DNA of 64,000 bases, taken from assembly GCA_035940575.1 (NCBI GenBank), contig DASZER010000043.1, positions 130,961 to 194,960 on the forward strand, written 5' to 3'. This document shows, piece by piece, positions 1 through 64,000 of this stretch. Numbering within the stretch: the stretch's first letter is position 1; each line of letters opens with the position of its first letter. The position numbers and the translations under genes were made by a program. The notes beneath the pieces are model-generated. The model ran no database searches. It was given only the letters and a program-made list of their open reading frames with translations, and was not told the origin of the DNA. This stretch comes from Frankiaceae bacterium (GTDB lineage: Bacteria; Actinomycetota; Actinomycetes; BP-191).

Positions 1-351
1 CGCGGCCGAGGCGGTCGGCGGCGGCAGCGGAGTGGGCGGCGGCGCGGTGGGCGACGGGTTGCCGACCGGCGACGGCGTGGCCTCGGCGGGCGGCGTCGCG
101 GTCGCCGGGACGCTCGCCGCCGGCGACGGGTCGCCCGGCGACACGGGGTCGGCGAAGAGCGTGTCCGTGCCGCCCGACGACACGGACATCACGAGCGCGA
201 CGGCGGCGGCCACGCCCACGGCGCTTCCGGCGCCGGCGTAGCGGCCCCTGCGGCGGCGGCGTACGCGCCGCGCCATGTCGTCGAAGTCGCCGGGGCGCGG
301 CGGCAGCGAGGGCCTGCGCGGCAGCGGAGGGAGCGGGTCGAGGTCAGGCAT
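1..351 (-). CDS. Pro-rich single-pass membrane protein, N-terminal part only (gene runs off window start); possible anti-sigma factor by position
   Basis: Not in ORF track because there is no stop inside the window. Hand translation from ATG 351-349 gives MPDLDPLPPLPRRPSLPPRPGDFDDMARRVRRRRRGRYAGAGSAVGVAAAVALVMSV...: an Arg-rich stretch, one hydrophobic helix, then a Pro/Ala/Thr-rich tail. The start overlaps the ECF sigma stop by 8 nt. No zf-HC2 motif seen, so the anti-sigma role is positional inference only. Confidence 0.4.
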   Translation of the reverse strand, partial: MPDLDPLPPLPRRPSLPPRPGDFDDMARRVRRRRRGRYAGAGSAVGVAAAVALVMSVSSGGTDTLFADPVSPGDPSPAASVPATATPPAEATPSPVGNPSPTAPPPTPLPPPTASAA

Positions 352-877
352 CGTCGTCTCCCAGGGCCTTGGCGAGCCGCGTACGCGCCTCGGAGAGCAG
401 CCGCTTGACGGTGCCCTCGGGGCGGCGCACGACGGCGGCCACCTCCGGCACCGGCAGGTCGGCGAAGTAGTAGAGCCGCACGCACGTGCGCATCGGCTCG
501 GGCAGCGACTCGACCGCGTCCTGCACGGTCACGTCGGCGGCCTCGACGGGGCGTTCGTCGGCGACGAGCAGCGCGTACGTCTCCCGCTCGCGCCGCGCGC
601 GCTTCCAGCGGTCGCGGGCGAGGTTCGTGACGACGAGGAACAGGTACGGGCGCGGCTCGCGGACGCTCACGAACCGCGTCAGCAGGCGGGTGAACGCCTC
701 CTGCGCGATGTCGCGCGCGGACTCCTCGTCGCGGACGAGCAGGAACGCGTAGCCGGCGATGTTGGCGTACTCCCTCTCGTAGAACTCGCGGAAGCCGTCG
801 TCCGTCTCGCGGGCACGCCTGCGCGAGGCCGCGCGCGCGGCGTGCGGCGGCTCCGTCGCGGTCAGGACCAGCTCCAT
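344..877 (-). CDS. ECF-subfamily sigma-70 factor
   Basis: Track ORF, 177 aa, ATG start. Region 2-like FYEREYANIAGYAFLLVRDEESARDIAQEAF and region 4 HTH VRLYYFADLPVPEVAAVVRRPEGTVKRLLSEARTRL. Confidence 0.9.
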   Translation of the reverse strand: MELVLTATEPPHAARAASRRRARETDDGFREFYEREYANIAGYAFLLVRDEESARDIAQEAFTRLLTRFVSVREPRPYLFLVVTNLARDRWKRARRERETYALLVADERPVEAADVTVQDAVESLPEPMRTCVRLYYFADLPVPEVAAVVRRPEGTVKRLLSEARTRLAKALGDDDA

Positions 878-925
878 CGGGAGTGAGACTGTCGGGGGGT
901 CGTCGCGGTTCGGACCTCCTCGCGG

Positions 926-1342
926 CTACCGCAGCGGCAGCCGCGCGGTCGCGCCGGCGGTCACGTCGATGCCGCCCTCGAAGCCCGGCGGCGACAGCGG
1001 CAGGTCGAGGTGCGTGGAGAGCGTGACGCTGACCGCCGTGCCGCCGTCGACGAGGTCGACGTCCTCGACGGTGGTGCCGGGGAAGTTCGCAGCGACGTAG
1101 TCGCGGACGGCCTCGTCCACGTCGCCGAGCGGCAGCAGGTCGCCGCCCTCGCCCGCGTAGTACGCGTCGAGGTCGAGCGACTGCGCGGCCGCGAGCGCGG
1201 CGCCGTCGGCCTGGCTGGACAGGTTGCGCCGCGCGAGGAACGCCGCCGAGACGTCGACCACGACGGCCACCAGCAGGATCAGCACGACGCCGAGGAACGC
1301 CGTCAGCACCAGGAGCTGGCCGTCCTCGCCGCGCCGCCTCAC
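926..1342 (-). CDS. TadG-like pilus assembly protein (pseudopilin-like)
   Basis: 138 aa. N-terminal hydrophobic helix LLVLTAFLGVVLILLVAVVVDVSAAFLARRNL typical of the TadG/TadE-like N-terminal domain. 4-nt overlap with the upstream TadE-like gene; last gene of the tad operon. Confidence 0.7.
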   Translation of the reverse strand: MRRRGEDGQLLVLTAFLGVVLILLVAVVVDVSAAFLARRNLSSQADGAALAAAQSLDLDAYYAGEGGDLLPLGDVDEAVRDYVAANFPGTTVEDVDLVDGGTAVSVTLSTHLDLPLSPPGFEGGIDVTAGATARLPLR

Positions 1343-1740
1343 CTGACGGCCCGGTACCGGTCGACGGTCGCGACGTGCGTCGCCGTCACGGGGATGCGGG
1401 CGAGGCTGCCCGCGAGCGGGAGGCGGACCTCGTAGCGCACGGTCACGCGAACGCTCTCGCCGGGCGTGAGCGTGTCGGCGTCGACGTCGAGGTCGGCGCG
1501 GGGCGAGCCCGGGAGCTGGTCGGCGAGCGCGAGGTCCGCGGCGGCCTGCGCGCGGTCGAGCGCCGTGTCCGACGAGTCGGCGGTGACGTAGGCGCGGCCT
1601 CCCTCGCGCGCCGCCGCGCTGACCGCGAACGCCGCCCGCTGCAGCTCGAACACCGTCAGCATCACGTAGACCAGCGGGATCATCAGCACGACGGCGACGG
1701 TCACGAACTCCAGGCTCGCGTTGCCGTCGTCGCCCCTCAC
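1339..1740 (-). CDS. TadE-like pseudopilin
   Basis: 133 aa. N-terminus NASLEFVTVAVVLMIPLVYVMLTVFE matches the TadE-like motif (acidic residue then hydrophobic helix). 4-nt overlaps on both sides. Confidence 0.75.
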   Translation of the reverse strand: MRGDDGNASLEFVTVAVVLMIPLVYVMLTVFELQRAAFAVSAAAREGGRAYVTADSSDTALDRAQAAADLALADQLPGSPRADLDVDADTLTPGESVRVTVRYEVRLPLAGSLARIPVTATHVATVDRYRAVR

Positions 1741-2147
1741 TGCCCCTCCTTGAAGGCGTGGGCGGTGGCGTCCATCCCGACGGACCCGATCGGCGGGAAC
1801 AGCAGCGGCAACGGCCCGTGCGCGCGTACCCGCACGAGCACCGCGCCGCCGTCCGTCGTCGTCTCGCAGCCGTCAGGCGGAACGTCGAAGGTCAGGCCGT
1901 CCGCCACCTTGTCCCCGATCGCGTCGCGCACGAGGTCGCGCGCGCGGGCGACGCCGTCGGCGCAGTCGCGGTCGGCGTTGGCGGCCTCGCGGGCTCCCTC
2001 GGCGAGGCTCGCGACGATCACGTTGCGCATGTGCAGGTAGAGCCCGACCTGCGCGATGCCCATGAACAGCGTCAGCAGCAGCACGCCGACGAGGACGAAC
2101 TCGACGACGGCGGCGCCGTCGTCACTGGCAGTTCGCGCCCGAGCCAT
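1737..2147 (-). CDS. TadE-like pseudopilin
   Basis: 136 aa. N-terminus DDGAAVVEFVLVGVLLLTLFMGIAQVG is a TadE-like motif. The track start may be slightly too far upstream, since it overlaps the preceding small gene by 26 nt. Confidence 0.7.
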   Translation of the reverse strand: MARARTASDDGAAVVEFVLVGVLLLTLFMGIAQVGLYLHMRNVIVASLAEGAREAANADRDCADGVARARDLVRDAIGDKVADGLTFDVPPDGCETTTDGGAVLVRVRAHGPLPLLFPPIGSVGMDATAHAFKEGQ

Positions 2148-2319
2148 TGACGCCGATGGTGCACAGGGCCGACTCGAGGATGTTCTGGAGCGCGCCCTGC
2201 GCGAAGCCCCAGATGCCCGCGACGATGACCGCCGTCATCAACGTGATCAGCACCCACCCCGGCACGTCGCCGCGCTCGCGGTCCGTGCCCGCGGCGCGGG
2301 TGAGGAGGTACGTGATCAT
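2122..2319 (-). CDS. Small Flp-like/DUF4244-type membrane protein (candidate pilin)
   Basis: Sub-ORF of track ORF 2122..2928 from ATG 2319, 65 aa: MITYLLTRAAGTDRERGDVPGWVLITLMTAVIVAGIWGFAQGALQNILESALCTIGVNGSGANCQ. One hydrophobic helix after a charged leader and two C-terminal Cys. It sits in the slot between tadC and tadE where actinobacterial tad loci encode the pilin. ATGA overlap with the tadC stop. Confidence 0.55.
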   Translation of the reverse strand: MITYLLTRAAGTDRERGDVPGWVLITLMTAVIVAGIWGFAQGALQNILESALCTIGVNGSGANCQ

Positions 2320-3257
2320 GGCGTGAGCACCTGCAATCCGTAGAAGCCGGGGAACAGCGCGAAAACTACCGTCGCGGGCAGGACCAGGAACACCACCGGG
2401 ACGAGCATCGCGATCTCCTTGCGACCCCCCGACTCCAGCAGCGCGCGCTTGCCCGCCTCGCGCACGTCGACCGCCTGCGCGCGCAGCACGTCGGCCAGCG
2501 GCGTCCCGCGCTCGACCGCGATCGCGACGCCGTCGACGAACCGCGCGAGCGCCGGCAGCGACGTGCGGTTGGCGATGCCCTCCAGGGCGACGATGAGGGA
2601 GGCGCCCGCCTTGGCGTCGTTGAGGGCGTTGCGCAGCTCGGCGGCGAGCTCGCCCCGGCTGATGCGGGTGACGCGTTCGAGCGCGCCGACGGGACCCTCG
2701 CCCGCCGTCACCGCGAGCGCGAGCAGCTCGGCGATCGTCGGGAACTCCGCGAGCATCGTCTGCTCCCGCTTCGCCACCTCGTGCGTGAGCCGCCGGTCGC
2801 GCGCGAGCACGCCGAACAGCGCCAGCCCGAGGCTGACGAGCAGCAGCGCGAACGGGTTCGCGGCCCTGCCTGTCACGATCGCGAGCACCGTCACCGCGAG
2901 GCCGGCGAGGAAGCCGAGCGCGCCCCACACGACCTGCTCCGCGCGGAACTGCTCGACCGTCATCCCGCGCCCCGCCTGCGTGAGCCGCCGCCGCAGCGAC
3001 GCGGCGCCGCCGAACCAGCGGTCGAGGTGCTTCGCGGCGTCCGTGAGGACGGGGCGCAGGAGGCGTTCGAGCGTCGGGAACGGCGTCAGCGTCTCCGGCG
3101 CGGCGAGCAGCCGGCTCGGGCGCGGGGCGTCGCGCAGGTACGGCGCGAGGCGGTCGTCGAGGCGTGGCGTACGCAGCGGCGGCGCGTACGCCACGGCCAG
3201 CGCGAGCCCCGTCCCGCCGAGCGCGCCGAGGAGCATGCCGAGGAGGGTGGCGTTCAT
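2316..3257 (-). CDS. tadC: Tad pilus inner-membrane platform protein TadC (type II secretion F family)
   Basis: Sub-ORF of track ORF 2316..4505 starting at MNATLLGMLLGALGG (ATG 3257, ATGA overlap with the tadB stop), 313 aa. Multiple TM helices and a GspF-like cytoplasmic domain (EFPTIAELLALAVTAGEGPVGALERV). Confidence 0.85.
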   Translation of the reverse strand: MNATLLGMLLGALGGTGLALAVAYAPPLRTPRLDDRLAPYLRDAPRPSRLLAAPETLTPFPTLERLLRPVLTDAAKHLDRWFGGAASLRRRLTQAGRGMTVEQFRAEQVVWGALGFLAGLAVTVLAIVTGRAANPFALLLVSLGLALFGVLARDRRLTHEVAKREQTMLAEFPTIAELLALAVTAGEGPVGALERVTRISRGELAAELRNALNDAKAGASLIVALEGIANRTSLPALARFVDGVAIAVERGTPLADVLRAQAVDVREAGKRALLESGGRKEIAMLVPVVFLVLPATVVFALFPGFYGLQVLTP

Positions 3258-4111
3258 CGCAGCACCCGCTGCTCCTCGGGCAGCCGCGCGATGCGCAGCA
3301 TGACGCGGTACGCGAGGAACGACACCGCTCCCCCGCCGAGCAGCACCATCGCGCCGGTCGCGGTGCGGTACGCCTCGACGGCGCCCGGGCGCGTCGAGAG
3401 CAGGAGCAGCAGCAGCCACGGCGCGGCCAGCGCGAGCCGCGCGGCGCTGACCGTCCAGCCCTGCCGCGTCTCCAGCTCCGCGCGGGTGCGGGCGTCCTCG
3501 CGCAGGAACGCCGAGAGCGTTCGCAGCAGGCGGCCGAGGTCGGTGCCGCCGACCTCGCGGGCCATCCGCAGCGACTCGACGACGCGGTCGCCGACCGGGT
3601 CGGCGAGGCTCGCCTTGAGCCGGTCGAGGCAGTCGCCGAAGCGGCCCGTCGCGCGGTAGTCGGCGGCGAAGCGCGCGAACGGCGTACGCAGCAGCTCGGG
3701 CCCGCGCGTGCCGAGCTGGCTCACCGCCTCGGGCAGCGACAGGCCCGCGCGGATCGCGGAGGCGAGGTTGTCGACGACCTCGGGCCAGACCTCGCGCAGC
3801 TCCAGCGAGCGCTTGCGCCTGCGGCCGCGGACGACGTTGATGGGCGCCGCGGCGGCGAAGCCGCCGAACACCAGCCCGATCAGCGCGACCCTGCTCACGC
3901 CGGCCACGAGCACGAACGTCACGAGCCCGAGCACCACGCTGACGCCGAGTAGCTGCCCCGGCGACACGCCCTCGACGCCCGCCTGCGCGAGCAGCTCCTC
4001 GACGCGCGTCCGCAGCGCCGTGCGCCGCGTCCTCGGTGCCGGCTCGCTCGTGAACGCGCGCACGACGAGGAACACGCCGACGCCGAGCAGCAGCCCGAGG
4101 AACGCGCCCAC
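3254..4111 (-). CDS. tadB: Tad pilus platform protein TadB (type II secretion F family)
   Basis: Track ORF, 285 aa, GTG start directly abutting the tadA stop. TM helices plus a GspF-like segment (WPEVVDNLASAIRAGLSLPEAVSQL). Confidence 0.85.
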   Translation of the reverse strand: MGAFLGLLLGVGVFLVVRAFTSEPAPRTRRTALRTRVEELLAQAGVEGVSPGQLLGVSVVLGLVTFVLVAGVSRVALIGLVFGGFAAAAPINVVRGRRRKRSLELREVWPEVVDNLASAIRAGLSLPEAVSQLGTRGPELLRTPFARFAADYRATGRFGDCLDRLKASLADPVGDRVVESLRMAREVGGTDLGRLLRTLSAFLREDARTRAELETRQGWTVSAARLALAAPWLLLLLLSTRPGAVEAYRTATGAMVLLGGGAVSFLAYRVMLRIARLPEEQRVLR

Positions 4112-5350
4112 CTACGGAGCCCCGTACGCCGGCGGCGCGAGTAGCTCGGCGAGGTCGTGGCCGGCGCGCGCGAAGCGCTCGGGGTGCGGCGGGTACCCCT
4201 CCGCGCGGACCAGCTCCTCGCCGCGGCTCGCGTAGATCTGGCTGGTCTCCACGACGTCGCCCTCGACGCGCCCTGGCACGCCGACGACCTCGGAGACGCG
4301 GCGCCTGCCCTCGCGCGTCGTCTCGGTGTGCACGACGAGGTCGATGCTCGACGCGACGGTCGGGACGACGAACGAGTGCGAGACGTTCTCGCCGGCGAGC
4401 AGCGGCAGCGTGCACATCTTCACGACGGCCTCGCGCGCGGAGTTCGCGTGGATCGAGCACATGCCCGGCAGGCCGCTGTTGAGGGCGATCAGCAGGTCGA
4501 GGCACTCCTCCTGGCGTACCTCGCCGACGATGATGCGGTCGGGCCGCATCCGCAGCGCCTCCTTCACGAGCCGCCGCAGGCGCACCTCGCCGGTGCCTTC
4601 GAGGTTGGGCTGGCGGGTCTGCATCGCGACGACGTCGGGCAGCGGCACGCGGAGCTCGAACACCTCCTCGACCGTGATCACGCGCTCGCGCCCGGGGATC
4701 GCGGCGGCGAGGCAGTTGAGCAGCGTCGTCTTCCCTGCCTGCGTGCCGCCGGCCACGATGACGTTGAGGCCGCTCGCCACCGCCGCCTCGAGGAACCGCG
4801 CCGCCTGCGTCGTCAGGCTCCCGAGCGCGACGAGCTCGTCGAGGCTGTGCGCGGTGAGGACGAACTTGCGGATGTTCACCGACCAGTGGCGCCGCGTGAT
4901 GTCGGGGATCACGACGTGCAGCCTGCTGCCGTCCGGGAGCATCGCGTCGACGAACGGCGTCGAGAGGTCCACGCGCCGCCCGCTCGACTTCAGCATCTTC
5001 TCCACGAGGTCCTGGACCTGGCCCTCGGTGAGGATCGTGTTCGTCAGCTCGCTGCGCCCGCGCCGCGCGACGAACACGCGCCCGGGCTCGTTGACCCAGA
5101 TCTCCTCGACCGTCGGGTCGTCCAGGTACCGCTGCAACGGGCCGAACCCGGCGACGGCGTCGTAGACGTCGCGGCTCGCGCGGGTGCGGTCGGGCAGCGG
5201 CGGCAGCGTCGAGGCGAGCGAGCGCTCGTCGTAGTCGGAGATGACCTCCTCGACGAGGCGGCGTACGGCGGCGGCGTCGTTCGCGGGGTCGAGGCCGCGG
5301 CGGCGTACGAGCTCGCGCACCTCGCGCTCGACGATCGCCGTGGCGTCCAC
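4112..5350 (-). CDS. tadA: Tad/CpaF-type secretion ATPase
   Basis: 412 aa. Walker A VIVAGGTQAGKTTLLNCL, Walker B/Asp box RIIVGEVRQEE, His box SIHANS; VirB11/CpaF family pattern. Confidence 0.95.
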   Translation of the reverse strand: MDATAIVEREVRELVRRRGLDPANDAAAVRRLVEEVISDYDERSLASTLPPLPDRTRASRDVYDAVAGFGPLQRYLDDPTVEEIWVNEPGRVFVARRGRSELTNTILTEGQVQDLVEKMLKSSGRRVDLSTPFVDAMLPDGSRLHVVIPDITRRHWSVNIRKFVLTAHSLDELVALGSLTTQAARFLEAAVASGLNVIVAGGTQAGKTTLLNCLAAAIPGRERVITVEEVFELRVPLPDVVAMQTRQPNLEGTGEVRLRRLVKEALRMRPDRIIVGEVRQEECLDLLIALNSGLPGMCSIHANSAREAVVKMCTLPLLAGENVSHSFVVPTVASSIDLVVHTETTREGRRRVSEVVGVPGRVEGDVVETSQIYASRGEELVRAEGYPPHPERFARAGHDLAELLAPPAYGAP

Positions 5351-5383
5351 GGGCGACAGTATGCGGCCTTCGTCCCCCCGGGC

Positions 5384-5974
5384 TCAGAGCCCGTCCACAG
5401 GCACCGCGACGCGCAGCGCCGCGTCCGCCAGCGGCTCCTCCAGCGCGGCGAGGTCGCGCCCCTCCCGCAGCGCGCGCGCCGCCGTCTCGGCCGTCCCGAT
5501 CGCGAGCAGGTACAGCACCTCGCCGTCAGGGACGGGCAGGCCGGCGCGGGCGAGCCCGGCGCGGTACCGCTCCGCGAGGCGGCCCGCGGCGGCGTCGCGC
5601 AGGTCCGGGACGTGCCAGGCCTCGAGCAGGTAGACCCGGGCCCAGCAACGGTCCTCCGCGAGCCCGCGCAGGTACGCGCGGGTCGCGAAGCGCACCCCCT
5701 CCGACCAGTCCGCGGCGCTGAGCACCGCCCGCGCGAGCCGTGCCTCGAAGACCTCGCAGCCGAGCAGGAACGCCTCGCCGAAGCACTCCTCCTTCGAGGC
5801 GAACTCCGCGTAGAACGTGCCGCGGGAGACCCGCGCCCTGCGCACCACGTCGGCGACCGTCGTCGCGACGTAGCCCCGCTCGCCGACCGCCTCGACCGCG
5901 GCGTTCAGCAGCCGCGCGCGGGCGGGCCCGACGGCGAGGAAGCCGGGGTGCCGCACCACGATCGTCCCGGCCAC
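5384..5974 (-). CDS. TetR-family transcriptional regulator
   Basis: 196 aa, GTG start. N-terminal HTH LLNAAVEAVGERGYVATTVADVVRRARVSRGTFYAEFASKEECF. Confidence 0.9.
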   Translation of the reverse strand: MAGTIVVRHPGFLAVGPARARLLNAAVEAVGERGYVATTVADVVRRARVSRGTFYAEFASKEECFGEAFLLGCEVFEARLARAVLSAADWSEGVRFATRAYLRGLAEDRCWARVYLLEAWHVPDLRDAAAGRLAERYRAGLARAGLPVPDGEVLYLLAIGTAETAARALREGRDLAALEEPLADAALRVAVPVDGL

Positions 5975-5982
5975 GGCGCGAG

Positions 5983-5999
5983 CGTACCCGTGGGGTACG
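5983..5999. promoter_or_regulatory. 17-bp perfect palindrome, candidate TetR operator
   Basis: CGTACCC-GTG-GGGTACG (7-bp arms, 3-bp spacer), 9 nt upstream of the TetR GTG start, in the divergent intergenic region toward the 6103 gene. Confidence 0.4.
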
Positions 6000-6102
6000 C
6001 GGACGTCCCGATAAGTACGGGGTTGCGCCCCGGCGCGAGGGCGGCGCCGCCGAGCCGAGTATCGCCGTTGTCAGCAAGCCCGTCGCACGAGGAGCACTCC
6101 CC

Positions 6103-6645
6103 ATGAAGAAGTCCCGGATCCTGAAGGTCGCCGCCGCCACCGTCGGTGGAGTCCTCGCCCTCGGCGGCATCGCGTACGCGGCCTGGGGCGCGGTCGTCCA
6201 GCCCGACGGCCAGATCTACGCGTGCTACGGCGCCGACGGCACCATGCACGTCAAGGAGAACGACGGCACGACCGGCTACACCACCTGCCCCGACGGCCAG
6301 AAGCTGATGTCCTGGAACCAGCGCGGCCTGCGCGGGCCGACGGGCCCGATGGGCATGCCGGGGCCGGCGTACTTCACGCGCGTCCTCACGACCGACAACG
6401 CCACCGTCAAGCCGGCGATGACGCCGATCAAGACCTGGAACTACACCGACGGCACCGTGTGGATCAACGTGCCCGAGAAGGACGTCCGCAACTGCGCCGT
6501 CACCGCGACGCCCGTGGGCGCCAAGCCCGACACGACCGTGATCCGCCAGCCGGTCGACTACAAGGACTGGGTGCTGCTCTACACCTACACGGGGACGGCG
6601 CGCACCCAGACGGCCGTCGACGTCGTCCTCGCCTGCTGGAGCTAG
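6103..6645 (+). CDS. Secreted hypothetical protein
   Basis: Sub-ORF of track ORF 5740..6645 from ATG 6103, preceded by GGAG at 6091. 180 aa with signal/anchor MKKSRILKVAAATVGGVLALGGIAYAAWG and several Cys. No family recognised. Confidence 0.6.
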   Translation: MKKSRILKVAAATVGGVLALGGIAYAAWGAVVQPDGQIYACYGADGTMHVKENDGTTGYTTCPDGQKLMSWNQRGLRGPTGPMGMPGPAYFTRVLTTDNATVKPAMTPIKTWNYTDGTVWINVPEKDVRNCAVTATPVGAKPDTTVIRQPVDYKDWVLLYTYTGTARTQTAVDVVLACWS

Positions 6646-6773
6646 CCGGGCGTGTCTCCCACGTCCTGATCGTCGCGAGCGGAGTCCCTGGCGGTGGATC
6701 GCGAGGCGACAACGCCGCGACGCACCGTCAGGGGCGCGGCGCGGCAGATCGAGGACGTGCGAGACACGCCCTC

Positions 6774-9518
6774 TCACTCGCTGCCCGTCAGCGCGGCGGC
6801 CCGTTCCCGATCGTCGGGGCGGGCCGCCGTCGCGTACACCCCCGGCAGCTCGCCGCGCGAGGAGACCGCGAGCTTGCGGTAGGCCGACCCCAGGTGCATC
6901 TCCACCGTCCGGACCGTCAGGAACAGGTGCTGTGCGATCCGGCGGTTGCTCATGCCGGAGGCCGCGAGCCGCGCGATGCGGTCCTCCGACGGGGTCAGCG
7001 CGTCGACCCCCGTCCGTTCGACCCGGCGCGGCCGGGCCCCGGCAAGGCGGAGCTCCTCGCGGGCGCGGGTCTCGATGGGGACGGCGCCGTTGCGCGCCGC
7101 GTACTCCAGCGCCGACAGCAGCGGCGGGCGCGCGTCGGCCCGGCGGCCGGCGCGGCGCAGCGCGGCCCCAAGGGCCACCTCGGCGTTGGCGAGGTTCCAC
7201 CGGTACGGCGACGCGCCCAGCACCTCGACGGCGCGTTCGAGGGTGGCGATCGCCTCGTCCCCGCGGAGTGCGATCCCCAGCGCGGTGAGGGCGAGACCCG
7301 TCTCCTGCGGGTAGCCCGACCGCTCGGCCGCCTCCAGGGTGGCGCGCGCGACCTCCTCCGCCTCCTTCAGACGCCCTACGCCCGCCAGCGCGATGGCGTA
7401 GTCGGAGGACAGCCCGGCACCGGCGTGCAGGCGGCCGCCCAGCAGCTCGTACGCGCGCTCGGCCGGCTCGATCGCCGCGGCGTAGTCCCCCCGGTCCAGG
7501 GCGAGCTCCAGCCGGCGGCGGTCAAGCAGCCGCGTCGCGTAGTTGTCCTCGCGGCCACTCAGCGTCATCAGGAGCTGTTCAGCCTCGGCGAAGCGCCCCT
7601 GCATGGACAGGGTGGTGACGAGCCAGTCCTCGAGAGCCACGCGGTACTGCGGCGTGAGCCCCGGCGACACCAGACCGAGGCGCAGCGCGGCCTCGCAGGC
7701 GGGCAGGTCCCCGAGCTGGTTGGCCGAGATCGCGAGCTGGAGCTGCGCCGCCGCGTAGACCATCTCGGCACCGGTGCTCCGCGCCCGGTCGAGGAGGTTC
7801 GAGGCGATCGCGGCGGCCGCCTCCGGGGTGTCCGTCATCGAGGTCATGCGCATGTGCCAGAGCGCGATCGGGCTCAGCTCGGCGTCCTCGGAGCCGTTCG
7901 CCCTGGCGAGCAGCTCCTGCACCTCCGCCACCGGCGCCCCGCCGACCCGCCGGACGTACGCCTGCACGGTCAGCGCCCGGCGCTCCGCGGGGGTCCGGCC
8001 CTCGAGGTCGCAGGGCATCCGCTCGACGACCCGCAGCAGCTCGTCGATCACGGCCCCCTGCTCCGTCATGGCCATGACGCGTACGGCGTCGAGCTCCAGC
8101 CGCCGCTGCGCGTCGAGACCCGGCGACGACTGCACGTCGTCGAGCAGCGCCACGGCCTCGTCATGGCGCTCCGCCTCGACGTAGGCGTCGGCGAGCGACA
8201 CGGCGACGTCGGCGCGCAGGGCGTCCGACCTCGCCTCGGCGTACGCGGCCCGCAGCGTCGCGATGGCGTCCGGGCGGCCGAGCCGGGCCTGGAGGCAGCC
8301 CAGCTCGTAGCGCATCGCCGCGCGCGCGTCGGCGCGCGGCGGCTCCTCCAGTGCCCGCTGGAGGTAGCGGACGGCCGCGCGCGGGGCGGCGCGCGAGAGC
8401 GCGCGGTCGGCGGCGTCCCGCAGCAGCCGTACGGCGGCGGCGTCGCCCTCGGGCTCGCCGTGCAGCAGGTGCGCCGCGACGACCTCGACGTCGGCGCCGC
8501 GTTCGGCCAGCAGGCGGGCGGCGTCGGAGTGGGCCCGGCGGCGTTCCAGCGGCGGGATCTCCTCGTAGACCGCGGTGCGCATGAGCGGGTGGGCGAACGA
8601 CAGCCGGCCGCCGGCGAACACGAGGATCTCGGCCGCGATCAGCGCGTCCGCGCAGCGTCCGGCCGACACCTCGTCGATCCCGGCGACGGCCGCGGCCTCG
8701 GCCGGCGTCGGCGGCTCGGACGACAGCGCGATCGCGCGGGAGAGGGCAACCGCGTCGTCGGACACGCGCGCGACGCGGCGCAGGATGCCGCGCCCGACGT
8801 TCGCGGGCGCGACCCGCTCGACGTCGAGGTCCGCACCGGCGCGCGCGACCTCCAGCACGAGGAGGGGGTTGCCGCCCGTCGCGCGGTGGACCGTCGCCGG
8901 GTCCCGCGCGGAGACCAGCGCCGCCACGCCCTCGGCGCTCAGCGGCCGCGGGCGGACCACCTCCGCGAGGCCCGCCAGCTCCGCGACCGCGCCGGGGTCG
9001 GTGCCCGGCTCGGCGGGGCGCGCGCTCGCCAGCAGCAGGATCGGCAGGCCTTCGAGGCGCCGGGCGAGGTACCCGACGAAGCGGGAGGACTCCTCGTCGA
9101 GCCAGTGCAGGTCGTCGACCACGACGACGAGCGGGCTGCGGTCGGATAGCCCGACGGCGAGCCAGAACAGGCCGTAGAGCGGGTCGCCCGTCCGGTCGCC
9201 GTCGAAGCCGAGCACCGGCCGCGCCAGGCCGGCGGGGCCGTCGAAGAGCCCGTCCCGCTCCTCCTTCGGCAGCCGCATCACCGCCGCCGCGAACAGCTCG
9301 CGCACGGCACCGAAGGAGAGCGTCCCCTCCAGCTCGGCGCCGCGCGTACGGAGGACCGACACGCCCTCGGCCTCGCGCAACGCCTCGTCGACGAGGGCGG
9401 ACTTGCCGATGCCGGCGGGTCCCTCGACCAGCACGACGGCCCCCGTCCCGCTGTCGCGCAACGTGCGCAGGTGCGCCCGCAGGCTCGCGAGCTCCGCGTC
9501 GCGCTCGACGAGTGGCAC
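6774..9518 (-). CDS. Large ATP-binding LuxR-family (LAL-type) transcriptional regulator
   Basis: 914 aa. N-terminal P-loop VLVEGPAGIGKSALV, a long helical/TPR-like middle, and a C-terminal LuxR HTH LTPSEDRIARLAASGMSNRRIAQHLFLTVRTVEMHLGSAYRKL. Confidence 0.9.
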   Translation of the reverse strand: MPLVERDAELASLRAHLRTLRDSGTGAVVLVEGPAGIGKSALVDEALREAEGVSVLRTRGAELEGTLSFGAVRELFAAAVMRLPKEERDGLFDGPAGLARPVLGFDGDRTGDPLYGLFWLAVGLSDRSPLVVVVDDLHWLDEESSRFVGYLARRLEGLPILLLASARPAEPGTDPGAVAELAGLAEVVRPRPLSAEGVAALVSARDPATVHRATGGNPLLVLEVARAGADLDVERVAPANVGRGILRRVARVSDDAVALSRAIALSSEPPTPAEAAAVAGIDEVSAGRCADALIAAEILVFAGGRLSFAHPLMRTAVYEEIPPLERRRAHSDAARLLAERGADVEVVAAHLLHGEPEGDAAAVRLLRDAADRALSRAAPRAAVRYLQRALEEPPRADARAAMRYELGCLQARLGRPDAIATLRAAYAEARSDALRADVAVSLADAYVEAERHDEAVALLDDVQSSPGLDAQRRLELDAVRVMAMTEQGAVIDELLRVVERMPCDLEGRTPAERRALTVQAYVRRVGGAPVAEVQELLARANGSEDAELSPIALWHMRMTSMTDTPEAAAAIASNLLDRARSTGAEMVYAAAQLQLAISANQLGDLPACEAALRLGLVSPGLTPQYRVALEDWLVTTLSMQGRFAEAEQLLMTLSGREDNYATRLLDRRRLELALDRGDYAAAIEPAERAYELLGGRLHAGAGLSSDYAIALAGVGRLKEAEEVARATLEAAERSGYPQETGLALTALGIALRGDEAIATLERAVEVLGASPYRWNLANAEVALGAALRRAGRRADARPPLLSALEYAARNGAVPIETRAREELRLAGARPRRVERTGVDALTPSEDRIARLAASGMSNRRIAQHLFLTVRTVEMHLGSAYRKLAVSSRGELPGVYATAARPDDRERAAALTGSE

Positions 9519-9576
9519 GCGGCATGTCTACCAGCGGGTGATTCCGGCAGCCAGGGACGACGTAGGTTCTCGAGCC

Positions 9577-10083
9577 ATGCTGCTGACGGTCGGGCACGGC
9601 ACGCACGAGCAGGACGCGTTCACCGCGCTGCTGCGCGGCGCGGGCGTGACGACGCTGGTGGACGTACGCACCGCGCCGGGGTCGCGGCGGTACCCGTGGT
9701 TCGGCCGCGACGCGCTGGCGGCGTGGCTCCCCGAGGCGGGCATCGCGTACGAGCACGAGCGCGCGCTGGGCGGCTTCCGCAAGCCGCTGCCCGGCTCCCC
9801 CAACGCCGGCTGGCGCAACGAGTCGTTCCGCGGTTACGCCGACTACATGCGGACCGAGCCGTTCTGGACCGCGCTCGACGGCGTGCTCGCGCTGGCCGGC
9901 CAGGTCGCCGTGATGTGCTCGGAGAGCGTCTGGTGGCGCTGCCACCGGCGGCTCGTCGCCGACGCCGCGCAGGTCGTACGCGAGGTGCCGGTCGAGCACC
10001 TCATGCCCGACGGCCGTACGTCGCCGCACCGTCCCACCGAGGGCGTACGGCGCGACGGCGAGCTGCTGGTCTATCCCGGCTGA
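9577..10083 (+). CDS. DUF488 family protein
   Basis: Sub-ORF of track ORF 9403..10083 from ATG 9577, 168 aa. MLLTVGHGTHEQDAFTALLRGAGVTTLVDVRTAPGSRRYPWF... and CSESVWWRCHRRL match the DUF488 pattern. Confidence 0.8.
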   Translation: MLLTVGHGTHEQDAFTALLRGAGVTTLVDVRTAPGSRRYPWFGRDALAAWLPEAGIAYEHERALGGFRKPLPGSPNAGWRNESFRGYADYMRTEPFWTALDGVLALAGQVAVMCSESVWWRCHRRLVADAAQVVREVPVEHLMPDGRTSPHRPTEGVRRDGELLVYPG

Positions 10084-10130
10084 CAGAGGCACGCTCCACA
10101 GCCGGTCCTGGCGGGTGCCAGGATGGGCGC

Positions 10131-10301
10131 ATGGCGCGATTCCACAAGGGCGACCGGGTGCTGATCACCGAGGGCGCGTTCAAGGGGCAGTGGGCCGTGA
10201 TCGTCGACAAGGACGTCATCGGCGACGAGCTCACCGTGGCCCTCGGCGAGGACGGGCGCGAGATCCGTACGCACGAGGCGCACGTCGAGAAGGCGGACTA
10301 G
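10131..10301 (+). CDS. Small hypothetical protein with KOW-like motif
   Basis: Tail of track ORF 9471..10301 from ATG 10131, 56 aa: MARFHKGDRVLITEGAFKGQWAVIVDKD... The composition is normal, unlike the Arg-rich upstream part of the track ORF. Confidence 0.5.
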   Translation: MARFHKGDRVLITEGAFKGQWAVIVDKDVIGDELTVALGEDGREIRTHEAHVEKAD

Positions 10302-10316
10302 CCGCTCAGCGCTCCG

Positions 10317-11546
10317 TCAGCAGGTCACGCGCCACGTCCGCGCGCCGTCGGTGGAGCAGTACAGCCGCTGACCGCCGTCGGGCGCCAGCGCCGTGAGGAC
10401 CAGGCTCCCGTTCGGTAGCACCTCGAACGGCTCGCTGTCCCTGAGCCCGTGGTGGCTCGGTCCCGGCCAGCCGGGCACCCCGCGGCCGTAGGAGCTCGCG
10501 GACGGGCGCCAGTAGCCGAGCCTGCGCCACGTGCGGCCGTCGTCGTCGCTGCGGAAGATCTGCTCCCTGGGCGCCTCCCGGCTGTCCTTGCCGGAGACGC
10601 GCAGGTAGAGCCTGCGCGGGTCGCGCGGGTCGGACGCCACCCGTGCGAGCGCCCACTCGCCGTGCGCCGCAGCGTCGACGATCGCCTGCGCCGACGGCAG
10701 CCTGGCGAAGGAGCCGCCGCCGTCACGCGAGATCCACAGCGTCGGGATCATCGGCCCGAGCGAGGTCTGGGCGTGGACGACGCCGGTCCGCGCGAAGTCG
10801 GGCGACAGCCGAATGTCGTACACCCAGTCGTCCGGTGGGAACGTGCCCTTGCGCGTCGGGCACGCGAGCGACGGCGTGCACGGGTACACCGCGTCCTGGA
10901 CCCGCAACGGGATGCCGCCCGTCAGCATCGTCGGCGCGTCCCGGCCGACCGCCAGGATCGTCCCGGCATACGGGCCGTCGCCCGGCGGAGCCGCGAGGAA
11001 CGTCTCGATGAGCCCCGGCCCCCCTGGCGCGACCCACCGGGCGGGCGGGTGGAGCAACTGCGGAGGCGCGGCCTGGAACGCCTGCGCCAGGAGCACGCCG
11101 TTCGGGACAGGCACCGGCGACACGGGCAGCACCCGCCGCAACGCCGTGATCGACGGCATCAGCGTGCTCGCGCCGCCCGCCGGGTCGACGGGGAGCAGCG
11201 TCGCCGCGGCGTCGGTGCTGGCGTAGAGAGCCTCCTTCGTCTGGAGGAACAGCAGGCGGTCCTGCGAGTACGTCGGCGACAGGACCAGACCGTTGAAGTA
11301 CTGCTCGTCGCCGTCGAGGAAGCCGGTCGGGACGGCCGTGCGCCACGTCCTGCCGAGGTCGTTCGACGACGACACGGTGATCTGGCCCGGCTCGGTGAGA
11401 ACGCAGAACACCGTCCTGTCGCGCATGACCGTCGGCGAGACGACGAGGGTGTCGCACGCCACGGGACGAGCGGGCGCGCCCGTCGCGGGCACGGCCAGCG
11501 TGAGGGCCGCGGCGGCCAAGGCCGCCGCGCATCGCACCGCGCGCAC
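10317..11546 (-). CDS. Secreted BNR/Asp-box repeat protein (sialidase-like beta-propeller fold)
   Basis: Sub-ORF of track ORF 10317..11867 from GTG 11546 (VRAVRCAAALAAAALTLAVPATGAPA signal peptide). Asp-box motifs SSNDLGRTW, SRDGGGSF, SDDDGRTW, STDGARTW. Start position approximate. Confidence 0.75.
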   Translation of the reverse strand: MRAVRCAAALAAAALTLAVPATGAPARPVACDTLVVSPTVMRDRTVFCVLTEPGQITVSSSNDLGRTWRTAVPTGFLDGDEQYFNGLVLSPTYSQDRLLFLQTKEALYASTDAAATLLPVDPAGGASTLMPSITALRRVLPVSPVPVPNGVLLAQAFQAAPPQLLHPPARWVAPGGPGLIETFLAAPPGDGPYAGTILAVGRDAPTMLTGGIPLRVQDAVYPCTPSLACPTRKGTFPPDDWVYDIRLSPDFARTGVVHAQTSLGPMIPTLWISRDGGGSFARLPSAQAIVDAAAHGEWALARVASDPRDPRRLYLRVSGKDSREAPREQIFRSDDDGRTWRRLGYWRPSASSYGRGVPGWPGPSHHGLRDSEPFEVLPNGSLVLTALAPDGGQRLYCSTDGARTWRVTC

Positions 11547-11548
11547 GG

Positions 11549-12046
11549 TCAGCCCCGGTAGGAGTCGAGGGTGCCGGACCAAGCCCGGCTCGTGCCGCAG
11601 GCGCCCTCGACGACACCCTCGACACTGACCGTCTCCCGGCCGAACGCGTCGACGTACCGGCCCGAGTACGTGATCGCCCCGTCGCTCGCGACGAGGAGCA
11701 CGGGGATGTGCTGGGTCAGGCTCGCGGAGTCGGTGAAGTAGACGTCGCCGTTGCCGACGCCGGCGCAGAGGCGCGTCGTGCCATTCCCCTGCTTCTCGTA
11801 GCTCCCGGAAATCGTCGCGCGGCACCGGTTGATACGAACGAGTGCCGCACCCACGAGGTCCTGGCACGTGCCGAGGTCGGTGGTACCGGTCACGATGACG
11901 GTGATCCCGTCGTCACCGAACTTCGCACGGCCGGTCCAGGTGGCGACGTTGCCGTAGACGGCGTCCGAGGCACTGACCGGGACGGGAGCGAGCGGAAGGA
12001 GGGCGGCCGGAAGGGCCGCGAGCGCTAAGCGCGCACGGATACGCAT
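11549..12046 (-). CDS. Secreted hypothetical protein
   Basis: 165 aa. Signal peptide MRIRARLALAALPAALLPLAPVPVSASD and several Cys. It ends 2 nt before the BNR gene start, so they are probably co-transcribed. Confidence 0.6.
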   Translation of the reverse strand: MRIRARLALAALPAALLPLAPVPVSASDAVYGNVATWTGRAKFGDDGITVIVTGTTDLGTCQDLVGAALVRINRCRATISGSYEKQGNGTTRLCAGVGNGDVYFTDSASLTQHIPVLLVASDGAITYSGRYVDAFGRETVSVEGVVEGACGTSRAWSGTLDSYRG

Positions 12047-12129
12047 GACAAGATCCCCCGATCTTGGTGAACGCTGTGAGAGGGATTGAGCGTTCTCTCC
12101 CCTGTCCCCACCACTATGGCGACAACGGA

Positions 12130-12418
12130 TTAGCGCGGACCATACTGAATCTGGCTTTCCGGCGCCAGAGGGCGTTCAAAAGCCGACTTATTCTCGGGGT
12201 CAGCGCTCCAGCCCGTCGACCCGACGCGCCTCACGGTGTCGAGCGCGAGGCGCAGGTGCCGTTGCGCCTCTTCGAGGTCGCGAGGTCGGGCGGCCAGCGC
12301 CTCGGCCGGCTCCGCCCGCTCGCGCACCCGGCCCCACGAACGTCGTCCCCGGCACGGGAACGACGAGCGCCTGGAACAGCCGCGTCGACCCGACGATGTC
12401 GGTGAAGACGCGCGCCAC
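12130..12418 (-). pseudogene. Remnant of a class III adenylate/guanylate cyclase-type gene
   Basis: Track ORF 12200..12418 opens MARVFTDIVGSTRLFQAL, the signature start of a cyclase catalytic domain, but turns Gly/Arg/Pro-rich after about 20 codons. The overlapping ORF 12130..12327 in another frame reads ...EALAARPRDLEEAQRHLRLALDTV.... Too short for any intact domain; the flanking DNA at 12060-12200 is visibly lower in GC. Confidence 0.35.
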
Positions 12419-13924
12419 CTACGCCGTCGCGCGCCGCAGGCCGCAGACCACCGCGACCGCCACGACCGCCGCGACCGCGAGCCCGTACGGCGCGCCGGTG
12501 GCCGGCGTCGACCCTCCGCCCGTCCCGCCGCCGGCCCCGCCGCCGCTGCCGCCCCCGGTGCCGCCGCTGCCGCCCCCGGACCCGCCGCCGCCGCCCTCGC
12601 CGCCGCCCGCGCACGTCGTCAACGGCGTCGCGTCGGTCTCGGCACGGTCGTCGTTGCGCGCGTCGAGCAGCAGCGGGATCACCGGCTCGGCGGGCTGCGC
12701 CATCGTCACGCGCCGCCCCCCGCCCGCGGGCACCGACGCGATGCCCTGCAGGTCGAGGATGTCGCGCACGTCGGCGTACTGCGCCGCCGTCAGGTCGTAC
12801 GCGCACGGCGCGTCGACCGCGACCTCCGGGTCGCCGTTGCCGGACAGCGTCGTGTCCTCGTCCTGGCCGGAGAAGTAGACGGGCGCGGACTGCGTGCGCC
12901 CCTCCTCGGTCTTGCGCGCGGGCGCGGCACTCGTCGCCGCCGTCAGCTCGCTGGACGACGCCGCCGTGAACCCGAGCGTGCAGCCGATCGTCGTGCGGTG
13001 GCTCTCGACGCGGCGTAGCTGGACGCCGGCGGTCGTCGCCTCGTCGGGAACGTTAGTGGCGTCCATCGACACGGCGCTCTCGACCAGGATGCCGACGACG
13101 TGGCGCAGGCCGGCGGCGTTGCGCAGGATGCCCTCGTCGCCGCCGCCCGCCGTCTGCTGCACGTCCGTCGAGCCGACCGCGTCGATGCCGTACTCGTCGG
13201 AGGTGAACCCCGCCTCCGCGAGGCACGGCGCGAGCACCTCCTTGCTGAACGACACCCCGAGGTCGTGCACGGCGTCGTCGACGTTGAGGTTGCGCGGCCA
13301 GAGGTAGAGCACGTCGTCGTCGTAGAGGACCGGCTCGCCGGGGCCGTACTCGTGGTGGTCGATCGCGATGTCGGGCTGCCAGTCGCGGACGACCTTCGCG
13401 ATCGCGCGCGCCTCGGGCGAGGTGAGGTTGAGGTGGTCGCGGTTGACGTCGACGCCCTCGGCGTTCTCGCGGGAGTTCGCGGCGCGGCCGTCGGGGTTGG
13501 CCGTCGGCACGAACAGGAACGTCTGCCGCTCGAGCTGCGCGACGACCTCCGCGTCCTCGCTGAACGCCAGGTCCCGCAACGCGATCAGGCACGCCTCGCG
13601 ACCGGCGGGCTCGTTGCCGTGCTGCGTGCAGATGTGCAGCTCGACCGGCTGCGTCCGCGCCTGCGCGGCGGTGCGCGGCGCCGGCTCGCCGATGACGACG
13701 AGGTGCATCGGCCGGTCCTCGGTCGTGCTGCCGATGACCTCGACGCGTACGCGGTCGCTCGCCGCGTCGACGGCCGCGAGGAACGCCAGCTCCTCCTCGG
13801 GCGTCGTCCACGACGCGCCCCCGCTCTCCTCGAACGCCGTTCTCGGCGGGTCGGCCGCGCGCGACGGCGCGGGCACGGCGAGGGACAGCAGGGCGAGGGC
13901 GACGACGGGCAGGTGGCGGCGCAT
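12419..13924 (-). CDS. M14-family zinc carboxypeptidase with Gly-rich linker and C-terminal anchor-like signal
   Basis: Track ORF 12419..13960. Preferred start is ATG 13924 (MRRHLPVVALALLSLAVPAPSRA signal peptide), which avoids overlap with thrB. Zinc motif HICTQHGNEPAGRE and later HHEYG. The C-terminus is GGGEGGGGGSGGGSGGTGGGSGGGAGGGTGGGSTPATGAPYGLAVAAVVAVAVVCGLRRATA. Confidence 0.85.
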   Translation of the reverse strand: MRRHLPVVALALLSLAVPAPSRAADPPRTAFEESGGASWTTPEEELAFLAAVDAASDRVRVEVIGSTTEDRPMHLVVIGEPAPRTAAQARTQPVELHICTQHGNEPAGREACLIALRDLAFSEDAEVVAQLERQTFLFVPTANPDGRAANSRENAEGVDVNRDHLNLTSPEARAIAKVVRDWQPDIAIDHHEYGPGEPVLYDDDVLYLWPRNLNVDDAVHDLGVSFSKEVLAPCLAEAGFTSDEYGIDAVGSTDVQQTAGGGDEGILRNAAGLRHVVGILVESAVSMDATNVPDEATTAGVQLRRVESHRTTIGCTLGFTAASSSELTAATSAAPARKTEEGRTQSAPVYFSGQDEDTTLSGNGDPEVAVDAPCAYDLTAAQYADVRDILDLQGIASVPAGGGRRVTMAQPAEPVIPLLLDARNDDRAETDATPLTTCAGGGEGGGGGSGGGSGGTGGGSGGGAGGGTGGGSTPATGAPYGLAVAAVVAVAVVCGLRRATA

Positions 13925-13937
13925 GGGACGAAGGTAG

Positions 13938-14810
13938 TCAGACCGGGAGGACCTGTGCACCTTCGGCGTCCACCGGCAGCGGCGTCGCGGTCCAGCCGCG
14001 TCCGGCGTTGAAGTCCGCGCCGCCGAACGCCAGCACGGTCGGGCCCGAGCCGCTCACCACGGCGGGGACGCCGGCCGCGCGCAGCGACGCGACGAGCGCC
14101 GCCGTACGCGGCATCGCCTCCGCGCGGTACGGCTGGTGCAGCCGGTCCTCGGTCGCCGCCATGAGCAGGTCCGGGCGGCGGCCGAGCGCCTCCACGAGCA
14201 GCGCGGCGCGGGCGGCGTTGAACGACGCGTCGGCGTGCGGCACGGTCTCCGGCAGCATCCTGCGCGCCTTGGCCGTCGAGGACCGCGACGTCGGCACGAA
14301 CGCCACGGGCGAGACCGACCGGTGGACGGGCAGCCGCGCGGCGCCGCCCTCCCACGCGACGGTGAGGCCGCCGTAGAGGCAGGCCGCGACGTTGTCGGGG
14401 TGGCCCTCGACCTCGGTGCAGAGGGCGTAGACCTCGTCGTCGTCGAGGCCGCCGAGGACGAGCGAGCGTGCCGCGAGCACGCCCGCCACGATCGCCGCGG
14501 CGGACGAGCCGAGGCCGCGGCCGTGCGGGATGCGGTTGGCGCAGACGAGCTCGATGCCGCGCGGCTGCCCGCCCATCCTGTCGAACGCCGCGCGCATCGC
14601 CTTGACGACGAGGTTGCGCCGGTCGCGCGGCACGTCGTCGGCACCCTCCCCCGCCACGTCGACGTGCACGCCGGACTCGCCGATGCGCGCGACGACGTCG
14701 TCGTAGAGGCCGAGCGCGAGCCCGAACGAGTCGAAGCCGGGGCCGAGGTTCGCCGACGTCGCGGGGACGCGCACCCGCACGGGCGCCGCGCGGAACGACG
14801 GACCCGCCAC
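13938..14810 (-). CDS. thrB: Homoserine kinase
   Basis: Sub-ORF of track ORF 13938..15902 from GTG 14810, 290 aa. VPATSANLGPGFDSFG and the GHMP kinase motif IPHGRGLGSSAAAIVAG. The start shares 1 nt with the MFS gene stop. Confidence 0.9.
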   Translation of the reverse strand: MAGPSFRAAPVRVRVPATSANLGPGFDSFGLALGLYDDVVARIGESGVHVDVAGEGADDVPRDRRNLVVKAMRAAFDRMGGQPRGIELVCANRIPHGRGLGSSAAAIVAGVLAARSLVLGGLDDDEVYALCTEVEGHPDNVAACLYGGLTVAWEGGAARLPVHRSVSPVAFVPTSRSSTAKARRMLPETVPHADASFNAARAALLVEALGRRPDLLMAATEDRLHQPYRAEAMPRTAALVASLRAAGVPAVVSGSGPTVLAFGGADFNAGRGWTATPLPVDAEGAQVLPV

Positions 14811-16042
14811 TACGCCACCTCCTCGCGCCGGAAGCGGCGCGTCGCGAACAGCCAGCCGACAGCGTAGAGAAGGACGAGCGACCCGAGCCCGAACGAGACG
14901 CGCCGCGGGTCGACGCGGTCGGCGAGCGCGCCCGCGAGCGCCTGCGACGACGCGATGACGAGCGTCGAGATCATGTAGTCGACGGAGAACACGCGGCCTC
15001 GCACGTGGTCGGGCACGATCGTCTGCAGGCCGTACGACGACAGGATCCAGTTGCCGCCGCCGCCGAGGTGCGCGACGCAGACGATCAGCGCCCCGAGCCA
15101 CAGCCACGGCGCGACGGCGAGCGCCATGTAGCCGAGGCCGAACACGATCATCCAGGTGCCGAGCACCGTCCAGAGGTAGCGGTCGTTCCGCGCGATGACG
15201 CGGCGGCCGAGGATCGGCCCGAACAGCGCCCCGAGCCCGCGCGCCGCGAACAGCACGCCGATCGCGCCCGCGACGTTCTCGCCGTCGAGGCCGTAGACGG
15301 TCGCGGCGAAGATCGGGTACATCGCGATGGCGCCGTTGCCGATGGACGGCCCGGCCTTGCACGCGAGCAGGCCGACGACGCGGTGGTCGCTGCGCGCGTA
15401 CTCCACCGTCGCGCGCAGGTCGGCGCGGACGCCCGCGCGCGGCAGGTGCCTGCGGTCCTCGCCGAACGGCCGCGTCGTACGCCACGTGTACAGCCCCGAC
15501 AGGAGGAACGACACCGCGTCGATGACGAAGCACCAGTGCGGCCCGAACGCATGCGCCGCCAGACCGCCCAGGCCCGCGCCCACGGCGAGCATGGTGCCCC
15601 ACGTGGCGCCGTTGAGGACGGTCGCGACCGGCAGGTCCTCGCGGTCCACGAGGTTCGGCAACGCCGCCGCGGCGGCCGGCGAGTAGAACGCCTTCGCGCC
15701 CGCCACGCCGCCGAGCGCGACGATCGCGATCCACGCCGTCTCCGCGCTGCGCACGAACAGCAGCAGCGAGATCAGCGCCGCCGACACGACGTCGGCGACG
15801 ACCATGATCGTGCGCCGGTCGAGGCGGTCCACGATCGTCCCCGCCCACGGCGAGAGCAGCGCGAACAGCAGCGTGTCGACCGCGAGCACGAGCCCGCCCC
15901 ACATGCCCGAGCCGGTCAGCTCGGGCAGCAGCGCGAGCAGCGGAACGACCGCGAACCAGTCGCCTCCGAGGCTCACCAGCTCCGAGACGAAGACGCGTCG
16001 GAAGTCCTTGTTGCGTCGAAGGAGATCGACGTAAGCGTTCAC
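14810..16042 (-). CDS. MFS transporter
   Basis: 410 aa with about 12 hydrophobic helices and a WAGTIVDRLDRR loop motif typical of MFS. Located between thrC and thrB. Confidence 0.85.
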   Translation of the reverse strand: MNAYVDLLRRNKDFRRVFVSELVSLGGDWFAVVPLLALLPELTGSGMWGGLVLAVDTLLFALLSPWAGTIVDRLDRRTIMVVADVVSAALISLLLFVRSAETAWIAIVALGGVAGAKAFYSPAAAAALPNLVDREDLPVATVLNGATWGTMLAVGAGLGGLAAHAFGPHWCFVIDAVSFLLSGLYTWRTTRPFGEDRRHLPRAGVRADLRATVEYARSDHRVVGLLACKAGPSIGNGAIAMYPIFAATVYGLDGENVAGAIGVLFAARGLGALFGPILGRRVIARNDRYLWTVLGTWMIVFGLGYMALAVAPWLWLGALIVCVAHLGGGGNWILSSYGLQTIVPDHVRGRVFSVDYMISTLVIASSQALAGALADRVDPRRVSFGLGSLVLLYAVGWLFATRRFRREEVA

Positions 16043-16073
16043 CGGGAGCCGGTGCCGAGACGATACGGACTGC

Positions 16074-17126
16074 TCATCGCAGCCCGAGCTCGGACGCCGC
16101 GCGGTCGGCGTCGACGGGGATCACGCGCGGCGGGGGCGCGCCGCTGATCGCCCACTCGGGGTCCTTCAGGCCGTGCCCCGTGACCGTGCAGACGACGCGG
16201 GAGCCGCGTTCGACGACGCCGTTCGCCGACGACATCAGCAGGCCCGCGACGGATGCCGCCGATGCCGGCTCCACGAACACCGCCTCGCGCCGGGCCAGCA
16301 GCCGGTACGCCTCGAGGATCTGCTTGTCGGTGACCGCCTCGATCGACCCGCCGCTCTCGTCGCGGGCGAGGATCGCGGTGTCCCACGACGCGGGGTTGCC
16401 GATGCGGATCGCGGTCGCGACGGTGACCGGCTTGGGCACCGGCTTGCCGGTGACGAGCGGCGCGGAGCCGGCCGCCTGGAAGCCGCGCATGACGGGCAGC
16501 GACGCGATCACGCCGTCGCGGGCGTACTCGCGGTAGCCCTTCCAGTAGGCGGTGATGTTGCCCGCGTTGCCGACGGGGAGGCAGTGCACGTCGGGCGCGC
16601 TCCCGAGGACGTCGCACACCTCGAACGCCGCCGACTTCTGACCCTCGATGCGGAACGGGTTGACGGAGTTCACGAGCGTCACGGGGTAGTTCTTCGCGAG
16701 GTCGCGCGCGAGGTCGAGGCACTCGTCGAAGTTGCCGTCGACCTGCAGCAAGGTCGCGCCGTGGACGAGCGCCTGCGCGAGCTTGCCGAGCGCGATCTTC
16801 CCCTGCGGCACGAGCACCGCGCAGACCAGGCCGGCCCGCGCGGCGTAGGCGGCCGCGGACGCGGACGTGTTGCCCGTCGACGCGCAGATGACGGCCTTGC
16901 TGCCCTCCTCGACGGCCTTCGTGATGGCCATCGTCATGCCGCGGTCCTTGAACGACCCGGTCGGGTTGGCGCCCTCGACCTTGAGCCAGACCGCGCAGCT
17001 GGTCCGCTCGGACAGGTACGGCGCGGGGACGAGCGGCGTGCCGCCCTCGAGCAGCGTGACGGGCCTGGTGTCCGGGTCGACCGGCAGCCGGTCCCTGTAC
17101 TCCTCGACGACGCCACGCCAGCCCAC
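16074..17126 (-). CDS. thrC: Threonine synthase
   Basis: Sub-ORF of track ORF 16074..18374 from GTG 17126, 350 aa. PLP-lysine motif [14 protein letters not shown] and [15 protein letters not shown]. Confidence 0.95.
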
Positions 17127-18406
17127 TAGCCCTCCACCCGCATGACGGACGCGACCGCCCGCACGACGTCCAGCGACCGCAGCGTCTCGACGGTCCTGCG
17201 CAGCGCGTCGTCGGTCGCGGTGTGCGTGACGAGCACGAGCGTCGCGTCGTCGCCGTGCCCCTCCTGGCGCACCGTGCCGATCGACACGTCGTTGTCCGCG
17301 AACGCCGTCGCTACCGCCGCGAGCACGCCCGCCTTGTCGGCGACGTCGAGGTTCACGTGGTAGCGCGTGCGGACCTCGCCCATCGGCAGCGGGCGCAGGT
17401 CGGCGTACGTCGACTCGCCCGCGCCGCGCGAGCCCGACGTGAGGTTGCGCGCCACCGCGACGACGTCGCCGAGCACCGCGCTCGCGGTCGGCGCGCCGCC
17501 CGCGCCGCGCCCGTAGAACATGAGCTGCCCGACCGACTCGCCCTCGACGAACACCGCGTTGAACGCCTCGCGCACCGACGCCAGCGGGTGCGTCGCCGGG
17601 ATCATCGCCGGGTGCACGCGGACCGAGACGCCGGTGTCGGTGCGCTCGCAGATCGCGAGGAGCTTCACGATCCGGCCCATCGCCTTCGCGCTCGCGATGT
17701 CGGCGGCCGTCACGTCCACGATCCCCTCGCGGTGCACGCCCTCGACCGTGACCCGCGTGTGGAACGCGATCGACGCGAGGATCGCCGCCTTCGCCGCCGC
17801 GTCGAACCCCTCGACGTCCGCGCTCGGGTCGGCCTCGGCGTAGCCGAGCGCCGTGGCCTCGTCCAGCGCCTCCGCGAACGACGCGCCGGTCTCGTCCATG
17901 CGCGTGAGGATGAAGTTCGTGGTGCCGTTGACGATGCCGAGGACGCGCGTGATGCGCTCGCCCGCGAGCGACTCCTTCAACGGTCGCAGCAGCGGGATGC
18001 CGCCCGCGACGCTCGCCTCGAAGTAGAGGTCCACGCCGGCCTTCGCGGCGGCGTCGTGGACGGTCGCGCCGTCGGAGGCGAGCAGCGCCTTGTTCGCCGT
18101 GACGACCGGGCGACCGCTCGCGAACGCGGCCAGCAGCAGCGACCGCGCGGGCTCGATGCCGCCGATGACCTCGACCACGATGTCGACGTCGTCGCGCGTG
18201 ACGAGTGCCGTCGCGTCGGTCGTGAACAGGTCGGGGTCGACGTCCAGGTCGCGGCGCAGCGCGGGGCGGCGGACGGCGATGCCCGCGAGCTCCAACGGCA
18301 CGCCGACGCGCGACGCGAGGTCGTCGCCCTGCTCGTGCAGGAGCCGTACGACCTCGCTGCCGACGACGCCGCACCCGAGCAGCGCGACGCGCAGCGGGCG
18401 CGTCAT
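17126..18406 (-). CDS. hom: Homoserine dehydrogenase
   Basis: Sub-ORF of track ORF 17126..18562 from ATG 18406 ([26 protein letters not shown]-binding), 426 aa. C-terminal ACT-like domain. Confidence 0.95.
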
Positions 18407-18600
18407 GCGTCGTCCCCGGCGGCGTTCCTCAACGCCCGCGAGGCGGCGCGCGCGGCGACGGTCGCGAGCGCGATCACGACGGCGGAGGCGATGCCCCACA
18501 CGACGATCGCGCGGACCGACACGTCCTCGAACGTCGTCCCCCACAGCAGCGACAGCGCCCACAGCACGACGCCGAGGGTGAACGCGTTGCGGCGGCTCAT
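18403..18600 (-). CDS. Small two-helix membrane protein (hypothetical)
   Basis: Tail of track ORF 18403..21129, 65 aa: [69 protein letters not shown] overlaps with the lysA stop (18597) and with the hom start (18406). Confidence 0.5.
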
Positions 18601-19898
18601 ACGACGTCCAGGGCGAGCAGGTCGTCCTCGGTCTCGCGGCGCACGATCAGCCGCGCGGCGCCGTCCTTGACGGCGACGACGGGCGGGCGCGGCACGTGGT
18701 TGTAGTTGCTCGCCATCGCGCGGCAGTACGCGCCGGTGGCGGGCACGGCGACGAGGTCGCCAGGCCGCAGGTCGGCGGGCAGCGGAACGTCTCGCACGAC
18801 GAGGTCGCCGCTCTCGCAGTGCTTCCCGCAGAGCGTGACGCGCTTGGGGTCGGCGTCGGAACGCCGCGAGGCGAGGCGCGCGGTGTAGTGCGCGTCGTAG
18901 AGGACGGTGCGGATGTTGTCGCTCATGCCGCCGTCCACGGAGACGTACGTCCGCAGGCCGGGCAGCTCCTTGACGGTGCCGACCTCGTAGAGCGTGACCG
19001 TCGTGGGACCGACGATCGCGCGGCCCGGCTCGACGGTCAGGCGCGGGGCCGGGATGCCCGCGGCGGCGGCCTCGTCGGCGACGTGCCCGAGGAGGCGTTC
19101 GGCGAACTCCGGCACGGGCAGCGGCGCGTCCTCGGACGTGTACGCGATGCCGAGGCCGCCGCCGAGGTTCAGCTCCGCGACGTCCTCCTCGATCGCGTCG
19201 TGAACCGAGGCGAGCAGCCCGATCATCCGGTGCGCGGCGAGCGCGAAGCCCTGCGTCTCGAAGATCTGCGAGCCGATGTGCGCGTGCAGCCCGCCGAGCC
19301 GCAGCGACGGCGCCTCGGCCACCGCGGCGACGGCCTTCGCCGCCGCGCCCGCCGCGACCGAGAAGCCGAACTTCTGGTCCTCCTGGCCCGTCTGCACGTA
19401 CTCGTGCGTGTGCGCCTCGACGCCAGGCGTCACGCGGACCAGCACAGGCTGCGTCACGCCCGCGTCGGCGGCGATCGTGGCGAGGCGTTCGATCTCCTCG
19501 AACGAGTCCACGACCACGCGCCCCACGCGGTGCTCGACCGCGCGGCGCAGCTCCGGCAGCGACTTGTTGTTGCCGTGGAACGTCACCCGCTCCATCGGGA
19601 AGCCCGCGCGCACCGCGACCGCCAGCTCGCCGCCGGTGCAGACGTCGAGGCCGAGGCCGTCCTCCTCCACCCACCGCACGACGGCGTGGCAGAGGAACGC
19701 CTTGCCGGCGTAGTACGCGTTGCCCTCGCCGAACGCGTCCCGCCACGCCCGCGCGCGCTCGCGCAGGTCGGCCTCGTCGAGGACGAACGCCGGCGTGCCG
19801 AACTCGCGCGCGAGGTCGCGCACCGCGACGCCGCCGAGGACGAGCGCGCCCGACGCGTCGGTCGTGGCGGTGGCGGGCCAGACGGACGGCTCCAGCAC
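18597..19898 (-). CDS. lysA: Diaminopimelate decarboxylase
   Basis: 433 aa. YAGKAF PLP-lysine region, HIGSQ, and the CESGD motif (CGKHCESGDLV). Confidence 0.95.
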   Translation of the reverse strand: MLEPSVWPATATTDASGALVLGGVAVRDLAREFGTPAFVLDEADLRERARAWRDAFGEGNAYYAGKAFLCHAVVRWVEEDGLGLDVCTGGELAVAVRAGFPMERVTFHGNNKSLPELRRAVEHRVGRVVVDSFEEIERLATIAADAGVTQPVLVRVTPGVEAHTHEYVQTGQEDQKFGFSVAAGAAAKAVAAVAEAPSLRLGGLHAHIGSQIFETQGFALAAHRMIGLLASVHDAIEEDVAELNLGGGLGIAYTSEDAPLPVPEFAERLLGHVADEAAAAGIPAPRLTVEPGRAIVGPTTVTLYEVGTVKELPGLRTYVSVDGGMSDNIRTVLYDAHYTARLASRRSDADPKRVTLCGKHCESGDLVVRDVPLPADLRPGDLVAVPATGAYCRAMASNYNHVPRPPVVAVKDGAARLIVRRETEDDLLALDVV

Positions 19899-19901
19899 GG
19901 C

Positions 19902-21539
19902 CTACATCCGTTCCGGGGCGGTCACCCCGAGCAGCGCGAGCCCGTTGGCGAGGACCGTCCGCGTCGCCTCGCACAGCCACAGCCGCGCCCTCGTCACCTC
20001 GGGCTCCGGGCCGCTCTCGCCCGGCAGCACGCGGCACGCGTCGTAGAAGCGGTGGTAGACGCCGGCGAGCTCCTCGAGGTAGCGCGCGACGCGGTGCGGC
20101 GCGTCGAGCTCGGCCGCGGTGCGCACGATCCGCGGGAACTCCCCGAGCGCGCGCAGCAGGTCGCCCTCGCGCTCGTGGGAGAGCAGCGACGCGTCGTAGG
20201 AGTCGCCTCGCTCGACGCCGAGGTCGGCGGCGTTGCGCAGCAGCGACGCGATGCGGGCGTGCGCGTACTGGACGTAGAAGACGGGGTTCTCGGGGTCGTG
20301 GCGCGTCACGAGGTCGATGTCGAGCGTGAGGTCGGAGTCCATCGACTGGCGGACGAGCGAGTACCGCGCGGCGTCGTTGCCCACGGCGCCGACGAGGTCG
20401 TCGAACGCGACGAACGTCCCCGCGCGCTTGCTCATCCGCACGGGAGCGCCGCCCTGCACGAGGTTGACCATCTGCCCGATCAGCAGGTCGAAGTCGCGCT
20501 CGGGGTCGTCGCCGTAGCAGGCGACCATCGCCTTCATGCGGCCGGTGTAGCCGTGGTGGTCGGCGCCGACCTGGATGACGACCTTCTCCGCGCCGCGCTC
20601 GCGCTTGTCGAGGTAGTACGCGCAGTCGGCGGCGAAGTACGTCGGCGCGCCGTCGGAGCGCACGAGCACGCGGTCCTTGTCGTCGCCGAAGTCGGTCGTG
20701 CGCAGCCAGATCGCGCCCTCCTCCTCGAAGACGCGGCCCTGCGCGCGGAACCGCTCGACCGCCTTCGCGATCTCGCCGGACTCGTGGAGGGAGCGTTCGG
20801 AGAACCACACGTCGAACTCCACGCCGAACGCCTTGAGCGTGGCCTGGATCTCGCCGAGCAGGATCGCCAGGCCGCGCTCCTTGAACACGCTCAGCGCGTC
20901 GTCGCGGTCGAGCAGGTCCGGCTGCTCGGCGAGGATCTTCGCGGCGGTCTCGGCGATGTACTCGCCGTGGTAGCCGTTCTCCGGGACGTCCTCGCCCTTG
21001 GCGCGGGCGAGCAGCGACGCGGCGAGGCGGTCGGTCTGCGCGCCGGCGTCGTTGACGTAGAACTCGCGCGTGACGTCGTAGCCGGTGGCGGTGAGCAGGC
21101 GGCCGAGCGCGTCGCCGCAGGCGGCCCACCGCGCGTGGCCGAGGTGCATCGGGCCCGTCGGGTTGGCGCTGACGAACTCCAGGTTGACCCTCCGCCTGCC
21201 GCCCGCGTCGCTGCGGCCGTACGCCTCGCCGGCCTCCACGACCGTACGCGCGAGCCGCCCGAGGGCGTCGTCGGCGAGGGTGATGTTGAGGAAGCCGGGG
21301 CCGGCGACGTCGACCTTGTCCACGCCGTCGTGCGCCGCGATGCGCGCGGCGAGCGCGGTCGCGACGTCGCGCGGCGGCCTGCCGAGCGGCTTCGCGAGCT
21401 GGAGCGCGACGTTGGTGGCGTAGTCGCCGTGCTCGCGCTGGCGCGGGCGCTCGACGACGACGGGGGCGGTCAGCGTGCCGGGGCCGAACTCCTCCGACAC
21501 GGCGTCCGCGACGATGCTCGCGAGGTCGGCCGGGGTCAT
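19902..21539 (-). CDS. argS: Arginine--tRNA ligase
   Basis: 545 aa. Class I HIGH motif [14 protein letters not shown] and a C-terminal DALR anticodon-binding region. Confidence 0.95.
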
Positions 21540-21559
21540 GGCCAGAGGCTATCGGAGCG

Positions 21560-21931
21560 CTACTTCTCCGCGAGCGCCCGTACCGCCTCTACCAGCTCGT
21601 CGGGGTCGAACGGCTTCGTGAGGTACAGGTCCACGCCGATGCCCTTGCCGCGCCGCAGGTCCGCCTCCTGCGCGCGGGCGCTCAGCAGGATCACCTTGAT
21701 GTGCGCGGTGTCGGGGTCGTTGCGCAGCCGCTCGGCCGTCTCCCAGCCGTCGAGGCGCGGCATCATGATGTCCAACGTGATCACGGCCGGGTCGACGTCG
21801 CGCACCTTGTCCAGCGCGTCCTGGCCGTCGTCGGCGGTGTGCACGTCGTAGCCCTCGAGCTCGAGGTTCACGCAGATGAGCTGCCGGATCACCGGGTCGT
21901 CGTCGACCACGAGCACGCGTTCACCGGCCAC
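21560..21931 (-). CDS. Receiver-only (CheY-like) response regulator
   Basis: 123 aa, GTG start. VLVVDDDPVIR, phospho-acceptor context ITLDIMMPRLDG, and conserved YLTKPF. No output domain. Confidence 0.85.
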   Translation of the reverse strand: MAGERVLVVDDDPVIRQLICVNLELEGYDVHTADDGQDALDKVRDVDPAVITLDIMMPRLDGWETAERLRNDPDTAHIKVILLSARAQEADLRRGKGIGVDLYLTKPFDPDELVEAVRALAEK

Positions 21932-21969
21932 GGTCGCAGGCTACATCGCGTAGCATCGCCTGGTCCCTG

Positions 21970-22044
21970 GCCCCCGTAGCTCAGGGGATAGAGCACCGCC
22001 CTCCGGAGGCGGGTGCGTAGGTTCGAATCCTACCGGGGGCACCA
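21970..22044 (+). tRNA. tRNA-Arg (anticodon CCG), CCA encoded
   Basis: GCCCCCG/CGGGGGC acceptor stem, D arm GCTCAGGGGATAGAGC, anticodon loop CTCCGGA (CCG), T arm GTAGGTTCGAATCCTAC, discriminator A, then CCA. Confidence 0.9.
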
Positions 22045-22201
22045 ACCTCGTCGTGCCGTGGCCCGACCCCGACGAGAAGCAAGGCAGACCGGGCGATGCC
22101 ACGGCGCGGCACACCGCGCAGCGTCGTCGTCGTAGCAGCCGATCAGTCGGCCGGTGCCGGAGCGGCGACTCGTGCCGCTCGGCTCGTTCGCCCCGCAATG
22201 A

Positions 22202-22233
22202 GGCAGAGCCGCGGAGATGTCCGCGGCTCTGCC
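22202..22233. terminator. Perfect 13-bp stem hairpin, candidate bidirectional intrinsic terminator
   Basis: GGCAGAGCCGCGG-agatgt-CCGCGGCTCTGCC. It lies between the 3' end of tRNA-Arg (+) and the 3' end of the eCIS operon (-). No clear U-tract on either strand. Confidence 0.5.
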
Positions 22234-22244
22234 GATGAACTGAA

Positions 22245-22277
22245 TGCTCCACGCCGGGAGTCGAACCCGTACGGACC
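22245..22277 (-). other. tRNA-like 3' fragment (T-arm plus acceptor-like tail), not an intact tRNA
   Basis: The minus strand reads GGTCCGTACGGGTTCGACTCCCGGCGTGGAGCA, where CGGG-TTCGACT-CCCG is a canonical T-arm. I could not build a matching D arm, anticodon arm or 5' acceptor strand upstream. Confidence 0.3.
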
Positions 22278-22406
22278 ACACCACACGAACACACGGGAAA
22301 ACTAGACCGAGAGCACGCGCAGAAACCGATCGAAGCCCGCGACAACCACGTCAATCTGCTGGAAGCAGGGCGAGCGTACGCCTCCGAAAACGCCCTGTGA
22401 AGAGCC

Positions 22407-24974
22407 TCAACGGAAGTTCCTCGTCCCGGCGAGGCCGGCGGGCGCGTCGATGCTCTGGCCGGCGCCCGCCGCCATGGTCTCGTCGACGAGCCACATGCGG
22501 TGGTCGGCGTCCGGAACGGGCGCGACGGGGCAGACGCGCACGCCCGTCGAGAACCCCTCGAGGCTCGACTGGCGCACGAGGACGAACGGCCCCAGGACGC
22601 CGTGCACGCGGATGCCGTCGACCTTGTCGAGGGTGCCGCCGTAGAAGAGCCCGGGACGCACGAGCGTGGCGACGGTGTCGGTGACGTGGACGCTGCGTGC
22701 GTTGCCGACGAAGACGCCGTGCCGCTCGCGCGTGTACGACGCCGGGACCCGGGAGTGCACGACGTTGCGCGAGACGACGACCTCGCGCGCCTGCTCGCGG
22801 CCGGAACGCCGCGCGTGCGACGCGCCGACGTGGATGCCCTGGATGGCGTTCTCCACGACGTTGTCGTGGACTCGCACGGTGCCGACGGTCGTTCCCGCGA
22901 CGACGATGCCCTGGCCGGCCGCGGCGAGCGACGAGACGAACGCGAGGACGCCGGAGCGCGTGGTGGCCGACAGGCGCTCGAACGCGTCGGGACGCAGCGT
23001 CGCGCGGAGGAACTTCCGGATCTCCGAGAGTCTGCTTCGCGGTGGCCGCGGCAGCCCCGACTCGTGCTCGCGGTACTCGCTCGTGAGCGGCGCGGCGCGG
23101 CGCGCGGTCGCCATCTCCGCGAGGCGCATGCGGCCCGACGTGACTCCCGACGACGCGAGGATCGCGCGCGCGAGGTCGTGGACGACGACGTCCTGGCGAC
23201 CGCTCAGTAGCGTGTCGGCCCTGCCGGTGGGGACGTGACGGAGCTGGTTGCGCGCGACGTACGCGTCGGCGGCATCGGTCACGAGGACGCCGGTCTGCCA
23301 CGTGCCGATCTCGAGTGTGTTGCCGGTGACGGAGACGCGCTGCGAGGGCTCGTCGTCGGAGCCGCGCACGACGACGCACGCCTGGTCGCGAACGCTCGCG
23401 TCCGGGCAGGCGACCTCGCAGTCGTCGACCGCGATGCCTGAGCACCGGAGGAACGTCAGCGCGCCGCCGATGCCCTCGCCCTCGGTCGCGCCGGCGTCGC
23501 CGACGACGCGCAGGTGGCGTACGGCGACGTCGGAGGAGCGGTCGAACAGCAGCACCGTCTCCGAGCCCACGGAACGCAGGACCGTCGCCGGGCCGACGCC
23601 GGTGACGACGACGCGCCGGCGGTTCGCGATCCGGACCGGCTCGCGTACGACGTGCTCGCCCGCCGCGACGCAGACCTCGCCGCCGCTCGGGGGCAGCGAG
23701 TCGACGGCCACCTGGAGGTCGTCGCCAGGGAACACCGTGACGGTGCACGTCCCCGCGCCGTCCACGTCGACGAGCGAGCGGAACCGCGGCCGGCAGTCGT
23801 GCAGCACGGTCCCCGCGTCGAGGTCGAGCAGCGCGAGCGGGGCGAACGCGTGCGCGATCCCGTCGGGCGCGGCGGCGACGCGGCGCTCGACGCCGGGGGC
23901 CGCGCCGCTGCGCAGCCGCGCGCCCCACCAGTCGCCCGCGAGGTACGTCCCGTCCCCGGCCGTGAAGCGCAGCCCGAGGTCCGTGGCCGCGGGGCCGATC
24001 GTCGCGGCAACGGCGGCCACCGGGCCGACGACCTCGCCGTCCCAGCGGCGCACGACGAGGCCGTCGGCGCCCGCGGGCGCGGTGACCGCGCGGTCGAGAG
24101 TGAGGACGTCGCCGGCGGCGGAGGAGCTCGGGTTCACGACGCGGTACAGCGCGCCGTGCGGCAGCCGGTCCGCGCGCCGCGCGAGCCACGACACCTCGAC
24201 GAGCTCGTCCGTCGAGAACTTCACCGACGCCGACGGCTCCAACGTCACGGTGTCGCCGGCGACGGAACGGACGGCGACGGAGGCGGCGCCGTTCTCGACG
24301 GACCAGGCGAACCGCGCGTTGCTCCGCGAGCCTCCGTCGAGCACCTCGACGCGGAACAGCCCCTCGGGCAGCAGGCCGAGCGGGTCCCCCGGCGGGTCGC
24401 ACGGGTCGGTCGTCGTGGTGGGCGCGGCCGAGTCGATCGTGAGGCGGCCGGTCGACTCCGACGGCATGCCCAGCGCGGCGAACGCCGCGGTGCACGTCGT
24501 CGCGGTCGTCGGCGCGACGCGCACGCGGTAGCCGACGCGCGCCCGCGCGCAGGACTCGACAGGCGCGATGGCCGGGTCGACGAGCTCGCCGGGGCGTTCG
24601 CTCGGCTGGACGTGCTCGAGGAAGACGTCGAGGAACGCCAGCACGCGGCCCGCGCCGATCGGCGCCACCTGGGCCTGCTCGGCGTAGCGGAACGACGCCG
24701 GGGCGAACGCCTCCCATCCGTCCACCCACATGCGCCCTGGCTGCACGAGCAGGTCGCGCGGCGTCGAGCCGAGGACCGACACGCGGAACGCGTCGCTGCC
24801 CTCGACGACGCCGGCCGGGCCGACGACGTCGCGCATGGCGTGGGCGGAACGGCGCGCGTCGGCGTCGGCGTTGAGGTTCCACTCGTGGTCCAGCAGCACG
24901 CGGCCCTGTTGCATCCGCGCGGCGGTCCACCGGTCGTCGCGGCGCAGCGGCACCGCGGTGTAGTCGCCGGTCAT
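22407..24974 (-). CDS. DUF6519-type N-terminal domain plus right-handed beta-helix protein; candidate eCIS tail fibre / receptor-binding protein
   Basis: 855 aa, last gene of the operon. The N-terminus MTGDYTAVPLRRDDRWTAARMQQGRVLLDHEWNLNAD matches the DUF6519 signature (QQGRV.LD..WN). The C-terminal half has parallel beta-helix style repeats (NVVENAIQGIHVG, VVSRNVVHS, VFVGNARSVHVTD). Confidence 0.7.
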   Translation of the reverse strand: MTGDYTAVPLRRDDRWTAARMQQGRVLLDHEWNLNADADARRSAHAMRDVVGPAGVVEGSDAFRVSVLGSTPRDLLVQPGRMWVDGWEAFAPASFRYAEQAQVAPIGAGRVLAFLDVFLEHVQPSERPGELVDPAIAPVESCARARVGYRVRVAPTTATTCTAAFAALGMPSESTGRLTIDSAAPTTTTDPCDPPGDPLGLLPEGLFRVEVLDGGSRSNARFAWSVENGAASVAVRSVAGDTVTLEPSASVKFSTDELVEVSWLARRADRLPHGALYRVVNPSSSAAGDVLTLDRAVTAPAGADGLVVRRWDGEVVGPVAAVAATIGPAATDLGLRFTAGDGTYLAGDWWGARLRSGAAPGVERRVAAAPDGIAHAFAPLALLDLDAGTVLHDCRPRFRSLVDVDGAGTCTVTVFPGDDLQVAVDSLPPSGGEVCVAAGEHVVREPVRIANRRRVVVTGVGPATVLRSVGSETVLLFDRSSDVAVRHLRVVGDAGATEGEGIGGALTFLRCSGIAVDDCEVACPDASVRDQACVVVRGSDDEPSQRVSVTGNTLEIGTWQTGVLVTDAADAYVARNQLRHVPTGRADTLLSGRQDVVVHDLARAILASSGVTSGRMRLAEMATARRAAPLTSEYREHESGLPRPPRSRLSEIRKFLRATLRPDAFERLSATTRSGVLAFVSSLAAAGQGIVVAGTTVGTVRVHDNVVENAIQGIHVGASHARRSGREQAREVVVSRNVVHSRVPASYTRERHGVFVGNARSVHVTDTVATLVRPGLFYGGTLDKVDGIRVHGVLGPFVLVRQSSLEGFSTGVRVCPVAPVPDADHRMWLVDETMAAGAGQSIDAPAGLAGTRNFR

Positions 24975-27059
24975 CTATTCCTCCCACTGCGCGACGGCCA
25001 CGGCGGAGCGCAGGCCGAGTGGCACGAACTCGTCGATCCGCCGGCGCAGCCGCGCGATGCGCGCGCCGCGCCGGGCGTGGTGGTACGCGCCGACCTCGCC
25101 GCCGTCGCTCGCCGCCGTGAGCAGCGGGTGCTCCGGCTCGAGCGAGAGGGCGTAGTAGCCGGCCGCCTCGAACCCTTCCGAGACGAACGTGGGCGCGGGG
25201 AACCGCCAGCAGCGGTACGTCGCCGGGTGCGCCGGCGGGTCGGACAGGGCCGGGCCGAGGTACGAGCTGCGCAGGCACCCCTCCTGGCGCTGCACCACCT
25301 CGACGCCGTCGGCGAACACGCAGTCGACCGCCTCGATCGCGTCCACGCGGACAGGCCCGGCGAACGTCACGCCGTCCGCGTGCAGCACCGGCCCGAACCG
25401 CGTGAGCGCCGCGACCGCGTCCGCGGCGGGACCGCCCGCCGCCGCGTCGCACGGGCGCAGCAGGCGCCGCCGCCCGTCGACGACACAGTCGGTGAGCTCG
25501 ATCGGGAGCGCCCCGAGCTCCGCGCGGATCGGCGCGAGGAAGCAACGCCGCGCGGCGAAGGACAGCTCCCACGCCTGCGGGTCGACCTCGACGCCGAACG
25601 CCGGGTCCATCGTCACGCCGTCGAGCGTCACGGCGCGCGAGCGCGGCCCGAGCAGCAGCCCGCCCGCGAGGTAGAAGCCTTCGAGGCTCACGCACCCGCC
25701 GTCGACGTCGACCGCGAGGTCGCCGACGACGGTGGGCGTGAGCAACGGCGGCGCGACGACCCGCCACCGCACGGCGTTGCCCGCGGTGCCCGTGACGGGC
25801 GCGGCGGCGAGGCGGTCGGAGGTCTCCAGCCGGATCTCGACGTCGGGCACGCCAGGGCGCGAGGAGCCGGCGGCGAGGGTGGGGACGCGGACGAGCGCGA
25901 GGGCGACCGCCTCCGCGAGCGTCGCGACGATCGTGTCGCTCGCCGAGACGGCGGCGGCGGCGGGGTTGACGGTGACGACGATGCGCGCGGCGGGGTCGGC
26001 GTCGGAGCGCGAGACGAGCGCGCCGATGCCGCCCGCGGCGGGGCGGTGCCACGTCGCGCGCAGCGGGCCCGCGAGCCCGCTGCCGAGCTCGACGAGACCG
26101 CGGCCCGGGTCGACGAGCACCTCGCCCGCGGCGGGCGGCGCCGGCGCGGGAACGCCCGGCGGCACGCTGCCGAACCGCACCTTCTCCCACGCGACCGCCG
26201 TCGCGCCGGCGGTGAGCCCGAGCAACGGCGGCACCGCGTCGCCGGGCCGCGTCGCGAGCGGGTGGTCGCCGCTCAGCGCGAGCGAGGCGCCGTACGTCAC
26301 CTGGCCGGGGCCGGCGAGCGCGGCCATCACGTCGTACGTCGCGCGGACCGGCGCGTCGGACTCGTCGCCGGTGCGCGCGCGACCGGCGTCGACGCCGGTG
26401 TCGGACGCGAGCCGCACGGGGCGCGGCTTGAGGTACAGCGGGGCGTGCGCGCCGAGCGGGTGCAGCGCGAACCGCCGCGGGTCGGTCGCCGGGTCGAGCG
26501 GTGCGGCCTCGGTCGCGACGAGCGTCGACACCTGCCACGGCCACACGACCGCGGTGACGGCGCGCGGCGACCAGCGGCCGCCGGGCGTGACGCTGCGACG
26601 CGTGCGCTCGAACGGCGTCCCCACGCGGAACCGCGACCGGTCGCGCAGGTCGAGCGCGGCCGTACGCAGCGGCGGCGGGTGGCCGAGCCGCTGCGCCCAC
26701 AGCGTCACCTGCCACCCCTCGACCGCGCGGGTCGTGAGGCCCGTGACGACCTCGGCGAAGTCCTCCAGCGCGGCGGGCGTGCCCTTGCGGCGGCGCAGCG
26801 CGACGGCGTACGCGACCTCGGTGCGTTCGGCGTCGGGCGGCAGCCCGAGCAGCGAGCCGATGTACGGCACCGCCCAGTCCGCGCAGCTCTCGACGAACAG
26901 GTCGTGCCACAGCGAGTCGACGTCGGCCTCGAGGAGGGCCTGCTGCCGGTCGACCGCCGCGAGCAGCGCGTCGAGCAGCCGCGACGCGTCCGGCTCGTCC
27001 GCCGGCGCGTCGCGTACGGCGGGCGGGAGCCACCGGGCGATCCCCGCGGTCTCGGTCAT
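24975..27059 (-). CDS. P2 gpI-like baseplate/tail protein (Afp12-like)
   Basis: Sub-ORF of track frame 24975..29594 from ATG 27059 (ATGA overlap), 694 aa. The N-terminus RWLPPAVRD...LLDALLAAVDRQQALLEADVDSLWHDLFVESCADWAVPYIGSLLGL fits the tail protein I family pattern. Confidence 0.75.
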   Translation of the reverse strand: MTETAGIARWLPPAVRDAPADEPDASRLLDALLAAVDRQQALLEADVDSLWHDLFVESCADWAVPYIGSLLGLPPDAERTEVAYAVALRRRKGTPAALEDFAEVVTGLTTRAVEGWQVTLWAQRLGHPPPLRTAALDLRDRSRFRVGTPFERTRRSVTPGGRWSPRAVTAVVWPWQVSTLVATEAAPLDPATDPRRFALHPLGAHAPLYLKPRPVRLASDTGVDAGRARTGDESDAPVRATYDVMAALAGPGQVTYGASLALSGDHPLATRPGDAVPPLLGLTAGATAVAWEKVRFGSVPPGVPAPAPPAAGEVLVDPGRGLVELGSGLAGPLRATWHRPAAGGIGALVSRSDADPAARIVVTVNPAAAAVSASDTIVATLAEAVALALVRVPTLAAGSSRPGVPDVEIRLETSDRLAAAPVTGTAGNAVRWRVVAPPLLTPTVVGDLAVDVDGGCVSLEGFYLAGGLLLGPRSRAVTLDGVTMDPAFGVEVDPQAWELSFAARRCFLAPIRAELGALPIELTDCVVDGRRRLLRPCDAAAGGPAADAVAALTRFGPVLHADGVTFAGPVRVDAIEAVDCVFADGVEVVQRQEGCLRSSYLGPALSDPPAHPATYRCWRFPAPTFVSEGFEAAGYYALSLEPEHPLLTAASDGGEVGAYHHARRGARIARLRRRIDEFVPLGLRSAVAVAQWEE

Positions 27060-29587
27060 GCCACCACCTCGGTCACGGTCGAGCCGGGCGCGACGACGAG
27101 CAGCTCGTAGCGGCCGGCGACGAGGCGTTCGACAGGCGGGGCGGACGGCGCGGGGGGCGTGCCCGTCCACAGTCGCAGTGACGTCACGCCCGCGACGCCG
27201 GGCACCGCGTGGACGGCGCCGACGACGTCGGAACGGTCCAGCGCGCGGCCCAGGGAGCGCGCGCGTGGCCCGAGCGGCCCGTCGCCGTCGAGCAGCGCCG
27301 CGCGGACGGCCTCGGGCACGGTCCCGGCCGCGCGGCGCGGGTCGCGCGCGACGGCGAGCGCGACGCACGCCTCGGTCACGGCGCCGGCCGCGACGCAGAG
27401 CGGCACGGTCACGTCGCGGCGCGCGTCGAGGTACGCCGAGAGAGACGTGACCTCGTCGGGCACCGGCGCGCGGACCCCCTGCGCGCCGGCGAAGCGGACG
27501 AACGCCACGTGCAGGCCGGAGCGGCCGCAGGCGCAGCCGGGCGGGCCGTCGCCGTGCCACGCGGCCGTGTGGCTGACGCCGGGGAACGCGAGCGCGAGGT
27601 CGGCGAGGTCGCCCGTCGAGACCGCCCGCCCGAACGCCCGGGCGCGGGCCGGCGCCAGGCCGCGCAGCCGCTCCTCGTCGTCCTGGTCGGCGCCGCCGCT
27701 CGTCGGCCCGACGCCGCCGACGCCGCGCACGCCGCGGATGCTGCCGACGAGCGAGTCGATCGCGCCGGACTCGACCTCGCCGGCGGTGCCGCCGCCGACG
27801 CGGTACGCCGCCGTGACGTTGTTGCGACCGGTGGGCAGCCTGTTGCCGTCGTGCCCGTCGCCGAAGCGCACCGCGACGGCGCCCGTCGCGTCGAGCGTGG
27901 TGGCGTACGCGTCGACGGGGCCGGCGTCGTAGAGCGACGGGCGCTCCGCCCACTCCAGGCCGTCGACGCGGACGACGAGGGTCGAGACGGGCGTGCCGTC
28001 GGGGCCGATGTCGTACGCGACCGGCGACTTCGGCACCGCCATCACCTGGCCGGCGCGGATCGCGTCGCCGCTGCCGAGCGTGCTCGTCGCGGCCGTGCCG
28101 TGCCGGACGCGGACGACGTTGCCGCTGGCCGGCTGCTTGTCCACCGGGCCCGCCGGGCGGCCGTCGAGGAGGTCGACGACGAGGCCGTTCGGGGCGTCGC
28201 CCTGGGCGTCCTCCTGCTGGGCGGACCGCGCGCACTCGAACACCTCCCACACGGGCTCGCCGCCGTCCGGAACGCTGCGCACCGCGACGCGCGGCGGCGC
28301 CTCCGCGGGCGCCGGGTACAGCCGCAGGCGCGCGGGCGCGGGCGCCGGGGGGACGCGCGGCGGGATCGCGTAGTGGCGGGCGAGGACGCGGCGGTCGACG
28401 ACGTACGCCGTCACGGGGCCGCCCCACGTCAGCGCCGGCACCGCCGTGGCGAACTCCAGCCTGGACACCCGCGCGGACGAGCCGGGCGCGATCTCCCACT
28501 CGACGAACGTGTGCCCGGAGATCGTCGCGACGTCGCACGCGCCGCGGCTCCAGTCGACGATCGCGCAGAGCTGCTCCTTGGAGACGTCCTCCAGCGCGGT
28601 GTCGAGGACGACCGACGCGCTCGACGCGCCGGTGGTGATCGCGCCGCCCGTGTAGAGCCCGCCGATCCCCACCGCGGTCGCCGCCGCGTCGGTGAGGCGC
28701 AGCGCGTGGGTGATGCGCCGCGCGGAGCCGGCGGACGCGACGACGCGGTACGCGCCGTAGACCGTCGACGTTCCCGGCAGCAGCGTGTGGAGGTCGCGGT
28801 CGAACGTCACGACGGCGGTGCCGAGCTCGCGCTCGCGCCCCTCGACCACGGTGAGCGCGATCGGGCTGAACGCCGCCGGCTTGCCCCAGTAGTAGTAGAA
28901 GAGCAGCCACGACCACCACGACGACCAGTCGCCGGACGGCACGGGCGCGGCGGGCTGCTCGGACTCGTTCAGCAGGAGGACGCGGTCGCCCGCGCCGAAG
29001 CCGGGGTCGCGCAGGAACCGCAGCTCGCGCCCGGTCGGCGCGGCGGGCTCCGGTACCGGGGTGGCGGTGAGGCTCGCCCAGTCCGCGTGCAGCTCGGTGG
29101 TCTCGGCGACCTCGTACTTCTGGCTCTCGCGCGTGCCGGGCACGGCCGGCGCCTGCACCCGGGTGCCGGCCGGCACGACGGGCGCCGCGCCCTTGTCGGT
29201 GTCGAAGCGCACCCACCCCGCCGCCGCGACGCCCGCGCGCGGGCGGTAGCCGACGAGCGCGGCCAGCCGGCGCAGGTCCGTCCAGTCCGCGGCGGTCGCG
29301 AGGTACGACTCGTTGGCGGTGAGCTCCGCGTACGCCGCGACGGTCTCGGCGACGTAGGCCCAGAGGCGTACGAGGCGCATCGCGCGCGGGTCGCCCTCGA
29401 CGTCCCACGCCGCGCCGAGCGGCCCGCCGTCGGGGCCGCGCACGTGCTCGGTCTCGCGGACGAGGTCCTCGGCGAACGCCGCGAAGTCGCCCGAGCGACG
29501 TCGCAGCCGGGTGAGGCCGGGCGGCGGCGGGACGAGCCCGAGACGCGGGTCGCCGGACGCGCAGGGGCGGCGCGGGTCGCAGCTCAC
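27056..29587 (-). CDS. Baseplate J-like protein (second copy, Afp11-like)
   Basis: Sub-ORF of track frame 27056..32008 from GTG 29587 (GTGA overlap), 843 aa. LVRLWAYVAETVAAYAELTANESYLATAADWTDLRRLAALVGYRPRAGVAA and the C-terminal GGADQDDEERLRGLAPARARAFGRAVSTGDLADLA are J-like hallmarks. Confidence 0.8.
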   Translation of the reverse strand: MSCDPRRPCASGDPRLGLVPPPPGLTRLRRRSGDFAAFAEDLVRETEHVRGPDGGPLGAAWDVEGDPRAMRLVRLWAYVAETVAAYAELTANESYLATAADWTDLRRLAALVGYRPRAGVAAAGWVRFDTDKGAAPVVPAGTRVQAPAVPGTRESQKYEVAETTELHADWASLTATPVPEPAAPTGRELRFLRDPGFGAGDRVLLLNESEQPAAPVPSGDWSSWWSWLLFYYYWGKPAAFSPIALTVVEGRERELGTAVVTFDRDLHTLLPGTSTVYGAYRVVASAGSARRITHALRLTDAAATAVGIGGLYTGGAITTGASSASVVLDTALEDVSKEQLCAIVDWSRGACDVATISGHTFVEWEIAPGSSARVSRLEFATAVPALTWGGPVTAYVVDRRVLARHYAIPPRVPPAPAPARLRLYPAPAEAPPRVAVRSVPDGGEPVWEVFECARSAQQEDAQGDAPNGLVVDLLDGRPAGPVDKQPASGNVVRVRHGTAATSTLGSGDAIRAGQVMAVPKSPVAYDIGPDGTPVSTLVVRVDGLEWAERPSLYDAGPVDAYATTLDATGAVAVRFGDGHDGNRLPTGRNNVTAAYRVGGGTAGEVESGAIDSLVGSIRGVRGVGGVGPTSGGADQDDEERLRGLAPARARAFGRAVSTGDLADLALAFPGVSHTAAWHGDGPPGCACGRSGLHVAFVRFAGAQGVRAPVPDEVTSLSAYLDARRDVTVPLCVAAGAVTEACVALAVARDPRRAAGTVPEAVRAALLDGDGPLGPRARSLGRALDRSDVVGAVHAVPGVAGVTSLRLWTGTPPAPSAPPVERLVAGRYELLVVAPGSTVTEVVA

Positions 29588-32031
29588 GGGCCACCTCGCA
29601 CGACGACCTCGAGCCGCCCGCGGCGCGGCACGGCCGGGTCGTCGTCGAGCACCACGACCTCGTACGGCGCGACGGTGACGACCTGGCGCACGGTGCCGGG
29701 CGGGTCCGACAGCCGGCGCGCCTCGCGCAGCTCGACGGCGTCGACGCCCGGCACCGCGGCGGCGGCCGCGACGACCGAGGAGAGGTAGAGCGCGCCGCCG
29801 AGGTGCATCCGCGAGGAGTGGAACAGCCCCGGCCGCTCGTCGGTGCCCGGCCGCAGCGCGCGCAGGATCGCCGCCCGCACGCGCGCCGGGTCGGAGCCCG
29901 GCACCGCGCAGACGTCGAGCGCGACGAGCAGCCCGACCGGCGTCCCCGGCACGACGGCGACCTCCGAGCCGAGCATGCGTACGTCGTCCAGCAGCGCGCG
30001 CACCCGGTCGACGCGCTCGTCCTCGCCCTCGCGCGGGTCGTCCAGCAGGTCGAGCGCGACGCGTACGAGCGGCCACGAGCCCGACCACGAACGGCGCGCG
30101 GACGCGCGCTGCACGCCCGGCTCGCGGCGCGCGAGCTCGGCGTGGTCGGCGGGCAGGACCGCGCGCCGGGGCACGGCGGCGAACGCCTCCGGGGCGTCGC
30201 GGCGCACGTCGGCCAGCGGAATGGCGTCGCGGCCGCCCGTCGCGACGACCGGGTTGCGCGCCGTCGCGATCTGCGTCCACGACGCCGCGGCGCCGTCGGC
30301 GCCGCCGCCGTCGTCGCGCTCCAGGACGCCGAGGGCGTTGGCGGGGACGTTGCCCGCCGACCCGCCGCCGAGCTCGTACGCCGCCGTGACCCGGCTGCCG
30401 AGCGGGGGCGCCAGGCCGACGGCGCCGGTGCGGAACCGCAGCAGCGGCGGCTCGTCCTCCTCGACGTCGACGACGGCCGCGAGCCGCGCGGGCGGCGCGA
30501 GCAGCAGGTCGGGCAGCACGTCCGCGTCGACCACGGTGCCGGACGGCAGCGTCACGCGGAGGTCGAGCCGGTGCGGCGCGCCGTCCGGCCGCAGGGCGAG
30601 GCCGGCGCCGCCGAAGCGGCGTACGCCCGCGGCCACGAGGCTGTGCTCGCCGTCGCTCGCCGGCGACGTCGGCTGCGGGTCGCGCGGCGCGATCGTCCCG
30701 CTGCCGCGCACGAGCCGCCCGTGGTGGGCGGGCACGAGGTTCGCCCGCGCGACGGTGACCTCGGCGCCGCCCGCGCCGGTGTCGATCCCGACCGGGTACG
30801 CCCGCGCGAGCGCGTCGGCGGCGTCCCAGCGCACGCGCGTCAGGACCATGCCGGCCGGGGCGAGCGGGTCGTCGAGCGGGGCGACCTCGACGAGGCGTAC
30901 GACCTGCGCCGTACGGCTCGGCAGCGGGTCGCGGAACGCCGCCACGCCCCCGTGCGGAGCGGGCCAGTCGGCCGCCCGGCGCGTCCAGTCGCGGTGCCGT
31001 ACGGCGTCGCCGGGGTCGACGACCTCGAAGACCAGCAGCTCTCCGGCGCGCAGCCACGCGTTGCCGAGCGCGTCGGCGGGGCGGGGGCGTACGAGCACGC
31101 ACTCGGTCGCGCCCGCAGGGAGGCAGCAGGCGTCCTCGGACCAGTCGTAGATCGCGATCTCGCCGAGCGCGGCGCGGATCGTGCGCCCCTCCTCCAGCGT
31201 GAACGCCGTCGCGGAGCCGGGCGCCGACGCGGCGACCATGCCGGGCGCCACGTCCAGGTCGGCGGAGCCGGGCGCGGTCGTGACGAGGACCGTCGTCGTC
31301 GCCGACGCGGCCTCCTCGACGGCGAAGTCGACGAGCCGCGCGTGGCGGCGTACGGACGTCCGCAGCCGCGCGGTCTCCAGGTACGCCTCGGTCGCGACGC
31401 GGTCGAGCCGGTAGTGCAGCAGGTCGCCGATGTGCGCGAACAGCTCGAGGACGGTGATCGTCGGGTCCGCGACCGACAGGTCGGCGGAGGGGTCGTCGCG
31501 GCGCAGCATCTCCACGAGCGCGCGGCGCAGCGACGTCCAGTCGCGGGCGAGGTAGTCGTGCACCCCCGACGGCTTGGGCAGGTCGGCCGCCGGCACGTCG
31601 TCGGCGCAGGCCTCGTAGTCGGGGCACTCCGGGCGCAGCCGTACGGGCACCCACGTGCGCAACGGGTCGAACGCCAGCACCGGCGCCGGCGGCTCGGGCG
31701 GCGTCGTGCCGACCGCGGGCAGCACCCGCAGCCGGTAGCGGCCGGTCTCCGGCGCGCCGGCGAGAGTCAGCTCGACGTGCGGCACGGGCAGCGCGACGAC
31801 GGCGGCCGCGGCTACGGCGACGCGCGCGCCGCCCGGCGGCGGGTCGAGCCGCCAGCGCCGCACGTCGGCGAGCTCGGCCGGCGGGTCGCGGAACAGGTAC
31901 ACGTCGACGATCCGCGTGGTCCCGGACAGGCGCGTGCCGGCGCCGCGCAGCGCGTGGGCCGGCGCGCCGGCGGCGAGCAGCCGCGCCGGGCGGTGGACCG
32001 GAGGGCACGTGGGCTCGAACGACGTCGTCAC
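29584..32031 (-). CDS. Baseplate J-like protein (putative baseplate assembly protein)
   Basis: 815 aa, ATGA overlap with the gp25-like stop. DYLARDWTSLRRALVEMLRRDDPSADLSVADPTITVLELFAHIGDLLHYRLDRVATEAYLETARLRTSVRRHARLVDF. Confidence 0.8.
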   Translation of the reverse strand: MTTSFEPTCPPVHRPARLLAAGAPAHALRGAGTRLSGTTRIVDVYLFRDPPAELADVRRWRLDPPPGGARVAVAAAAVVALPVPHVELTLAGAPETGRYRLRVLPAVGTTPPEPPAPVLAFDPLRTWVPVRLRPECPDYEACADDVPAADLPKPSGVHDYLARDWTSLRRALVEMLRRDDPSADLSVADPTITVLELFAHIGDLLHYRLDRVATEAYLETARLRTSVRRHARLVDFAVEEAASATTTVLVTTAPGSADLDVAPGMVAASAPGSATAFTLEEGRTIRAALGEIAIYDWSEDACCLPAGATECVLVRPRPADALGNAWLRAGELLVFEVVDPGDAVRHRDWTRRAADWPAPHGGVAAFRDPLPSRTAQVVRLVEVAPLDDPLAPAGMVLTRVRWDAADALARAYPVGIDTGAGGAEVTVARANLVPAHHGRLVRGSGTIAPRDPQPTSPASDGEHSLVAAGVRRFGGAGLALRPDGAPHRLDLRVTLPSGTVVDADVLPDLLLAPPARLAAVVDVEEDEPPLLRFRTGAVGLAPPLGSRVTAAYELGGGSAGNVPANALGVLERDDGGGADGAAASWTQIATARNPVVATGGRDAIPLADVRRDAPEAFAAVPRRAVLPADHAELARREPGVQRASARRSWSGSWPLVRVALDLLDDPREGEDERVDRVRALLDDVRMLGSEVAVVPGTPVGLLVALDVCAVPGSDPARVRAAILRALRPGTDERPGLFHSSRMHLGGALYLSSVVAAAAAVPGVDAVELREARRLSDPPGTVRQVVTVAPYEVVVLDDDPAVPRRGRLEVVVRGGP

Positions 32032-32393
32032 GGCTCGGCCCGCACGTCGACCGTCGCGGGCGCCCCGGCGGGCTTGAGGCGGTACGTCACCTGCGCGTGC
32101 AGCGTCGACTCGGCGTCGCGCCGTACCGTCACCGACTCCACGTGCACGCGGTCGCCGAGCGCCTGGTCGAGCGACCCGCGCGCGCGGACCTCGACGACGT
32201 TGAGCAGCGCGTCGTGCAACGGCTCGAACAGCGTCGACGCGCCCAGCCCCGCGCCGAAGCCGGGGCGGTGCAGCCGCTCCCCGGCGCCCGTCAGCAGCAC
32301 GAGGCGTACGAGGTCCGCGACGTGGCGTTCGACGTCGGCGTCGGCGAGTTGGCGGGCGGGGGTCAACCGGTACGGGTGGCGGGCGGGGTTCAC
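32028..32393 (-). CDS. GPW/gp25-like baseplate wedge protein
   Basis: Sub-ORF of track ORF 32028..32549 from GTG 32393 (GTGA overlap), 121 aa. DVERHVADLVRLVLLTGAGERLHRPGFGAGL matches the gp25 lysozyme-like family pattern. Confidence 0.8.
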   Translation of the reverse strand: MNPARHPYRLTPARQLADADVERHVADLVRLVLLTGAGERLHRPGFGAGLGASTLFEPLHDALLNVVEVRARGSLDQALGDRVHVESVTVRRDAESTLHAQVTYRLKPAGAPATVDVRAEP

Positions 32394-32722
32394 TGACCGC
32401 GCACCTTCGTCTGGTAGCCGCTGACCGTCGCCGGCCCCTGCGGCACCTGGGCGGCGTTGACGCAGAGCCCGACCGACGACGACAGCAGCACCGGCCGGCC
32501 CTGCGCCTTCACCCGCGTCGCCGGCATCTGCCAGCGGACGAGGACGCACGGCGACGGCGCGCCGCTGACGTTGAACGCGCAGCCGGCGACAGTGGTCACG
32601 TCGTCGGCGCAGGCGACGACCTTGCCGCCGACCTTGACGCGGACCGCGGTCGGCACGAGCGAGCCGCTGCCGCCGTGCGGGCAGGTGATCGTCATGCCCT
32701 GGTGGAGGAGGTAGCCGGGCAT
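32390..32722 (-). CDS. PAAR-like / DUF4280-like spike-tip protein
   Basis: Sub-ORF of track ORF 32390..33091 from ATG 32722, 110 aa: MPGYLLHQGMTITCPHGGSGSLVPTAVRVKVGGKVVACADDVTTVAGCAFNV... A small Cys-containing beta-rich protein in the slot between spike and gp25. Confidence 0.6.
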   Translation of the reverse strand: MPGYLLHQGMTITCPHGGSGSLVPTAVRVKVGGKVVACADDVTTVAGCAFNVSGAPSPCVLVRWQMPATRVKAQGRPVLLSSSVGLCVNAAQVPQGPATVSGYQTKVRGQ

Positions 32723-33207
32723 CAGCTCACCTCCAGCGCGCCGTCGTTGACCGAGACCGACGAGCGCGTGACCGCGATCTTCATGGCGCCGAACTCCACG
32801 CGGACGCCGTCCTTGTCGAGCGCCACGAGCGCGCCCGACGCGGCGGTCAGCTCGATCGCCTCGCTGCCGCTCTCGTCCTTGAGCTCGACCTTGTTGCCGG
32901 CAGGGGTCAGCAGCACGACGCTGTCCGGGCCCGCGCCGGGGACGCCCTCGCCGTTGGCCCACGCCGCGCCGGACCAGACGGGCACGCGCGTCACGTCGCC
33001 CGCCGGCCACTCGACGTGGACCAGCGCGCCGACCGGCGGCACGGCCGCGAGCCCGACGCCGGAGCCGGCGTACGGCGTCGACGGCTGGCACCAGCCCGTC
33101 GTCTCGTCGCCGAGGATCTCCGGCACCTTCGCGCGCACCCGCGACAGCCCGAGCGGGTCGTCGTTGTCGACGACCGTGCCGGGGTAGCGGCCGAGGAAGC
33201 GGTCCAT
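32722..33207 (-). CDS. gpV/gp5-like OB-fold spike protein (baseplate assembly protein V)
   Basis: Sub-ORF of track frame 32722..34821 from ATG 33207, 161 aa. RYPGTVVDNDDPLGLSRVRAKVPEILGDETTGWCQPSTPYAG is the classic gp5/VgrG OB-fold motif. Confidence 0.8.
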   Translation of the reverse strand: MDRFLGRYPGTVVDNDDPLGLSRVRAKVPEILGDETTGWCQPSTPYAGSGVGLAAVPPVGALVHVEWPAGDVTRVPVWSGAAWANGEGVPGAGPDSVVLLTPAGNKVELKDESGSEAIELTAASGALVALDKDGVRVEFGAMKIAVTRSSVSVNDGALEVS

Positions 33208-34301
33208 CAGAGCAGGCCTCCCAGGAGGCCGCCGCCGCCGAACGGCTCGTCGCCGGAGACGCCGAGAGCGTTGCGGCGCAACGAGATCTGCTGCTTGTGC
33301 GACGACATCGTCACGACGTGCTGGACCTTGTCGACGAGGTAGCGGCCGGACAGCGTCTCGCCGAGGCCGCGGACCAGCAGCGGCCGGCGGGCGCGGACGA
33401 GCAGGCCGGACTCGTCGGTGTCGATCTCGGCGGTGAGCGTCACCGAGTACGCCGTCCGCCGCGCCACCGACGTCGCCGCCTCGGCCGGCTCCACCTCGCC
33501 GAACACGTCGGTCGGCGCGAGCAGCGTCGCGACCTGGCCGCCGAGCGCGTTCGCCCCCTGCGCCTCGTCGGTGCCGTCGGCGTCGCCCTGCGCGACGCTC
33601 GCCGACAGCGGCGGCAGCCGCCGCGCGGTGACGCGTTCGCCCGCGAGCAGGTCGGCGCGCACCGTCGCGCGCGGGCCGTGGCCGCCGTACGCCAGCGACA
33701 GCTCGCCCTGCGGGTCGGCGAGCGGGTCGAGCGGGTGGAAGTGCCCGGTCACGACGCCGGGTTCGTCGGACTCGAGGTACGCCGCGTAGCCCCACTTGTC
33801 GGCAAGCGCGCGGACGAACGCCCAGTCCGTCGCGCGCTGCATCACGACGTGCACGTCGGGCTCCGCGGCGGCGGCGGTGTCCTCGACGTCGGGCGTGAGG
33901 CCGTACGTCCCGAAGATCGCGCTCGCGATGTCGCTGTCGCTGACGCCGGGCCAGGCGACGGTGCGTTCCTCGGCGTCGAGCTCGGCGACGCGGTCGAGAG
34001 CCTTCACCGTGATCCGCGACGCGCCCTGGCTGTCCACCTCCCACGTCGCCTCGCTGGAGTAGCCGTCGAACCGGTACGTCACGTCGTCCCGCGTCAGCGC
34101 GACCGCGACGGGCGTGCGCGGCGTCGCGAGCGGGTCGAGCAGGCTGCACCACTCCCCCTCCGGCGTCGCCTCCAGGCGAGCGACGAGCGTGAGCGCGTCG
34201 GCCTCGGCCGTGGCCTCCTCGACGCGCAGCTCGATGAGCGCTTCGAGCTCCTCGACGGTCACCTCGGTGCCGTCGATCTCCAGCAGCAGCATCGTCGGCA
34301 T
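33207..34301 (-). CDS. Phage late control gpD-like protein (VgrG N-terminal module)
   Basis: Sub-ORF of track ORF 33207..34397 from ATG 34301, 364 aa. QRATDWAFVRALADKWGYAAYLE and SGRYLVDKVQHVVTMSSHKQQISLRRNAL are typical gpD family motifs. Confidence 0.8.
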   Translation of the reverse strand: MPTMLLLEIDGTEVTVEELEALIELRVEEATAEADALTLVARLEATPEGEWCSLLDPLATPRTPVAVALTRDDVTYRFDGYSSEATWEVDSQGASRITVKALDRVAELDAEERTVAWPGVSDSDIASAIFGTYGLTPDVEDTAAAAEPDVHVVMQRATDWAFVRALADKWGYAAYLESDEPGVVTGHFHPLDPLADPQGELSLAYGGHGPRATVRADLLAGERVTARRLPPLSASVAQGDADGTDEAQGANALGGQVATLLAPTDVFGEVEPAEAATSVARRTAYSVTLTAEIDTDESGLLVRARRPLLVRGLGETLSGRYLVDKVQHVVTMSSHKQQISLRRNALGVSGDEPFGGGGLLGGLL

Positions 34302-34585
34302 CAGGCCCCCTCGCGCCCGGGAAGGTCGACGCGCTGGCCGGGACGTTCGAGCCGCGTCGCGTCGTGCCACGGGTTGGCGTCGGCGAGGCGCCACCACTGC
34401 GTGCTGTCACCGGCGGCGGCGTGGGCGAGCAGGTCGAGCCGGTCGCCGGCGCGGACGTCGTAGCCGCCGGTCGCGACCTCCGGCGCGGGCACGACGCGCG
34501 GCGCGGACAGCGTGATCGGCGTGCCGTCGGCGGCCGTCGACGTGACGGTCGGCTGCGTCGCGTAGCGGGACTTGGCGTCGTACAC
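34301..34585 (-). CDS. LysM-like tail protein (P2 gpX-like)
   Basis: 94 aa, GTG start. YDVRAGDRLDLLAHAAAGDSTQWWRLADANPW resembles the LysM/tail protein X motif. Confidence 0.6.
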   Translation of the reverse strand: MYDAKSRYATQPTVTSTAADGTPITLSAPRVVPAPEVATGGYDVRAGDRLDLLAHAAAGDSTQWWRLADANPWHDATRLERPGQRVDLPGREGA

Positions 34586-34586
34586 G

Positions 34587-35207
34587 TCAGCCCCCCAGCT
34601 CGAGGATCTGCGGGAGCTGGAGTACGGCCTTCACCTCGCGGGCGGCCTTGTAGTAGTCGGCCGCCGCCTGCGCGACGGTCTCGCCCGGCAGGTCCTCCTT
34701 GCGCAGCACGCTCAGGCCGAGGTCGGCCGTCGCGTGGATCGGGTTCAGCAGGTCGTCGAACGCCGTCTCGCGGATCGTCAGCGACTTGAGCAGCACCGGC
34801 GTGATCCGCGTCGGGCCCCACGCGAAGAAGATCAGCGGCAGCCGCGTCGGCGGGATCTGCGCGCCGGCGCTCCCGCCGAGCAGGCCGCCCACGAGCCCGC
34901 CGAGCAGCGACGACCCGACCGGCTGCATGAGCATCTCGATCGCCGCGAGCCGCGGCGAGATGCCGAACAGCGTCGTCAGCGGCCCGCCGCTCTCCAGGGC
35001 GTCGGTGGCGTCGAGCTCCAGCGTGACCGAGTAGTCCTCGTTCGGGGGCGCGCCGACCGCGCGCTTGTCGCTCGTCTCGCCCTGGACCGCGACGTGCGCG
35101 AAGACGCGGGTGACGGTCGTCGGGTTGTACTGGAACAGCACGACGGTCGGGATCAGCCCGAGCAGCGGGTCGCTGAACGACAGCAGCATCCCCTTGAGCA
35201 GCGTCAC
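34587..35207 (-). CDS. eCIS tube-fold / tube-initiator-like protein (Afp7 N-terminal-like), family uncertain
   Basis: Sub-ORF of track ORF 34587..35330 from GTG 35207 (GTGA overlap), 206 aa. VVLFQYNPTTVTRVF, PLIFFAWGPTRITPVLLKSLTIRETAFDDLLNPIHATADLGLSVL resemble conserved CIS tube-related proteins as I recall them; needs an HMM check. Confidence 0.45.
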   Translation of the reverse strand: MTLLKGMLLSFSDPLLGLIPTVVLFQYNPTTVTRVFAHVAVQGETSDKRAVGAPPNEDYSVTLELDATDALESGGPLTTLFGISPRLAAIEMLMQPVGSSLLGGLVGGLLGGSAGAQIPPTRLPLIFFAWGPTRITPVLLKSLTIRETAFDDLLNPIHATADLGLSVLRKEDLPGETVAQAAADYYKAAREVKAVLQLPQILELGG

Positions 35208-35368
35208 GTCCGCCCCCCGTCCCGCTGCCGCGCGACGGCCGAGGCGACCGCGTCGGCGACCGTCCGCTCCGGGCCGGCCGGCCACGGGCCGCCGCGCAGC
35301 ACGGTCTCGATCGCGGTCCGCAGCAGGCACGGCGACGGCGCGCGGTCGGTCTCGACGCGGACGTTCAT
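35204..35368 (-). CDS. 54-aa hypothetical protein inside the eCIS operon
   Basis: Tail of track ORF 35204..37186: MNVRVETDRAPSPCLLRTAIETVLRGGPWPAGPERTVADAVASAVARQRDGGRT. ATGA overlap with the AAA+ stop and GTGA overlap with the next start support translation. Confidence 0.4.
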   Translation of the reverse strand: MNVRVETDRAPSPCLLRTAIETVLRGGPWPAGPERTVADAVASAVARQRDGGRT

Positions 35369-37266
35369 CGCGCGCTCCAGGCCTTGCCGAGCTTCTCGTA
35401 CTCGCGGCGCAACGCCCGGTCGACGTGCGCGGGCCCGACCGCCGCGCCGTCCATCGCGGCGAGGAACGCCGCCGACAGCGCCGCCTGCTGGATCGGCCCG
35501 CCCGCGAGCTCGCCCGCCGCGAGCGCGTCGAGGTCGAGGTCGTCCGTCGGCGCGGCGCCGGGGAACGCCCGCCGCCACAGCTCGCGGCGCAGCTCCGCGT
35601 CCGGCAGCTCGAAGCGGATCGAGAACCGCAGCCTGCGCAGGAACGCCTCGTCCAGCGCGGCGCGGCGGTTGGTCGCGAGGATCACCAGGCCGGTGAACGT
35701 CTCCACGCGCTGGAGCAGGTAGTTGACCTCGAGGTTCGCCCAGCGGTCGTGCGCGTCGTGCTGCTCGGTGCGCTTGCCGAACAGCGAGTCGCACTCGTCG
35801 AAGAACAGCACCGCCGCCGCGCGCTCGGCCTCGTCGAACGCGACGGCGAGGTTCTTCTCCGTCTCGCCGATGTACTTCGACACGACCGACGACAGGTCGA
35901 TCCGGTACAGGTCCTGCCCCAGCGCGGCGGCGACGGCCTCGGCGGCGAGCGTCTTGCCGGTGCCCGACGGCCCACCGAACAGCACCGCGACGCCCTGGCC
36001 TCGGGGGAGGCGTCGGCGGAAGCCCCAGTCGTCGAGCACCACGTCCTGGAGGGCGACGTGCGCGACGACCTCGTCGAGCTGCGCGCGCACGTCGGGCGGC
36101 AGCACGAGGTCGTCCAGCGTGAACGCCGGCGCGACGAGCGAGGCGACGCGGTTCAGCTCGTGCTCGGGCTGGCGCCGCGCGGCCTGCCACACGTCGTCCA
36201 GCGCCGGCGTACGGCCCGCCCACGCCGCGTCGAGCGCGGCGCTCGCGACGGCCCTGTCGATCTCCTCCTCGGCGAACGCGAACCGCGCGCCGAGGCGCGC
36301 CGCACCGTCCGCCGCCGCGGCCTCGGCGAAGCCGGCGGCGCGCAGCGCAGCCGTCCAGTGCGCGCGGCGCGCGGCCGGGTCGGGCCGGCGCAGCTCCACG
36401 ACGTGCGCGCCGTACGGCGCGTCGGCCGGGCCGCCGTACGCGAGCAGCGCGCCGTCGCCCGGCGCCCAGGCGAGCTCCTCGAGCCGCGCCGCTTCGACGA
36501 CGGGCAGGGCGGCCTCCAGCCGCGCGAGCAGGCGCAGCTCGGGCGCGGGGCGCGCGTCCTCGACGGCGGGGCGGCCGAGGAGCGCGGCGACGGCGCGAGC
36601 GAGCGCGTGCCCGCCGGCGCCGCGCGGGCCGCGCAGCAGGACGGCGCGCGGGTCCGCGGCGAGGCGGAGCGCGAGGCGTTCGGCCGGCTCGGCGTGGCGA
36701 GGGACCGGCTCCTCGGACGGCTGCGGCGTCGCGAGCGGCGGCAGGCCCGCGAGCACGCGCAACGCCGTCGGCGTCAGACGCAGCGGCCGGTCCGGCCCGG
36801 CGCCGTCCTCGACCACGCCGCCGCGGACGAGCGCGCCGTCCGGCGGCAGCGCGGGCGGCACCGCCACGTCGAACGGCGCGAGCACCAGCCGCAGCAGCGA
36901 CGCGGAGGCGTAACGCCGCCCGCCGTCGTCGTGCGCGCAGCCCAGCACGACGGCGAGCTGCGGGTCCGCGTCGGCCCACCACGCCGCGGCGACCACGAGG
37001 CGTTCGCCGACGTCGAGGGCGAGCACGTCGCCGAGCCTGGCGAACCGTCCGTCGGCGGTCGTCATCGCGTCGACGGCCTTGGCGAACGCCGCGCGGTCGT
37101 CGTCGGAGGCGACCGGCGCCATGCCGACGCCCGCGAGCAGCCGCGCGACGTCGCTGCCCGCGCCGTCGTCGGGCACGGCGGCCCACGTCTCGCGCAGCCG
37201 GGCGAGGTACCCGCCGAACGCCACGTGCAGCGCGTCGAGCGCTGCGACCAGCCCGGGGTCGTTCAC
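35365..37266 (-). CDS. eCIS AAA+ ATPase (Afp15-like)
   Basis: Sub-ORF of track frame 35365..38595 from GTG 37266 (GTGA overlap), 633 aa. Walker A GGPSGTGKTLAAEAVA, Walker B VLFFDECDSLF, VILATNRRAALDEAFLRR, and a long non-ATPase N-terminal region. Confidence 0.9.
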   Translation of the reverse strand: MNDPGLVAALDALHVAFGGYLARLRETWAAVPDDGAGSDVARLLAGVGMAPVASDDDRAAFAKAVDAMTTADGRFARLGDVLALDVGERLVVAAAWWADADPQLAVVLGCAHDDGGRRYASASLLRLVLAPFDVAVPPALPPDGALVRGGVVEDGAGPDRPLRLTPTALRVLAGLPPLATPQPSEEPVPRHAEPAERLALRLAADPRAVLLRGPRGAGGHALARAVAALLGRPAVEDARPAPELRLLARLEAALPVVEAARLEELAWAPGDGALLAYGGPADAPYGAHVVELRRPDPAARRAHWTAALRAAGFAEAAAADGAARLGARFAFAEEEIDRAVASAALDAAWAGRTPALDDVWQAARRQPEHELNRVASLVAPAFTLDDLVLPPDVRAQLDEVVAHVALQDVVLDDWGFRRRLPRGQGVAVLFGGPSGTGKTLAAEAVAAALGQDLYRIDLSSVVSKYIGETEKNLAVAFDEAERAAAVLFFDECDSLFGKRTEQHDAHDRWANLEVNYLLQRVETFTGLVILATNRRAALDEAFLRRLRFSIRFELPDAELRRELWRRAFPGAAPTDDLDLDALAAGELAGGPIQQAALSAAFLAAMDGAAVGPAHVDRALRREYEKLGKAWSAR

Positions 37267-38387
37267 GTGGTCACCGTCGTGGGGAAGGCCGCGCCGGCGA
37301 CGCGCTGCGAGCGAAGGGTGAGGGTGCGCTCGCCCGCGGTCCCGGCGGGGACCACGAACCGCACCTGCGTGGGCGACAGCACCGTCGCCGCCACGCGCGT
37401 GCCGTCGACGAACAGCTCGGTGTCCGTTCCGCAGTGCGCTGTCGTCAGCGTGACGGTCGCGCCCTCGGCGACGGGCGCGCTCGCCGAGAGGATCGTCGGG
37501 ACGACGGTCAGCGCCAGGCTGTCGCCGCGTACCGGAAGGCCCTCCGCGCTCATCGTCACGTCGAGGCGGCGCACGCCGGCGCGCAGGTCGTTGCGCGGCA
37601 GCCGCATCGTCACCGTCGTCGCCGTCGACGCGGTGACGGTCATCGGCCAGCCCGCGTCCGGCGCGCCGGCCGGGTCGCCGGGCTCCGGCGCGAGCGTGAA
37701 CGCCGCGCCCGGCAGCAGGCCGTCGACGGTGACGACGGTCGGAGTGGCCGCCGCGATCCGGCTCGGCGTCGCGCCCGCGAGCCGCGCGCCGCGCGTCGGC
37801 GCGGTGACGAGGCGGCGTTCGCGCACCGGCGGCCCGGGCTCCGACGTCCGCTGCTGCTCGACCGTGACGAGGCTGACGACGTAGCCGACCGACAGCCGGA
37901 TCGGCTCCGACGCCGAGGTCCAGATCTTGGAGAGCGTCTCGAGGTCGAGCGACTCCAGCGCGAACCGCAGCGGCTCCGCGAGCGGCGGCGGCGTCGGCGG
38001 GAGGAACGGCGACCCCGCCCCGACGATCGCGTTCTCGTGCACCGCGCGCATCGCGGCCGCGAGCGCGATGTGCGCGGTCTGCTCCTGGTCTCCGACGGCG
38101 GTCAGGTCGGCGGGGTACGTCGTCAGCAGGTAGTGCAGCTCCAGCGCGAGCGGCGGCGCGCCGCGCGAGGTGTGCGAGCCGGTCGCGGGCGGCTCCATGT
38201 TGCGGTACGCGGCGTTCGGGGCGATGCGGTAGAGGAACCAGTTCAGCCGCGGCCCCTCGGCGTCCCGGTCGAGCGGGCCGACCGTCACCTCGGGGCGGGG
38301 CATCATGCCCGCGTCGACGAGGCCGCGTTCGGCGATGCGCTTGAGCGCGTCGTCCACGACGCGGATCGCCTCGGCGGTGACGGTCAC
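37263..38387 (-). CDS. DUF4255 (Pvc16/Afp16-like) tail terminator/cap protein with C-terminal Ig/IPT-like extension
   Basis: Sub-ORF of track ORF 37263..38558 from GTG 38387 (GTGA overlap), 374 aa. VTVGPLDRDAEGPRLNWFLYRIAPNAAYRN and LELHYLLT match the DUF4255 signature. The C-terminal half is beta-rich (TVVTVDGLLPGAAFTLAP..., TVTLTTAHCG). Confidence 0.8.
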   Translation of the reverse strand: MTVTAEAIRVVDDALKRIAERGLVDAGMMPRPEVTVGPLDRDAEGPRLNWFLYRIAPNAAYRNMEPPATGSHTSRGAPPLALELHYLLTTYPADLTAVGDQEQTAHIALAAAMRAVHENAIVGAGSPFLPPTPPPLAEPLRFALESLDLETLSKIWTSASEPIRLSVGYVVSLVTVEQQRTSEPGPPVRERRLVTAPTRGARLAGATPSRIAAATPTVVTVDGLLPGAAFTLAPEPGDPAGAPDAGWPMTVTASTATTVTMRLPRNDLRAGVRRLDVTMSAEGLPVRGDSLALTVVPTILSASAPVAEGATVTLTTAHCGTDTELFVDGTRVAATVLSPTQVRFVVPAGTAGERTLTLRSQRVAGAAFPTTVTT

Positions 38388-39529
38388 GCGCGGCTCGCAT
38401 GGCGCGACCGCGCGCCGCGCCGGGCGGCGAGCGAGGCGAACGCGTCCGCGGCCGGAGCCGGCGCCGGCGCGGTGACGACGGTGATCTGGTCGATGCGTAC
38501 GGTCGGCTCGGCGGGCGGCGCGGCCTGCGCGGGCGCGGCGGCGGGGGCGTCCCACCACGCCTGCGCGACGTCGGACACGGCCCTGCGGGCCGCACCGCGG
38601 GCGGCGCCCGCGACGTTCGCGGCGGGCGGGGGCGCGGCGGGTGAGACGAGGGCGGTCATTGCCTCGCCTGACGGGGCTGCCTCGACGGCGGGCGGGACCG
38701 TGGGCGGGCCGTCCGCGCCGGCAACCGGCGCCCCACCCTCGCGCGCGGCCAGGTGGGCGGCGACGGTCTGCGCGACGGCGGCATCGGGCGGCCGGGTGGC
38801 GGGCGGCGGGACGGCCGCGGCGGGGGGCGGGGCCGCGGCGGGTGAGACGCGGGCCGACACTGCCGCGGCCGACGGGGCTGCGTCGACGGCGGGCGGGCCC
38901 GTGGGCGGGCCGTCCGCGCCGGCGACCGGCGCCCCGCCCTCGCGCGCGGCCAGGTGGGCGGCGACGGTCTGCGCGACGGCCGCGTCCGCGGCGTCGGGTG
39001 GCCGGGTGGCGGGCGGCGGGACGGCCGCGGCGGGATGGGAGGCCGTGCGGGGCGTCGCGTCGCCGCGTACCGTGGCGGCGGCAGCGGGGCGCACCGCCGC
39101 GACGCCGCTCGCGGTCGGGCCGGTCTCGCCCGTCGCGGCGGTCTCGCCCGTCGCGCCGATCACCGCGCGACCGAGAGGACCGTTCGCACCCGTCGCCGCA
39201 ACGGTCGCCGCGCCACTCGCCACGCCACTCGCCGGGGCAGCGTCCGGTGCCGCGCGGTCGGCGGGACCACCGCTCGCCGCACGGGTCGCGCCGCCCGGCG
39301 CCTTCCCCGCAGGCGAGGTGGCCTCCGCCGCCGAGCCGACCGAGGCCGCCTCCGGCCGCGCCGTCGTCGCGGCGGCCGGCACCACCAGCGCGGCGCCCGC
39401 CTGCACGTCACCGGGGGCGCCCGGCAGCCACCCCGATCCGTCCCCGACCAGGCCGCCCCAGGGCGAGGCCGTACGCACCGCCGGTCGCCGCGCGCGCGCC
39501 ACGAGCCGCGACGCGGCGGAGCCGCTCAC
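38384..39529 (-). CDS. Ala/Pro-rich repeat protein; candidate tail-length tape measure (Afp14 position)
   Basis: Track ORF 38384..39550. Preferred start is GTG 39529, which forms a GTGA overlap with the upstream stop. 381 aa of low-complexity Ala/Pro/Gly sequence with an internal ~67-aa tandem duplication and a C-terminal TVRIDQITVVT segment. Frame chosen by coupling at both ends; a composition-driven artefact cannot be fully excluded. Confidence 0.55.
   Translation of the reverse strand: MSGSAASRLVARARRPAVRTASPWGGLVGDGSGWLPGAPGDVQAGAALVVPAAATTARPEAASVGSAAEATSPAGKAPGGATRAASGGPADRAAPDAAPASGVASGAATVAATGANGPLGRAVIGATGETAATGETGPTASGVAAVRPAAAATVRGDATPRTASHPAAAVPPPATRPPDAADAAVAQTVAAHLAAREGGAPVAGADGPPTGPPAVDAAPSAAAVSARVSPAAAPPPAAAVPPPATRPPDAAVAQTVAAHLAAREGGAPVAGADGPPTVPPAVEAAPSGEAMTALVSPAAPPPAANVAGAARGAARRAVSDVAQAWWDAPAAAPAQAAPPAEPTVRIDQITVVTAPAPAPAADAFASLAARRGARSRHASRA
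38621..39033. repeat. Two-copy tandem direct repeat (about 201 and 210 bp)
   Basis: gtgagacg recurs at 38641 and 38842 (offset 201), and gccgggtggcgggcggcgggacggccgcggcgg recurs at 38791 and 39001 (offset 210). The difference is a 9-bp insertion (gccgcgtcc) in the second copy. The core around ...gtgggcgggccgtccgcgccggc.accggcgcccc.ccctcgcgcgcggccaggtgggcggcgacggtctgcgcgacgg is nearly identical by eye. Confidence 0.85.
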
Positions 39530-40167
39530 CGCCCCTCCGCGACGAGCCACGCGAAGCGGCTACGGCGGTCCGGCGGCAGTGCCTCGATCGTCGCGAGGTC
39601 CCAGCCGTACGTCCTCGCCAGCAGGTGCACCTCGACGTCCGCGTCGTCGAGCACCCGCATCAACGACTCCAGCACCAGCCGCTGCACGTCGACCGGGCTC
39701 TCGACCGTGGCGCCGCACTCCGCGCAGACCGCGACCAACGGCCCCGACAACGTCGTGTCGACGGCGTCGATGTCGTCCGCGGTCGCGGCGCGCGACGGCG
39801 TCCCGACCGTGCAGCGGCGCAGCAGCTCCTCGGTCGCGACGTCGACGTCGGGGGGCAGTCCGGCGAGGTCGGCGTACGTCGGCTCGCGCACGCCGGCACC
39901 CGGCCCCAGCGGCACCGACCGCGGCTCCCACGGCGGCACGGTCCGAGGGCCGAGCAGCACCGAGCTCACCGCGTCGCACGCGCCGCAGGTCAGCGTGAGC
40001 TCGAGGTCGCGACCGGTCACGGCGCGGTGCACGTCGAGCAGCGCGCGGTCGCCCGCGCCGAGGGCCGTGCGCGGCGCGTCGTAGCCGGCCGCCGCGAGCA
40101 GCGCGGTCGCCTGCGCGAGCTCGTCGGGGTGCTCGCGCAGCACGCCGAGCGCGCGCTGGTCGATCAA
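39526..40167 (-). CDS. Cys4 (zinc-ribbon-like) hypothetical protein in the tail-chaperone position
   Basis: Sub-ORF of track ORF 39526..40602. The start is uncertain (TTG 40167 or a GTG a few codons later), about 213 aa. LTCGACDAV ... VAVCAECGATV give a CxxC...CxxC pair. Located between the tube and the putative tape measure. Confidence 0.5.
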   Translation of the reverse strand: MIDQRALGVLREHPDELAQATALLAAAGYDAPRTALGAGDRALLDVHRAVTGRDLELTLTCGACDAVSSVLLGPRTVPPWEPRSVPLGPGAGVREPTYADLAGLPPDVDVATEELLRRCTVGTPSRAATADDIDAVDTTLSGPLVAVCAECGATVESPVDVQRLVLESLMRVLDDADVEVHLLARTYGWDLATIEALPPDRRSRFAWLVAEGR

Positions 40168-40172
40168 CGCGA

Positions 40173-40667
40173 TCAGGCCTCTACCGGCTCGGTCACCGCC
40201 GGGTCGCGTTCCCAGCTCTCGAGCTCGAGCTTGATGGTCTCGATCGCGACCGCGGCGTTGGCGGCGTCGAGCTGCGGCATCGCCTGGTACTCCGACACCC
40301 AGCAGCGGTGCAGGTTGTACGACATCACGCGCTGGCCGGCCTCGTTGAAGACGTCGAGCGTGACGTCCTTGCGGAAGCTCTTGAGCGAGATCGGGTTCTG
40401 CAGCGAGTGGACGAGGTTCGCCCACTTCTCGAACTCGGGGTCGTGGGTGACGCCGCGTTCGAGCGTCACGCCCTCGTACTTCGTCACGCCCGGGCTCTTG
40501 CGCTCGCGCGAGGGGTCCGCGCCGTCGCGGTGGACGACGGGCGTCGTCGTCCGCTTCAGCGCGCTCATCTTCGACAGCCCCGCGACGTAGTTGCCGTCCC
40601 ATCGGACGCGGAACATGAAGGACTTGTACGGGTCGAACCGCGTCGCGTTCACCGTGAACTGCGCCAC
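40173..40667 (-). CDS. Phage tail tube protein (T4 gp19-like, Afp1-like)
   Basis: 164 aa. MAQFTVNATRFDPYKSFMFRVRWDGNYVAGLSKMSALKRTTTPVVHRDG... is a typical gp19/conserved phage tail region pattern. Confidence 0.9.
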   Translation of the reverse strand: MAQFTVNATRFDPYKSFMFRVRWDGNYVAGLSKMSALKRTTTPVVHRDGADPSRERKSPGVTKYEGVTLERGVTHDPEFEKWANLVHSLQNPISLKSFRKDVTLDVFNEAGQRVMSYNLHRCWVSEYQAMPQLDAANAAVAIETIKLELESWERDPAVTEPVEA

Positions 40668-40668
40668 C

Positions 40669-47195: not shown

Positions 47196-48560
47196 CTACG
47201 GCAGCCGGAAGAGGTCCGAGTGGCGGCGGCGTTCGTCCGCCTCCGTCGTCTTCCGCGCCAGGTAGTCCTCCCGCATGGGCAGCGGCCGCGCGAGCTCGTC
47301 GACCCGGGCCTGGTCGTTCACGACGCCGATCGACGAGAAGAACGACGCCAGCGCCGTCCGGAACCGCACCACCCGTTCGGCGTCGGTCGGCGCGCCGTCG
47401 ATCGTCCGGGCGTGCTGGTGGTAGAAGCGGATGCCGAGCTGGTTCGACACGATGTCCTCGTAGCTGAACGCCGACTTCGCGCTGTCCTGCAGGAACTTGG
47501 TCCGCTGGTCCTCGTCGAGCTGGTCGAACAGCTCCCGTTGCGTGCCGCGCAGCGTCCGCTCCGCGAACGCGAGGGCGGCGAGCCGGGCCGCGCCGCCCGC
47601 GACCTGCTGCGGCGCCCGGAACATCGGCGTGTTCGGCGGGCGCACCTGGAGGAGCCGCAGCGTCGGGTGCTGCGTCGGCGGCGCGCCGAGGATCACGTAG
47701 TCGCGGATTCGCTGCTGGTCCGCCTCGATGCCGATGCCGCGGCTCGTCGCGGCGTCGAACGCCTGCTGCCGCGTCCGCCCCGCCACCGCGGCGTCCTGCT
47801 CGGCGTAGTCGATGAAACCGAAGAAGTGCTGGCAGTCGATCCACCCGTACGTCGTGGAGAAGACGTAGCGCGGGTGGACGCTCTCGATGCCGGGCCGGTG
47901 GTCGGGCTCGGTGAAGTGGCGGATGAACAGGTGCGTCCAGACGCGCCGCGCCAGCACGCCCGTCGTCACCGTTGCGGGGAAGTTCGTCCGGATCAGCGAC
48001 CAGCGGCGCCGCGTGGGGTCGGACGAGAGCGGGTGCGGCGACAGCGCGAGGATGCGTTCGGCCTCCACGACCATCTGGTCGGCGGTGGCGCGGCGGGGGT
48101 ACGTCGGCTCCCGCAGGATCACCGGACCCGTCGTGCGCAGGCGCCGTACGGCGGGCGCGCCGGCGAGCACCGCGACGTCGGCGTCGTGCTCCAGCGCGCC
48201 CGGGTCGCCGACCGGTCCTGCGCCGCGTTGCTGCAGCGTGTGCACGAGCTCGTGCGCGACCCGGAACCGCCCGGCGTGCGACGACGTCTCGAACATCGCC
48301 GGCGCGAAGAACACGTGCCGACCAACCGTGAACGCGTTGGCGTCGAGCGCCCGCGCGGCCGACGCGGCGAAGTCGTCGGTGTGCACCCGTACGTCGCCGA
48401 ACGACGTGCCGAAGTGCCGTTGCGCCCACGCCGCCACCGGCGAGGGCAGCGCGCTGCCGGGGCCGCGGTGGCCGCGCACGGCGGAGACGGCGCCGGCCGC
48501 GTCCCCGCGCGCCTGCGCCGCGGCCACCCGCTGCGCCGCGCGCGCCGCGTGCACCGTCAC
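47196..48560 (-). CDS. DUF4157 HExxH protein with unknown C-terminal domain; candidate eCIS cargo
   Basis: 454 aa, GTG start. DUF4157: FGTSFGDVRVHTDDFAASAARALDANAFTVGRHVFFAPAMFETSSHAGRFRVAHELVHTLQQ. In the C-terminal ~300 aa (e.g. YGWIDCQHFFGFIDYAEQ) I recognise no family. Confidence 0.85.
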   Translation of the reverse strand: MTVHAARAAQRVAAAQARGDAAGAVSAVRGHRGPGSALPSPVAAWAQRHFGTSFGDVRVHTDDFAASAARALDANAFTVGRHVFFAPAMFETSSHAGRFRVAHELVHTLQQRGAGPVGDPGALEHDADVAVLAGAPAVRRLRTTGPVILREPTYPRRATADQMVVEAERILALSPHPLSSDPTRRRWSLIRTNFPATVTTGVLARRVWTHLFIRHFTEPDHRPGIESVHPRYVFSTTYGWIDCQHFFGFIDYAEQDAAVAGRTRQQAFDAATSRGIGIEADQQRIRDYVILGAPPTQHPTLRLLQVRPPNTPMFRAPQQVAGGAARLAALAFAERTLRGTQRELFDQLDEDQRTKFLQDSAKSAFSYEDIVSNQLGIRFYHQHARTIDGAPTDAERVVRFRTALASFFSSIGVVNDQARVDELARPLPMREDYLARKTTEADERRRHSDLFRLP

Positions 48561-48581
48561 GGCCGCGACGATCCGCTCGCG

Positions 48582-48606
48582 GCGTCACCGCCGCGTCACC
48601 GGCGCC
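48582..48606 (-). promoter_or_regulatory. Two GTGACGC direct repeats spaced 11 bp, flanked by GGCGCC, upstream of DUF4157 gene c
   Basis: Plus-strand gcgtcac occurs at 48582-48588 and 48593-48599, and ggcgcc at 48601-48606. In transcription orientation this reads GGCGCCG GTGACGCGGCG GTGACGCCGCG, 22 nt before GTG 48560. Confidence 0.45.
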
Positions 48607-48643
48607 GTCCGTGCGAGACGTGGGGCCCGGCAGGGAGGCGTGA

Positions 48644-48680
48644 CACGGCCGCCGCCCCCGCGTGGGGGACGGCGGCCGTG
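48644..48680 (-). terminator. Long GC-rich hairpin, candidate intrinsic terminator after the small secreted-peptide gene
   Basis: CACGGCCGCCG-CCCCC-gcgt-GGGGG-a-CGGCGGCCGTG (16 bp of stem with one bulge, 4-nt loop). It starts 12 nt past the stop at 48692 in transcription direction. No U-tract. Confidence 0.5.
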
Positions 48681-48691
48681 GTGGTTCGGCG

Positions 48692-48868
48692 CTACGGCTT
48701 GGGCATCTCGACGCACGTACGCGTCGCCGTGATCCAGACCTGGCAGAAGCGGACGTTGTCCGGCGTGCAGCGGACGCCGGCCGCCGAGCCGCACCACGGC
48801 GCGGCGGAGGCGGGGACGGCGGCGGCGAGGCCGCCGGCGAGCAGGGCGACGGTGAGCAGACGCTTCAT
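48692..48868 (-). CDS. Small secreted Cys-containing peptide (hypothetical)
   Basis: Tail of track ORF 48692..48976 from ATG 48868, 58 aa: MKRLLTVALLAGGLAAAVPASAAPWCGSAAGVRCTPDNVRFCQVWITATRTCVEMPKP. Clear signal peptide and 4 Cys in the mature part. Confidence 0.5.
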   Translation of the reverse strand: MKRLLTVALLAGGLAAAVPASAAPWCGSAAGVRCTPDNVRFCQVWITATRTCVEMPKP

Positions 48869-49061
48869 GCGGGGGGCTCCTGGTGCGAGTCGGGGGGACG
48901 GGCAACGCCGCGGGGGCGCGGCGCGGAGTCGCAGTTCGTCACCGACGCGGCTGATCCTCCCGCCCGGCGACGGCACGTCGGCCGGTAATCAACGGCGCTC
49001 GCGGCGTGTGACACGTGTGCTCATGGCGAGCACGTAGTCCGATCCTTGAGGGGGGATCACT

Positions 49062-50054
49062 GTGTCCAAGCGCTTCACGCGCTGGTCCCGGCGCGCCGTC
49101 GTGCCGATCGTCGTGCTCGGTCTCTGCGCCGCCGCGACGCCGGCGAACGCGGCCGATCCGGCGCCGACGGCCGTCCGGGCCGAGAAGTTCCTCAGCGCCT
49201 CGATCACCGTCACCTACGTCCCCGGGGCGAAGGCGGTCGTGGTGCCCGGCGGCGACGCCGTGTGGGGGTTCACCTGCAAGACCAAGGACGACGGCGCGGG
49301 CAACGTCGACGTCCACTGCGACCGCATCCCGGTCCTCGGCGTCACGCTCGTCTGCTCGACCGTCACCGTGACGGGAACGACTCCGGCCACGCTGCCGTAC
49401 TCGCCTCGCCTCACGGCCGAGGGCTCCTGCTCCAACGCCGACGACACGTGGACCGAGCGCCTCGTCGCCCCGGGCAGCGTCCCCGACCCGAGGCCGCACG
49501 TGAACATCCCGACGTACGCGCTCGACTGCCACGTCGCGGCGGCGCCGACGGTCGCGTACACGGTCACGTGCGCGTTCGCGGGCAGCGTGCGCCAGTCGAT
49601 CCTGGGCGGCGTCACGATGACCGCGGACGAGACCGGCGCGGTGACGTTCTCGCTGTGGGGGGTCCTCAACTCGTCGCAGTGGACGTGCTTCTACGTGATC
49701 TGGCCGACGACGAGCCCCGGGCCGCCGACCGTGCGGTGCGAGGCGGTGCCGACGCCGAACATCCAGTGGTACTGCAACCAGACGGCCGTCACCGTCGTGG
49801 CACCCACGCCGGCCACGCGCCCGCAGACGCCGCTGCGCGTCCGCGGCCAGGTCTCCTGCGACAAGAACGACACGTTCCTGCCGTCGCCGGGGACGTACAG
49901 CACGCAGGAGGTCCCGACGCTCGGCAACGCCGAGTGGGACAACGCGGGCGGGTTCCTGAACATGGACACCGACACGTTCATCTGCCAGGCGTGGGGCCCG
50001 TTGAACACCCCGCTGCCGATCGGCCCGTGGGTCCTCGACTGCGCGGAGCCGTAA
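49062..50054 (+). CDS. Secreted Cys-rich hypothetical protein
   Basis: 330 aa, GTG start with GAGGGGGG upstream. Signal peptide MSKRFTRWSRRAVVPIVVLGLCAAATPANA and about a dozen Cys in the mature protein. No family recognised. Confidence 0.65.
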   Translation: MSKRFTRWSRRAVVPIVVLGLCAAATPANAADPAPTAVRAEKFLSASITVTYVPGAKAVVVPGGDAVWGFTCKTKDDGAGNVDVHCDRIPVLGVTLVCSTVTVTGTTPATLPYSPRLTAEGSCSNADDTWTERLVAPGSVPDPRPHVNIPTYALDCHVAAAPTVAYTVTCAFAGSVRQSILGGVTMTADETGAVTFSLWGVLNSSQWTCFYVIWPTTSPGPPTVRCEAVPTPNIQWYCNQTAVTVVAPTPATRPQTPLRVRGQVSCDKNDTFLPSPGTYSTQEVPTLGNAEWDNAGGFLNMDTDTFICQAWGPLNTPLPIGPWVLDCAEP

Positions 50055-50079
50055 GCCGCTGACGAGCCGCCCGCCCGGG

Positions 50080-51276
50080 TCACGGCCCGGGCGGGCGCTC
50101 CAGTGCGTCGATCGCGAGCACGACCGCCGCCGACGTCCACGCCAACGGCGCCGGCCCAGCCGGCGACCCGTCGTCCAGCACCTTCTCCGGCAGCGCGCCC
50201 CACGGGGTCCGCGTCGAGTCAAGCCAGTCGAGCCAGCGCGCGGCGGTGACGCGGTGGCCGGAGGCGGCGGCGGTGTACGCCACCACGGCCGTCTCGGGAG
50301 TCCACGAGACGCCGTCGTGGTGCCACTTGGACCCCGGCGCGAGGCCGCCCGCGGTGCGGTGCGCGGCGTTCTGGTAGCGCCGCCACGCGCGCACGACCTC
50401 GTCGTTCCCCGGCGCGAACGGCGGCATGAGGAACGCCACCGCCGCGTCCGTTCCCCCGGAGGAGCCGTAGCGCTGGTAGCCGCCGGGGCCGAAGCGCCGG
50501 TCCACGACCGCCGCCAGCGACGCCGCCGCGCCCGCGGCCCGCGCGGCCGACCGCGCGTCGCCCGCCGCCTCGAACAGCGGCACCGCCGCGCGCAACCCCG
50601 CGAGCAACGGCGCCACGGTCCCGAGCGTCACGCGGCTCTCGGGCAGCTCCCAGAAGTCCGGGCTCGGCCACGGCAGGCGGGTGCCGTTCTCCGTCTGCCG
50701 CAGCGCGAACGACGTCGCGCGGTACAGCAGCGGCCGCAGCCGCGCCGCCATGCCCTCGCGGTCGCCGTTGGCCGACGCGACCGACGACAGCGCCCACAAC
50801 GCCCACCCCGCGCCGTCCGACTGGCGCCGGCGCGAGTCGGGCGGACCCGAGCCGTCGGTGACGTAGCGCGCCTCGAATCCTCCGTCGTCCTCCTGCACCC
50901 GCTGGAGGAAGGCCAGCACGCGCTCCGCGTCCGCGCCGTGCCCCGTCCGCGCGAACGCCACCGCCGCGAACGCCGCGTCGCGCGGCCATACGTAGTGCCA
51001 GCCGCGCGCGGCCGCGGCGAGCGAGGCGCCGTTGGACAGCGTGAGCGCGCGCAGGTCGAGCAACGCCGTCCGCGCCAGGTCCTCCCACGGCGTCCCCGCT
51101 CCGGGCACCGAGCCCGAGGACAGCCACGCGGTGTCGGACGCGCGCTCGCGCCACGCGGGCCCGCCGAGCAGGACCGGCCTCGGCCTCGGACGCGGCTGCT
51201 CGGGCGCGGCGGCGGCGACCGACGTCGCGACGGCCAGCGCGGCGCCGGCCGCGGCGATCCAGCGCGACGGCCTCAC
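50080..51276 (-). CDS. Glycoside hydrolase family 15-like (glucoamylase-related) secreted protein
   Basis: Track ORF 50080..51396. Preferred start is GTG 51276 (VRPSRWIAAAGAALAVATSVAAAA signal). WHYVWPRDAAFAAVAFARTGH is the GH15 catalytic-domain motif. Confidence 0.75.
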   Translation of the reverse strand: MRPSRWIAAAGAALAVATSVAAAAPEQPRPRPRPVLLGGPAWRERASDTAWLSSGSVPGAGTPWEDLARTALLDLRALTLSNGASLAAAARGWHYVWPRDAAFAAVAFARTGHGADAERVLAFLQRVQEDDGGFEARYVTDGSGPPDSRRRQSDGAGWALWALSSVASANGDREGMAARLRPLLYRATSFALRQTENGTRLPWPSPDFWELPESRVTLGTVAPLLAGLRAAVPLFEAAGDARSAARAAGAAASLAAVVDRRFGPGGYQRYGSSGGTDAAVAFLMPPFAPGNDEVVRAWRRYQNAAHRTAGGLAPGSKWHHDGVSWTPETAVVAYTAAASGHRVTAARWLDWLDSTRTPWGALPEKVLDDGSPAGPAPLAWTSAAVVLAIDALERPPGP

Positions 51277-51413
51277 CCCCCGACCGTGCCACGCCGGCAC
51301 GGCGCGCGAGCGGCGAATTGCGATTGTCCGGAATCTCCTACGCCGTCCCGGCAAGCAGCGCGGCTCCGTGCCGTGGACTCCCCCTCCGATCCACACGAAG
51401 GGGGAACCACCGC

Positions 51414-51881
51414 ATGAGAAAGCCGCTCGCGGCGATGGCCGCGCTCGCCCTCGCCCTCCCGGGAACGGCGCACGCGCGCGTGCCGGCGGCGGCAGTGGGG
51501 CACGTCACGCTCCGCTCCGTTCGACTGCCGGCTCACGACGTGGAGCGGCATCCCGCTGGTCGAGTGCGTCGACCAGCAGACCGACCCGAACGTCGACTGG
51601 GACTGCACGCACTTCCTGCTCACGGCGTCCGCGCCCGCGCCGGGCACGACCGGCACCGGGGTCGTCCGCGGCCGCGTGGACTGCGACGGCCCGGCCGAGC
51701 TCGACACGTCGACGGTCGTCGGCTCGGACACGTCGTTCGCGGACAACTACGCGCCGCCGGTGACGCTCGGGCTCGCGGGGACCGTGCGCTGCTGGGGCTT
51801 CGGCCTCATGTCGGGCTCCGCCGCGAGCGGCTCGTGGGAGGTCGACTGCTGGAGCCGGGCGTCGCGAACCCGCTCGGCTAG
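51414..51881 (+). pseudogene. Possible frameshifted secreted Cys-rich protein gene
   Basis: The frame from ATG 51414 gives signal peptide MRKPLAAMAALALALPGTAHA and then turns Arg-rich. The +1 frame from about 51520 reads FDCRLTTWSGIPLVECVDQQTDPNVDWDCTHFLLTASAPAPGTTGTGVVRGRVDCDGPAELDTSTVVGSDTSFADNYAPPVTLGLAGTVRCWGFGLMSGSAASGSWEVDCW, but has no stop before running antisense into dnaE2. The only nearby stop (TAG 51879-51881) is in the first frame. Confidence 0.35.
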
Positions 51882-51933
51882 ACGCCCTCTCCGGCGCCCC
51901 GCGCGGCTTCGGCCGGCGCGGGGCGTCGCGGCG

Positions 51934-55214
<3,281 letters not shown>

Positions 55215-55215
<1 letters not shown>

Positions 55216-56762
55216 TAGTCGTACGCCGCCTCGACCCACCACCGGCCGACGCTGCGCGCGAGCAGCCGGGCGGCGCCGTCGTCGGTGACGACCTGCACGC
55301 GCGCCACCGCGCGGCGCGTGTCGGCGTCCCACCAGCGCTCGTCCACCGGCCACGGGCCCGCCCACCCGAGCACCGCCGCGTCCCGCAGCCCAGGCCCCGA
55401 CACGTGCGCGGGCCTCGCGGACAGCGCGCCGCGCTCGTCCACGTCGACGTCGCCGCCGCGCCGGTCGAGCAGCAGGACCGCGGGCTGGTTCTCGTACACG
55501 AGCGTCGGGCTCGGAGGCGGGATGCGGCCCGGCCACGGCGGTGAGCCGCCGTCGTACTCGGCTCCCCGTGGCTCCCCCCACGGCACGAGCCGGACCGCAT
55601 CCCGCGGCGAGCGCCCGCCCGCCGGCACGGCCACCCGCACGGCGTCGAAGCCGAGCAGGCCCTGCAGCCGCGCCAGCGCGACGGACGCACGTTCGTCGGC
55701 GTCGGTGGGGCCGCCCCACAGCGGGAGCTGCTGCCCCTCGTCGCGATGCACCTCGTCGGGCACGAGCCGCAGCGACGTCACGCCGCCGCTCGGCCGGTCC
55801 CGGCCGGTCAGCCACCCGGCGAGCTGCCAGCGGACGCGCTGCGCGACGGCGTTCGCCGACAGCGCCCCGTCCGCGCGCCACAGCCGCGACCTGTGCTCGC
55901 CGTGCTCGGTCTCGGCCTCGACGAGCACGCGCGTGCAGACGAGGCCGCGCTGCGCGAGGGCGTCGCGCAACGAGTCCGCCAGCGTCTTGGCGACGAACGC
56001 CAGCGGCTCCACCTGCTCCTCCGGCGGGTCCAGCTCCGCCTCGACCGCGAGGTCGGGCGCCGGCACCCGCGCGACGAGCGGCCGCTCGTCCAGGCCGCGG
56101 GCGAGCCGGTGCGCGAGCAGCCCGTCGGTCCCGAACCGCGACGCCACCCGCGCCGCGGGCAGCGCCGCGAACGCGCCCAGCGTCGGCAGCCCGAGCCGTA
56201 CGAGCAGGTCGGCGAGCTCCCAGCGTTCGAGCGCCGCGACCGGGTACGGCGCCAGGAACTCCGCGCTCCCGCCCGCGGGCACGAGCAGCCCCTCGCGCGC
56301 CGCGAGCCGCGACGCGAAGATCCCGTCGGCCACGCCGACCCGCGAAGGCGCCGCCATCGCGACGCCGGGCAGGCCCGACACCACGTCGTCCACGACCCCG
56401 CGCACCATCGCGGCGAGCGCGGCGTCGCCGCCGAAGTAGCGCGACGGCCCCTTCGTCCCGAACGCGCACGCGCCCGGCCGTACGACCTCCACGCGCGGGC
56501 ACACGTCCGCGAGCGCCGACGCCACCGCCTCGAACGCCCTCGCCTCCGCCGCCTCGTCGCGGTCGAGCACGCGCAGGCCCGGCGAGCGGCGTTGCGCCTC
56601 GCGGCGGCGCAGGCCGCGGCGTACGCCGTCCGCGCGCGCCGCCGACGACGCCGCCAGCACCTGCTCGCCCTCGATCACGACGGCCGCGACGTCCGGCGGC
56701 ATGCCGAGCGCCGCGAGCGGCCAGTCGGGGCACCACGCGGTGAGCGTGCGGGTGGCGGCCAC
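55215..56762 (-). CDS. imuB: ImuB, Y-family polymerase-like mutasome protein
   Basis: 515 aa. MAATRTLTAWCPDWPLAA... is a UmuC/DinB-like N-terminal fold pattern. Located between imuA' and dnaE2. Confidence 0.9.
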
Positions 56763-56763
56763 G

Positions 56764-57435
56764 TCAGGCCGGCCGGACCGCGCGAGGCCGCGGCCTCGGG
56801 TCGGGCCGCGGGTCGACCCGGTGCAGGGGGAACGTCACGTGCGCGCGCCGCTCCCGCGCCGCCGCCCCGCGCCCTGACGCCGCGACGCGGCACCGGCGCT
56901 CGGTGAGGCGGCCGTAGCCGTCGGGCGTGAGGCCGAGCCACCGCGACTCGGCGAGCCGCACGGTCAGGTCGCAGGCGTCGGGCCAGCCGCCGACGGCGAG
57001 GATCGCCGAGCGCCGCTCCCGCGCCCGCGCCGCGAGCCGCCGCGCCTCGGCGGGGCGCAGGGAACGCGCGTCCGGCTGGACCACGACGACGTCGACGCCG
57101 TCGAGCAGCGCCGCCACCGCCGTCGCGAGCTGCCCGCGGGTGTCCACGATCACCAGGCGGGTGAGGTCGATGCCGGTCTCGGCGGCGGCCGCCGGGTTGA
57201 GGTCGCGGACGCCGACGGCGGCGCACCACGAGCCGTTGGCGCTCGCCTCGGCGACCAGCGCGAGCGCCAGCCAGACCGAGCCCTCGACGGCCACGACCGA
57301 GCCGCGCGCGAGGCCGCCGCCGGGGAAGAGCGAGTCGAGCGGGCTGCGTACCGGCAGCAGCTCCCGCCCCGCCGGCAGCCCCGATCCGGGCGCCGCCGCG
57401 AGCCTCCCCCTCAGCTCCTCGACGACCACGGACAT
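56764..57435 (-). CDS. imuA: ImuA' (RecA/SulA-like mutasome component)
   Basis: 223 aa, first gene of the cassette. LDSLFPGGGLARGSVVAVEG is a RecA-fold-like P-loop remnant. A LexA box lies 10 nt upstream. Confidence 0.8.
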   Translation of the reverse strand: MSVVVEELRGRLAAAPGSGLPAGRELLPVRSPLDSLFPGGGLARGSVVAVEGSVWLALALVAEASANGSWCAAVGVRDLNPAAAAETGIDLTRLVIVDTRGQLATAVAALLDGVDVVVVQPDARSLRPAEARRLAARARERRSAILAVGGWPDACDLTVRLAESRWLGLTPDGYGRLTERRCRVAASGRGAAARERRAHVTFPLHRVDPRPDPRPRPRAVRPA

Positions 57436-57444
57436 AGGCCCTAT

Positions 57445-57460
57445 TCGAACATACGTTCGA
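57445..57460. promoter_or_regulatory. LexA SOS box
   Basis: TCGAACATACGTTCGA is a perfect match to the actinobacterial consensus TCGAAC-N4-GTTCGA, immediately upstream of imuA'. Confidence 0.85.
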
Positions 57461-57463
57461 TGC

Positions 57464-57874
57464 CTACGTCCAGGGGCCTACGCCTCCGTACCGCTCCGGC
57501 GTAATCCTCAGGACGTAGCCGGGCGGCGGGTCGGGCATCGGCGGGAACGTCACCCCCGGACCGACGTAGCCGTGCGCGAGCCGCTGGAGCAGCTCCGGCG
57601 CCCCGCCCTCGGTGATCCGGCCGCGCCCGGTGACGACGAGGTACTCGCGCAGCCCCATCTCGTTCGCCCGCTCCGTCTCGAACGACACGACCACGCGCGG
57701 GTCCCGCTGCACGTTGCGGAGCTTCTGCCGCATGCCGATCGAGCCGACCACGAGCTCCTCGTCCTCGACGCCCACCCACACGACGGTCACCTGCGGCGAG
57801 CCGTCGGGGTTCAGCGTCACCAGGTGGCCGAGCGGGTGCGAGTCGAGGACGGCGCGTACCGCGTCGGGGATCAT
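57464..57874 (-). CDS. PPOX-class (pyridoxamine 5'-phosphate oxidase fold) probable F420-dependent enzyme
   Basis: 136 aa. LGHLVTLNPDGSPQVTVVWVGVEDEELVVGS...KLRNVQRDPRVVVSF matches the family pattern. Confidence 0.8.
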   Translation of the reverse strand: MIPDAVRAVLDSHPLGHLVTLNPDGSPQVTVVWVGVEDEELVVGSIGMRQKLRNVQRDPRVVVSFETERANEMGLREYLVVTGRGRITEGGAPELLQRLAHGYVGPGVTFPPMPDPPPGYVLRITPERYGGVGPWT

Positions 57875-57882
57875 GACCCTCC

Positions 57883-58380
57883 GTGATCTACGAGACGGAA
57901 CGGCTCGTCGTACGCGACCTGACCGACGACGACGCGGAGGCGCTGTACGACCTCCACCGTAGGGACGAGGTGATGCGCTGGCTGGACCGTACGCTCTCCA
58001 CCGGACCCGCCGACGAGCTCGCGCGGCTGGCCCGCTGGCGCGGCGTACGTCAGGGACCGTACGGCTTCTTCGGCATCGAGGAGAAGGCCACGGGCCGCCT
58101 CGTCGGGGTGCTGGTGTTCAAGCCGTTCGACGACCTCCCGCACCTCGACCTCGGCTGGCGGCTGCACCCCGACGTCTGGGGCCGCGGCTACGCCACCGAG
58201 GCCGCGCGCGGCGCGATCGACAGGGCGTTCGGCGAGCTCGGGATCGAGGAGCTGGCCGCCACGACGCTGCCGGACAACGCCCGCTCGCGCGCCGTGATGG
58301 AGCGCCTCGGCATGACGTACGCGGGCGAGTGCGTCCACGCGAACCTGCCGCACGTGCTGTACCTCCTGCGCGCCTCCTGA
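57883..58380 (+). CDS. GNAT-family N-acetyltransferase (RimJ/RimL-like)
   Basis: 165 aa. ETERLVVRDLTDDDAEALYDL, LGWRLHPDVWGRGYATEAARGAIDRAF, and NARSRAVMERLGM. Confidence 0.85.
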   Translation: MIYETERLVVRDLTDDDAEALYDLHRRDEVMRWLDRTLSTGPADELARLARWRGVRQGPYGFFGIEEKATGRLVGVLVFKPFDDLPHLDLGWRLHPDVWGRGYATEAARGAIDRAFGELGIEELAATTLPDNARSRAVMERLGMTYAGECVHANLPHVLYLLRAS

Positions 58381-58418
58381 CTACGCTCGCGGCTCCCCCC
58401 TCACCACTGGAGGCACCC

Positions 58419-58580
58419 GTGCGCCGCATCGTCGCCGTCACCCTGCTCGCCGCCGCGTCGCTGACCGGCCTCGCCACCCCGGCGAGCGCCTGCACCGGCG
58501 TCGTCTGCGACACGATCTGCGACGCGTGGAACTCCAAGCTCGGCCAGCGGGTGTTCGGCGACACGTGCCCGCTGCGCTGA
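58419..58580 (+). CDS. Small secreted/lipoprotein-like Cys-rich peptide (hypothetical)
   Basis: Tail of track ORF 58329..58580 from GTG 58419, preceded by CTGGAGG. 53 aa: VRRIVAVTLLAAASLTGLATPASACTGVVCDTICDAWNSKLGQRVFGDTCPLR. Confidence 0.35.
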   Translation: MRRIVAVTLLAAASLTGLATPASACTGVVCDTICDAWNSKLGQRVFGDTCPLR

Positions 58581-58972
58581 CCGGCTACTCCGGCACGCCG
58601 CTCGCGCGGAAGCTGGGCGTGAAGCCCGGCTCCACGCTGCGCCTCGTCAACGCGCCCGAGGACTTCGAGATCGACCTGCCCGACGGCGTGAGCGTCCGCA
58701 GGAGCGGCCCGTACGCCGCCGACGTCGTCGTGCTGTTCACGACGTCGTACGCCGACCTGGCGCGTCGCATCGAGGCGCTCGGCAGGGCGATCCACCCCGA
58801 CCGCGCGCTGTGGGTCGCGTGGCCGAAGCGCAGCAGCGGCGTCCCCACCGACCTCACCGAGGACTCGCTGCGGGAGGTCGCGCTGCCGCTCGGCCTCGTC
58901 GACAACAAGGTCTGCGCCGTCACCGACGTCTGGTCGGGCCTGCGCCTGGTCTGGCGCAAGGAGCGCAGGTGA
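58565..58972 (+). CDS. DUF3052 family protein
   Basis: Sub-ORF of track ORF 58526..58972. The start is uncertain (GTG 58565 suggested). GYSGTPLARKLGVKPGSTLRLVNAPEDF matches the DUF3052 N-terminus. Confidence 0.7.
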   Translation: MPAALTGYSGTPLARKLGVKPGSTLRLVNAPEDFEIDLPDGVSVRRSGPYAADVVVLFTTSYADLARRIEALGRAIHPDRALWVAWPKRSSGVPTDLTEDSLREVALPLGLVDNKVCAVTDVWSGLRLVWRKERR

Positions 58973-60474
58973 CGCGCGCCGTCGTCGTCGGCGCGGGCCA
59001 CAACGCGCTCGTGGCCGCGACGCTGCTCGCCCGTGAGGGCCTGTCCGTCACGGTGTACGAGGCGAGCGACGTCGTCGGCGGCGCGGCGCGGACGGAGACG
59101 CCGTTCGCGAAGGTGCCAGGGCTGCGGCAGTCGACCGGGGCGTACCTGCTCGGCCTCATGCCGCCCGAGCTCGTCGCGACGCTCGGCATCGACCTGCCGC
59201 TGCTGCGCCGCGACCCGCACTACTTCCTGCCGACGACCGGCTCGTCGTACCTGCTGATGGGATCCGACCGCGAGGACGTGCGGCGGCAGTTCGAGGCGTT
59301 CTTCTCCCCCGCCGACTGGCGCGCCGACGAGGCGCTGCAACGCGAGCTCGACGCGTTGCGCACCGACCTCGCGCCCGCGTGGCTGGCCGAGCCCGGCACC
59401 GTCGAGGAGACCGCCGAGCGCTACGTGCGGGCGGAGCTGCGCGAGGCGTTCGTCGACCTGTGCCGCGGCTCCGTTGCGGACTACCTCGCGCGGTTCGGCT
59501 TCGAGTCCGACCTCGTCGTCGCGATGTACGCCGTCACCGACGGCCTCTCCGGCCTCGCGGCGGGCCCCGACACGCCCGGCTCCGGCCACAACTTCCTCGT
59601 GCACAACATGTGCCGGCTGCCCGGCGCCGACGGCACCTGGATGATCGTGCGCGGCGGCATGGGCACCGTGACGGCGACGCTCGCCGACGCCGCCCGCGCG
59701 GCCGGCGCCACGATCGAGACCGGCTCGCCGGTCGCGCGGATCACGACGGCCAACGGCGCCGTCGACGGCGTCGACCTGGCCGACGGCACGCACGTCCACG
59801 CCGACGTGGTCGTCGGCGGCTGCGACCCGTACGTCCTCGCGCGGCTCGCGGGCGAGGCGTTCCCCGCGCCGCTGCGCGAGCGCCTCGACGCGGTCAAGAA
59901 GGACGGCTCGACGCTCAAGGTCAACCTCGCGCTGCGCGACCTGCCCCACTTCACGTGCCTGCCCGACGGGGCGCCGAGCCCGTTCGGGGCGACGATCCAC
60001 CTGCTCCCCGACGGCGGCCTCGACGCCGTGCGCGCGCAGTGGGCGGACGTGCGGGCCGGGCGGCTGCCCGACTTCCCGACGATCGAGTGGTACGTCCACA
60101 CGACCGTCGACCCGTCGCTGCGCGACCCCGACGGCCACCACAGCGCCGCGCTGTTCGTGCAGTCGGTCCCCTACGGCGTCGAGGACGACGGCTACGTCGC
60201 GCACCTGCTCTCGCTCTGCGACCGCTTCGCGCCGGGCACGAGCGACCTCGTCGCCGACACGTTCCCCCTCTGGCCGGCCGGGATCGAGCGGCACTTCGGG
60301 ATCACGCGCGGCCACATCCACCACGTCGACAACGCCGTGGCGTTCGCCGACCGGATGCCGTACGCCACCGGCCTCGACGGCCTCTACGCCTGCTCCGCGG
60401 GCTGCCACCCGGCCGGCTCGGTCATCGGCGCCGCCGGCCACAACGCCGCCCGCCGCGTCCTGCGCGACCTGTAA
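58969..60474 (+). CDS. FAD/NAD(P)-dependent oxidoreductase (phytoene desaturase/CrtI-like family)
   Basis: Sub-ORF of track ORF 58810..60474 from GTG 58969 (GTGA overlap), 501 aa. Rossmann motif AVVVGAGHNALVAATLLAREGLSVTVYEASDVVGGAA. Confidence 0.85.
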   Translation: MTRAVVVGAGHNALVAATLLAREGLSVTVYEASDVVGGAARTETPFAKVPGLRQSTGAYLLGLMPPELVATLGIDLPLLRRDPHYFLPTTGSSYLLMGSDREDVRRQFEAFFSPADWRADEALQRELDALRTDLAPAWLAEPGTVEETAERYVRAELREAFVDLCRGSVADYLARFGFESDLVVAMYAVTDGLSGLAAGPDTPGSGHNFLVHNMCRLPGADGTWMIVRGGMGTVTATLADAARAAGATIETGSPVARITTANGAVDGVDLADGTHVHADVVVGGCDPYVLARLAGEAFPAPLRERLDAVKKDGSTLKVNLALRDLPHFTCLPDGAPSPFGATIHLLPDGGLDAVRAQWADVRAGRLPDFPTIEWYVHTTVDPSLRDPDGHHSAALFVQSVPYGVEDDGYVAHLLSLCDRFAPGTSDLVADTFPLWPAGIERHFGITRGHIHHVDNAVAFADRMPYATGLDGLYACSAGCHPAGSVIGAAGHNAARRVLRDL

Positions 60475-60549
60475 TCGGCCGCGGCCTCTCGCGTGTACAG
60501 AACGGGCCGGACGGCCCGGCCCGCGCTGAGTACCGCGAATGGAGTGCCC

Positions 60550-60855
60550 ATGCTTCGCAAGCTCGCAGCCACCGCCGTCGCCGCCACGCTCGCGTTCGCC
60601 GGCCTCGCCAGCCCGGCCTCGGCCGACGTTCCCACCGACACGGGCGTCCTCGTCAGGACGGGCAGCACGTACGTCGACCAGACGACCGGCACGGTCTACA
60701 ACACGCTGGCCGCAGGCCCCGAGCAGATCAACCCGCTGCGCCTCGTCCAGCCGTCGACCTCCCGGAGCAGCTGGGGCCTCTACTACGACGAGGTCGGCGG
60801 CGGCCTGTACCTGATCATCGAGGACGGCTCGGACCTGTGGATCATCGAGCTGTAG
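60550..60855 (+). CDS. Small secreted hypothetical protein
   Basis: Sub-ORF of track ORF 60493..60855 from ATG 60550, 101 aa. Signal peptide MLRKLAATAVAATLAFAGLASPASA. Confidence 0.55.
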   Translation: MLRKLAATAVAATLAFAGLASPASADVPTDTGVLVRTGSTYVDQTTGTVYNTLAAGPEQINPLRLVQPSTSRSSWGLYYDEVGGGLYLIIEDGSDLWIIEL

Positions 60856-61228
60856 CTCGCGCCGTCGCACCCGACGAGCTCGGCGAGGGGAGGGACGTCC
60901 GGGTCGTCGTGCGCGACCTGCGTGCGCTGGGCGTCCCCGCGACCGTGACGACGCCGCTCGGCCCCCGGTCGCCGGGCCGGCCGCTGCGCGAGTGGCGGCG
61001 CGTCCTCTCCGAGGAAGGCGGGATCAGGGACCCCTGGGGCAACGTCCACCCGTTCGACCTCTCGGAGTGGGACGGCGCCGATCCCGAGACCCCGCTCGTC
61101 GTGGCCGTTCTGGCCCCGCGATGACGGGCGCGCCCGGTCACGCTCCGGCGTGGCCGGGCCGCGCTCGCGTGCCCGACGCGCCGCCCCGCGGCGGCAGGAG
61201 CCACGACCCGCGCCGCGAACCTCATCGC

Positions 61229-61909
61229 ATGCGCCGTTCCCTCGCCCTGCTCGCCGCCGCGGCCCTCACCGCGACGGCCACGCCCGCGCTCGCCGCGCCG
61301 CCGAAGGCGAAGCCCGTCTGCGGCCTGGTCCGCGACCCCGCGGGCGACACGTCCTCGCCCGCGCCCGACCGCGCCCTCGACTCGCAGCTCGACATCACCT
61401 CGGCCGACGTCGCGACGGACAGGAAGAACGTCACGGTCGTGCTGCGCCTCGCCAGCCTCACCGCGGCCGACCCGGCCAACCCGCAGGGGCGCGTCTACGA
61501 GTTCGACTTCACCGCGGCCGAGAAGAACTTCATCGTCCTCGGCAACCTGCTCCCCGGCGGCAACTCGTTCAACGTGTTCATCAGCGACACGCGGTTCGAG
61601 GAGGGCAAGGGCGGCGCCCGCGCGGCGACCGGCATCGGCCAGGCCACCGGCGTCGTGGACGTCGTCGCCAAGGAGGTGCGGATGACCGCGCCGCTGTCGG
61701 TGTTCGACCCGTACGCGAACCTGCGCGCCGGCACCCTCTACTACCTGTCCGCGTGGACCTACCGCGCCAACGGCATGTCGGCCCAGCCCGCGCTGGAGCA
61801 GGCGTCGGTCGAGGTCACCACGGCGTTCGGCATCGGCGTCGACGAGGCGTGGGGCCGCAAGTCGTACTACCGCGCCGGCGCCGCGTCCTGCGTCAAGCCC
61901 GGCAGGTAG
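61229..61909 (+). CDS. Secreted hypothetical protein
   Basis: Sub-ORF of track ORF 60992..61909 from ATG 61229, 226 aa. Signal peptide MRRSLALLAAAALTATATPALA. No family recognised. Confidence 0.6.
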   Translation: MRRSLALLAAAALTATATPALAAPPKAKPVCGLVRDPAGDTSSPAPDRALDSQLDITSADVATDRKNVTVVLRLASLTAADPANPQGRVYEFDFTAAEKNFIVLGNLLPGGNSFNVFISDTRFEEGKGGARAATGIGQATGVVDVVAKEVRMTAPLSVFDPYANLRAGTLYYLSAWTYRANGMSAQPALEQASVEVTTAFGIGVDEAWGRKSYYRAGAASCVKPGR

Positions 61910-61930
61910 CACCGCCTACGATCGCGAGCC

Positions 61931-63106
61931 ATGGACTTCGCGATCCCGGACGAGCTCGTCGCGCTGCGCCGTTCGTTCGCGGCGTTCGTCGACCGCGAGG
62001 TGCGCCCGCGCGACGAGGCGGTGCGCGAGTCGATCCACGCGGGCGCGTTCGAAGGCCCGGTCCGCGAGGCCGCGATGGAGGTCAAGCGCCGCTCGTGCGA
62101 GGAGGGCTTCTTCGCCGCGCACCTGCCGGAGCACGTCGGCGGCTGGGGCCTGTCCACGCTCGGCATGACGCTGCTCGTCGAGGACGCCGCCAGGTCGGGG
62201 CTGCGCCTCGCGGCGTACGCCGTCGGTCCGCCCAACCCCGAGGCGCCCACGCCCCTGCTGCTCGACCTGCCCGAGCACCTCTGGGAGACCTACCTCACGC
62301 CGCTCGTGCGCGGCGAGCAGAGCATGTGCTTCGCGCTGACCGAGCCCGAGGCCGGCTCCGACGCGCAGGCCATCACGACGCGCGCCGAGCCGATCGGCCC
62401 CGGGGGGGCGGGTGGGTGGGTCCTCAACGGCCGCAAGCACTACATCACCAACGCCGACCGCGCCGACTTCGCGGTCGTGTTCGCCGTCACCGACGCGGAG
62501 AAGCGCGCGGCCGGGGGCATCACGGCGTTCGTCGTGCCGCGCTCGCAGTGGTCGCCGGGCAAGAAGCAGCTCACGATCGCCGACACCCACCCGTCGGAGC
62601 TGGTGCTGGACGACGCGCGGGTACCCGCCGACCACGTCGTCGGCGAGGTCGGCATGGGCTTCTTCGCGGCCATGAAGTTCCTGAACGCCGGGCGCGCGTT
62701 CATCGGCGCGCAGTGCCTCGGCCTCGCGGAGTGGTGCCTCGACGTCGCGGTCGAGCACGCGAAGTCGCGGACGGCGTTCGGCAAGCCGATCGGCAAGTTC
62801 CAGGGCGTGTCGTTCCCGCTGGCCGAGTGCAAGGCCGAGATCGAGGCGATGCGCTGGCTGACCTACCACCTCGCGTGGGCCGTCGACCAGGGCGACCAGC
62901 CGATGCTCGACGCGTCGATCGTGAAGTACTACGACACCGAGCGCGCGTACGCCGTCGCCGACCGCTGCCTGCAGGTCTTCGGCGGCATGGGCCTGCTCAA
63001 GGAGGGTCCGATCGAGCACGTGCTCCGGCACCTGCGGATGCTGCGCGTGGTCGAGGGCGCGACCGAGGTGCAGAAGCTCGTCATCGCGCGCTCACTCGGC
63101 CTGTAG
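61931..63106 (+). CDS. Acyl-CoA dehydrogenase
   Basis: 391 aa. CFALTEPEAGSDA, KHYITNA, and the C-terminal QVFGGMGLLKEGPIEHVLRHLRMLRVVEGATEVQ are typical ACAD motifs. Confidence 0.95.
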   Translation: MDFAIPDELVALRRSFAAFVDREVRPRDEAVRESIHAGAFEGPVREAAMEVKRRSCEEGFFAAHLPEHVGGWGLSTLGMTLLVEDAARSGLRLAAYAVGPPNPEAPTPLLLDLPEHLWETYLTPLVRGEQSMCFALTEPEAGSDAQAITTRAEPIGPGGAGGWVLNGRKHYITNADRADFAVVFAVTDAEKRAAGGITAFVVPRSQWSPGKKQLTIADTHPSELVLDDARVPADHVVGEVGMGFFAAMKFLNAGRAFIGAQCLGLAEWCLDVAVEHAKSRTAFGKPIGKFQGVSFPLAECKAEIEAMRWLTYHLAWAVDQGDQPMLDASIVKYYDTERAYAVADRCLQVFGGMGLLKEGPIEHVLRHLRMLRVVEGATEVQKLVIARSLGL

Positions 63107-63376
63107 CCGGCCGTCCTCGCCCGGCGCCACCTGCTCCGCCTCCCGCAGCGCGTGCACGAAGACCGCGAGCGCCGTGCGCGCGTCGTCGGCGTCGGCGACG
63201 TACGCCGCGTCGCAGCACCCCCACGCCAGCGTCGGGGCGTGCTCGAGGTAGCGCCCCGGCCGTTCCGCGCAGTCCGCCACCATCGCCGCCACCTCGGGCG
63301 AGGCGGCGAGGCGCGGGTCGGCGAGCGCCGCCGCGGCGGCCTCGCGCACGCGGTCGGTGCGCGCGAGATCCACCAT
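63092..63376 (-). CDS. Hypothetical protein (weak call)
   Basis: Tail of track ORF 63092..63583 from ATG 63376, 94 aa: MVDLARTDRVREAAAAALADPRLAASPEVAAMVADCAERPGRYLEH... Normal composition, unlike the upstream Arg/Gly-rich part. Its 3' end overlaps the end of the ACAD gene by 15 nt. Confidence 0.3.
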   Translation of the reverse strand: MVDLARTDRVREAAAAALADPRLAASPEVAAMVADCAERPGRYLEHAPTLAWGCCDAAYVADADDARTALAVFVHALREAEQVAPGEDGRLQAE

Positions 63377-63402
63377 CCAGATGACGCGTGTCCGGCGCAC
63401 GC

Positions 63403-64000
63403 CTAGGTCACCAGCGCCGCCACGGCTTCCGCCGCGGCCTCGGGCCCGGGCATCGCCGCGATCGCCTCCGCCACGCGGGCCGCCGCCTCGGCGTACGACG
63501 GCTCCTCCAGTACGCGCGCCACCGCCGCCGCGACGTCGTCGCGTACCGGCTCGCCGGGCCCGAACGCCACGCCCGCGCCGCACGCCGCGGTCCGCTCGGC
63601 GTTCGTGAACTGGTCGGCACCCTGCGGCAGCAGGACGTTCGGCAGGCCGTGGGCGAGCGCGCCGAACAGCGTTCCCGAGCCCGCGTGCGACACCACCGCC
63701 GCGCAGCGCGGCAGCACCTCGGCCTGCGGCACGAACCGTTCGGCGGCGACGTTGCCGGGCAGGTCGCCGAGCGACGCGGGGTCGCCGTCCGTGCCGACGG
63801 TCACGAGCACGTCCGCGCCCGACGCGGCCGCGGCGAGGACCACCTCGCGCAGCGGCCCCGGCTGCTTGTTGAACGCCGTCCCGAACGTCACGTAGACCAG
63901 CGGGCGCCCGCCCGCCACCCGCGGCGCGCCCTCGGCGGGGCGCACCTGCCGGACGCCCGCCGCGGGCGGGGTCTGGCCGTTGTGCAGCGGCGGCGGGCAG
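63403..64000 (-). CDS. MGT/UDP-glycosyltransferase family protein, C-terminal part (gene continues beyond window end)
   Basis: Track ORF 63403..63945, but the frame stays open to 64000. PLVYVTFGT, AVVSHAGSGTLFGALAHGLPNVLLPQGADQFTNA is the GT1 nucleotide-sugar binding motif. Confidence 0.8.
   Translation of the reverse strand, partial: CPPPLHNGQTPPAAGVRQVRPAEGAPRVAGGRPLVYVTFGTAFNKQPGPLREVVLAAAASGADVLVTVGTDGDPASLGDLPGNVAAERFVPQAEVLPRCAAVVSHAGSGTLFGALAHGLPNVLLPQGADQFTNAERTAACGAGVAFGPGEPVRDDVAAAVARVLEEPSYAEAAARVAEAIAAMPGPEAAAEAVAALVT

What the first reader, a model, noticed from the sequence alone, without database searches (positions are those of the whole stretch)
22407..42660. Complete 19-ORF extracellular contractile injection system (eCIS) operon of the actinobacterial type
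Seen: 19 same-strand ORFs with essentially no intergenic DNA. In order they are sheath (PVQTTYPGVYVEE), gp19-like tube, a Cys4 protein, an Ala/Pro-rich repeat protein, a DUF4255-type cap (LNWFLYRI), an AAA+ ATPase (GPSGTGKT, FFDECD), a 54-aa ORF and a tube-fold protein. Then come LysM/gpX-like, gpD-like, gpV/gp5 OB-fold spike, PAAR-like, gp25-like, two baseplate-J-like, gpI-like, and a DUF6519 plus beta-helix protein. Established: a DUF4255 cap and a dedicated AAA+ ATPase embedded in P2-like tail and baseplate modules define the eCIS family (Afp/PVC/MAC/Streptomyces CIS). The defining absence is capsid, portal, terminase, integrase or T6SS membrane-complex genes. The two sub-modules (sheath-tube-chaperone-tape measure-D and V-W-J-I-fibre) each keep P2-like internal order. 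Inference: this is a functional particle-forming locus and the accessory centre of the window. The system class is known, so novelty lies in its cargo, regulation and fibre (separate findings).
Basis: partly seen in the sequence, partly recalled or inferred. Interest (0 to 1): 0.8.

Follow-up and report, generated by a model that had tools for sequence, protein, structure and literature searches.

The report
Phage-tail-like injection system gene cluster
This is an intact 17-gene cluster in a Frankiaceae soil bacterium that encodes a phage-tail-like contractile injection machine of an already catalogued type; it is ordinary as a class, but it appears to share a conserved on-switch with its neighbouring cargo genes.

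Summary
The finding is essentially right. Window 22407-42660, minus strand, holds one tightly packed operon (junctions -25 to +8 nt). It encodes sheath, tube, DUF4255/Pvc16 cap, AAA+ ATPase, tube initiator, LysM protein, split gp27/gp5 spike, PAAR-like tip, gp25, two J-like wedge proteins, a gpI-like protein and a DUF6519 (eBAP5)/beta-helix fibre. No head, terminase, integrase or T6SS membrane genes occur in the 64 kb.

Corrections:
- There are 17 genes, not 19.
- By published subtype criteria the cluster is lineage IIa-like, not the Streptomyces coelicolor IId type.
- The Cys4 protein folds like T4 gp26/gp51 hub-assembly factors, not a P2-type chaperone.
- "Extracellular" is unproven. The closest solved relatives are membrane-anchored (haloarchaea) or cytoplasmic (Streptomyces). 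The fibre gene and the lack of any membrane anchor favour an extracellular mode.

The functional unit extends upstream to about 48600. It adds a SARP regulator, a conserved 60-aa ORF and three DUF4157 (eCIS_core) cargo candidates.

Direct GTGACG repeats at an 11-bp period precede the sheath operon (3 copies) and cargo genes (2 copies). The same pattern recurs in Actinomadura, Dactylosporangium, Geodermatophilus and metagenomic loci.

Verdict: new member of a known kind.

The parts
40669..42660 (-). g1, contractile sheath (Cis2/Afp2-4 equivalent), 663 aa, with a large variable middle region
   Evidence: Pfam Phage_sheath_1 8.2e-11 and Phage_sheath_1C 2.4e-10. PDB: 9ezm 1.3e-60, 8bky 5.8e-56, Pvc2 6.6e-39, Afp2 4.3e-34. 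ATG preceded by GAGGAGG.
40173..40667 (-). g2, inner tube (Cis1/Afp1), 164 aa
   Evidence: Pfam Phage_T4_gp19 5.7e-40. PDB tube chains of tCIS and AlgoCIS at about 2.6e-11.
39526..40167 (-). g3, Cys4 (two CxxC) protein, 213 aa; predicted T4 gp26/gp51-like baseplate-hub assembly factor
   Evidence: No Pfam, NCBIfam or PHROG hit. AF2 pLDDT 95.9. No PDB fold match. BFVD: 11 hits at E<=1e-3 to T4-like hub assembly, gp26 and gp51-like proteins, best 2.2e-6. The four Cys are invariant in 37 homologues.
38384..39550 (-). g4, Ala/Pro-rich low-complexity protein, 388 aa, with a 67-aa tandem duplication; candidate length determinator (tape-measure slot)
   Evidence: TRF period 201 x 2.0 at 38619-39034. 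Only the termini are conserved in L001 and L009. Orthologue length varies from 283 to 388 aa. No family hit. The role is inferred from position only.
37263..38387 (-). g5, cap/tail terminator (Cis16/Afp16) with a C-terminal IPT/TIG Ig-like domain, 374 aa
   Evidence: Pfam Pvc16_N 1e-28 (residues 11-190) and TIG 5.3e-5 (residues 298-365). Same length and architecture in L001, L014-L017.
35365..37266 (-). g6, AAA+ ATPase (Cis15/Afp15), 633 aa
   Evidence: Pfam AAA 6.9e-30 at residues 428-555. Walker A GPSGTGKT and Walker B FFDECD.
35204..35368 (-). g7, conserved 54-aa protein of unknown role
   Evidence: tblastn-conserved in L001, L002, L009 and L013. A 58-69 aa gene is called at the same place in L014-L017. 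No family hit.
34587..35207 (-). g8, tube initiator (Afp7/Cis7-like tube-fold baseplate protein), 206 aa
   Evidence: Own CIS_tube hit E=0.075. Many homologues carry PF19266. Profile hit to 9rce_H at 3e-4. Foldseek top 10 are all CIS or phage baseplate initiator chains, E 1.7e-5 to 8e-4, but the model pLDDT is only 52. hhalign against g2 was negative.
34301..34585 (-). g9, LysM-like small protein (P2 gpX / LysM part of Afp7-type proteins), 94 aa
   Evidence: PHROG baseplate hub, wedge and endolysin LysM families at E about 5e-4. Weak profile match to the S. coelicolor CIS LysM protein 9gtp_P, E=0.27.
33207..34292 (-). g10, gp27/gpD-like hub (N-terminal half of a split VgrG/Afp8), 361 aa
   Evidence: Pfam Phage_GPD 3.3e-6, below the gathering score. 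PHROG_52 tail protein 1.3e-10. g10 and g11 together are collinear with the single VgrG chain 9rce_F, 1.5e-8.
32722..33207 (-). g11, gp5/gpV OB-fold spike (C-terminal half of a split VgrG/Afp8), 161 aa
   Evidence: Pfam Phage_base_V 2e-19. Aligns to the C-terminal part of AlgoCIS 7aef_q and of 9rce_F.
32390..32722 (-). g12, PAAR-like spike tip (DUF4280-type; Afp10 equivalent), 110 aa
   Evidence: Own DUF4280 hit E=0.012 over the full length. 6 of 8 orthologues hit DUF4280, best 6.7e-4, and one hits PAAR_motif.
32028..32393 (-). g13, gp25/gpW wedge protein (Cis9/Afp9), 121 aa
   Evidence: Pfam GPW_gp25 1.4e-7. PDB 9gtp_V 4e-4 and 2ia7.
29584..32031 (-). g14, first Afp11/gp6/J-like wedge protein, 815 aa
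   Evidence: NCBIfam TIGR02243 176.8 bits against a 155.8 cutoff. Weak Baseplate_J. Paralogous to g15, BLASTP 1e-7.
27056..29587 (-). g15, second Afp11/gp6/J-like wedge protein, 843 aa
   Evidence: Pfam Baseplate_J 3.1e-7. PDB 9gtp_1K (S. coelicolor baseplate J-like protein) 8.3e-6.
24975..27059 (-). g16, P2 gpI/Afp12-like wedge protein, 694 aa
   Evidence: Tail_P2_I and TIGR02242 are both sub-threshold on residues 27-123. 8 of 8 orthologues hit Tail_P2_I, best 4.7e-7. No PDB relative.
22407..24974 (-). g17, tail-fibre candidate: DUF6519 (eBAP5 baseplate anchor) N-terminal part plus a C-terminal right-handed beta-helix, 855 aa
   Evidence: Many homologues at about 50% identity carry PF20129, and some are named beta-helix proteins. 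Own hits are weak: Beta_helix E=0.22, NosD 0.075. The eBAP5 definition comes from PMC12923769.
42704..42731 (-). Candidate SARP operator of the structural operon: three perfect GTGACG(GC) copies at an 11-bp period, followed by 9 nt, AAGGGT, and a roughly 20-nt leader with an SD sequence
   Evidence: Three-copy boxes lie upstream of the sheath in L014-L017.
42717..42899 (-). Conserved 60-aa ORF between the SARP gene and the sheath; unknown role; its last codons are encoded by the box
   Evidence: GC3 0.92. A homologous 59-aa ORF sits at the same place in L017. No family hit.
42921..42948 (-). Degenerate three-copy box (TTGACG/GTGACG/GTGACA) 21 nt upstream of the 60-aa ORF's ATG
42934..43743 (-). 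Small SARP-family activator (OmpR-type DNA-binding domain plus BTAD), 269 aa (start 43743 or 43686)
   Evidence: Pfam BTAD 1e-20. Aligns to the AfsR SARP module 8hvr_I residues 50-279 over query residues 43-263, 1e-11; also EmbR. BTAD genes are adjacent to the cluster in L002, L015 and L017.
43791..45434 (+). DUF4157/eCIS_core protein a (547 aa), cargo candidate, divergent from the SARP gene; no clear box
   Evidence: Pfam eCIS_core 2.3e-23. HExxH at residue 134.
45439..47109 (-). DUF4157/eCIS_core protein b (556 aa) with an Aspzincin_M35 metalloprotease domain, cargo candidate; two-copy box at 47133-47149
   Evidence: Pfam eCIS_core 6.2e-22 and Aspzincin_M35 2.7e-7. Box.
47196..48560 (-). DUF4157/eCIS_core protein c (454 aa), cargo candidate; two-copy box at 48583-48599
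   Evidence: Pfam eCIS_core 4.8e-24. Box.
22202..22233 (.). Perfect 14-bp stem/4-nt loop hairpin 174 nt past the g17 stop; candidate (bidirectional) terminator closing the operon
   Evidence: The consensus terminator scan found no T-tract terminator.

Best explanation
Window 22407-42660 (minus strand) is a 17-gene, translationally coupled operon in a Frankiaceae bacterium. It encodes all structural parts of a phage-tail-like contractile injection system of eCIS lineage II, with the gene content of subtype IIa.

Inferred assembly, by analogy with solved CIS particles: a hub forms from the split spike (g10 gp27-like and g11 gp5-like), tipped by the PAAR-like g12. It is built with the LysM protein g9, the tube initiator g8 and the T4 gp26/51-like factor g3. 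Six wedges of gp25 (g13), two J-like paralogues (g14, g15) and a gpI-like protein (g16) surround the hub and carry the DUF6519/beta-helix fibre (g17). Tube (g2) and sheath (g1) polymerise on this baseplate, possibly measured by the Ala/Pro-rich g4, and are closed by the DUF4255 cap (g5). The AAA+ ATPase (g6) assists assembly or cargo loading.

The cargo is most likely one or more of the three adjacent DUF4157/eCIS_core proteins, one of which carries an M35 zinc protease.

Transcription of the operon, of a 60-aa ORF and of two cargo genes is most likely activated by the adjacent SARP regulator. It would act through GTGACG direct repeats spaced 11 bp apart that replace the -35 element.

Shown: gene content, order, conservation, the boxes and their positions. 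Inferred: particle assembly, cargo identity, SARP activation. Favoured but unproven: the particles act outside the producer cell through the fibre.
For: - Family assignments.
- Solved-structure relatives are all CIS particles.
- g3 fold.
- Tight coupling of the genes.
- Collinearity in 15 loci, including Actinomadura, Dactylosporangium and Geodermatophilus isolates.
- Purifying selection.
- No phage head, integrase or T6SS genes in 64 kb.
- Subtype criteria (PMC6899500) are met for IIa: two Afp11 copies, split Afp8, PAAR-like gene, Afp12-like gene and fibre.
- The fibre class eBAP5 is defined for Actinobacteriota (PMC12923769).
- DUF4157 proteins are CIS-associated cargo (PMC11126660; PMC11566945) and are adjacent in the window, L001, L014, L016 and L017.
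- The regulator has a SARP module.
- Exact GTGACG-N5-GTGACG occurs 4 times against 0.09 expected, only upstream of CIS-related starts.
- There are three copies before every sheath gene and two before cargo genes in five other loci.
- The classical SARP operator is 2-3 heptamer repeats in 11-bp units overlapping the -35 element (PMC10972967).
- No transmembrane anchor is present in or near the cluster.
Against: - No experiment exists for this lineage in bacteria.
- The two closest solved relatives act inside the producer: membrane-anchored in Halogeometricum and cytoplasmic in Streptomyces.
- No lysis cassette that could release particles is present in the window.
- The g8 model is of low confidence.
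- g4 has no similarity to any tape-measure protein, and low-complexity Ala/Pro sequence is atypical for one.
- g7 and the 60-aa ORF are unexplained.
- DUF6519 was not detected directly in this copy.
- One of the three DUF4157 genes has no clear box.
- Box function rests on sequence pattern and comparative placement only.
- Subtype was assigned by gene-content criteria, not by an Afp11 phylogeny.
Confidence: 0.75

Rival explanations
1. The same particle is built, but it works inside the producer, like the Streptomyces coelicolor CIS. Particles would stay in the cytoplasm of the filamentous host and fire on stress or during development, causing regulated cell death or differentiation. The 'fibre' would then serve to engage the producer's own membrane or wall from within.
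For: The second-best solved sheath relative is the cytoplasmic CIS-Sc (PMC10066040). Frankiaceae are filamentous actinobacteria (own knowledge). There is no lysis cassette in the window. Control by a SARP, a regulator family tied to secondary metabolism and differentiation (PMC10972967). Fibres can anchor to internal membranes in tCIS (PMC12923769).
Against: The cluster fails the IId gene-content criteria. [quoted passage not shown] A conserved fibre with a carbohydrate-type beta-helix and a PAAR-like tip is present, whereas CIS-Sc has no fibre. The cargo candidates have no transmembrane segment, unlike Sco4256-4258.
Confidence: 0.2
2. It is a cell-anchored, T6SS-like contact-dependent weapon, as shown for the haloarchaeal clade IIa system. 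The baseplate would be docked at the cytoplasmic membrane and fire outward.
For: The best solved sheath match is 9ezm, from the Halogeometricum borinquense system (PMC11566945). The IIa-type gene content is shared, including two Cis11 copies, Cis12/13 and neighbouring DUF4157 genes.
Against: The archaeal T6SS mode correlates with a conserved six-helix membrane protein. No membrane protein is encoded in or beside this cluster or its relatives. A thick actinobacterial wall would have to be crossed. The sheath scores to the IIa and IId relatives are close (208 against 193 bits).
Confidence: 0.04
3. It is a remnant prophage tail or an R-type tailocin (bacteriocin) rather than a cargo-injecting CIS.
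For: The tail and baseplate modules are P2/T4-like. A tRNA-Arg gene and a tRNA-like fragment abut the cluster end.
Against: The DUF4255 cap, the dedicated AAA+ ATPase and the DUF4157 neighbours are hallmarks of eCIS, not of tailocins. There are no head, terminase, integrase, holin or endolysin genes in 64 kb. There is no att repeat. The same 17 genes occur in different genomic contexts across orders. No relatives were found among viral contigs.
Confidence: 0.01

Closest known systems
Haloarchaeal CIS of Halogeometricum borinquense ('archaeal T6SS', dbeCIS clade IIa; PMC11566945; sheath structure 9ezm)
   Same: It gives the best solved-structure match to the sheath (1.3e-60). The gene content is shared: two Cis11 genes, Cis12, Cis13, cap, ATPase and DUF4157 proteins in the neighbourhood, with no recognisable Afp14-type tape measure.
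   Different: The host here is a bacterial actinomycete rather than an archaeon. There is no conserved multi-pass membrane anchor. All structural genes sit in one uninterrupted operon rather than two sub-clusters split by an 8.7-kb spacer. A LysM protein is present. The fibre is of the DUF6519/eBAP5 type. The mode of action is unknown.
Streptomyces coelicolor cytoplasmic CIS (CIS-Sc, clade IId; PMC10066040, PMC12237407; 8bky, 9gtp, 9gts)
   Same: The host phylum is the same. It is the second-best sheath match (5.8e-56). gp25, J-like and LysM baseplate chains are detectably related. Both have a cap plus an AAA+ ATPase.
   Different: CIS-Sc has a single Afp11 gene, a contiguous VgrG, no fibre, no PAAR protein in S. 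coelicolor, membrane-protein effectors, the CisA anchor, and the ATPase and cap placed upstream of the sheath. The window has two Afp11 genes, a split spike, a PAAR-like gene, a fibre, no CisA, and the cap and ATPase between the tube and baseplate modules.
Afp / PVC / AlgoCIS (lineage I extracellular CIS; 6rao, 6j0n, 7adz, 7aeb)
   Same: The overall parts list and likely mechanism are the same: sheath, tube, initiator, spike, PAAR, gp25, gp6/J, gp7/I-like protein, fibre, ATPase and Pvc16-type cap.
   Different: Sequence relationship is more distant (sheath 101-137 bits). Lineage I has several sheath and tube paralogues, one Afp11, a contiguous Afp8 and a recognisable Afp14 tape measure, with the cap and ATPase at the 3' end. 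Here there is a single sheath gene and a single tube gene.
eBAP5 (DUF6519) tail-fibre class of Actinobacteriota eCIS (PMC12923769)
   Same: g17 belongs to a family whose members carry PF20129. It sits directly after the wedge genes and has a C-terminal beta-helix, as described for eBAP5 fibres.
   Different: Nothing substantive. This copy is too divergent for the Pfam model to report it.
SARP-activated promoters of Streptomyces antibiotic clusters (ActII-ORF4, DnrI, AfsR; PMC10972967)
   Same: The regulator has the SARP module. The operator consists of 2-3 direct repeats in 11-bp units placed where a -35 element would be, followed by a -10-like hexamer.
   Different: The repeat sequence (GTGACG) and the target are different: the target is a contractile injection system and its cargo genes, not a biosynthetic cluster. 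No paper in the searched library links SARPs to CIS.

Membership tests
eCIS / CIS superfamily (Afp-PVC-like; Chen 2019, Geller 2021) | Contractile sheath and gp19-type inner tube genes | tested here: met
eCIS / CIS superfamily (Afp-PVC-like; Chen 2019, Geller 2021) | Afp11 (gp6/Baseplate_J) wedge protein | tested here: met
   g15 Baseplate_J 3.1e-7; g14 TIGR02243 above the cutoff.
eCIS / CIS superfamily (Afp-PVC-like; Chen 2019, Geller 2021) | DUF4255/Pvc16-type cap and a dedicated AAA+ ATPase inside the cluster | tested here: met
   Pvc16_N 1e-28 and AAA 6.9e-30, in adjacent genes.
eCIS / CIS superfamily (Afp-PVC-like; Chen 2019, Geller 2021) | Spike (gp27/gp5), gp25 and PAAR-type tip | tested here: met
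   The PAAR-like call is supported at orthologue level only.
eCIS / CIS superfamily (Afp-PVC-like; Chen 2019, Geller 2021) | Absence of capsid, portal, terminase and integrase genes, and of T6SS TssJLM/ClpV | tested here: met
   Pfam survey of every called gene in the 64 kb. The contig beyond the window was not examined.
eCIS / CIS superfamily (Afp-PVC-like; Chen 2019, Geller 2021) | Particles are released and act extracellularly | not testable with these tools
   Needs EM or cryo-ET and activity assays. The fibre is present, but there is no lysis cassette.
dbeCIS subtype IIa | Two copies of the Afp11 gene | tested here: met
   g14 and g15 are collinear paralogues, BLASTP 1e-7. Criterion.
dbeCIS subtype IIa | Afp8 split into separate gp27-like and gp5-like ORFs | tested here: met
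   g10 (GPD) plus g11 (base_V) together align to single VgrG chains.
dbeCIS subtype IIa | Afp10 (PAAR) present, and divergent Afp12 and Afp13 present | tested here: met
dbeCIS subtype IIa | Placement in the IIa clade of the Afp11 phylogeny | not tested
   Reference Afp11 sequences from dbeCIS or eCIStem were not available. The only indirect evidence is the best sheath match to the IIa structure 9ezm.
dbeCIS subtype IId (Streptomyces CIS-Sc type) | Single Afp11 gene and a contiguous Afp8 ORF | tested here: not met
   against the criteria.
dbeCIS subtype IId (Streptomyces CIS-Sc type) | No Afp12/Afp13; a CisA membrane protein downstream of the baseplate genes | tested here: not met
   A gpI-like gene and a fibre are present. 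No transmembrane protein is in or next to the cluster. CisA itself was not searched by sequence.
SARP-controlled regulon | Regulator with an OmpR-type DNA-binding domain plus BTAD | tested here: met
   Alignment to the AfsR SARP module at 1e-11; BTAD 1e-20.
SARP-controlled regulon | Two to three direct repeats in 11-bp units at the -35 position of target promoters | tested here: met
   conserved in five other loci. Transcription start sites are inferred, not mapped.
SARP-controlled regulon | Binding of the regulator to the repeats and activation of transcription | not testable with these tools
   Requires EMSA or footprinting and reporter or RNA-seq experiments.

The most novel reading that the evidence does not exclude
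This lineage may be a genuinely extracellular, fibre-bearing injection system of Gram-positive actinobacteria. A dedicated SARP activator would switch on the whole regulon through a conserved (GTGACG-N5)n operator: three copies for the 17-gene structural operon and two copies for each DUF4157 cargo gene. That would be the first defined transcriptional logic for a lineage-II CIS. It would also give a simple handle (over-expressing one small activator) to awaken these silent clusters in cultured Actinomadura, Dactylosporangium or Geodermatophilus, and a motif that identifies unlinked cargo genes genome-wide.
Probability: 0.4. Interest if true: 0.6.

Novelty: new member of a known kind. Interest (0 to 1): 0.4.

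Why it matters
As a class the locus is known. eCIS loci have been catalogued by the hundreds to thousands, and DUF6519 fibres are already described as typical of Actinobacteriota.

Its value is as a clean, complete example of a lineage (IIa-like, fibre-bearing, in actinobacteria) that has no experimentally characterised bacterial member. The only studied actinobacterial CIS are intracellular. This locus and its cultured relatives are therefore good test cases for whether Gram-positive bacteria also make truly extracellular injection particles.

The conserved SARP box is directly testable. If it is real, it offers a way to induce the system and to find its cargo.

The structure-based link of the conserved Cys4 protein to T4 gp26/gp51 hub-assembly factors fills in one of the 'subtype-specific genes of unknown function' noted for lineage II.

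Tried and rejected
- Plain six-frame ORF listing was unusable at 75% GC; codon-position GC replaced it.
- Direct hmmscan for DUF6519 in g17 was negative even at E<=10. It was resolved only through homologues.
- hhalign of g8 against the tube protein g2 gave no signal (probability 0.2%). The tube-initiator reading rests on family-level Pfam and Foldseek results instead.
- PDB profile searches found nothing useful for g3 or for the g16 N-terminus. PDB Foldseek for g3 was empty.
- NCBIfam and PHROGs gave nothing for g3, g4, g7, g8, g12, g17 or the 60-aa ORF.
- A viral-contig scan with the tube protein found no relatives.
- The genome-collection scan returned only two loci, and the source genome itself is not among the representatives.
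- A search for an att-like repeat of the tRNA-Arg 3' end found only chance matches, so recent tRNA-site integration is not supported.
- The consensus promoter/terminator scan found nothing at the 3' end.
- The REC-only response regulator downstream is not conserved with the cluster in other loci, so it was not counted as part of the system.
- Prophage, tailocin and T6SS readings were rejected on gene content.
- Membership of the Streptomyces IId type was rejected on the published criteria.

Full report
**Observation**

The window has about 75% G+C, so a mechanical ORF list shows long open frames on both strands everywhere. Codon-position GC and a frame plot resolve a single array of genes on the minus strand. 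It runs from the sheath ATG at 42660, preceded by GAGGAGG, to a stop at 22407.

I count 17 genes, not 19. Independent gene calls in four related genomes also give 17. The 16 junctions range from -25 to +8 nt, and 11 of them overlap. So "essentially no intergenic DNA" is correct.

**Gene identities**

Several assignments pass curated thresholds:
- sheath: Phage_sheath_1 and Phage_sheath_1C
- tube: T4_gp19, 5.7e-40
- cap: Pvc16_N/DUF4255, 1e-28, with an extra C-terminal IPT/TIG domain
- AAA+ ATPase: 6.9e-30
- OB-fold spike: Phage_base_V, 2e-19
- gp25
- Baseplate_J in g15
- the NCBIfam equivalog TIGR02243, "putative baseplate assembly protein", in g14

g14 and g15 are collinear paralogues (BLASTP 1e-7).

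Other assignments needed family-level evidence:
- **gpD-like g10.** Phage_GPD is just under threshold, with PHROG tail protein at 1.3e-10. g10 and g11 together align collinearly to single VgrG chains of solved CIS particles, so the spike is split.
- **gpI-like g16.** All 8 orthologues hit Tail_P2_I, best 4.7e-7.
- **PAAR-like g12.** Six of 8 orthologues hit DUF4280.
- **LysM-like g9.** PHROG hits at E about 5e-4.
- **g8.** Its homologues carry Pfam CIS_tube. Even a weak AF2 model (pLDDT 52) retrieves only baseplate tube-initiator chains of PVC, AFP, tCIS, AlgoCIS, the S. coelicolor CIS and phages.
- **g17.** DUF6519 is not detected in this copy, but many homologues at about 50% identity carry PF20129, and some are named right-handed beta-helix proteins.
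- **g4.** The Ala/Pro-rich protein contains a 201-nt tandem duplication. Only its termini are conserved.
- **g3.** The Cys4 protein has no sequence-family match and no fold match in the PDB. Its model is very confident (pLDDT 95.9) and matches a coherent set of predicted T4-type baseplate hub assembly, gp26 and gp51-like proteins. It is therefore better described as a hub-assembly factor than as a P2-type tape-measure chaperone.
- **g7.** This 54-aa protein is conserved but unexplained.

**Surroundings**

Every called gene in the 64 kb was scanned. There are no capsid, portal, terminase, integrase, holin or endolysin genes, and no T6SS membrane-complex genes.

Downstream of g17 lie a perfect 14-bp hairpin, a tRNA-Arg gene and a housekeeping block (a REC-only regulator, argS, lysA, hom, thrC, thrB). 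No att-like repeat of the tRNA was found.

Upstream of the sheath lie a 60-aa ORF, a regulator and three proteins with the Pfam eCIS_core (DUF4157) domain. The regulator aligns with the DNA-binding plus BTAD module of AfsR (BTAD 1e-20). One of the DUF4157 proteins has an Aspzincin_M35 protease domain, and all three have HExxH. After these comes a DnaE2/ImuB cassette. No protein in or beside the cluster has a convincing transmembrane helix.

**Origin and relatives**

g17 and g3 are 100% identical to hypothetical proteins of a Frankiaceae bacterium MAG (locus tags VGX28_09445 and VGX28_09515), on a 275-kb contig.

The 17 genes are collinear, at 39-98% protein identity, wherever they are covered:
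- in a second Frankiaceae MAG and an Acidimicrobiales MAG
- in eleven metagenomic contigs
- in Actinomadura sp. 6N118, a Dactylosporangium and Geodermatophilus sp. SYSU D00691
- in a further metagenomic contig whose upstream layout (eCIS_core, BTAD, 59-aa ORF, sheath) is identical to the window's

Against a 90-98% identical relative, dN/dS is 0.03-0.31. BTAD and DUF4157 genes accompany the cluster in most loci, but at variable positions.

**Which kind of CIS**

The sheath's best solved relatives are:
- 9ezm, the Halogeometricum borinquense CIS: clade IIa, membrane-anchored, described as T6SS-like
- 8bky/9gtp, the cytoplasmic S. coelicolor CIS: clade IId

Lineage I particles (PVC, Afp, AlgoCIS, tCIS) score lower.

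Chen et al. 2019 give gene-content criteria for subtypes. Afp11 has two copies in IIa and IIc. Afp8 is split in IIa, IIb and IIc. PAAR is absent only in IIb. Afp12 and Afp13 are present in IIa and IIb and mostly absent in IIc and IId. The window meets the IIa combination and fails the IId one. It also lacks CisA, the membrane protein required for firing of the Streptomyces system.

The fibre belongs to the DUF6519 "eBAP5" class, defined in 2026 as a baseplate-anchor domain of eCIS tail fibres. That class correlates with Actinobacteriota and is often followed by a beta-helix. The lineage is therefore catalogued, but I found no experimentally characterised bacterial member.

**Mechanism**

The structural logic follows solved CIS particles: hub, wedges, fibre, tube and sheath, cap and ATPase. 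This is inference by homology.

The cargo is most likely the DUF4157 proteins. The domain marks CIS effectors and co-purifies with spike and initiator proteins in S. davawensis, and it also flanks the haloarchaeal cluster.

The mode of action is open. The fibre, the PAAR-like tip, the absence of any membrane anchor and the soluble cargo favour an extracellular mode. The intracellular behaviour of the nearest characterised relatives and the lack of a lysis cassette argue for caution.

**Regulation (beyond the original finding)**

Three perfect GTGACG(GC) copies at an exact 11-bp period lie 43 nt upstream of the sheath ATG. GTGACG-N5-GTGACG with at most one mismatch occurs at only four places in the 64 kb. 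All four are on the minus strand, and each lies 21-43 nt upstream of a same-strand start: the 60-aa ORF, the sheath and two DUF4157 genes. Exact matches number 4 against 0.09 expected.

After the last copy come 9-10 nt and then a -10-like hexamer with A at position 2 and T at position 6. This holds at 9 of the 11 sites seen across all loci. For three of the genes the start codon follows 6-7 nt later, which suggests leaderless mRNAs.

The same box recurs with three copies before the sheath gene in Actinomadura, Dactylosporangium, Geodermatophilus and L017. It recurs with two copies before DUF4157 genes in L001, L014 and L017.

This is the classical SARP operator geometry, and a SARP gene is adjacent. 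No paper in the searched library links SARPs with CIS. The inference is a SARP-activated regulon. It is unproven but directly testable.

**Verdict**

It needs refinement in subtype (IIa-like, not Streptomyces-type), in one component (the T4-like hub-assembly factor) and in the unproven word "extracellular".

Novelty is new member of a known kind, with moderate interest. The most novel defensible reading concerns the conserved SARP box and the possibility of a truly extracellular actinobacterial CIS.

Noticed in passing
window 42704-42731, 42921-42948, 47133-47149, 48583-48599 (minus strand); L001 22048-22064; L014 2220-2285; L015 2566-2593; L016 2452-2479; L017 1737-1753 and 2803-2830: GTGACG direct repeats at an exact 11-bp period lie upstream of sheath genes (3 copies) and DUF4157/eCIS_core genes (2 copies). 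Each box is followed by a -10-like hexamer, and a SARP gene is next door. This looks like a conserved SARP operator and regulon for this CIS lineage, and the searched literature does not describe one.
   Followed up: yes
window 42717-42899 (-); L017 2638-2817: A 59-60 aa ORF (M-x-ERTYVLVVRVW...EWL..VT.R) between the SARP gene and the sheath is conserved in two loci. Its last codons (V-T-x-R-stop) are encoded by the first two box repeats. It has no family match and no known function.
   Followed up: partly
window 21970-22044 (+): A tRNA-Arg(CCG) gene lies immediately beyond the 3' end of the cluster, with its 3' end facing the cluster. This is island-like geometry, but no repeat of the tRNA end and no integrase was found in the window.
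   Followed up: yes
window 22245-22268 (-): The sequence GGGTTCGACTCCCGG-CGTGGAGCA resembles a tRNA T-arm plus 3' acceptor strand. It may be a remnant of an old attachment site. It is unique in the window and is not called as a tRNA.
   Followed up: partly
window 22202-22233: A perfect 14-bp stem with a 4-nt loop (GGCAGAGCCGCGGA-gatg-TCCGCGGCTCTGCC) lies between g17 and the tRNA. It is a likely bidirectional terminator without a T-tract.
   Followed up: partly
window 38619-39034 (within g4): A 201-nt (67-aa) tandem duplication at 88% identity lies in the Ala/Pro-rich protein. Orthologues range from 283 to 388 aa, with only the termini conserved. If g4 is the length determinator, particle length would differ between strains.
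   Followed up: partly
protein P0329 (homologue of g3): One g3 homologue (354 aa) is fused to a T4_gp19 tube domain. This hints at a physical or functional link between the hub-assembly-like Cys4 protein and the tube. A gene-call or frameshift artefact is also possible.
   Followed up: no
window 37263-38387 (g5 residues 298-365): The DUF4255 cap protein carries a C-terminal IPT/TIG Ig-like domain that is conserved in all orthologues seen (373-375 aa). It may decorate the distal end of the particle.
   Followed up: partly
L009 about 17100-19686: In this metagenomic relative about 2.6 kb separates the gpI-like gene from the fibre homologue (39% identity), so an extra gene may be inserted at the fibre position.
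   Followed up: no
window 49062-50054 (+): A 330-aa Cys-rich protein with an N-terminal signal-peptide-like segment and no family match lies just beyond the third DUF4157 gene. Whether it belongs to the system is unknown.
   Followed up: no
window 51934-57435 (-): A DnaE2 / ImuB (IMS family) / ImuA'-like mutagenesis cassette lies to the right of the CIS region.
   Followed up: no
window 926-5350 (-) and 6774-9518 (-): Tad/Flp pilus genes (TadE/G-like, two TadB/C-like, CpaF-like ATPase) lie at the left end of the window, together with a 914-aa LAL-type (AAA_16 + TPR + LuxR) regulator.
   Followed up: no
window 21560-21931 (-): A stand-alone receiver-domain response regulator lies just past the tRNA. 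It is not conserved next to the cluster in other loci, so it is probably host flank and not part of the system.
   Followed up: partly

What the first reader, a model, noticed from the sequence alone, without database searches (positions are those of the whole stretch)
38621..39033. Recent in-frame tandem duplication (201 and 210 bp) inside the putative tape-measure gene
Seen: two adjacent DNA copies, with anchors gtgagacg at 38641 and 38842 and gccgggtggcgggcggcgggacggccgcggcgg at 38791 and 39001. They are nearly identical in their core and differ by a 9-bp in-frame insertion. On the minus strand they encode AAAVPPPATRPPDAA(DAA)VAQTVAAHLAAREGGAPVAGADGPPT.PPAV.AAPS... twice. Established: in contractile and non-contractile tails the tape-measure/length-determining protein (Afp14 in eCIS) sets tube length in proportion to its own length. 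Such genes evolve by internal duplication or deletion. Inference: if this Ala/Pro-rich protein is the length determinant, its position between the chaperone-slot gene and the cap would fit. In that case the duplication predicts a longer particle than in relatives with one copy. It is also a potential recombination hotspot or assembly-collapse risk.
Basis: partly seen in the sequence, partly recalled or inferred. Interest (0 to 1): 0.6.

Follow-up and report, generated by a model that had tools for sequence, protein, structure and literature searches.

The report
Tandem duplication in candidate eCIS ruler
A real in-frame tandem duplication of 67-70 residues lengthens the floppy Ala/Pro-rich middle of a protein that sits where phage-tail-like injection systems keep their length ruler, making it the longest member seen of an unnamed family, but whether this protein measures length is untested.

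Summary
Window 38624-39034 carries two head-to-tail units of 201 and 210 bp. They are 92.5% identical over 67 aligned codons and differ by one 9-bp in-frame indel. They occur nowhere else in the genome.

They lie in frame in a minus-strand gene, 38384-39529 (381 aa), here called X. The gene order is sheath, tube, Cys4 protein, X, Pvc16-type cap, AAA ATPase.

X belongs to an unnamed family with no Pfam, NCBIfam or PDB match. Members share a short N-terminal helix and a C-terminal module of about 40 residues. The middle is hypervariable and predicted to be disordered.

Fourteen members checked by synteny are 159-381 aa long, with a median near 270. The window's protein is the longest, and its nearest relatives have 270-287 aa without a second unit. 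Family middles commonly carry in-frame tandem repeats, and one near-identical pair differs by a clean 110-aa deletion.

The slot and the fixed ends fit a tape-measure role. The lack of a helical core, the lack of homology to Afp14 and the short chain length argue against a classical one.

Verdict: the duplication is real and the "tape measure" label is only partly supported. It is a useful natural length allele for an open question in lineage-II injection systems.

The parts
38384..39529 (-). Gene X: 381-aa Ala/Pro-rich protein in the tape-measure slot. It starts at a GTG in a GTGA overlap with the stop of the upstream gene. The longer ORF from 39550 is probably not used.
   Evidence: This frame has the highest GC3. 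The ORF was translated. N- and C-terminal motifs are conserved in orthologues defined by synteny, and the same GTGA or ATGA start overlap occurs in L006, L008 and L009. A profile finds 96 clusters of related proteins.
38825..39034 (-). Repeat unit 1: 210 bp, 70 codons, aa 166-235. It contains a predicted helix at aa 180-197.
38624..38824 (-). Repeat unit 2: 201 bp, 67 codons, aa 236-302. It contains a predicted helix at aa 250-264.
38978..38986 (-). A 9-bp in-frame extra Asp-Ala-Ala in unit 1 (DAA-DAA against DAA in unit 2). Which of the two DAA triplets is the extra one is arbitrary.
39121..39155 (-). A second in-frame micro-duplication in the same gene, younger-looking because it is perfect: 18 bp x 1.9, 100% match, encoding GETAAT-GETG (aa 125-137).
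39205..39234 (-). A 12-bp x 2.5 in-frame repeat (88% match) encoding ASGV-ASGA (aa 99-109).
39473..39520 (-). Conserved N-terminal motif (aa 4-19, SAASRLVARARRPAVR), a predicted helix at aa 4-13.
38387..38509 (-). Conserved C-terminal module (aa 341-381, PTVRIDQITVVTAPAPAPAADAFASLAARRGARSRH...). This is the only stretch with high model confidence.
   Evidence: mean pLDDT 85-93 for the ten-residue blocks 341-370
39526..40167 (-). Upstream gene: 213-aa Cys4 protein in the chaperone slot, weakly similar to T4 gp51.
   Evidence: PF12322 T4_baseplate is hit by 2 of 7 members, best E 0.0014.
37263..38387 (-). Downstream gene: cap/terminator (Pvc16_N plus a C-terminal TIG domain), 374 aa.
35365..37266 (-). 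AAA+ ATPase (Afp15/Cis15-like).
40173..40667 (-). Tube protein (Phage_T4_gp19).
40669..42690 (-). Sheath protein (Phage_sheath_1 and Phage_sheath_1C).

Best explanation
Shown:
- A lineage-specific, in-frame, head-to-tail duplication of a 67-70-codon unit lies in the hypervariable middle of gene X.
- X is translationally coupled into an actinobacterial lineage-II eCIS operon, between a gp51-like Cys4 protein and the cap gene.
- X belongs to an unnamed family with a fixed N-terminal helix, a fixed C-terminal module of about 40 residues, and a Pro/Ala-rich middle that is predicted to be disordered.
- That middle changes by in-frame repeat gain and loss.

Inferred:
- The duplication arose by replication slippage or unequal crossing-over.
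- X is the functional counterpart of the tape measure, threaded through the tube lumen during assembly. Its C-terminal module would dock on the hub or spike, and its N-terminal helix would meet the cap or its chaperone. The middle would set, or at least span, the distance between them.
- On that reading the extra unit (one more amphipathic helix plus a Pro-rich linker) would lengthen the tube. The gain would be about 14-16 nm at the eCIS coefficient of 0.216-0.229 nm per residue. It would be about 10 nm if helical and about 21 nm if polyproline-like, which corresponds to roughly 3-5 tube layers.
- The whole protein, 381 aa against 270-287 aa in the nearest relatives, would give particles about 30-40% longer.
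For: - The repeat is real and in frame.
- Only two copies exist in the genome.
- Gene order is sheath, tube, Cys4, X, Pvc16_N cap, AAA ATPase, then tube-initiator/GPD/gpV/gp25/Baseplate_J. X therefore sits beside the cap and ATPase genes, as afp14 does beside afp15 and afp16.
- The same order tube, Cys4, X, cap occurs in every related locus inspected: L005-L010, L016, L021, L023, L025, L026, L028.
- Only the termini are conserved. A profile search finds 96 clusters.
- Of the 33 representatives with both end motifs, lengths are 226-325 aa (median 274, SD 22) although the middle sequence is not conserved. The spacer between motifs is 330 residues in the window against a median of 212.
- The nearest relatives have X of 274, 287, 270 and 286 aa and no second unit.
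- Other members carry in-frame repeats of 9, 12, 18 and 36 bp.
- A near-identical pair differs by a clean 330-bp deletion flanked by a 10-nt direct repeat.
- AlgoCIS Alg14 is a ruler, and duplicating its internal helices lengthens the particle (bioRxiv 10.64898/2026.05.27.728243).
- Weak gp51 (T4 hub-assembly chaperone) similarity of the upstream Cys4 protein.
Against: - There is no sequence similarity to any tape-measure family, NCBIfam model or solved structure.
- AlphaFold2 predicts coil for most of X: five short helices and pLDDT below 50 for 223 of 381 residues. It predicts the same for a family member with lower Ala/Pro content. Resolved tape measures are coiled-coil helical trimers (PMC10996793), and eCIS tape measures have helical middles (bioRxiv 10.64898/2026.05.27.728243).
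- At the eCIS coefficient a typical 270-aa member would give only about 60 nm, shorter than any characterised eCIS. Reaching about 100 nm would need an almost fully stretched chain.
- A 159-aa allele exists in an otherwise intact locus, which could mean that length is not critical.
- Streptomyces CIS have uniform length without a recognised tape measure (PMC12237407), so other length mechanisms exist in lineage II.
- dN/dS between the units is about 0.5 on only 67 codons, which is not informative.
- There are no expression, read or particle data for this organism.
Confidence: 0.45

Rival explanations
1. X is a structural or assembly factor, for example a hub-to-cap tether, a lumen plug or a scaffold, whose disordered middle is a length-tolerant linker. 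The ends do the work, the spacer length is not read out, and the duplication is a nearly neutral slippage product.
For: The middle is predicted to be disordered and is not conserved even against a relative whose neighbouring gene is 92% identical. Indels are frequent, and a 110-aa deletion allele sits in an intact locus. The chain is short for a ruler. Lineage-II systems are reported to lack Afp14 homologues, and CIS-Sc has uniform length without one (PMC6899500, PMC12237407).
Against: Length clusters at 226-300 aa in most members although the sequence is free to vary. That pattern suggests some constraint on length. All repeats and indels keep the frame. The gene position is that of a tape measure.
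Confidence: 0.33
2. The duplication matters through dosage of a motif, not through length. Each unit carries the one mid-protein helix (VAQTVAAHLAAREGG) that is also recognisable in the closest relative. Two copies would double a binding site, for tube lumen, chaperone or cargo.
For: Predicted helices at aa 180-197 and 250-264, one per unit. The core is retained in L012 as AVAGAVAAHAAAREGG while the flanks diverge. Differences between the units are concentrated outside the helix.
Against: The motif is absent or degenerate in more distant members, so it is not a feature of the family. No partner is known.
Confidence: 0.1
3. The second copy is an assembly artefact of the metagenome-assembled genome, such as two strain alleles joined in tandem.
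For: The genome is a MAG of 75 contigs, 80% complete. Reads could not be examined. No independent assembly with this exact protein is on record.
Against: The copies differ at 15 positions and by a 9-bp indel, and they share at most 44 identical bases. Reads of ordinary length would resolve them. The frame is kept through both junctions, and other in-frame repeats occur in the same gene and in relatives.
Confidence: 0.05
4. The ORF is not a functional gene. It would be a spurious high-GC ORF or a decaying pseudogene, so the repeat would be non-coding.
For: At 75% GC long spurious ORFs are common on both strands. GC3 contrast is weak in Ala/Pro-rich sequence.
Against: Both termini are conserved in the same frame in 96 clusters and in every syntenic locus. 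The ORF is uninterrupted and overlaps its neighbours by 4 nt at both ends. All repeat periods are multiples of 3.
Confidence: 0.02

Closest known systems
Afp14 / Pvc14 / Alg14 (Cis14), the tape-measure proteins of lineage-I eCIS
   Same: The gene lies next to the cap (Afp16-like) and AAA ATPase (Afp15-like) genes and downstream of sheath and tube. The ends are conserved and the middle varies in length. In AlgoCIS, duplicating an internal segment lengthens the particle at 0.229 nm per residue (bioRxiv 10.64898/2026.05.27.728243).
   Different: No detectable sequence similarity. The middle is predicted to be disordered and Pro/Ala-rich rather than helical. X is shorter: 270 aa typically and 381 aa here, against 526 aa for Alg14. 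afp14 homologues are reported as generally absent from lineage II (PMC6899500).
Tape measures of phages and tailocins (T4 gp29, lambda gpH, P2 gpT, the diffocin tape measure)
   Same: The slot after tube and chaperone genes is the same. The principle that in-frame duplications and deletions change tail length is established knowledge from lambda gpH and T4 gp29 (from my own knowledge).
   Different: The diffocin tape measure is a coiled-coil helical trimer spanning the whole tube (PMC10996793). X has about 48% Ala plus Pro and 10% Gly, and only five short predicted helices.
YscP/FliK-type secreted molecular rulers of type III secretion
   Same: These are rulers with repeat-based natural length polymorphism and a linear relation between protein size and needle length. 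YscP is 452 aa in one Yersinia enterocolitica strain and 538 aa in another (PMC3469391, citing Wagner 2009). They are a precedent for a partly unstructured ruler whose length evolves by internal repeats.
   Different: They belong to an unrelated machine, have no sequence relationship to X, and work by substrate switching during export. This is an analogy only.
Unnamed 'subtype-specific' genes of lineage-II eCIS (Chen et al. 2019), and the 'absent tape measure' of Streptomyces CIS-Sc
   Same: X and the Cys4 protein fit the description of conserved, domain-less, subtype-specific genes (PMC6899500). Both cases share the open question of what sets length when no Afp14 homologue is present (PMC10066040, PMC12237407).
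   Different: This locus has a split spike (GPD and gpV as separate ORFs) and differs in order from CIS-Sc. The X profile hit only 3 of 401 genomes sampled from the class. I could not show that S. coelicolor has a member.

Membership tests
eCIS/phage tape-measure protein (Afp14/Cis14, gp29, gpT) | Sequence homology to a known tape-measure family | tested here: not met
   No Pfam hit even at E 10 for 7 members. No NCBIfam hit. No PDB chain beyond chance.
eCIS/phage tape-measure protein (Afp14/Cis14, gp29, gpT) | Gene position: after tube and chaperone genes, next to cap/ATPase or hub genes | tested here: met
   The order sheath, tube, Cys4, X, Pvc16_N cap, AAA occurs in the window and in every related locus inspected: L005-L010, L016, L021, L023, L025, L026, L028.
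eCIS/phage tape-measure protein (Afp14/Cis14, gp29, gpT) | Long, mostly alpha-helical (coiled-coil) central region | tested here: not met
   In the AlphaFold2 model of X, helices are at 4-13, 180-197, 250-264, 311-327 and 365-378 only, with mean pLDDT 51.8. The model of a 239-aa member has helices at 7-16 and 224-227 only. X is 33% Ala, 14% Pro and 10% Gly. Low confidence is not proof of disorder.
eCIS/phage tape-measure protein (Afp14/Cis14, gp29, gpT) | Conserved termini with a middle of variable length | tested here: met
   Alignments A3, A7 and A8 and 96 profile hits.
eCIS/phage tape-measure protein (Afp14/Cis14, gp29, gpT) | Protein length proportional to tube or particle length | not testable with these tools
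   No particle length is known for any host of this family. It needs electron microscopy of natural or engineered alleles.
eCIS/phage tape-measure protein (Afp14/Cis14, gp29, gpT) | Located in the tube lumen, with the C-terminus bound to the hub or spike | not testable with these tools
   Needs mass spectrometry and cryo-EM of purified particles, or at least multimer modelling, which is not available here.
Unnamed fixed-ends / disordered-middle family of actinobacterial lineage-II eCIS (defined here) | N-terminal motif (L/V)xR(L/V)(L/V)ARAxRPxV, C-terminal motif PxVxI(G/D/E)xIxV...DP(F/L)AxL, and synteny between the Cys4 protein and the cap | tested here: met
   The window protein carries both motifs and the synteny.
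Extracellular contractile injection system, lineage II (dbeCIS scheme) | Sheath, gp19-type tube, Pvc16_N cap, AAA ATPase, gp25 and Baseplate_J genes; spike split into gp27-like and gp5-like ORFs; no Afp14 homologue | tested here: met
   Pfam hits. The criteria come from PMC6899500. The exact subtype (IIa or IIc) was not resolved.

The most novel reading that the evidence does not exclude
X and its family are a non-helical, intrinsically disordered Pro/Ala-rich tape measure for a branch of lineage-II contractile injection systems, with their own nm-per-residue constant. The window's 67-70-aa duplication and the 110-aa deletion allele (L023 against L010) would then be natural length alleles that tune particle length and cargo capacity. 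This would fill the 'missing tape measure' gap noted for lineage II.
Probability: 0.3. Interest if true: 0.7.

Novelty: new variant of a known kind. Interest (0 to 1): 0.45.

Why it matters
The literature I could search says that lineage-II contractile injection systems lack Afp14-type tape measures. It leaves open how their length is set. Streptomyces CIS, for example, are strictly uniform in length with 'the corresponding gene absent' (PMC12237407, PMC6899500).

A family with fixed ends and a repeat-driven, length-variable middle in the tape-measure slot is an obvious candidate. Natural alleles of 381, about 270 and 159 residues make the question directly testable by electron microscopy.

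In AlgoCIS, particle length sets cargo load (bioRxiv 10.64898/2026.05.27.728243). A compact ruler that can be tuned by repeats would therefore also interest people who engineer eCIS.

If the spacer turns out to be length-tolerant, the finding reduces to an ordinary slippage product in a disordered linker.

Tried and rejected
- Word-indexed homology searches with full-length X and with its C-terminal 71 residues returned nothing, because Ala/Pro words swamp the index.
- tblastn-type search of 40 relatives with X found only the window itself. Orthologues had to be reached through the neighbouring Cys4 and cap genes.
- Exact look-ups of the 381-aa and 388-aa products in other assemblies found nothing.
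- The closest relative, L012 (Cys4 protein 92% identical), ends inside the first unit, so its copy number is unknown.
- I first took the representative hits as showing a tight length distribution, and I also saw apparent 97-148-aa 'full-length' members. Looking at the DNA showed that P0049 and P0041 are truncated gene calls, with uncalled gaps of 450-560 nt upstream. Many short hits are C-terminal fragments of longer genes (P0008, P0009 and P0011 match L005, L009 and L006). The database length distribution is therefore biased, and I rely mainly on 14 lengths checked by synteny.
- BLAST of the unit against family members gave only compositional matches, so the unit is not a family module.
- I could not establish whether S. 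coelicolor CIS-Sc has a member. SCO4251 is annotated only as a putative secreted protein (PMC2000904), and the profile hit 3 of 401 genomes of the class. That scan scored only 5 candidates per genome, so its sensitivity is limited.

Full report
**The observation**

The window is 75% G+C. Tandem Repeats Finder reports one array at 38619-39034 with period 201, 2.0 copies, 88% matches and 4% indels. The repeat finder gives a 167-nt core that is 91% identical at a spacing of 201, and a 72-nt stretch at a spacing of 210.

In coding orientation the two units are 38825-39034 (70 codons) and 38624-38824 (67 codons). They differ at 15 of 201 aligned bases. Six codons differ synonymously and eight non-synonymously, giving dN 0.060 and dS 0.121. 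There is also one 9-bp indel, an extra Asp-Ala-Ala.

The unit occurs only twice in the 3.2-Mb genome. The protein's self-alignment lies 15.9 SD above shuffled controls. The duplication is therefore real in the assembly, in frame and far beyond chance.

It is not 'nearly identical'. The longest exact run shared by the copies is 44 nt. That argues against an assembly artefact and against a strong risk of recombination or assembly collapse.

**The gene**

Frame-specific GC content and the ORF list put the repeat in a minus-strand ORF, 38384-39550. The likely start is the GTG at 39529. It forms a GTGA overlap with the stop of the upstream gene. Orthologues show the same kind of 4-nt overlap, and their N-termini align from this point.

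The product, X, has 381 residues: 33% Ala, 14% Pro, 10% Gly, no Cys and no Tyr.

The same gene holds two further in-frame micro-repeats. One is a perfect 18-bp x 1.9 repeat at 39121-39155. The other is a 12-bp x 2.5 repeat at 39205-39234.

**The context**

Pfam assigns the neighbours as follows:
- sheath, 40669-42690
- gp19-type tube, 40173-40667
- a 213-aa Cys4 protein with no family, 39526-40167
- X
- a Pvc16_N cap with a TIG domain, 37263-38387
- an AAA ATPase, 35365-37266
- then GPD-like, gpV-like, gp25 and Baseplate_J proteins

A BTAD-domain regulator gene lies upstream.

The split spike and the lack of an Afp14 homologue fit lineage II of the dbeCIS scheme (PMC6899500). X lies next to the cap and ATPase genes, as afp14 lies next to afp15 and afp16. 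It also follows the tube gene and a chaperone-slot gene, as phage tape measures do.

The Cys4 protein has weak similarity to T4 gp51. PF12322 is hit by 2 of 7 orthologues, best E 0.0014.

**The family**

X itself finds nothing in word-indexed searches. Orthologues were reached through the neighbours.

- The same-genus genome G002, a Frankiaceae MAG, has a 286-aa X between the Cys4 and cap genes.
- Actinomadura sp. 6N118 has 369 aa, Dactylosporangium sp. has 249 aa, and Nostocoides japonicum has 269 aa.
- Two MAGs have 266 and 269 aa.
- Metagenome contigs have 239 and 325 aa.
- The three nearest relatives by cap identity (75%, 68% and 65%) have 274, 287 and 270 aa.

Only two parts align. One is an N-terminal helix motif (LARxLARAxRPxV). 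The other is a C-terminal module, PxVxI(G/D/E)xIxV...DP(F/L)AxL....

A profile of seven members, run against 1.84 billion representative proteins, finds 96 clusters at E <= 0.001. Many of these are C-terminal fragments. Some of them match internal-start truncations of genes I had read from DNA. Two that looked short and complete have 450-560 nt of uncalled sequence upstream.

The 33 representatives with both motifs are 226-325 aa long (median 274, SD 22). The spacer between motifs is 330 residues in the window against a median of 212.

Among 14 lengths checked by synteny the window's protein is the longest. The duplication accounts for 67-70 of its excess of roughly 100 residues.

The family has no Pfam, NCBIfam or PDB match. 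It is sparse, with 3 of 401 genomes sampled from the class.

**How the middle evolves**

The neighbouring Cys4 gene is 92% identical in the closest relative, L012 (dS 0.18). In the same relative X stays conserved for only about 36 residues and then diverges, with large indels.

L012 retains one recognisable unit core (AVAGAVAAHAAAREGG). Its contig ends there, so its copy number is unknown. More distant relatives have no second unit.

The two units are far more alike (88% at the protein level) than either is to the L012 counterpart. The duplication therefore most likely postdates that split. In this sense 'recent' is right, but only in relative terms.

In-frame repeats are common in the family. 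L006 has 36-bp units, L021 has 18-bp and 12-bp units, and L005 has a perfect 9-bp (PAV)n repeat.

One pair is about 96% identical, L010 (269 aa) and L023 (159 aa). They differ by a clean 330-bp deletion flanked by a 10-nt direct repeat, in a locus that is otherwise intact.

**Structure**

AlphaFold2 models X with mean pLDDT 51.8. The helices are at 4-13, 180-197 and 250-264 (one per unit), 311-327 and 365-378. Only the C-terminal module is modelled with confidence. A 239-aa member with lower Ala/Pro content is modelled as coil apart from its ends.

Canonical tape measures are helical. The diffocin tape measure is a coiled-coil trimer spanning the tube (PMC10996793). eCIS tape measures have helical middles (bioRxiv 10.64898/2026.05.27.728243).

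**Interpretation**

The slot, the fixed ends, the clustering of length without conserved sequence, and the strict preservation of frame all fit a protein that spans a set distance inside the particle. In AlgoCIS a ruler of this general kind has been demonstrated: duplicating internal segments lengthens the particle at 0.229 nm per residue and raises cargo load (bioRxiv 10.64898/2026.05.27.728243).

On that scale the extra unit would add about 14-16 nm. CIS-Sc has 60 tube layers in 268 nm (PMC12237407), so this is about four layers.

Several points count against a classical ruler:
- There is no homology to known tape measures.
- There is no helical core.
- A 270-aa chain would give only about 60 nm at the eCIS coefficient.
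- The 159-aa allele may mean that length is tolerated.
- Streptomyces CIS reach uniform length without a recognised tape measure (PMC10066040, PMC12237407).

I put the ruler or tether reading at 0.45 and a length-tolerant linker at 0.33. A motif-dosage effect gets 0.10, an assembly artefact 0.05 and a non-gene 0.02.

**Comparison with what is known, and novelty**

X works, at most, like Afp14/Alg14 or a phage tape measure. It is not a member by sequence or by predicted fold. The nearest analogy for a ruler whose length evolves by repeats is YscP of the Yersinia injectisome, which is 452 aa in one strain and 538 aa in another (PMC3469391).

I found no paper describing this family or a disordered tape measure in eCIS. 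Earlier notes of this scan reached a similar idea in other genomes. Those notes are not independent evidence.

The duplication is a modest event. Its value is as a natural length allele in a candidate for the 'missing' ruler of lineage II.

Noticed in passing
L010:4626-5435 against L023:3001-3480: Two near-identical (about 96%) alleles of the same family protein, 269 aa and 159 aa. They differ by one clean in-frame 330-bp deletion flanked by a 10-nt direct repeat (CGCCGCCCGC). The locus is otherwise intact (sheath, tube, Cys4, X, cap). This is a ready-made natural test of whether spacer length matters.
   Followed up: partly
window 39121-39155 and 39205-39234: The same gene has two more in-frame micro-repeats: a perfect 18-bp x 1.9 (GETAAT-GETG) and a 12-bp x 2.5. 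The middle has therefore grown by slippage at several scales.
   Followed up: partly
window 39526-40167 (-): The Cys4 protein in the chaperone slot is 43-60% identical across actinobacterial loci, with an invariant YGWDLATIE motif and four invariant Cys. PF12322 (T4 gp51 baseplate-hub chaperone) is hit weakly by 2 of 7 orthologues (best E 0.0014).
   Followed up: partly
P0008, P0009, P0011, P0041, P0049; L024:2439-3001, L025:2551-3001: Public gene calls for this family are often truncated to C-terminal fragments that start at internal Met or Val codons. This leaves 450-560 nt uncalled between the Cys4 gene and the called start. Database lengths for the family are therefore unreliable.
   Followed up: partly
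one search hit list (cap homologues): The same cap type (50-58% identity) occurs in named isolates: Dactylosporangium roseum and D. cerinum, Yinghuangia seranimata, Geodermatophilus sp., Actinomadura sp. 6N118, and several Streptomyces spp. A more distant set (about 40% identity) includes a Micromonospora sp. These are cultivable hosts in which particle length could be measured.
   Followed up: no
window 37263-38387 (-): The cap protein carries a C-terminal IPT/TIG domain (residues 355-422 of the longer ORF, E 7.9e-5) after the Pvc16_N domain. Related caps of about 396 aa also have PF01833 recorded.
   Followed up: no
L012 (Ga0190267_10057429), 1368 bp: The contig of the closest relative ends exactly inside the region homologous to unit 1. 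A break at that point would be expected if that organism also has a repeat there, but this is speculation.
   Followed up: no
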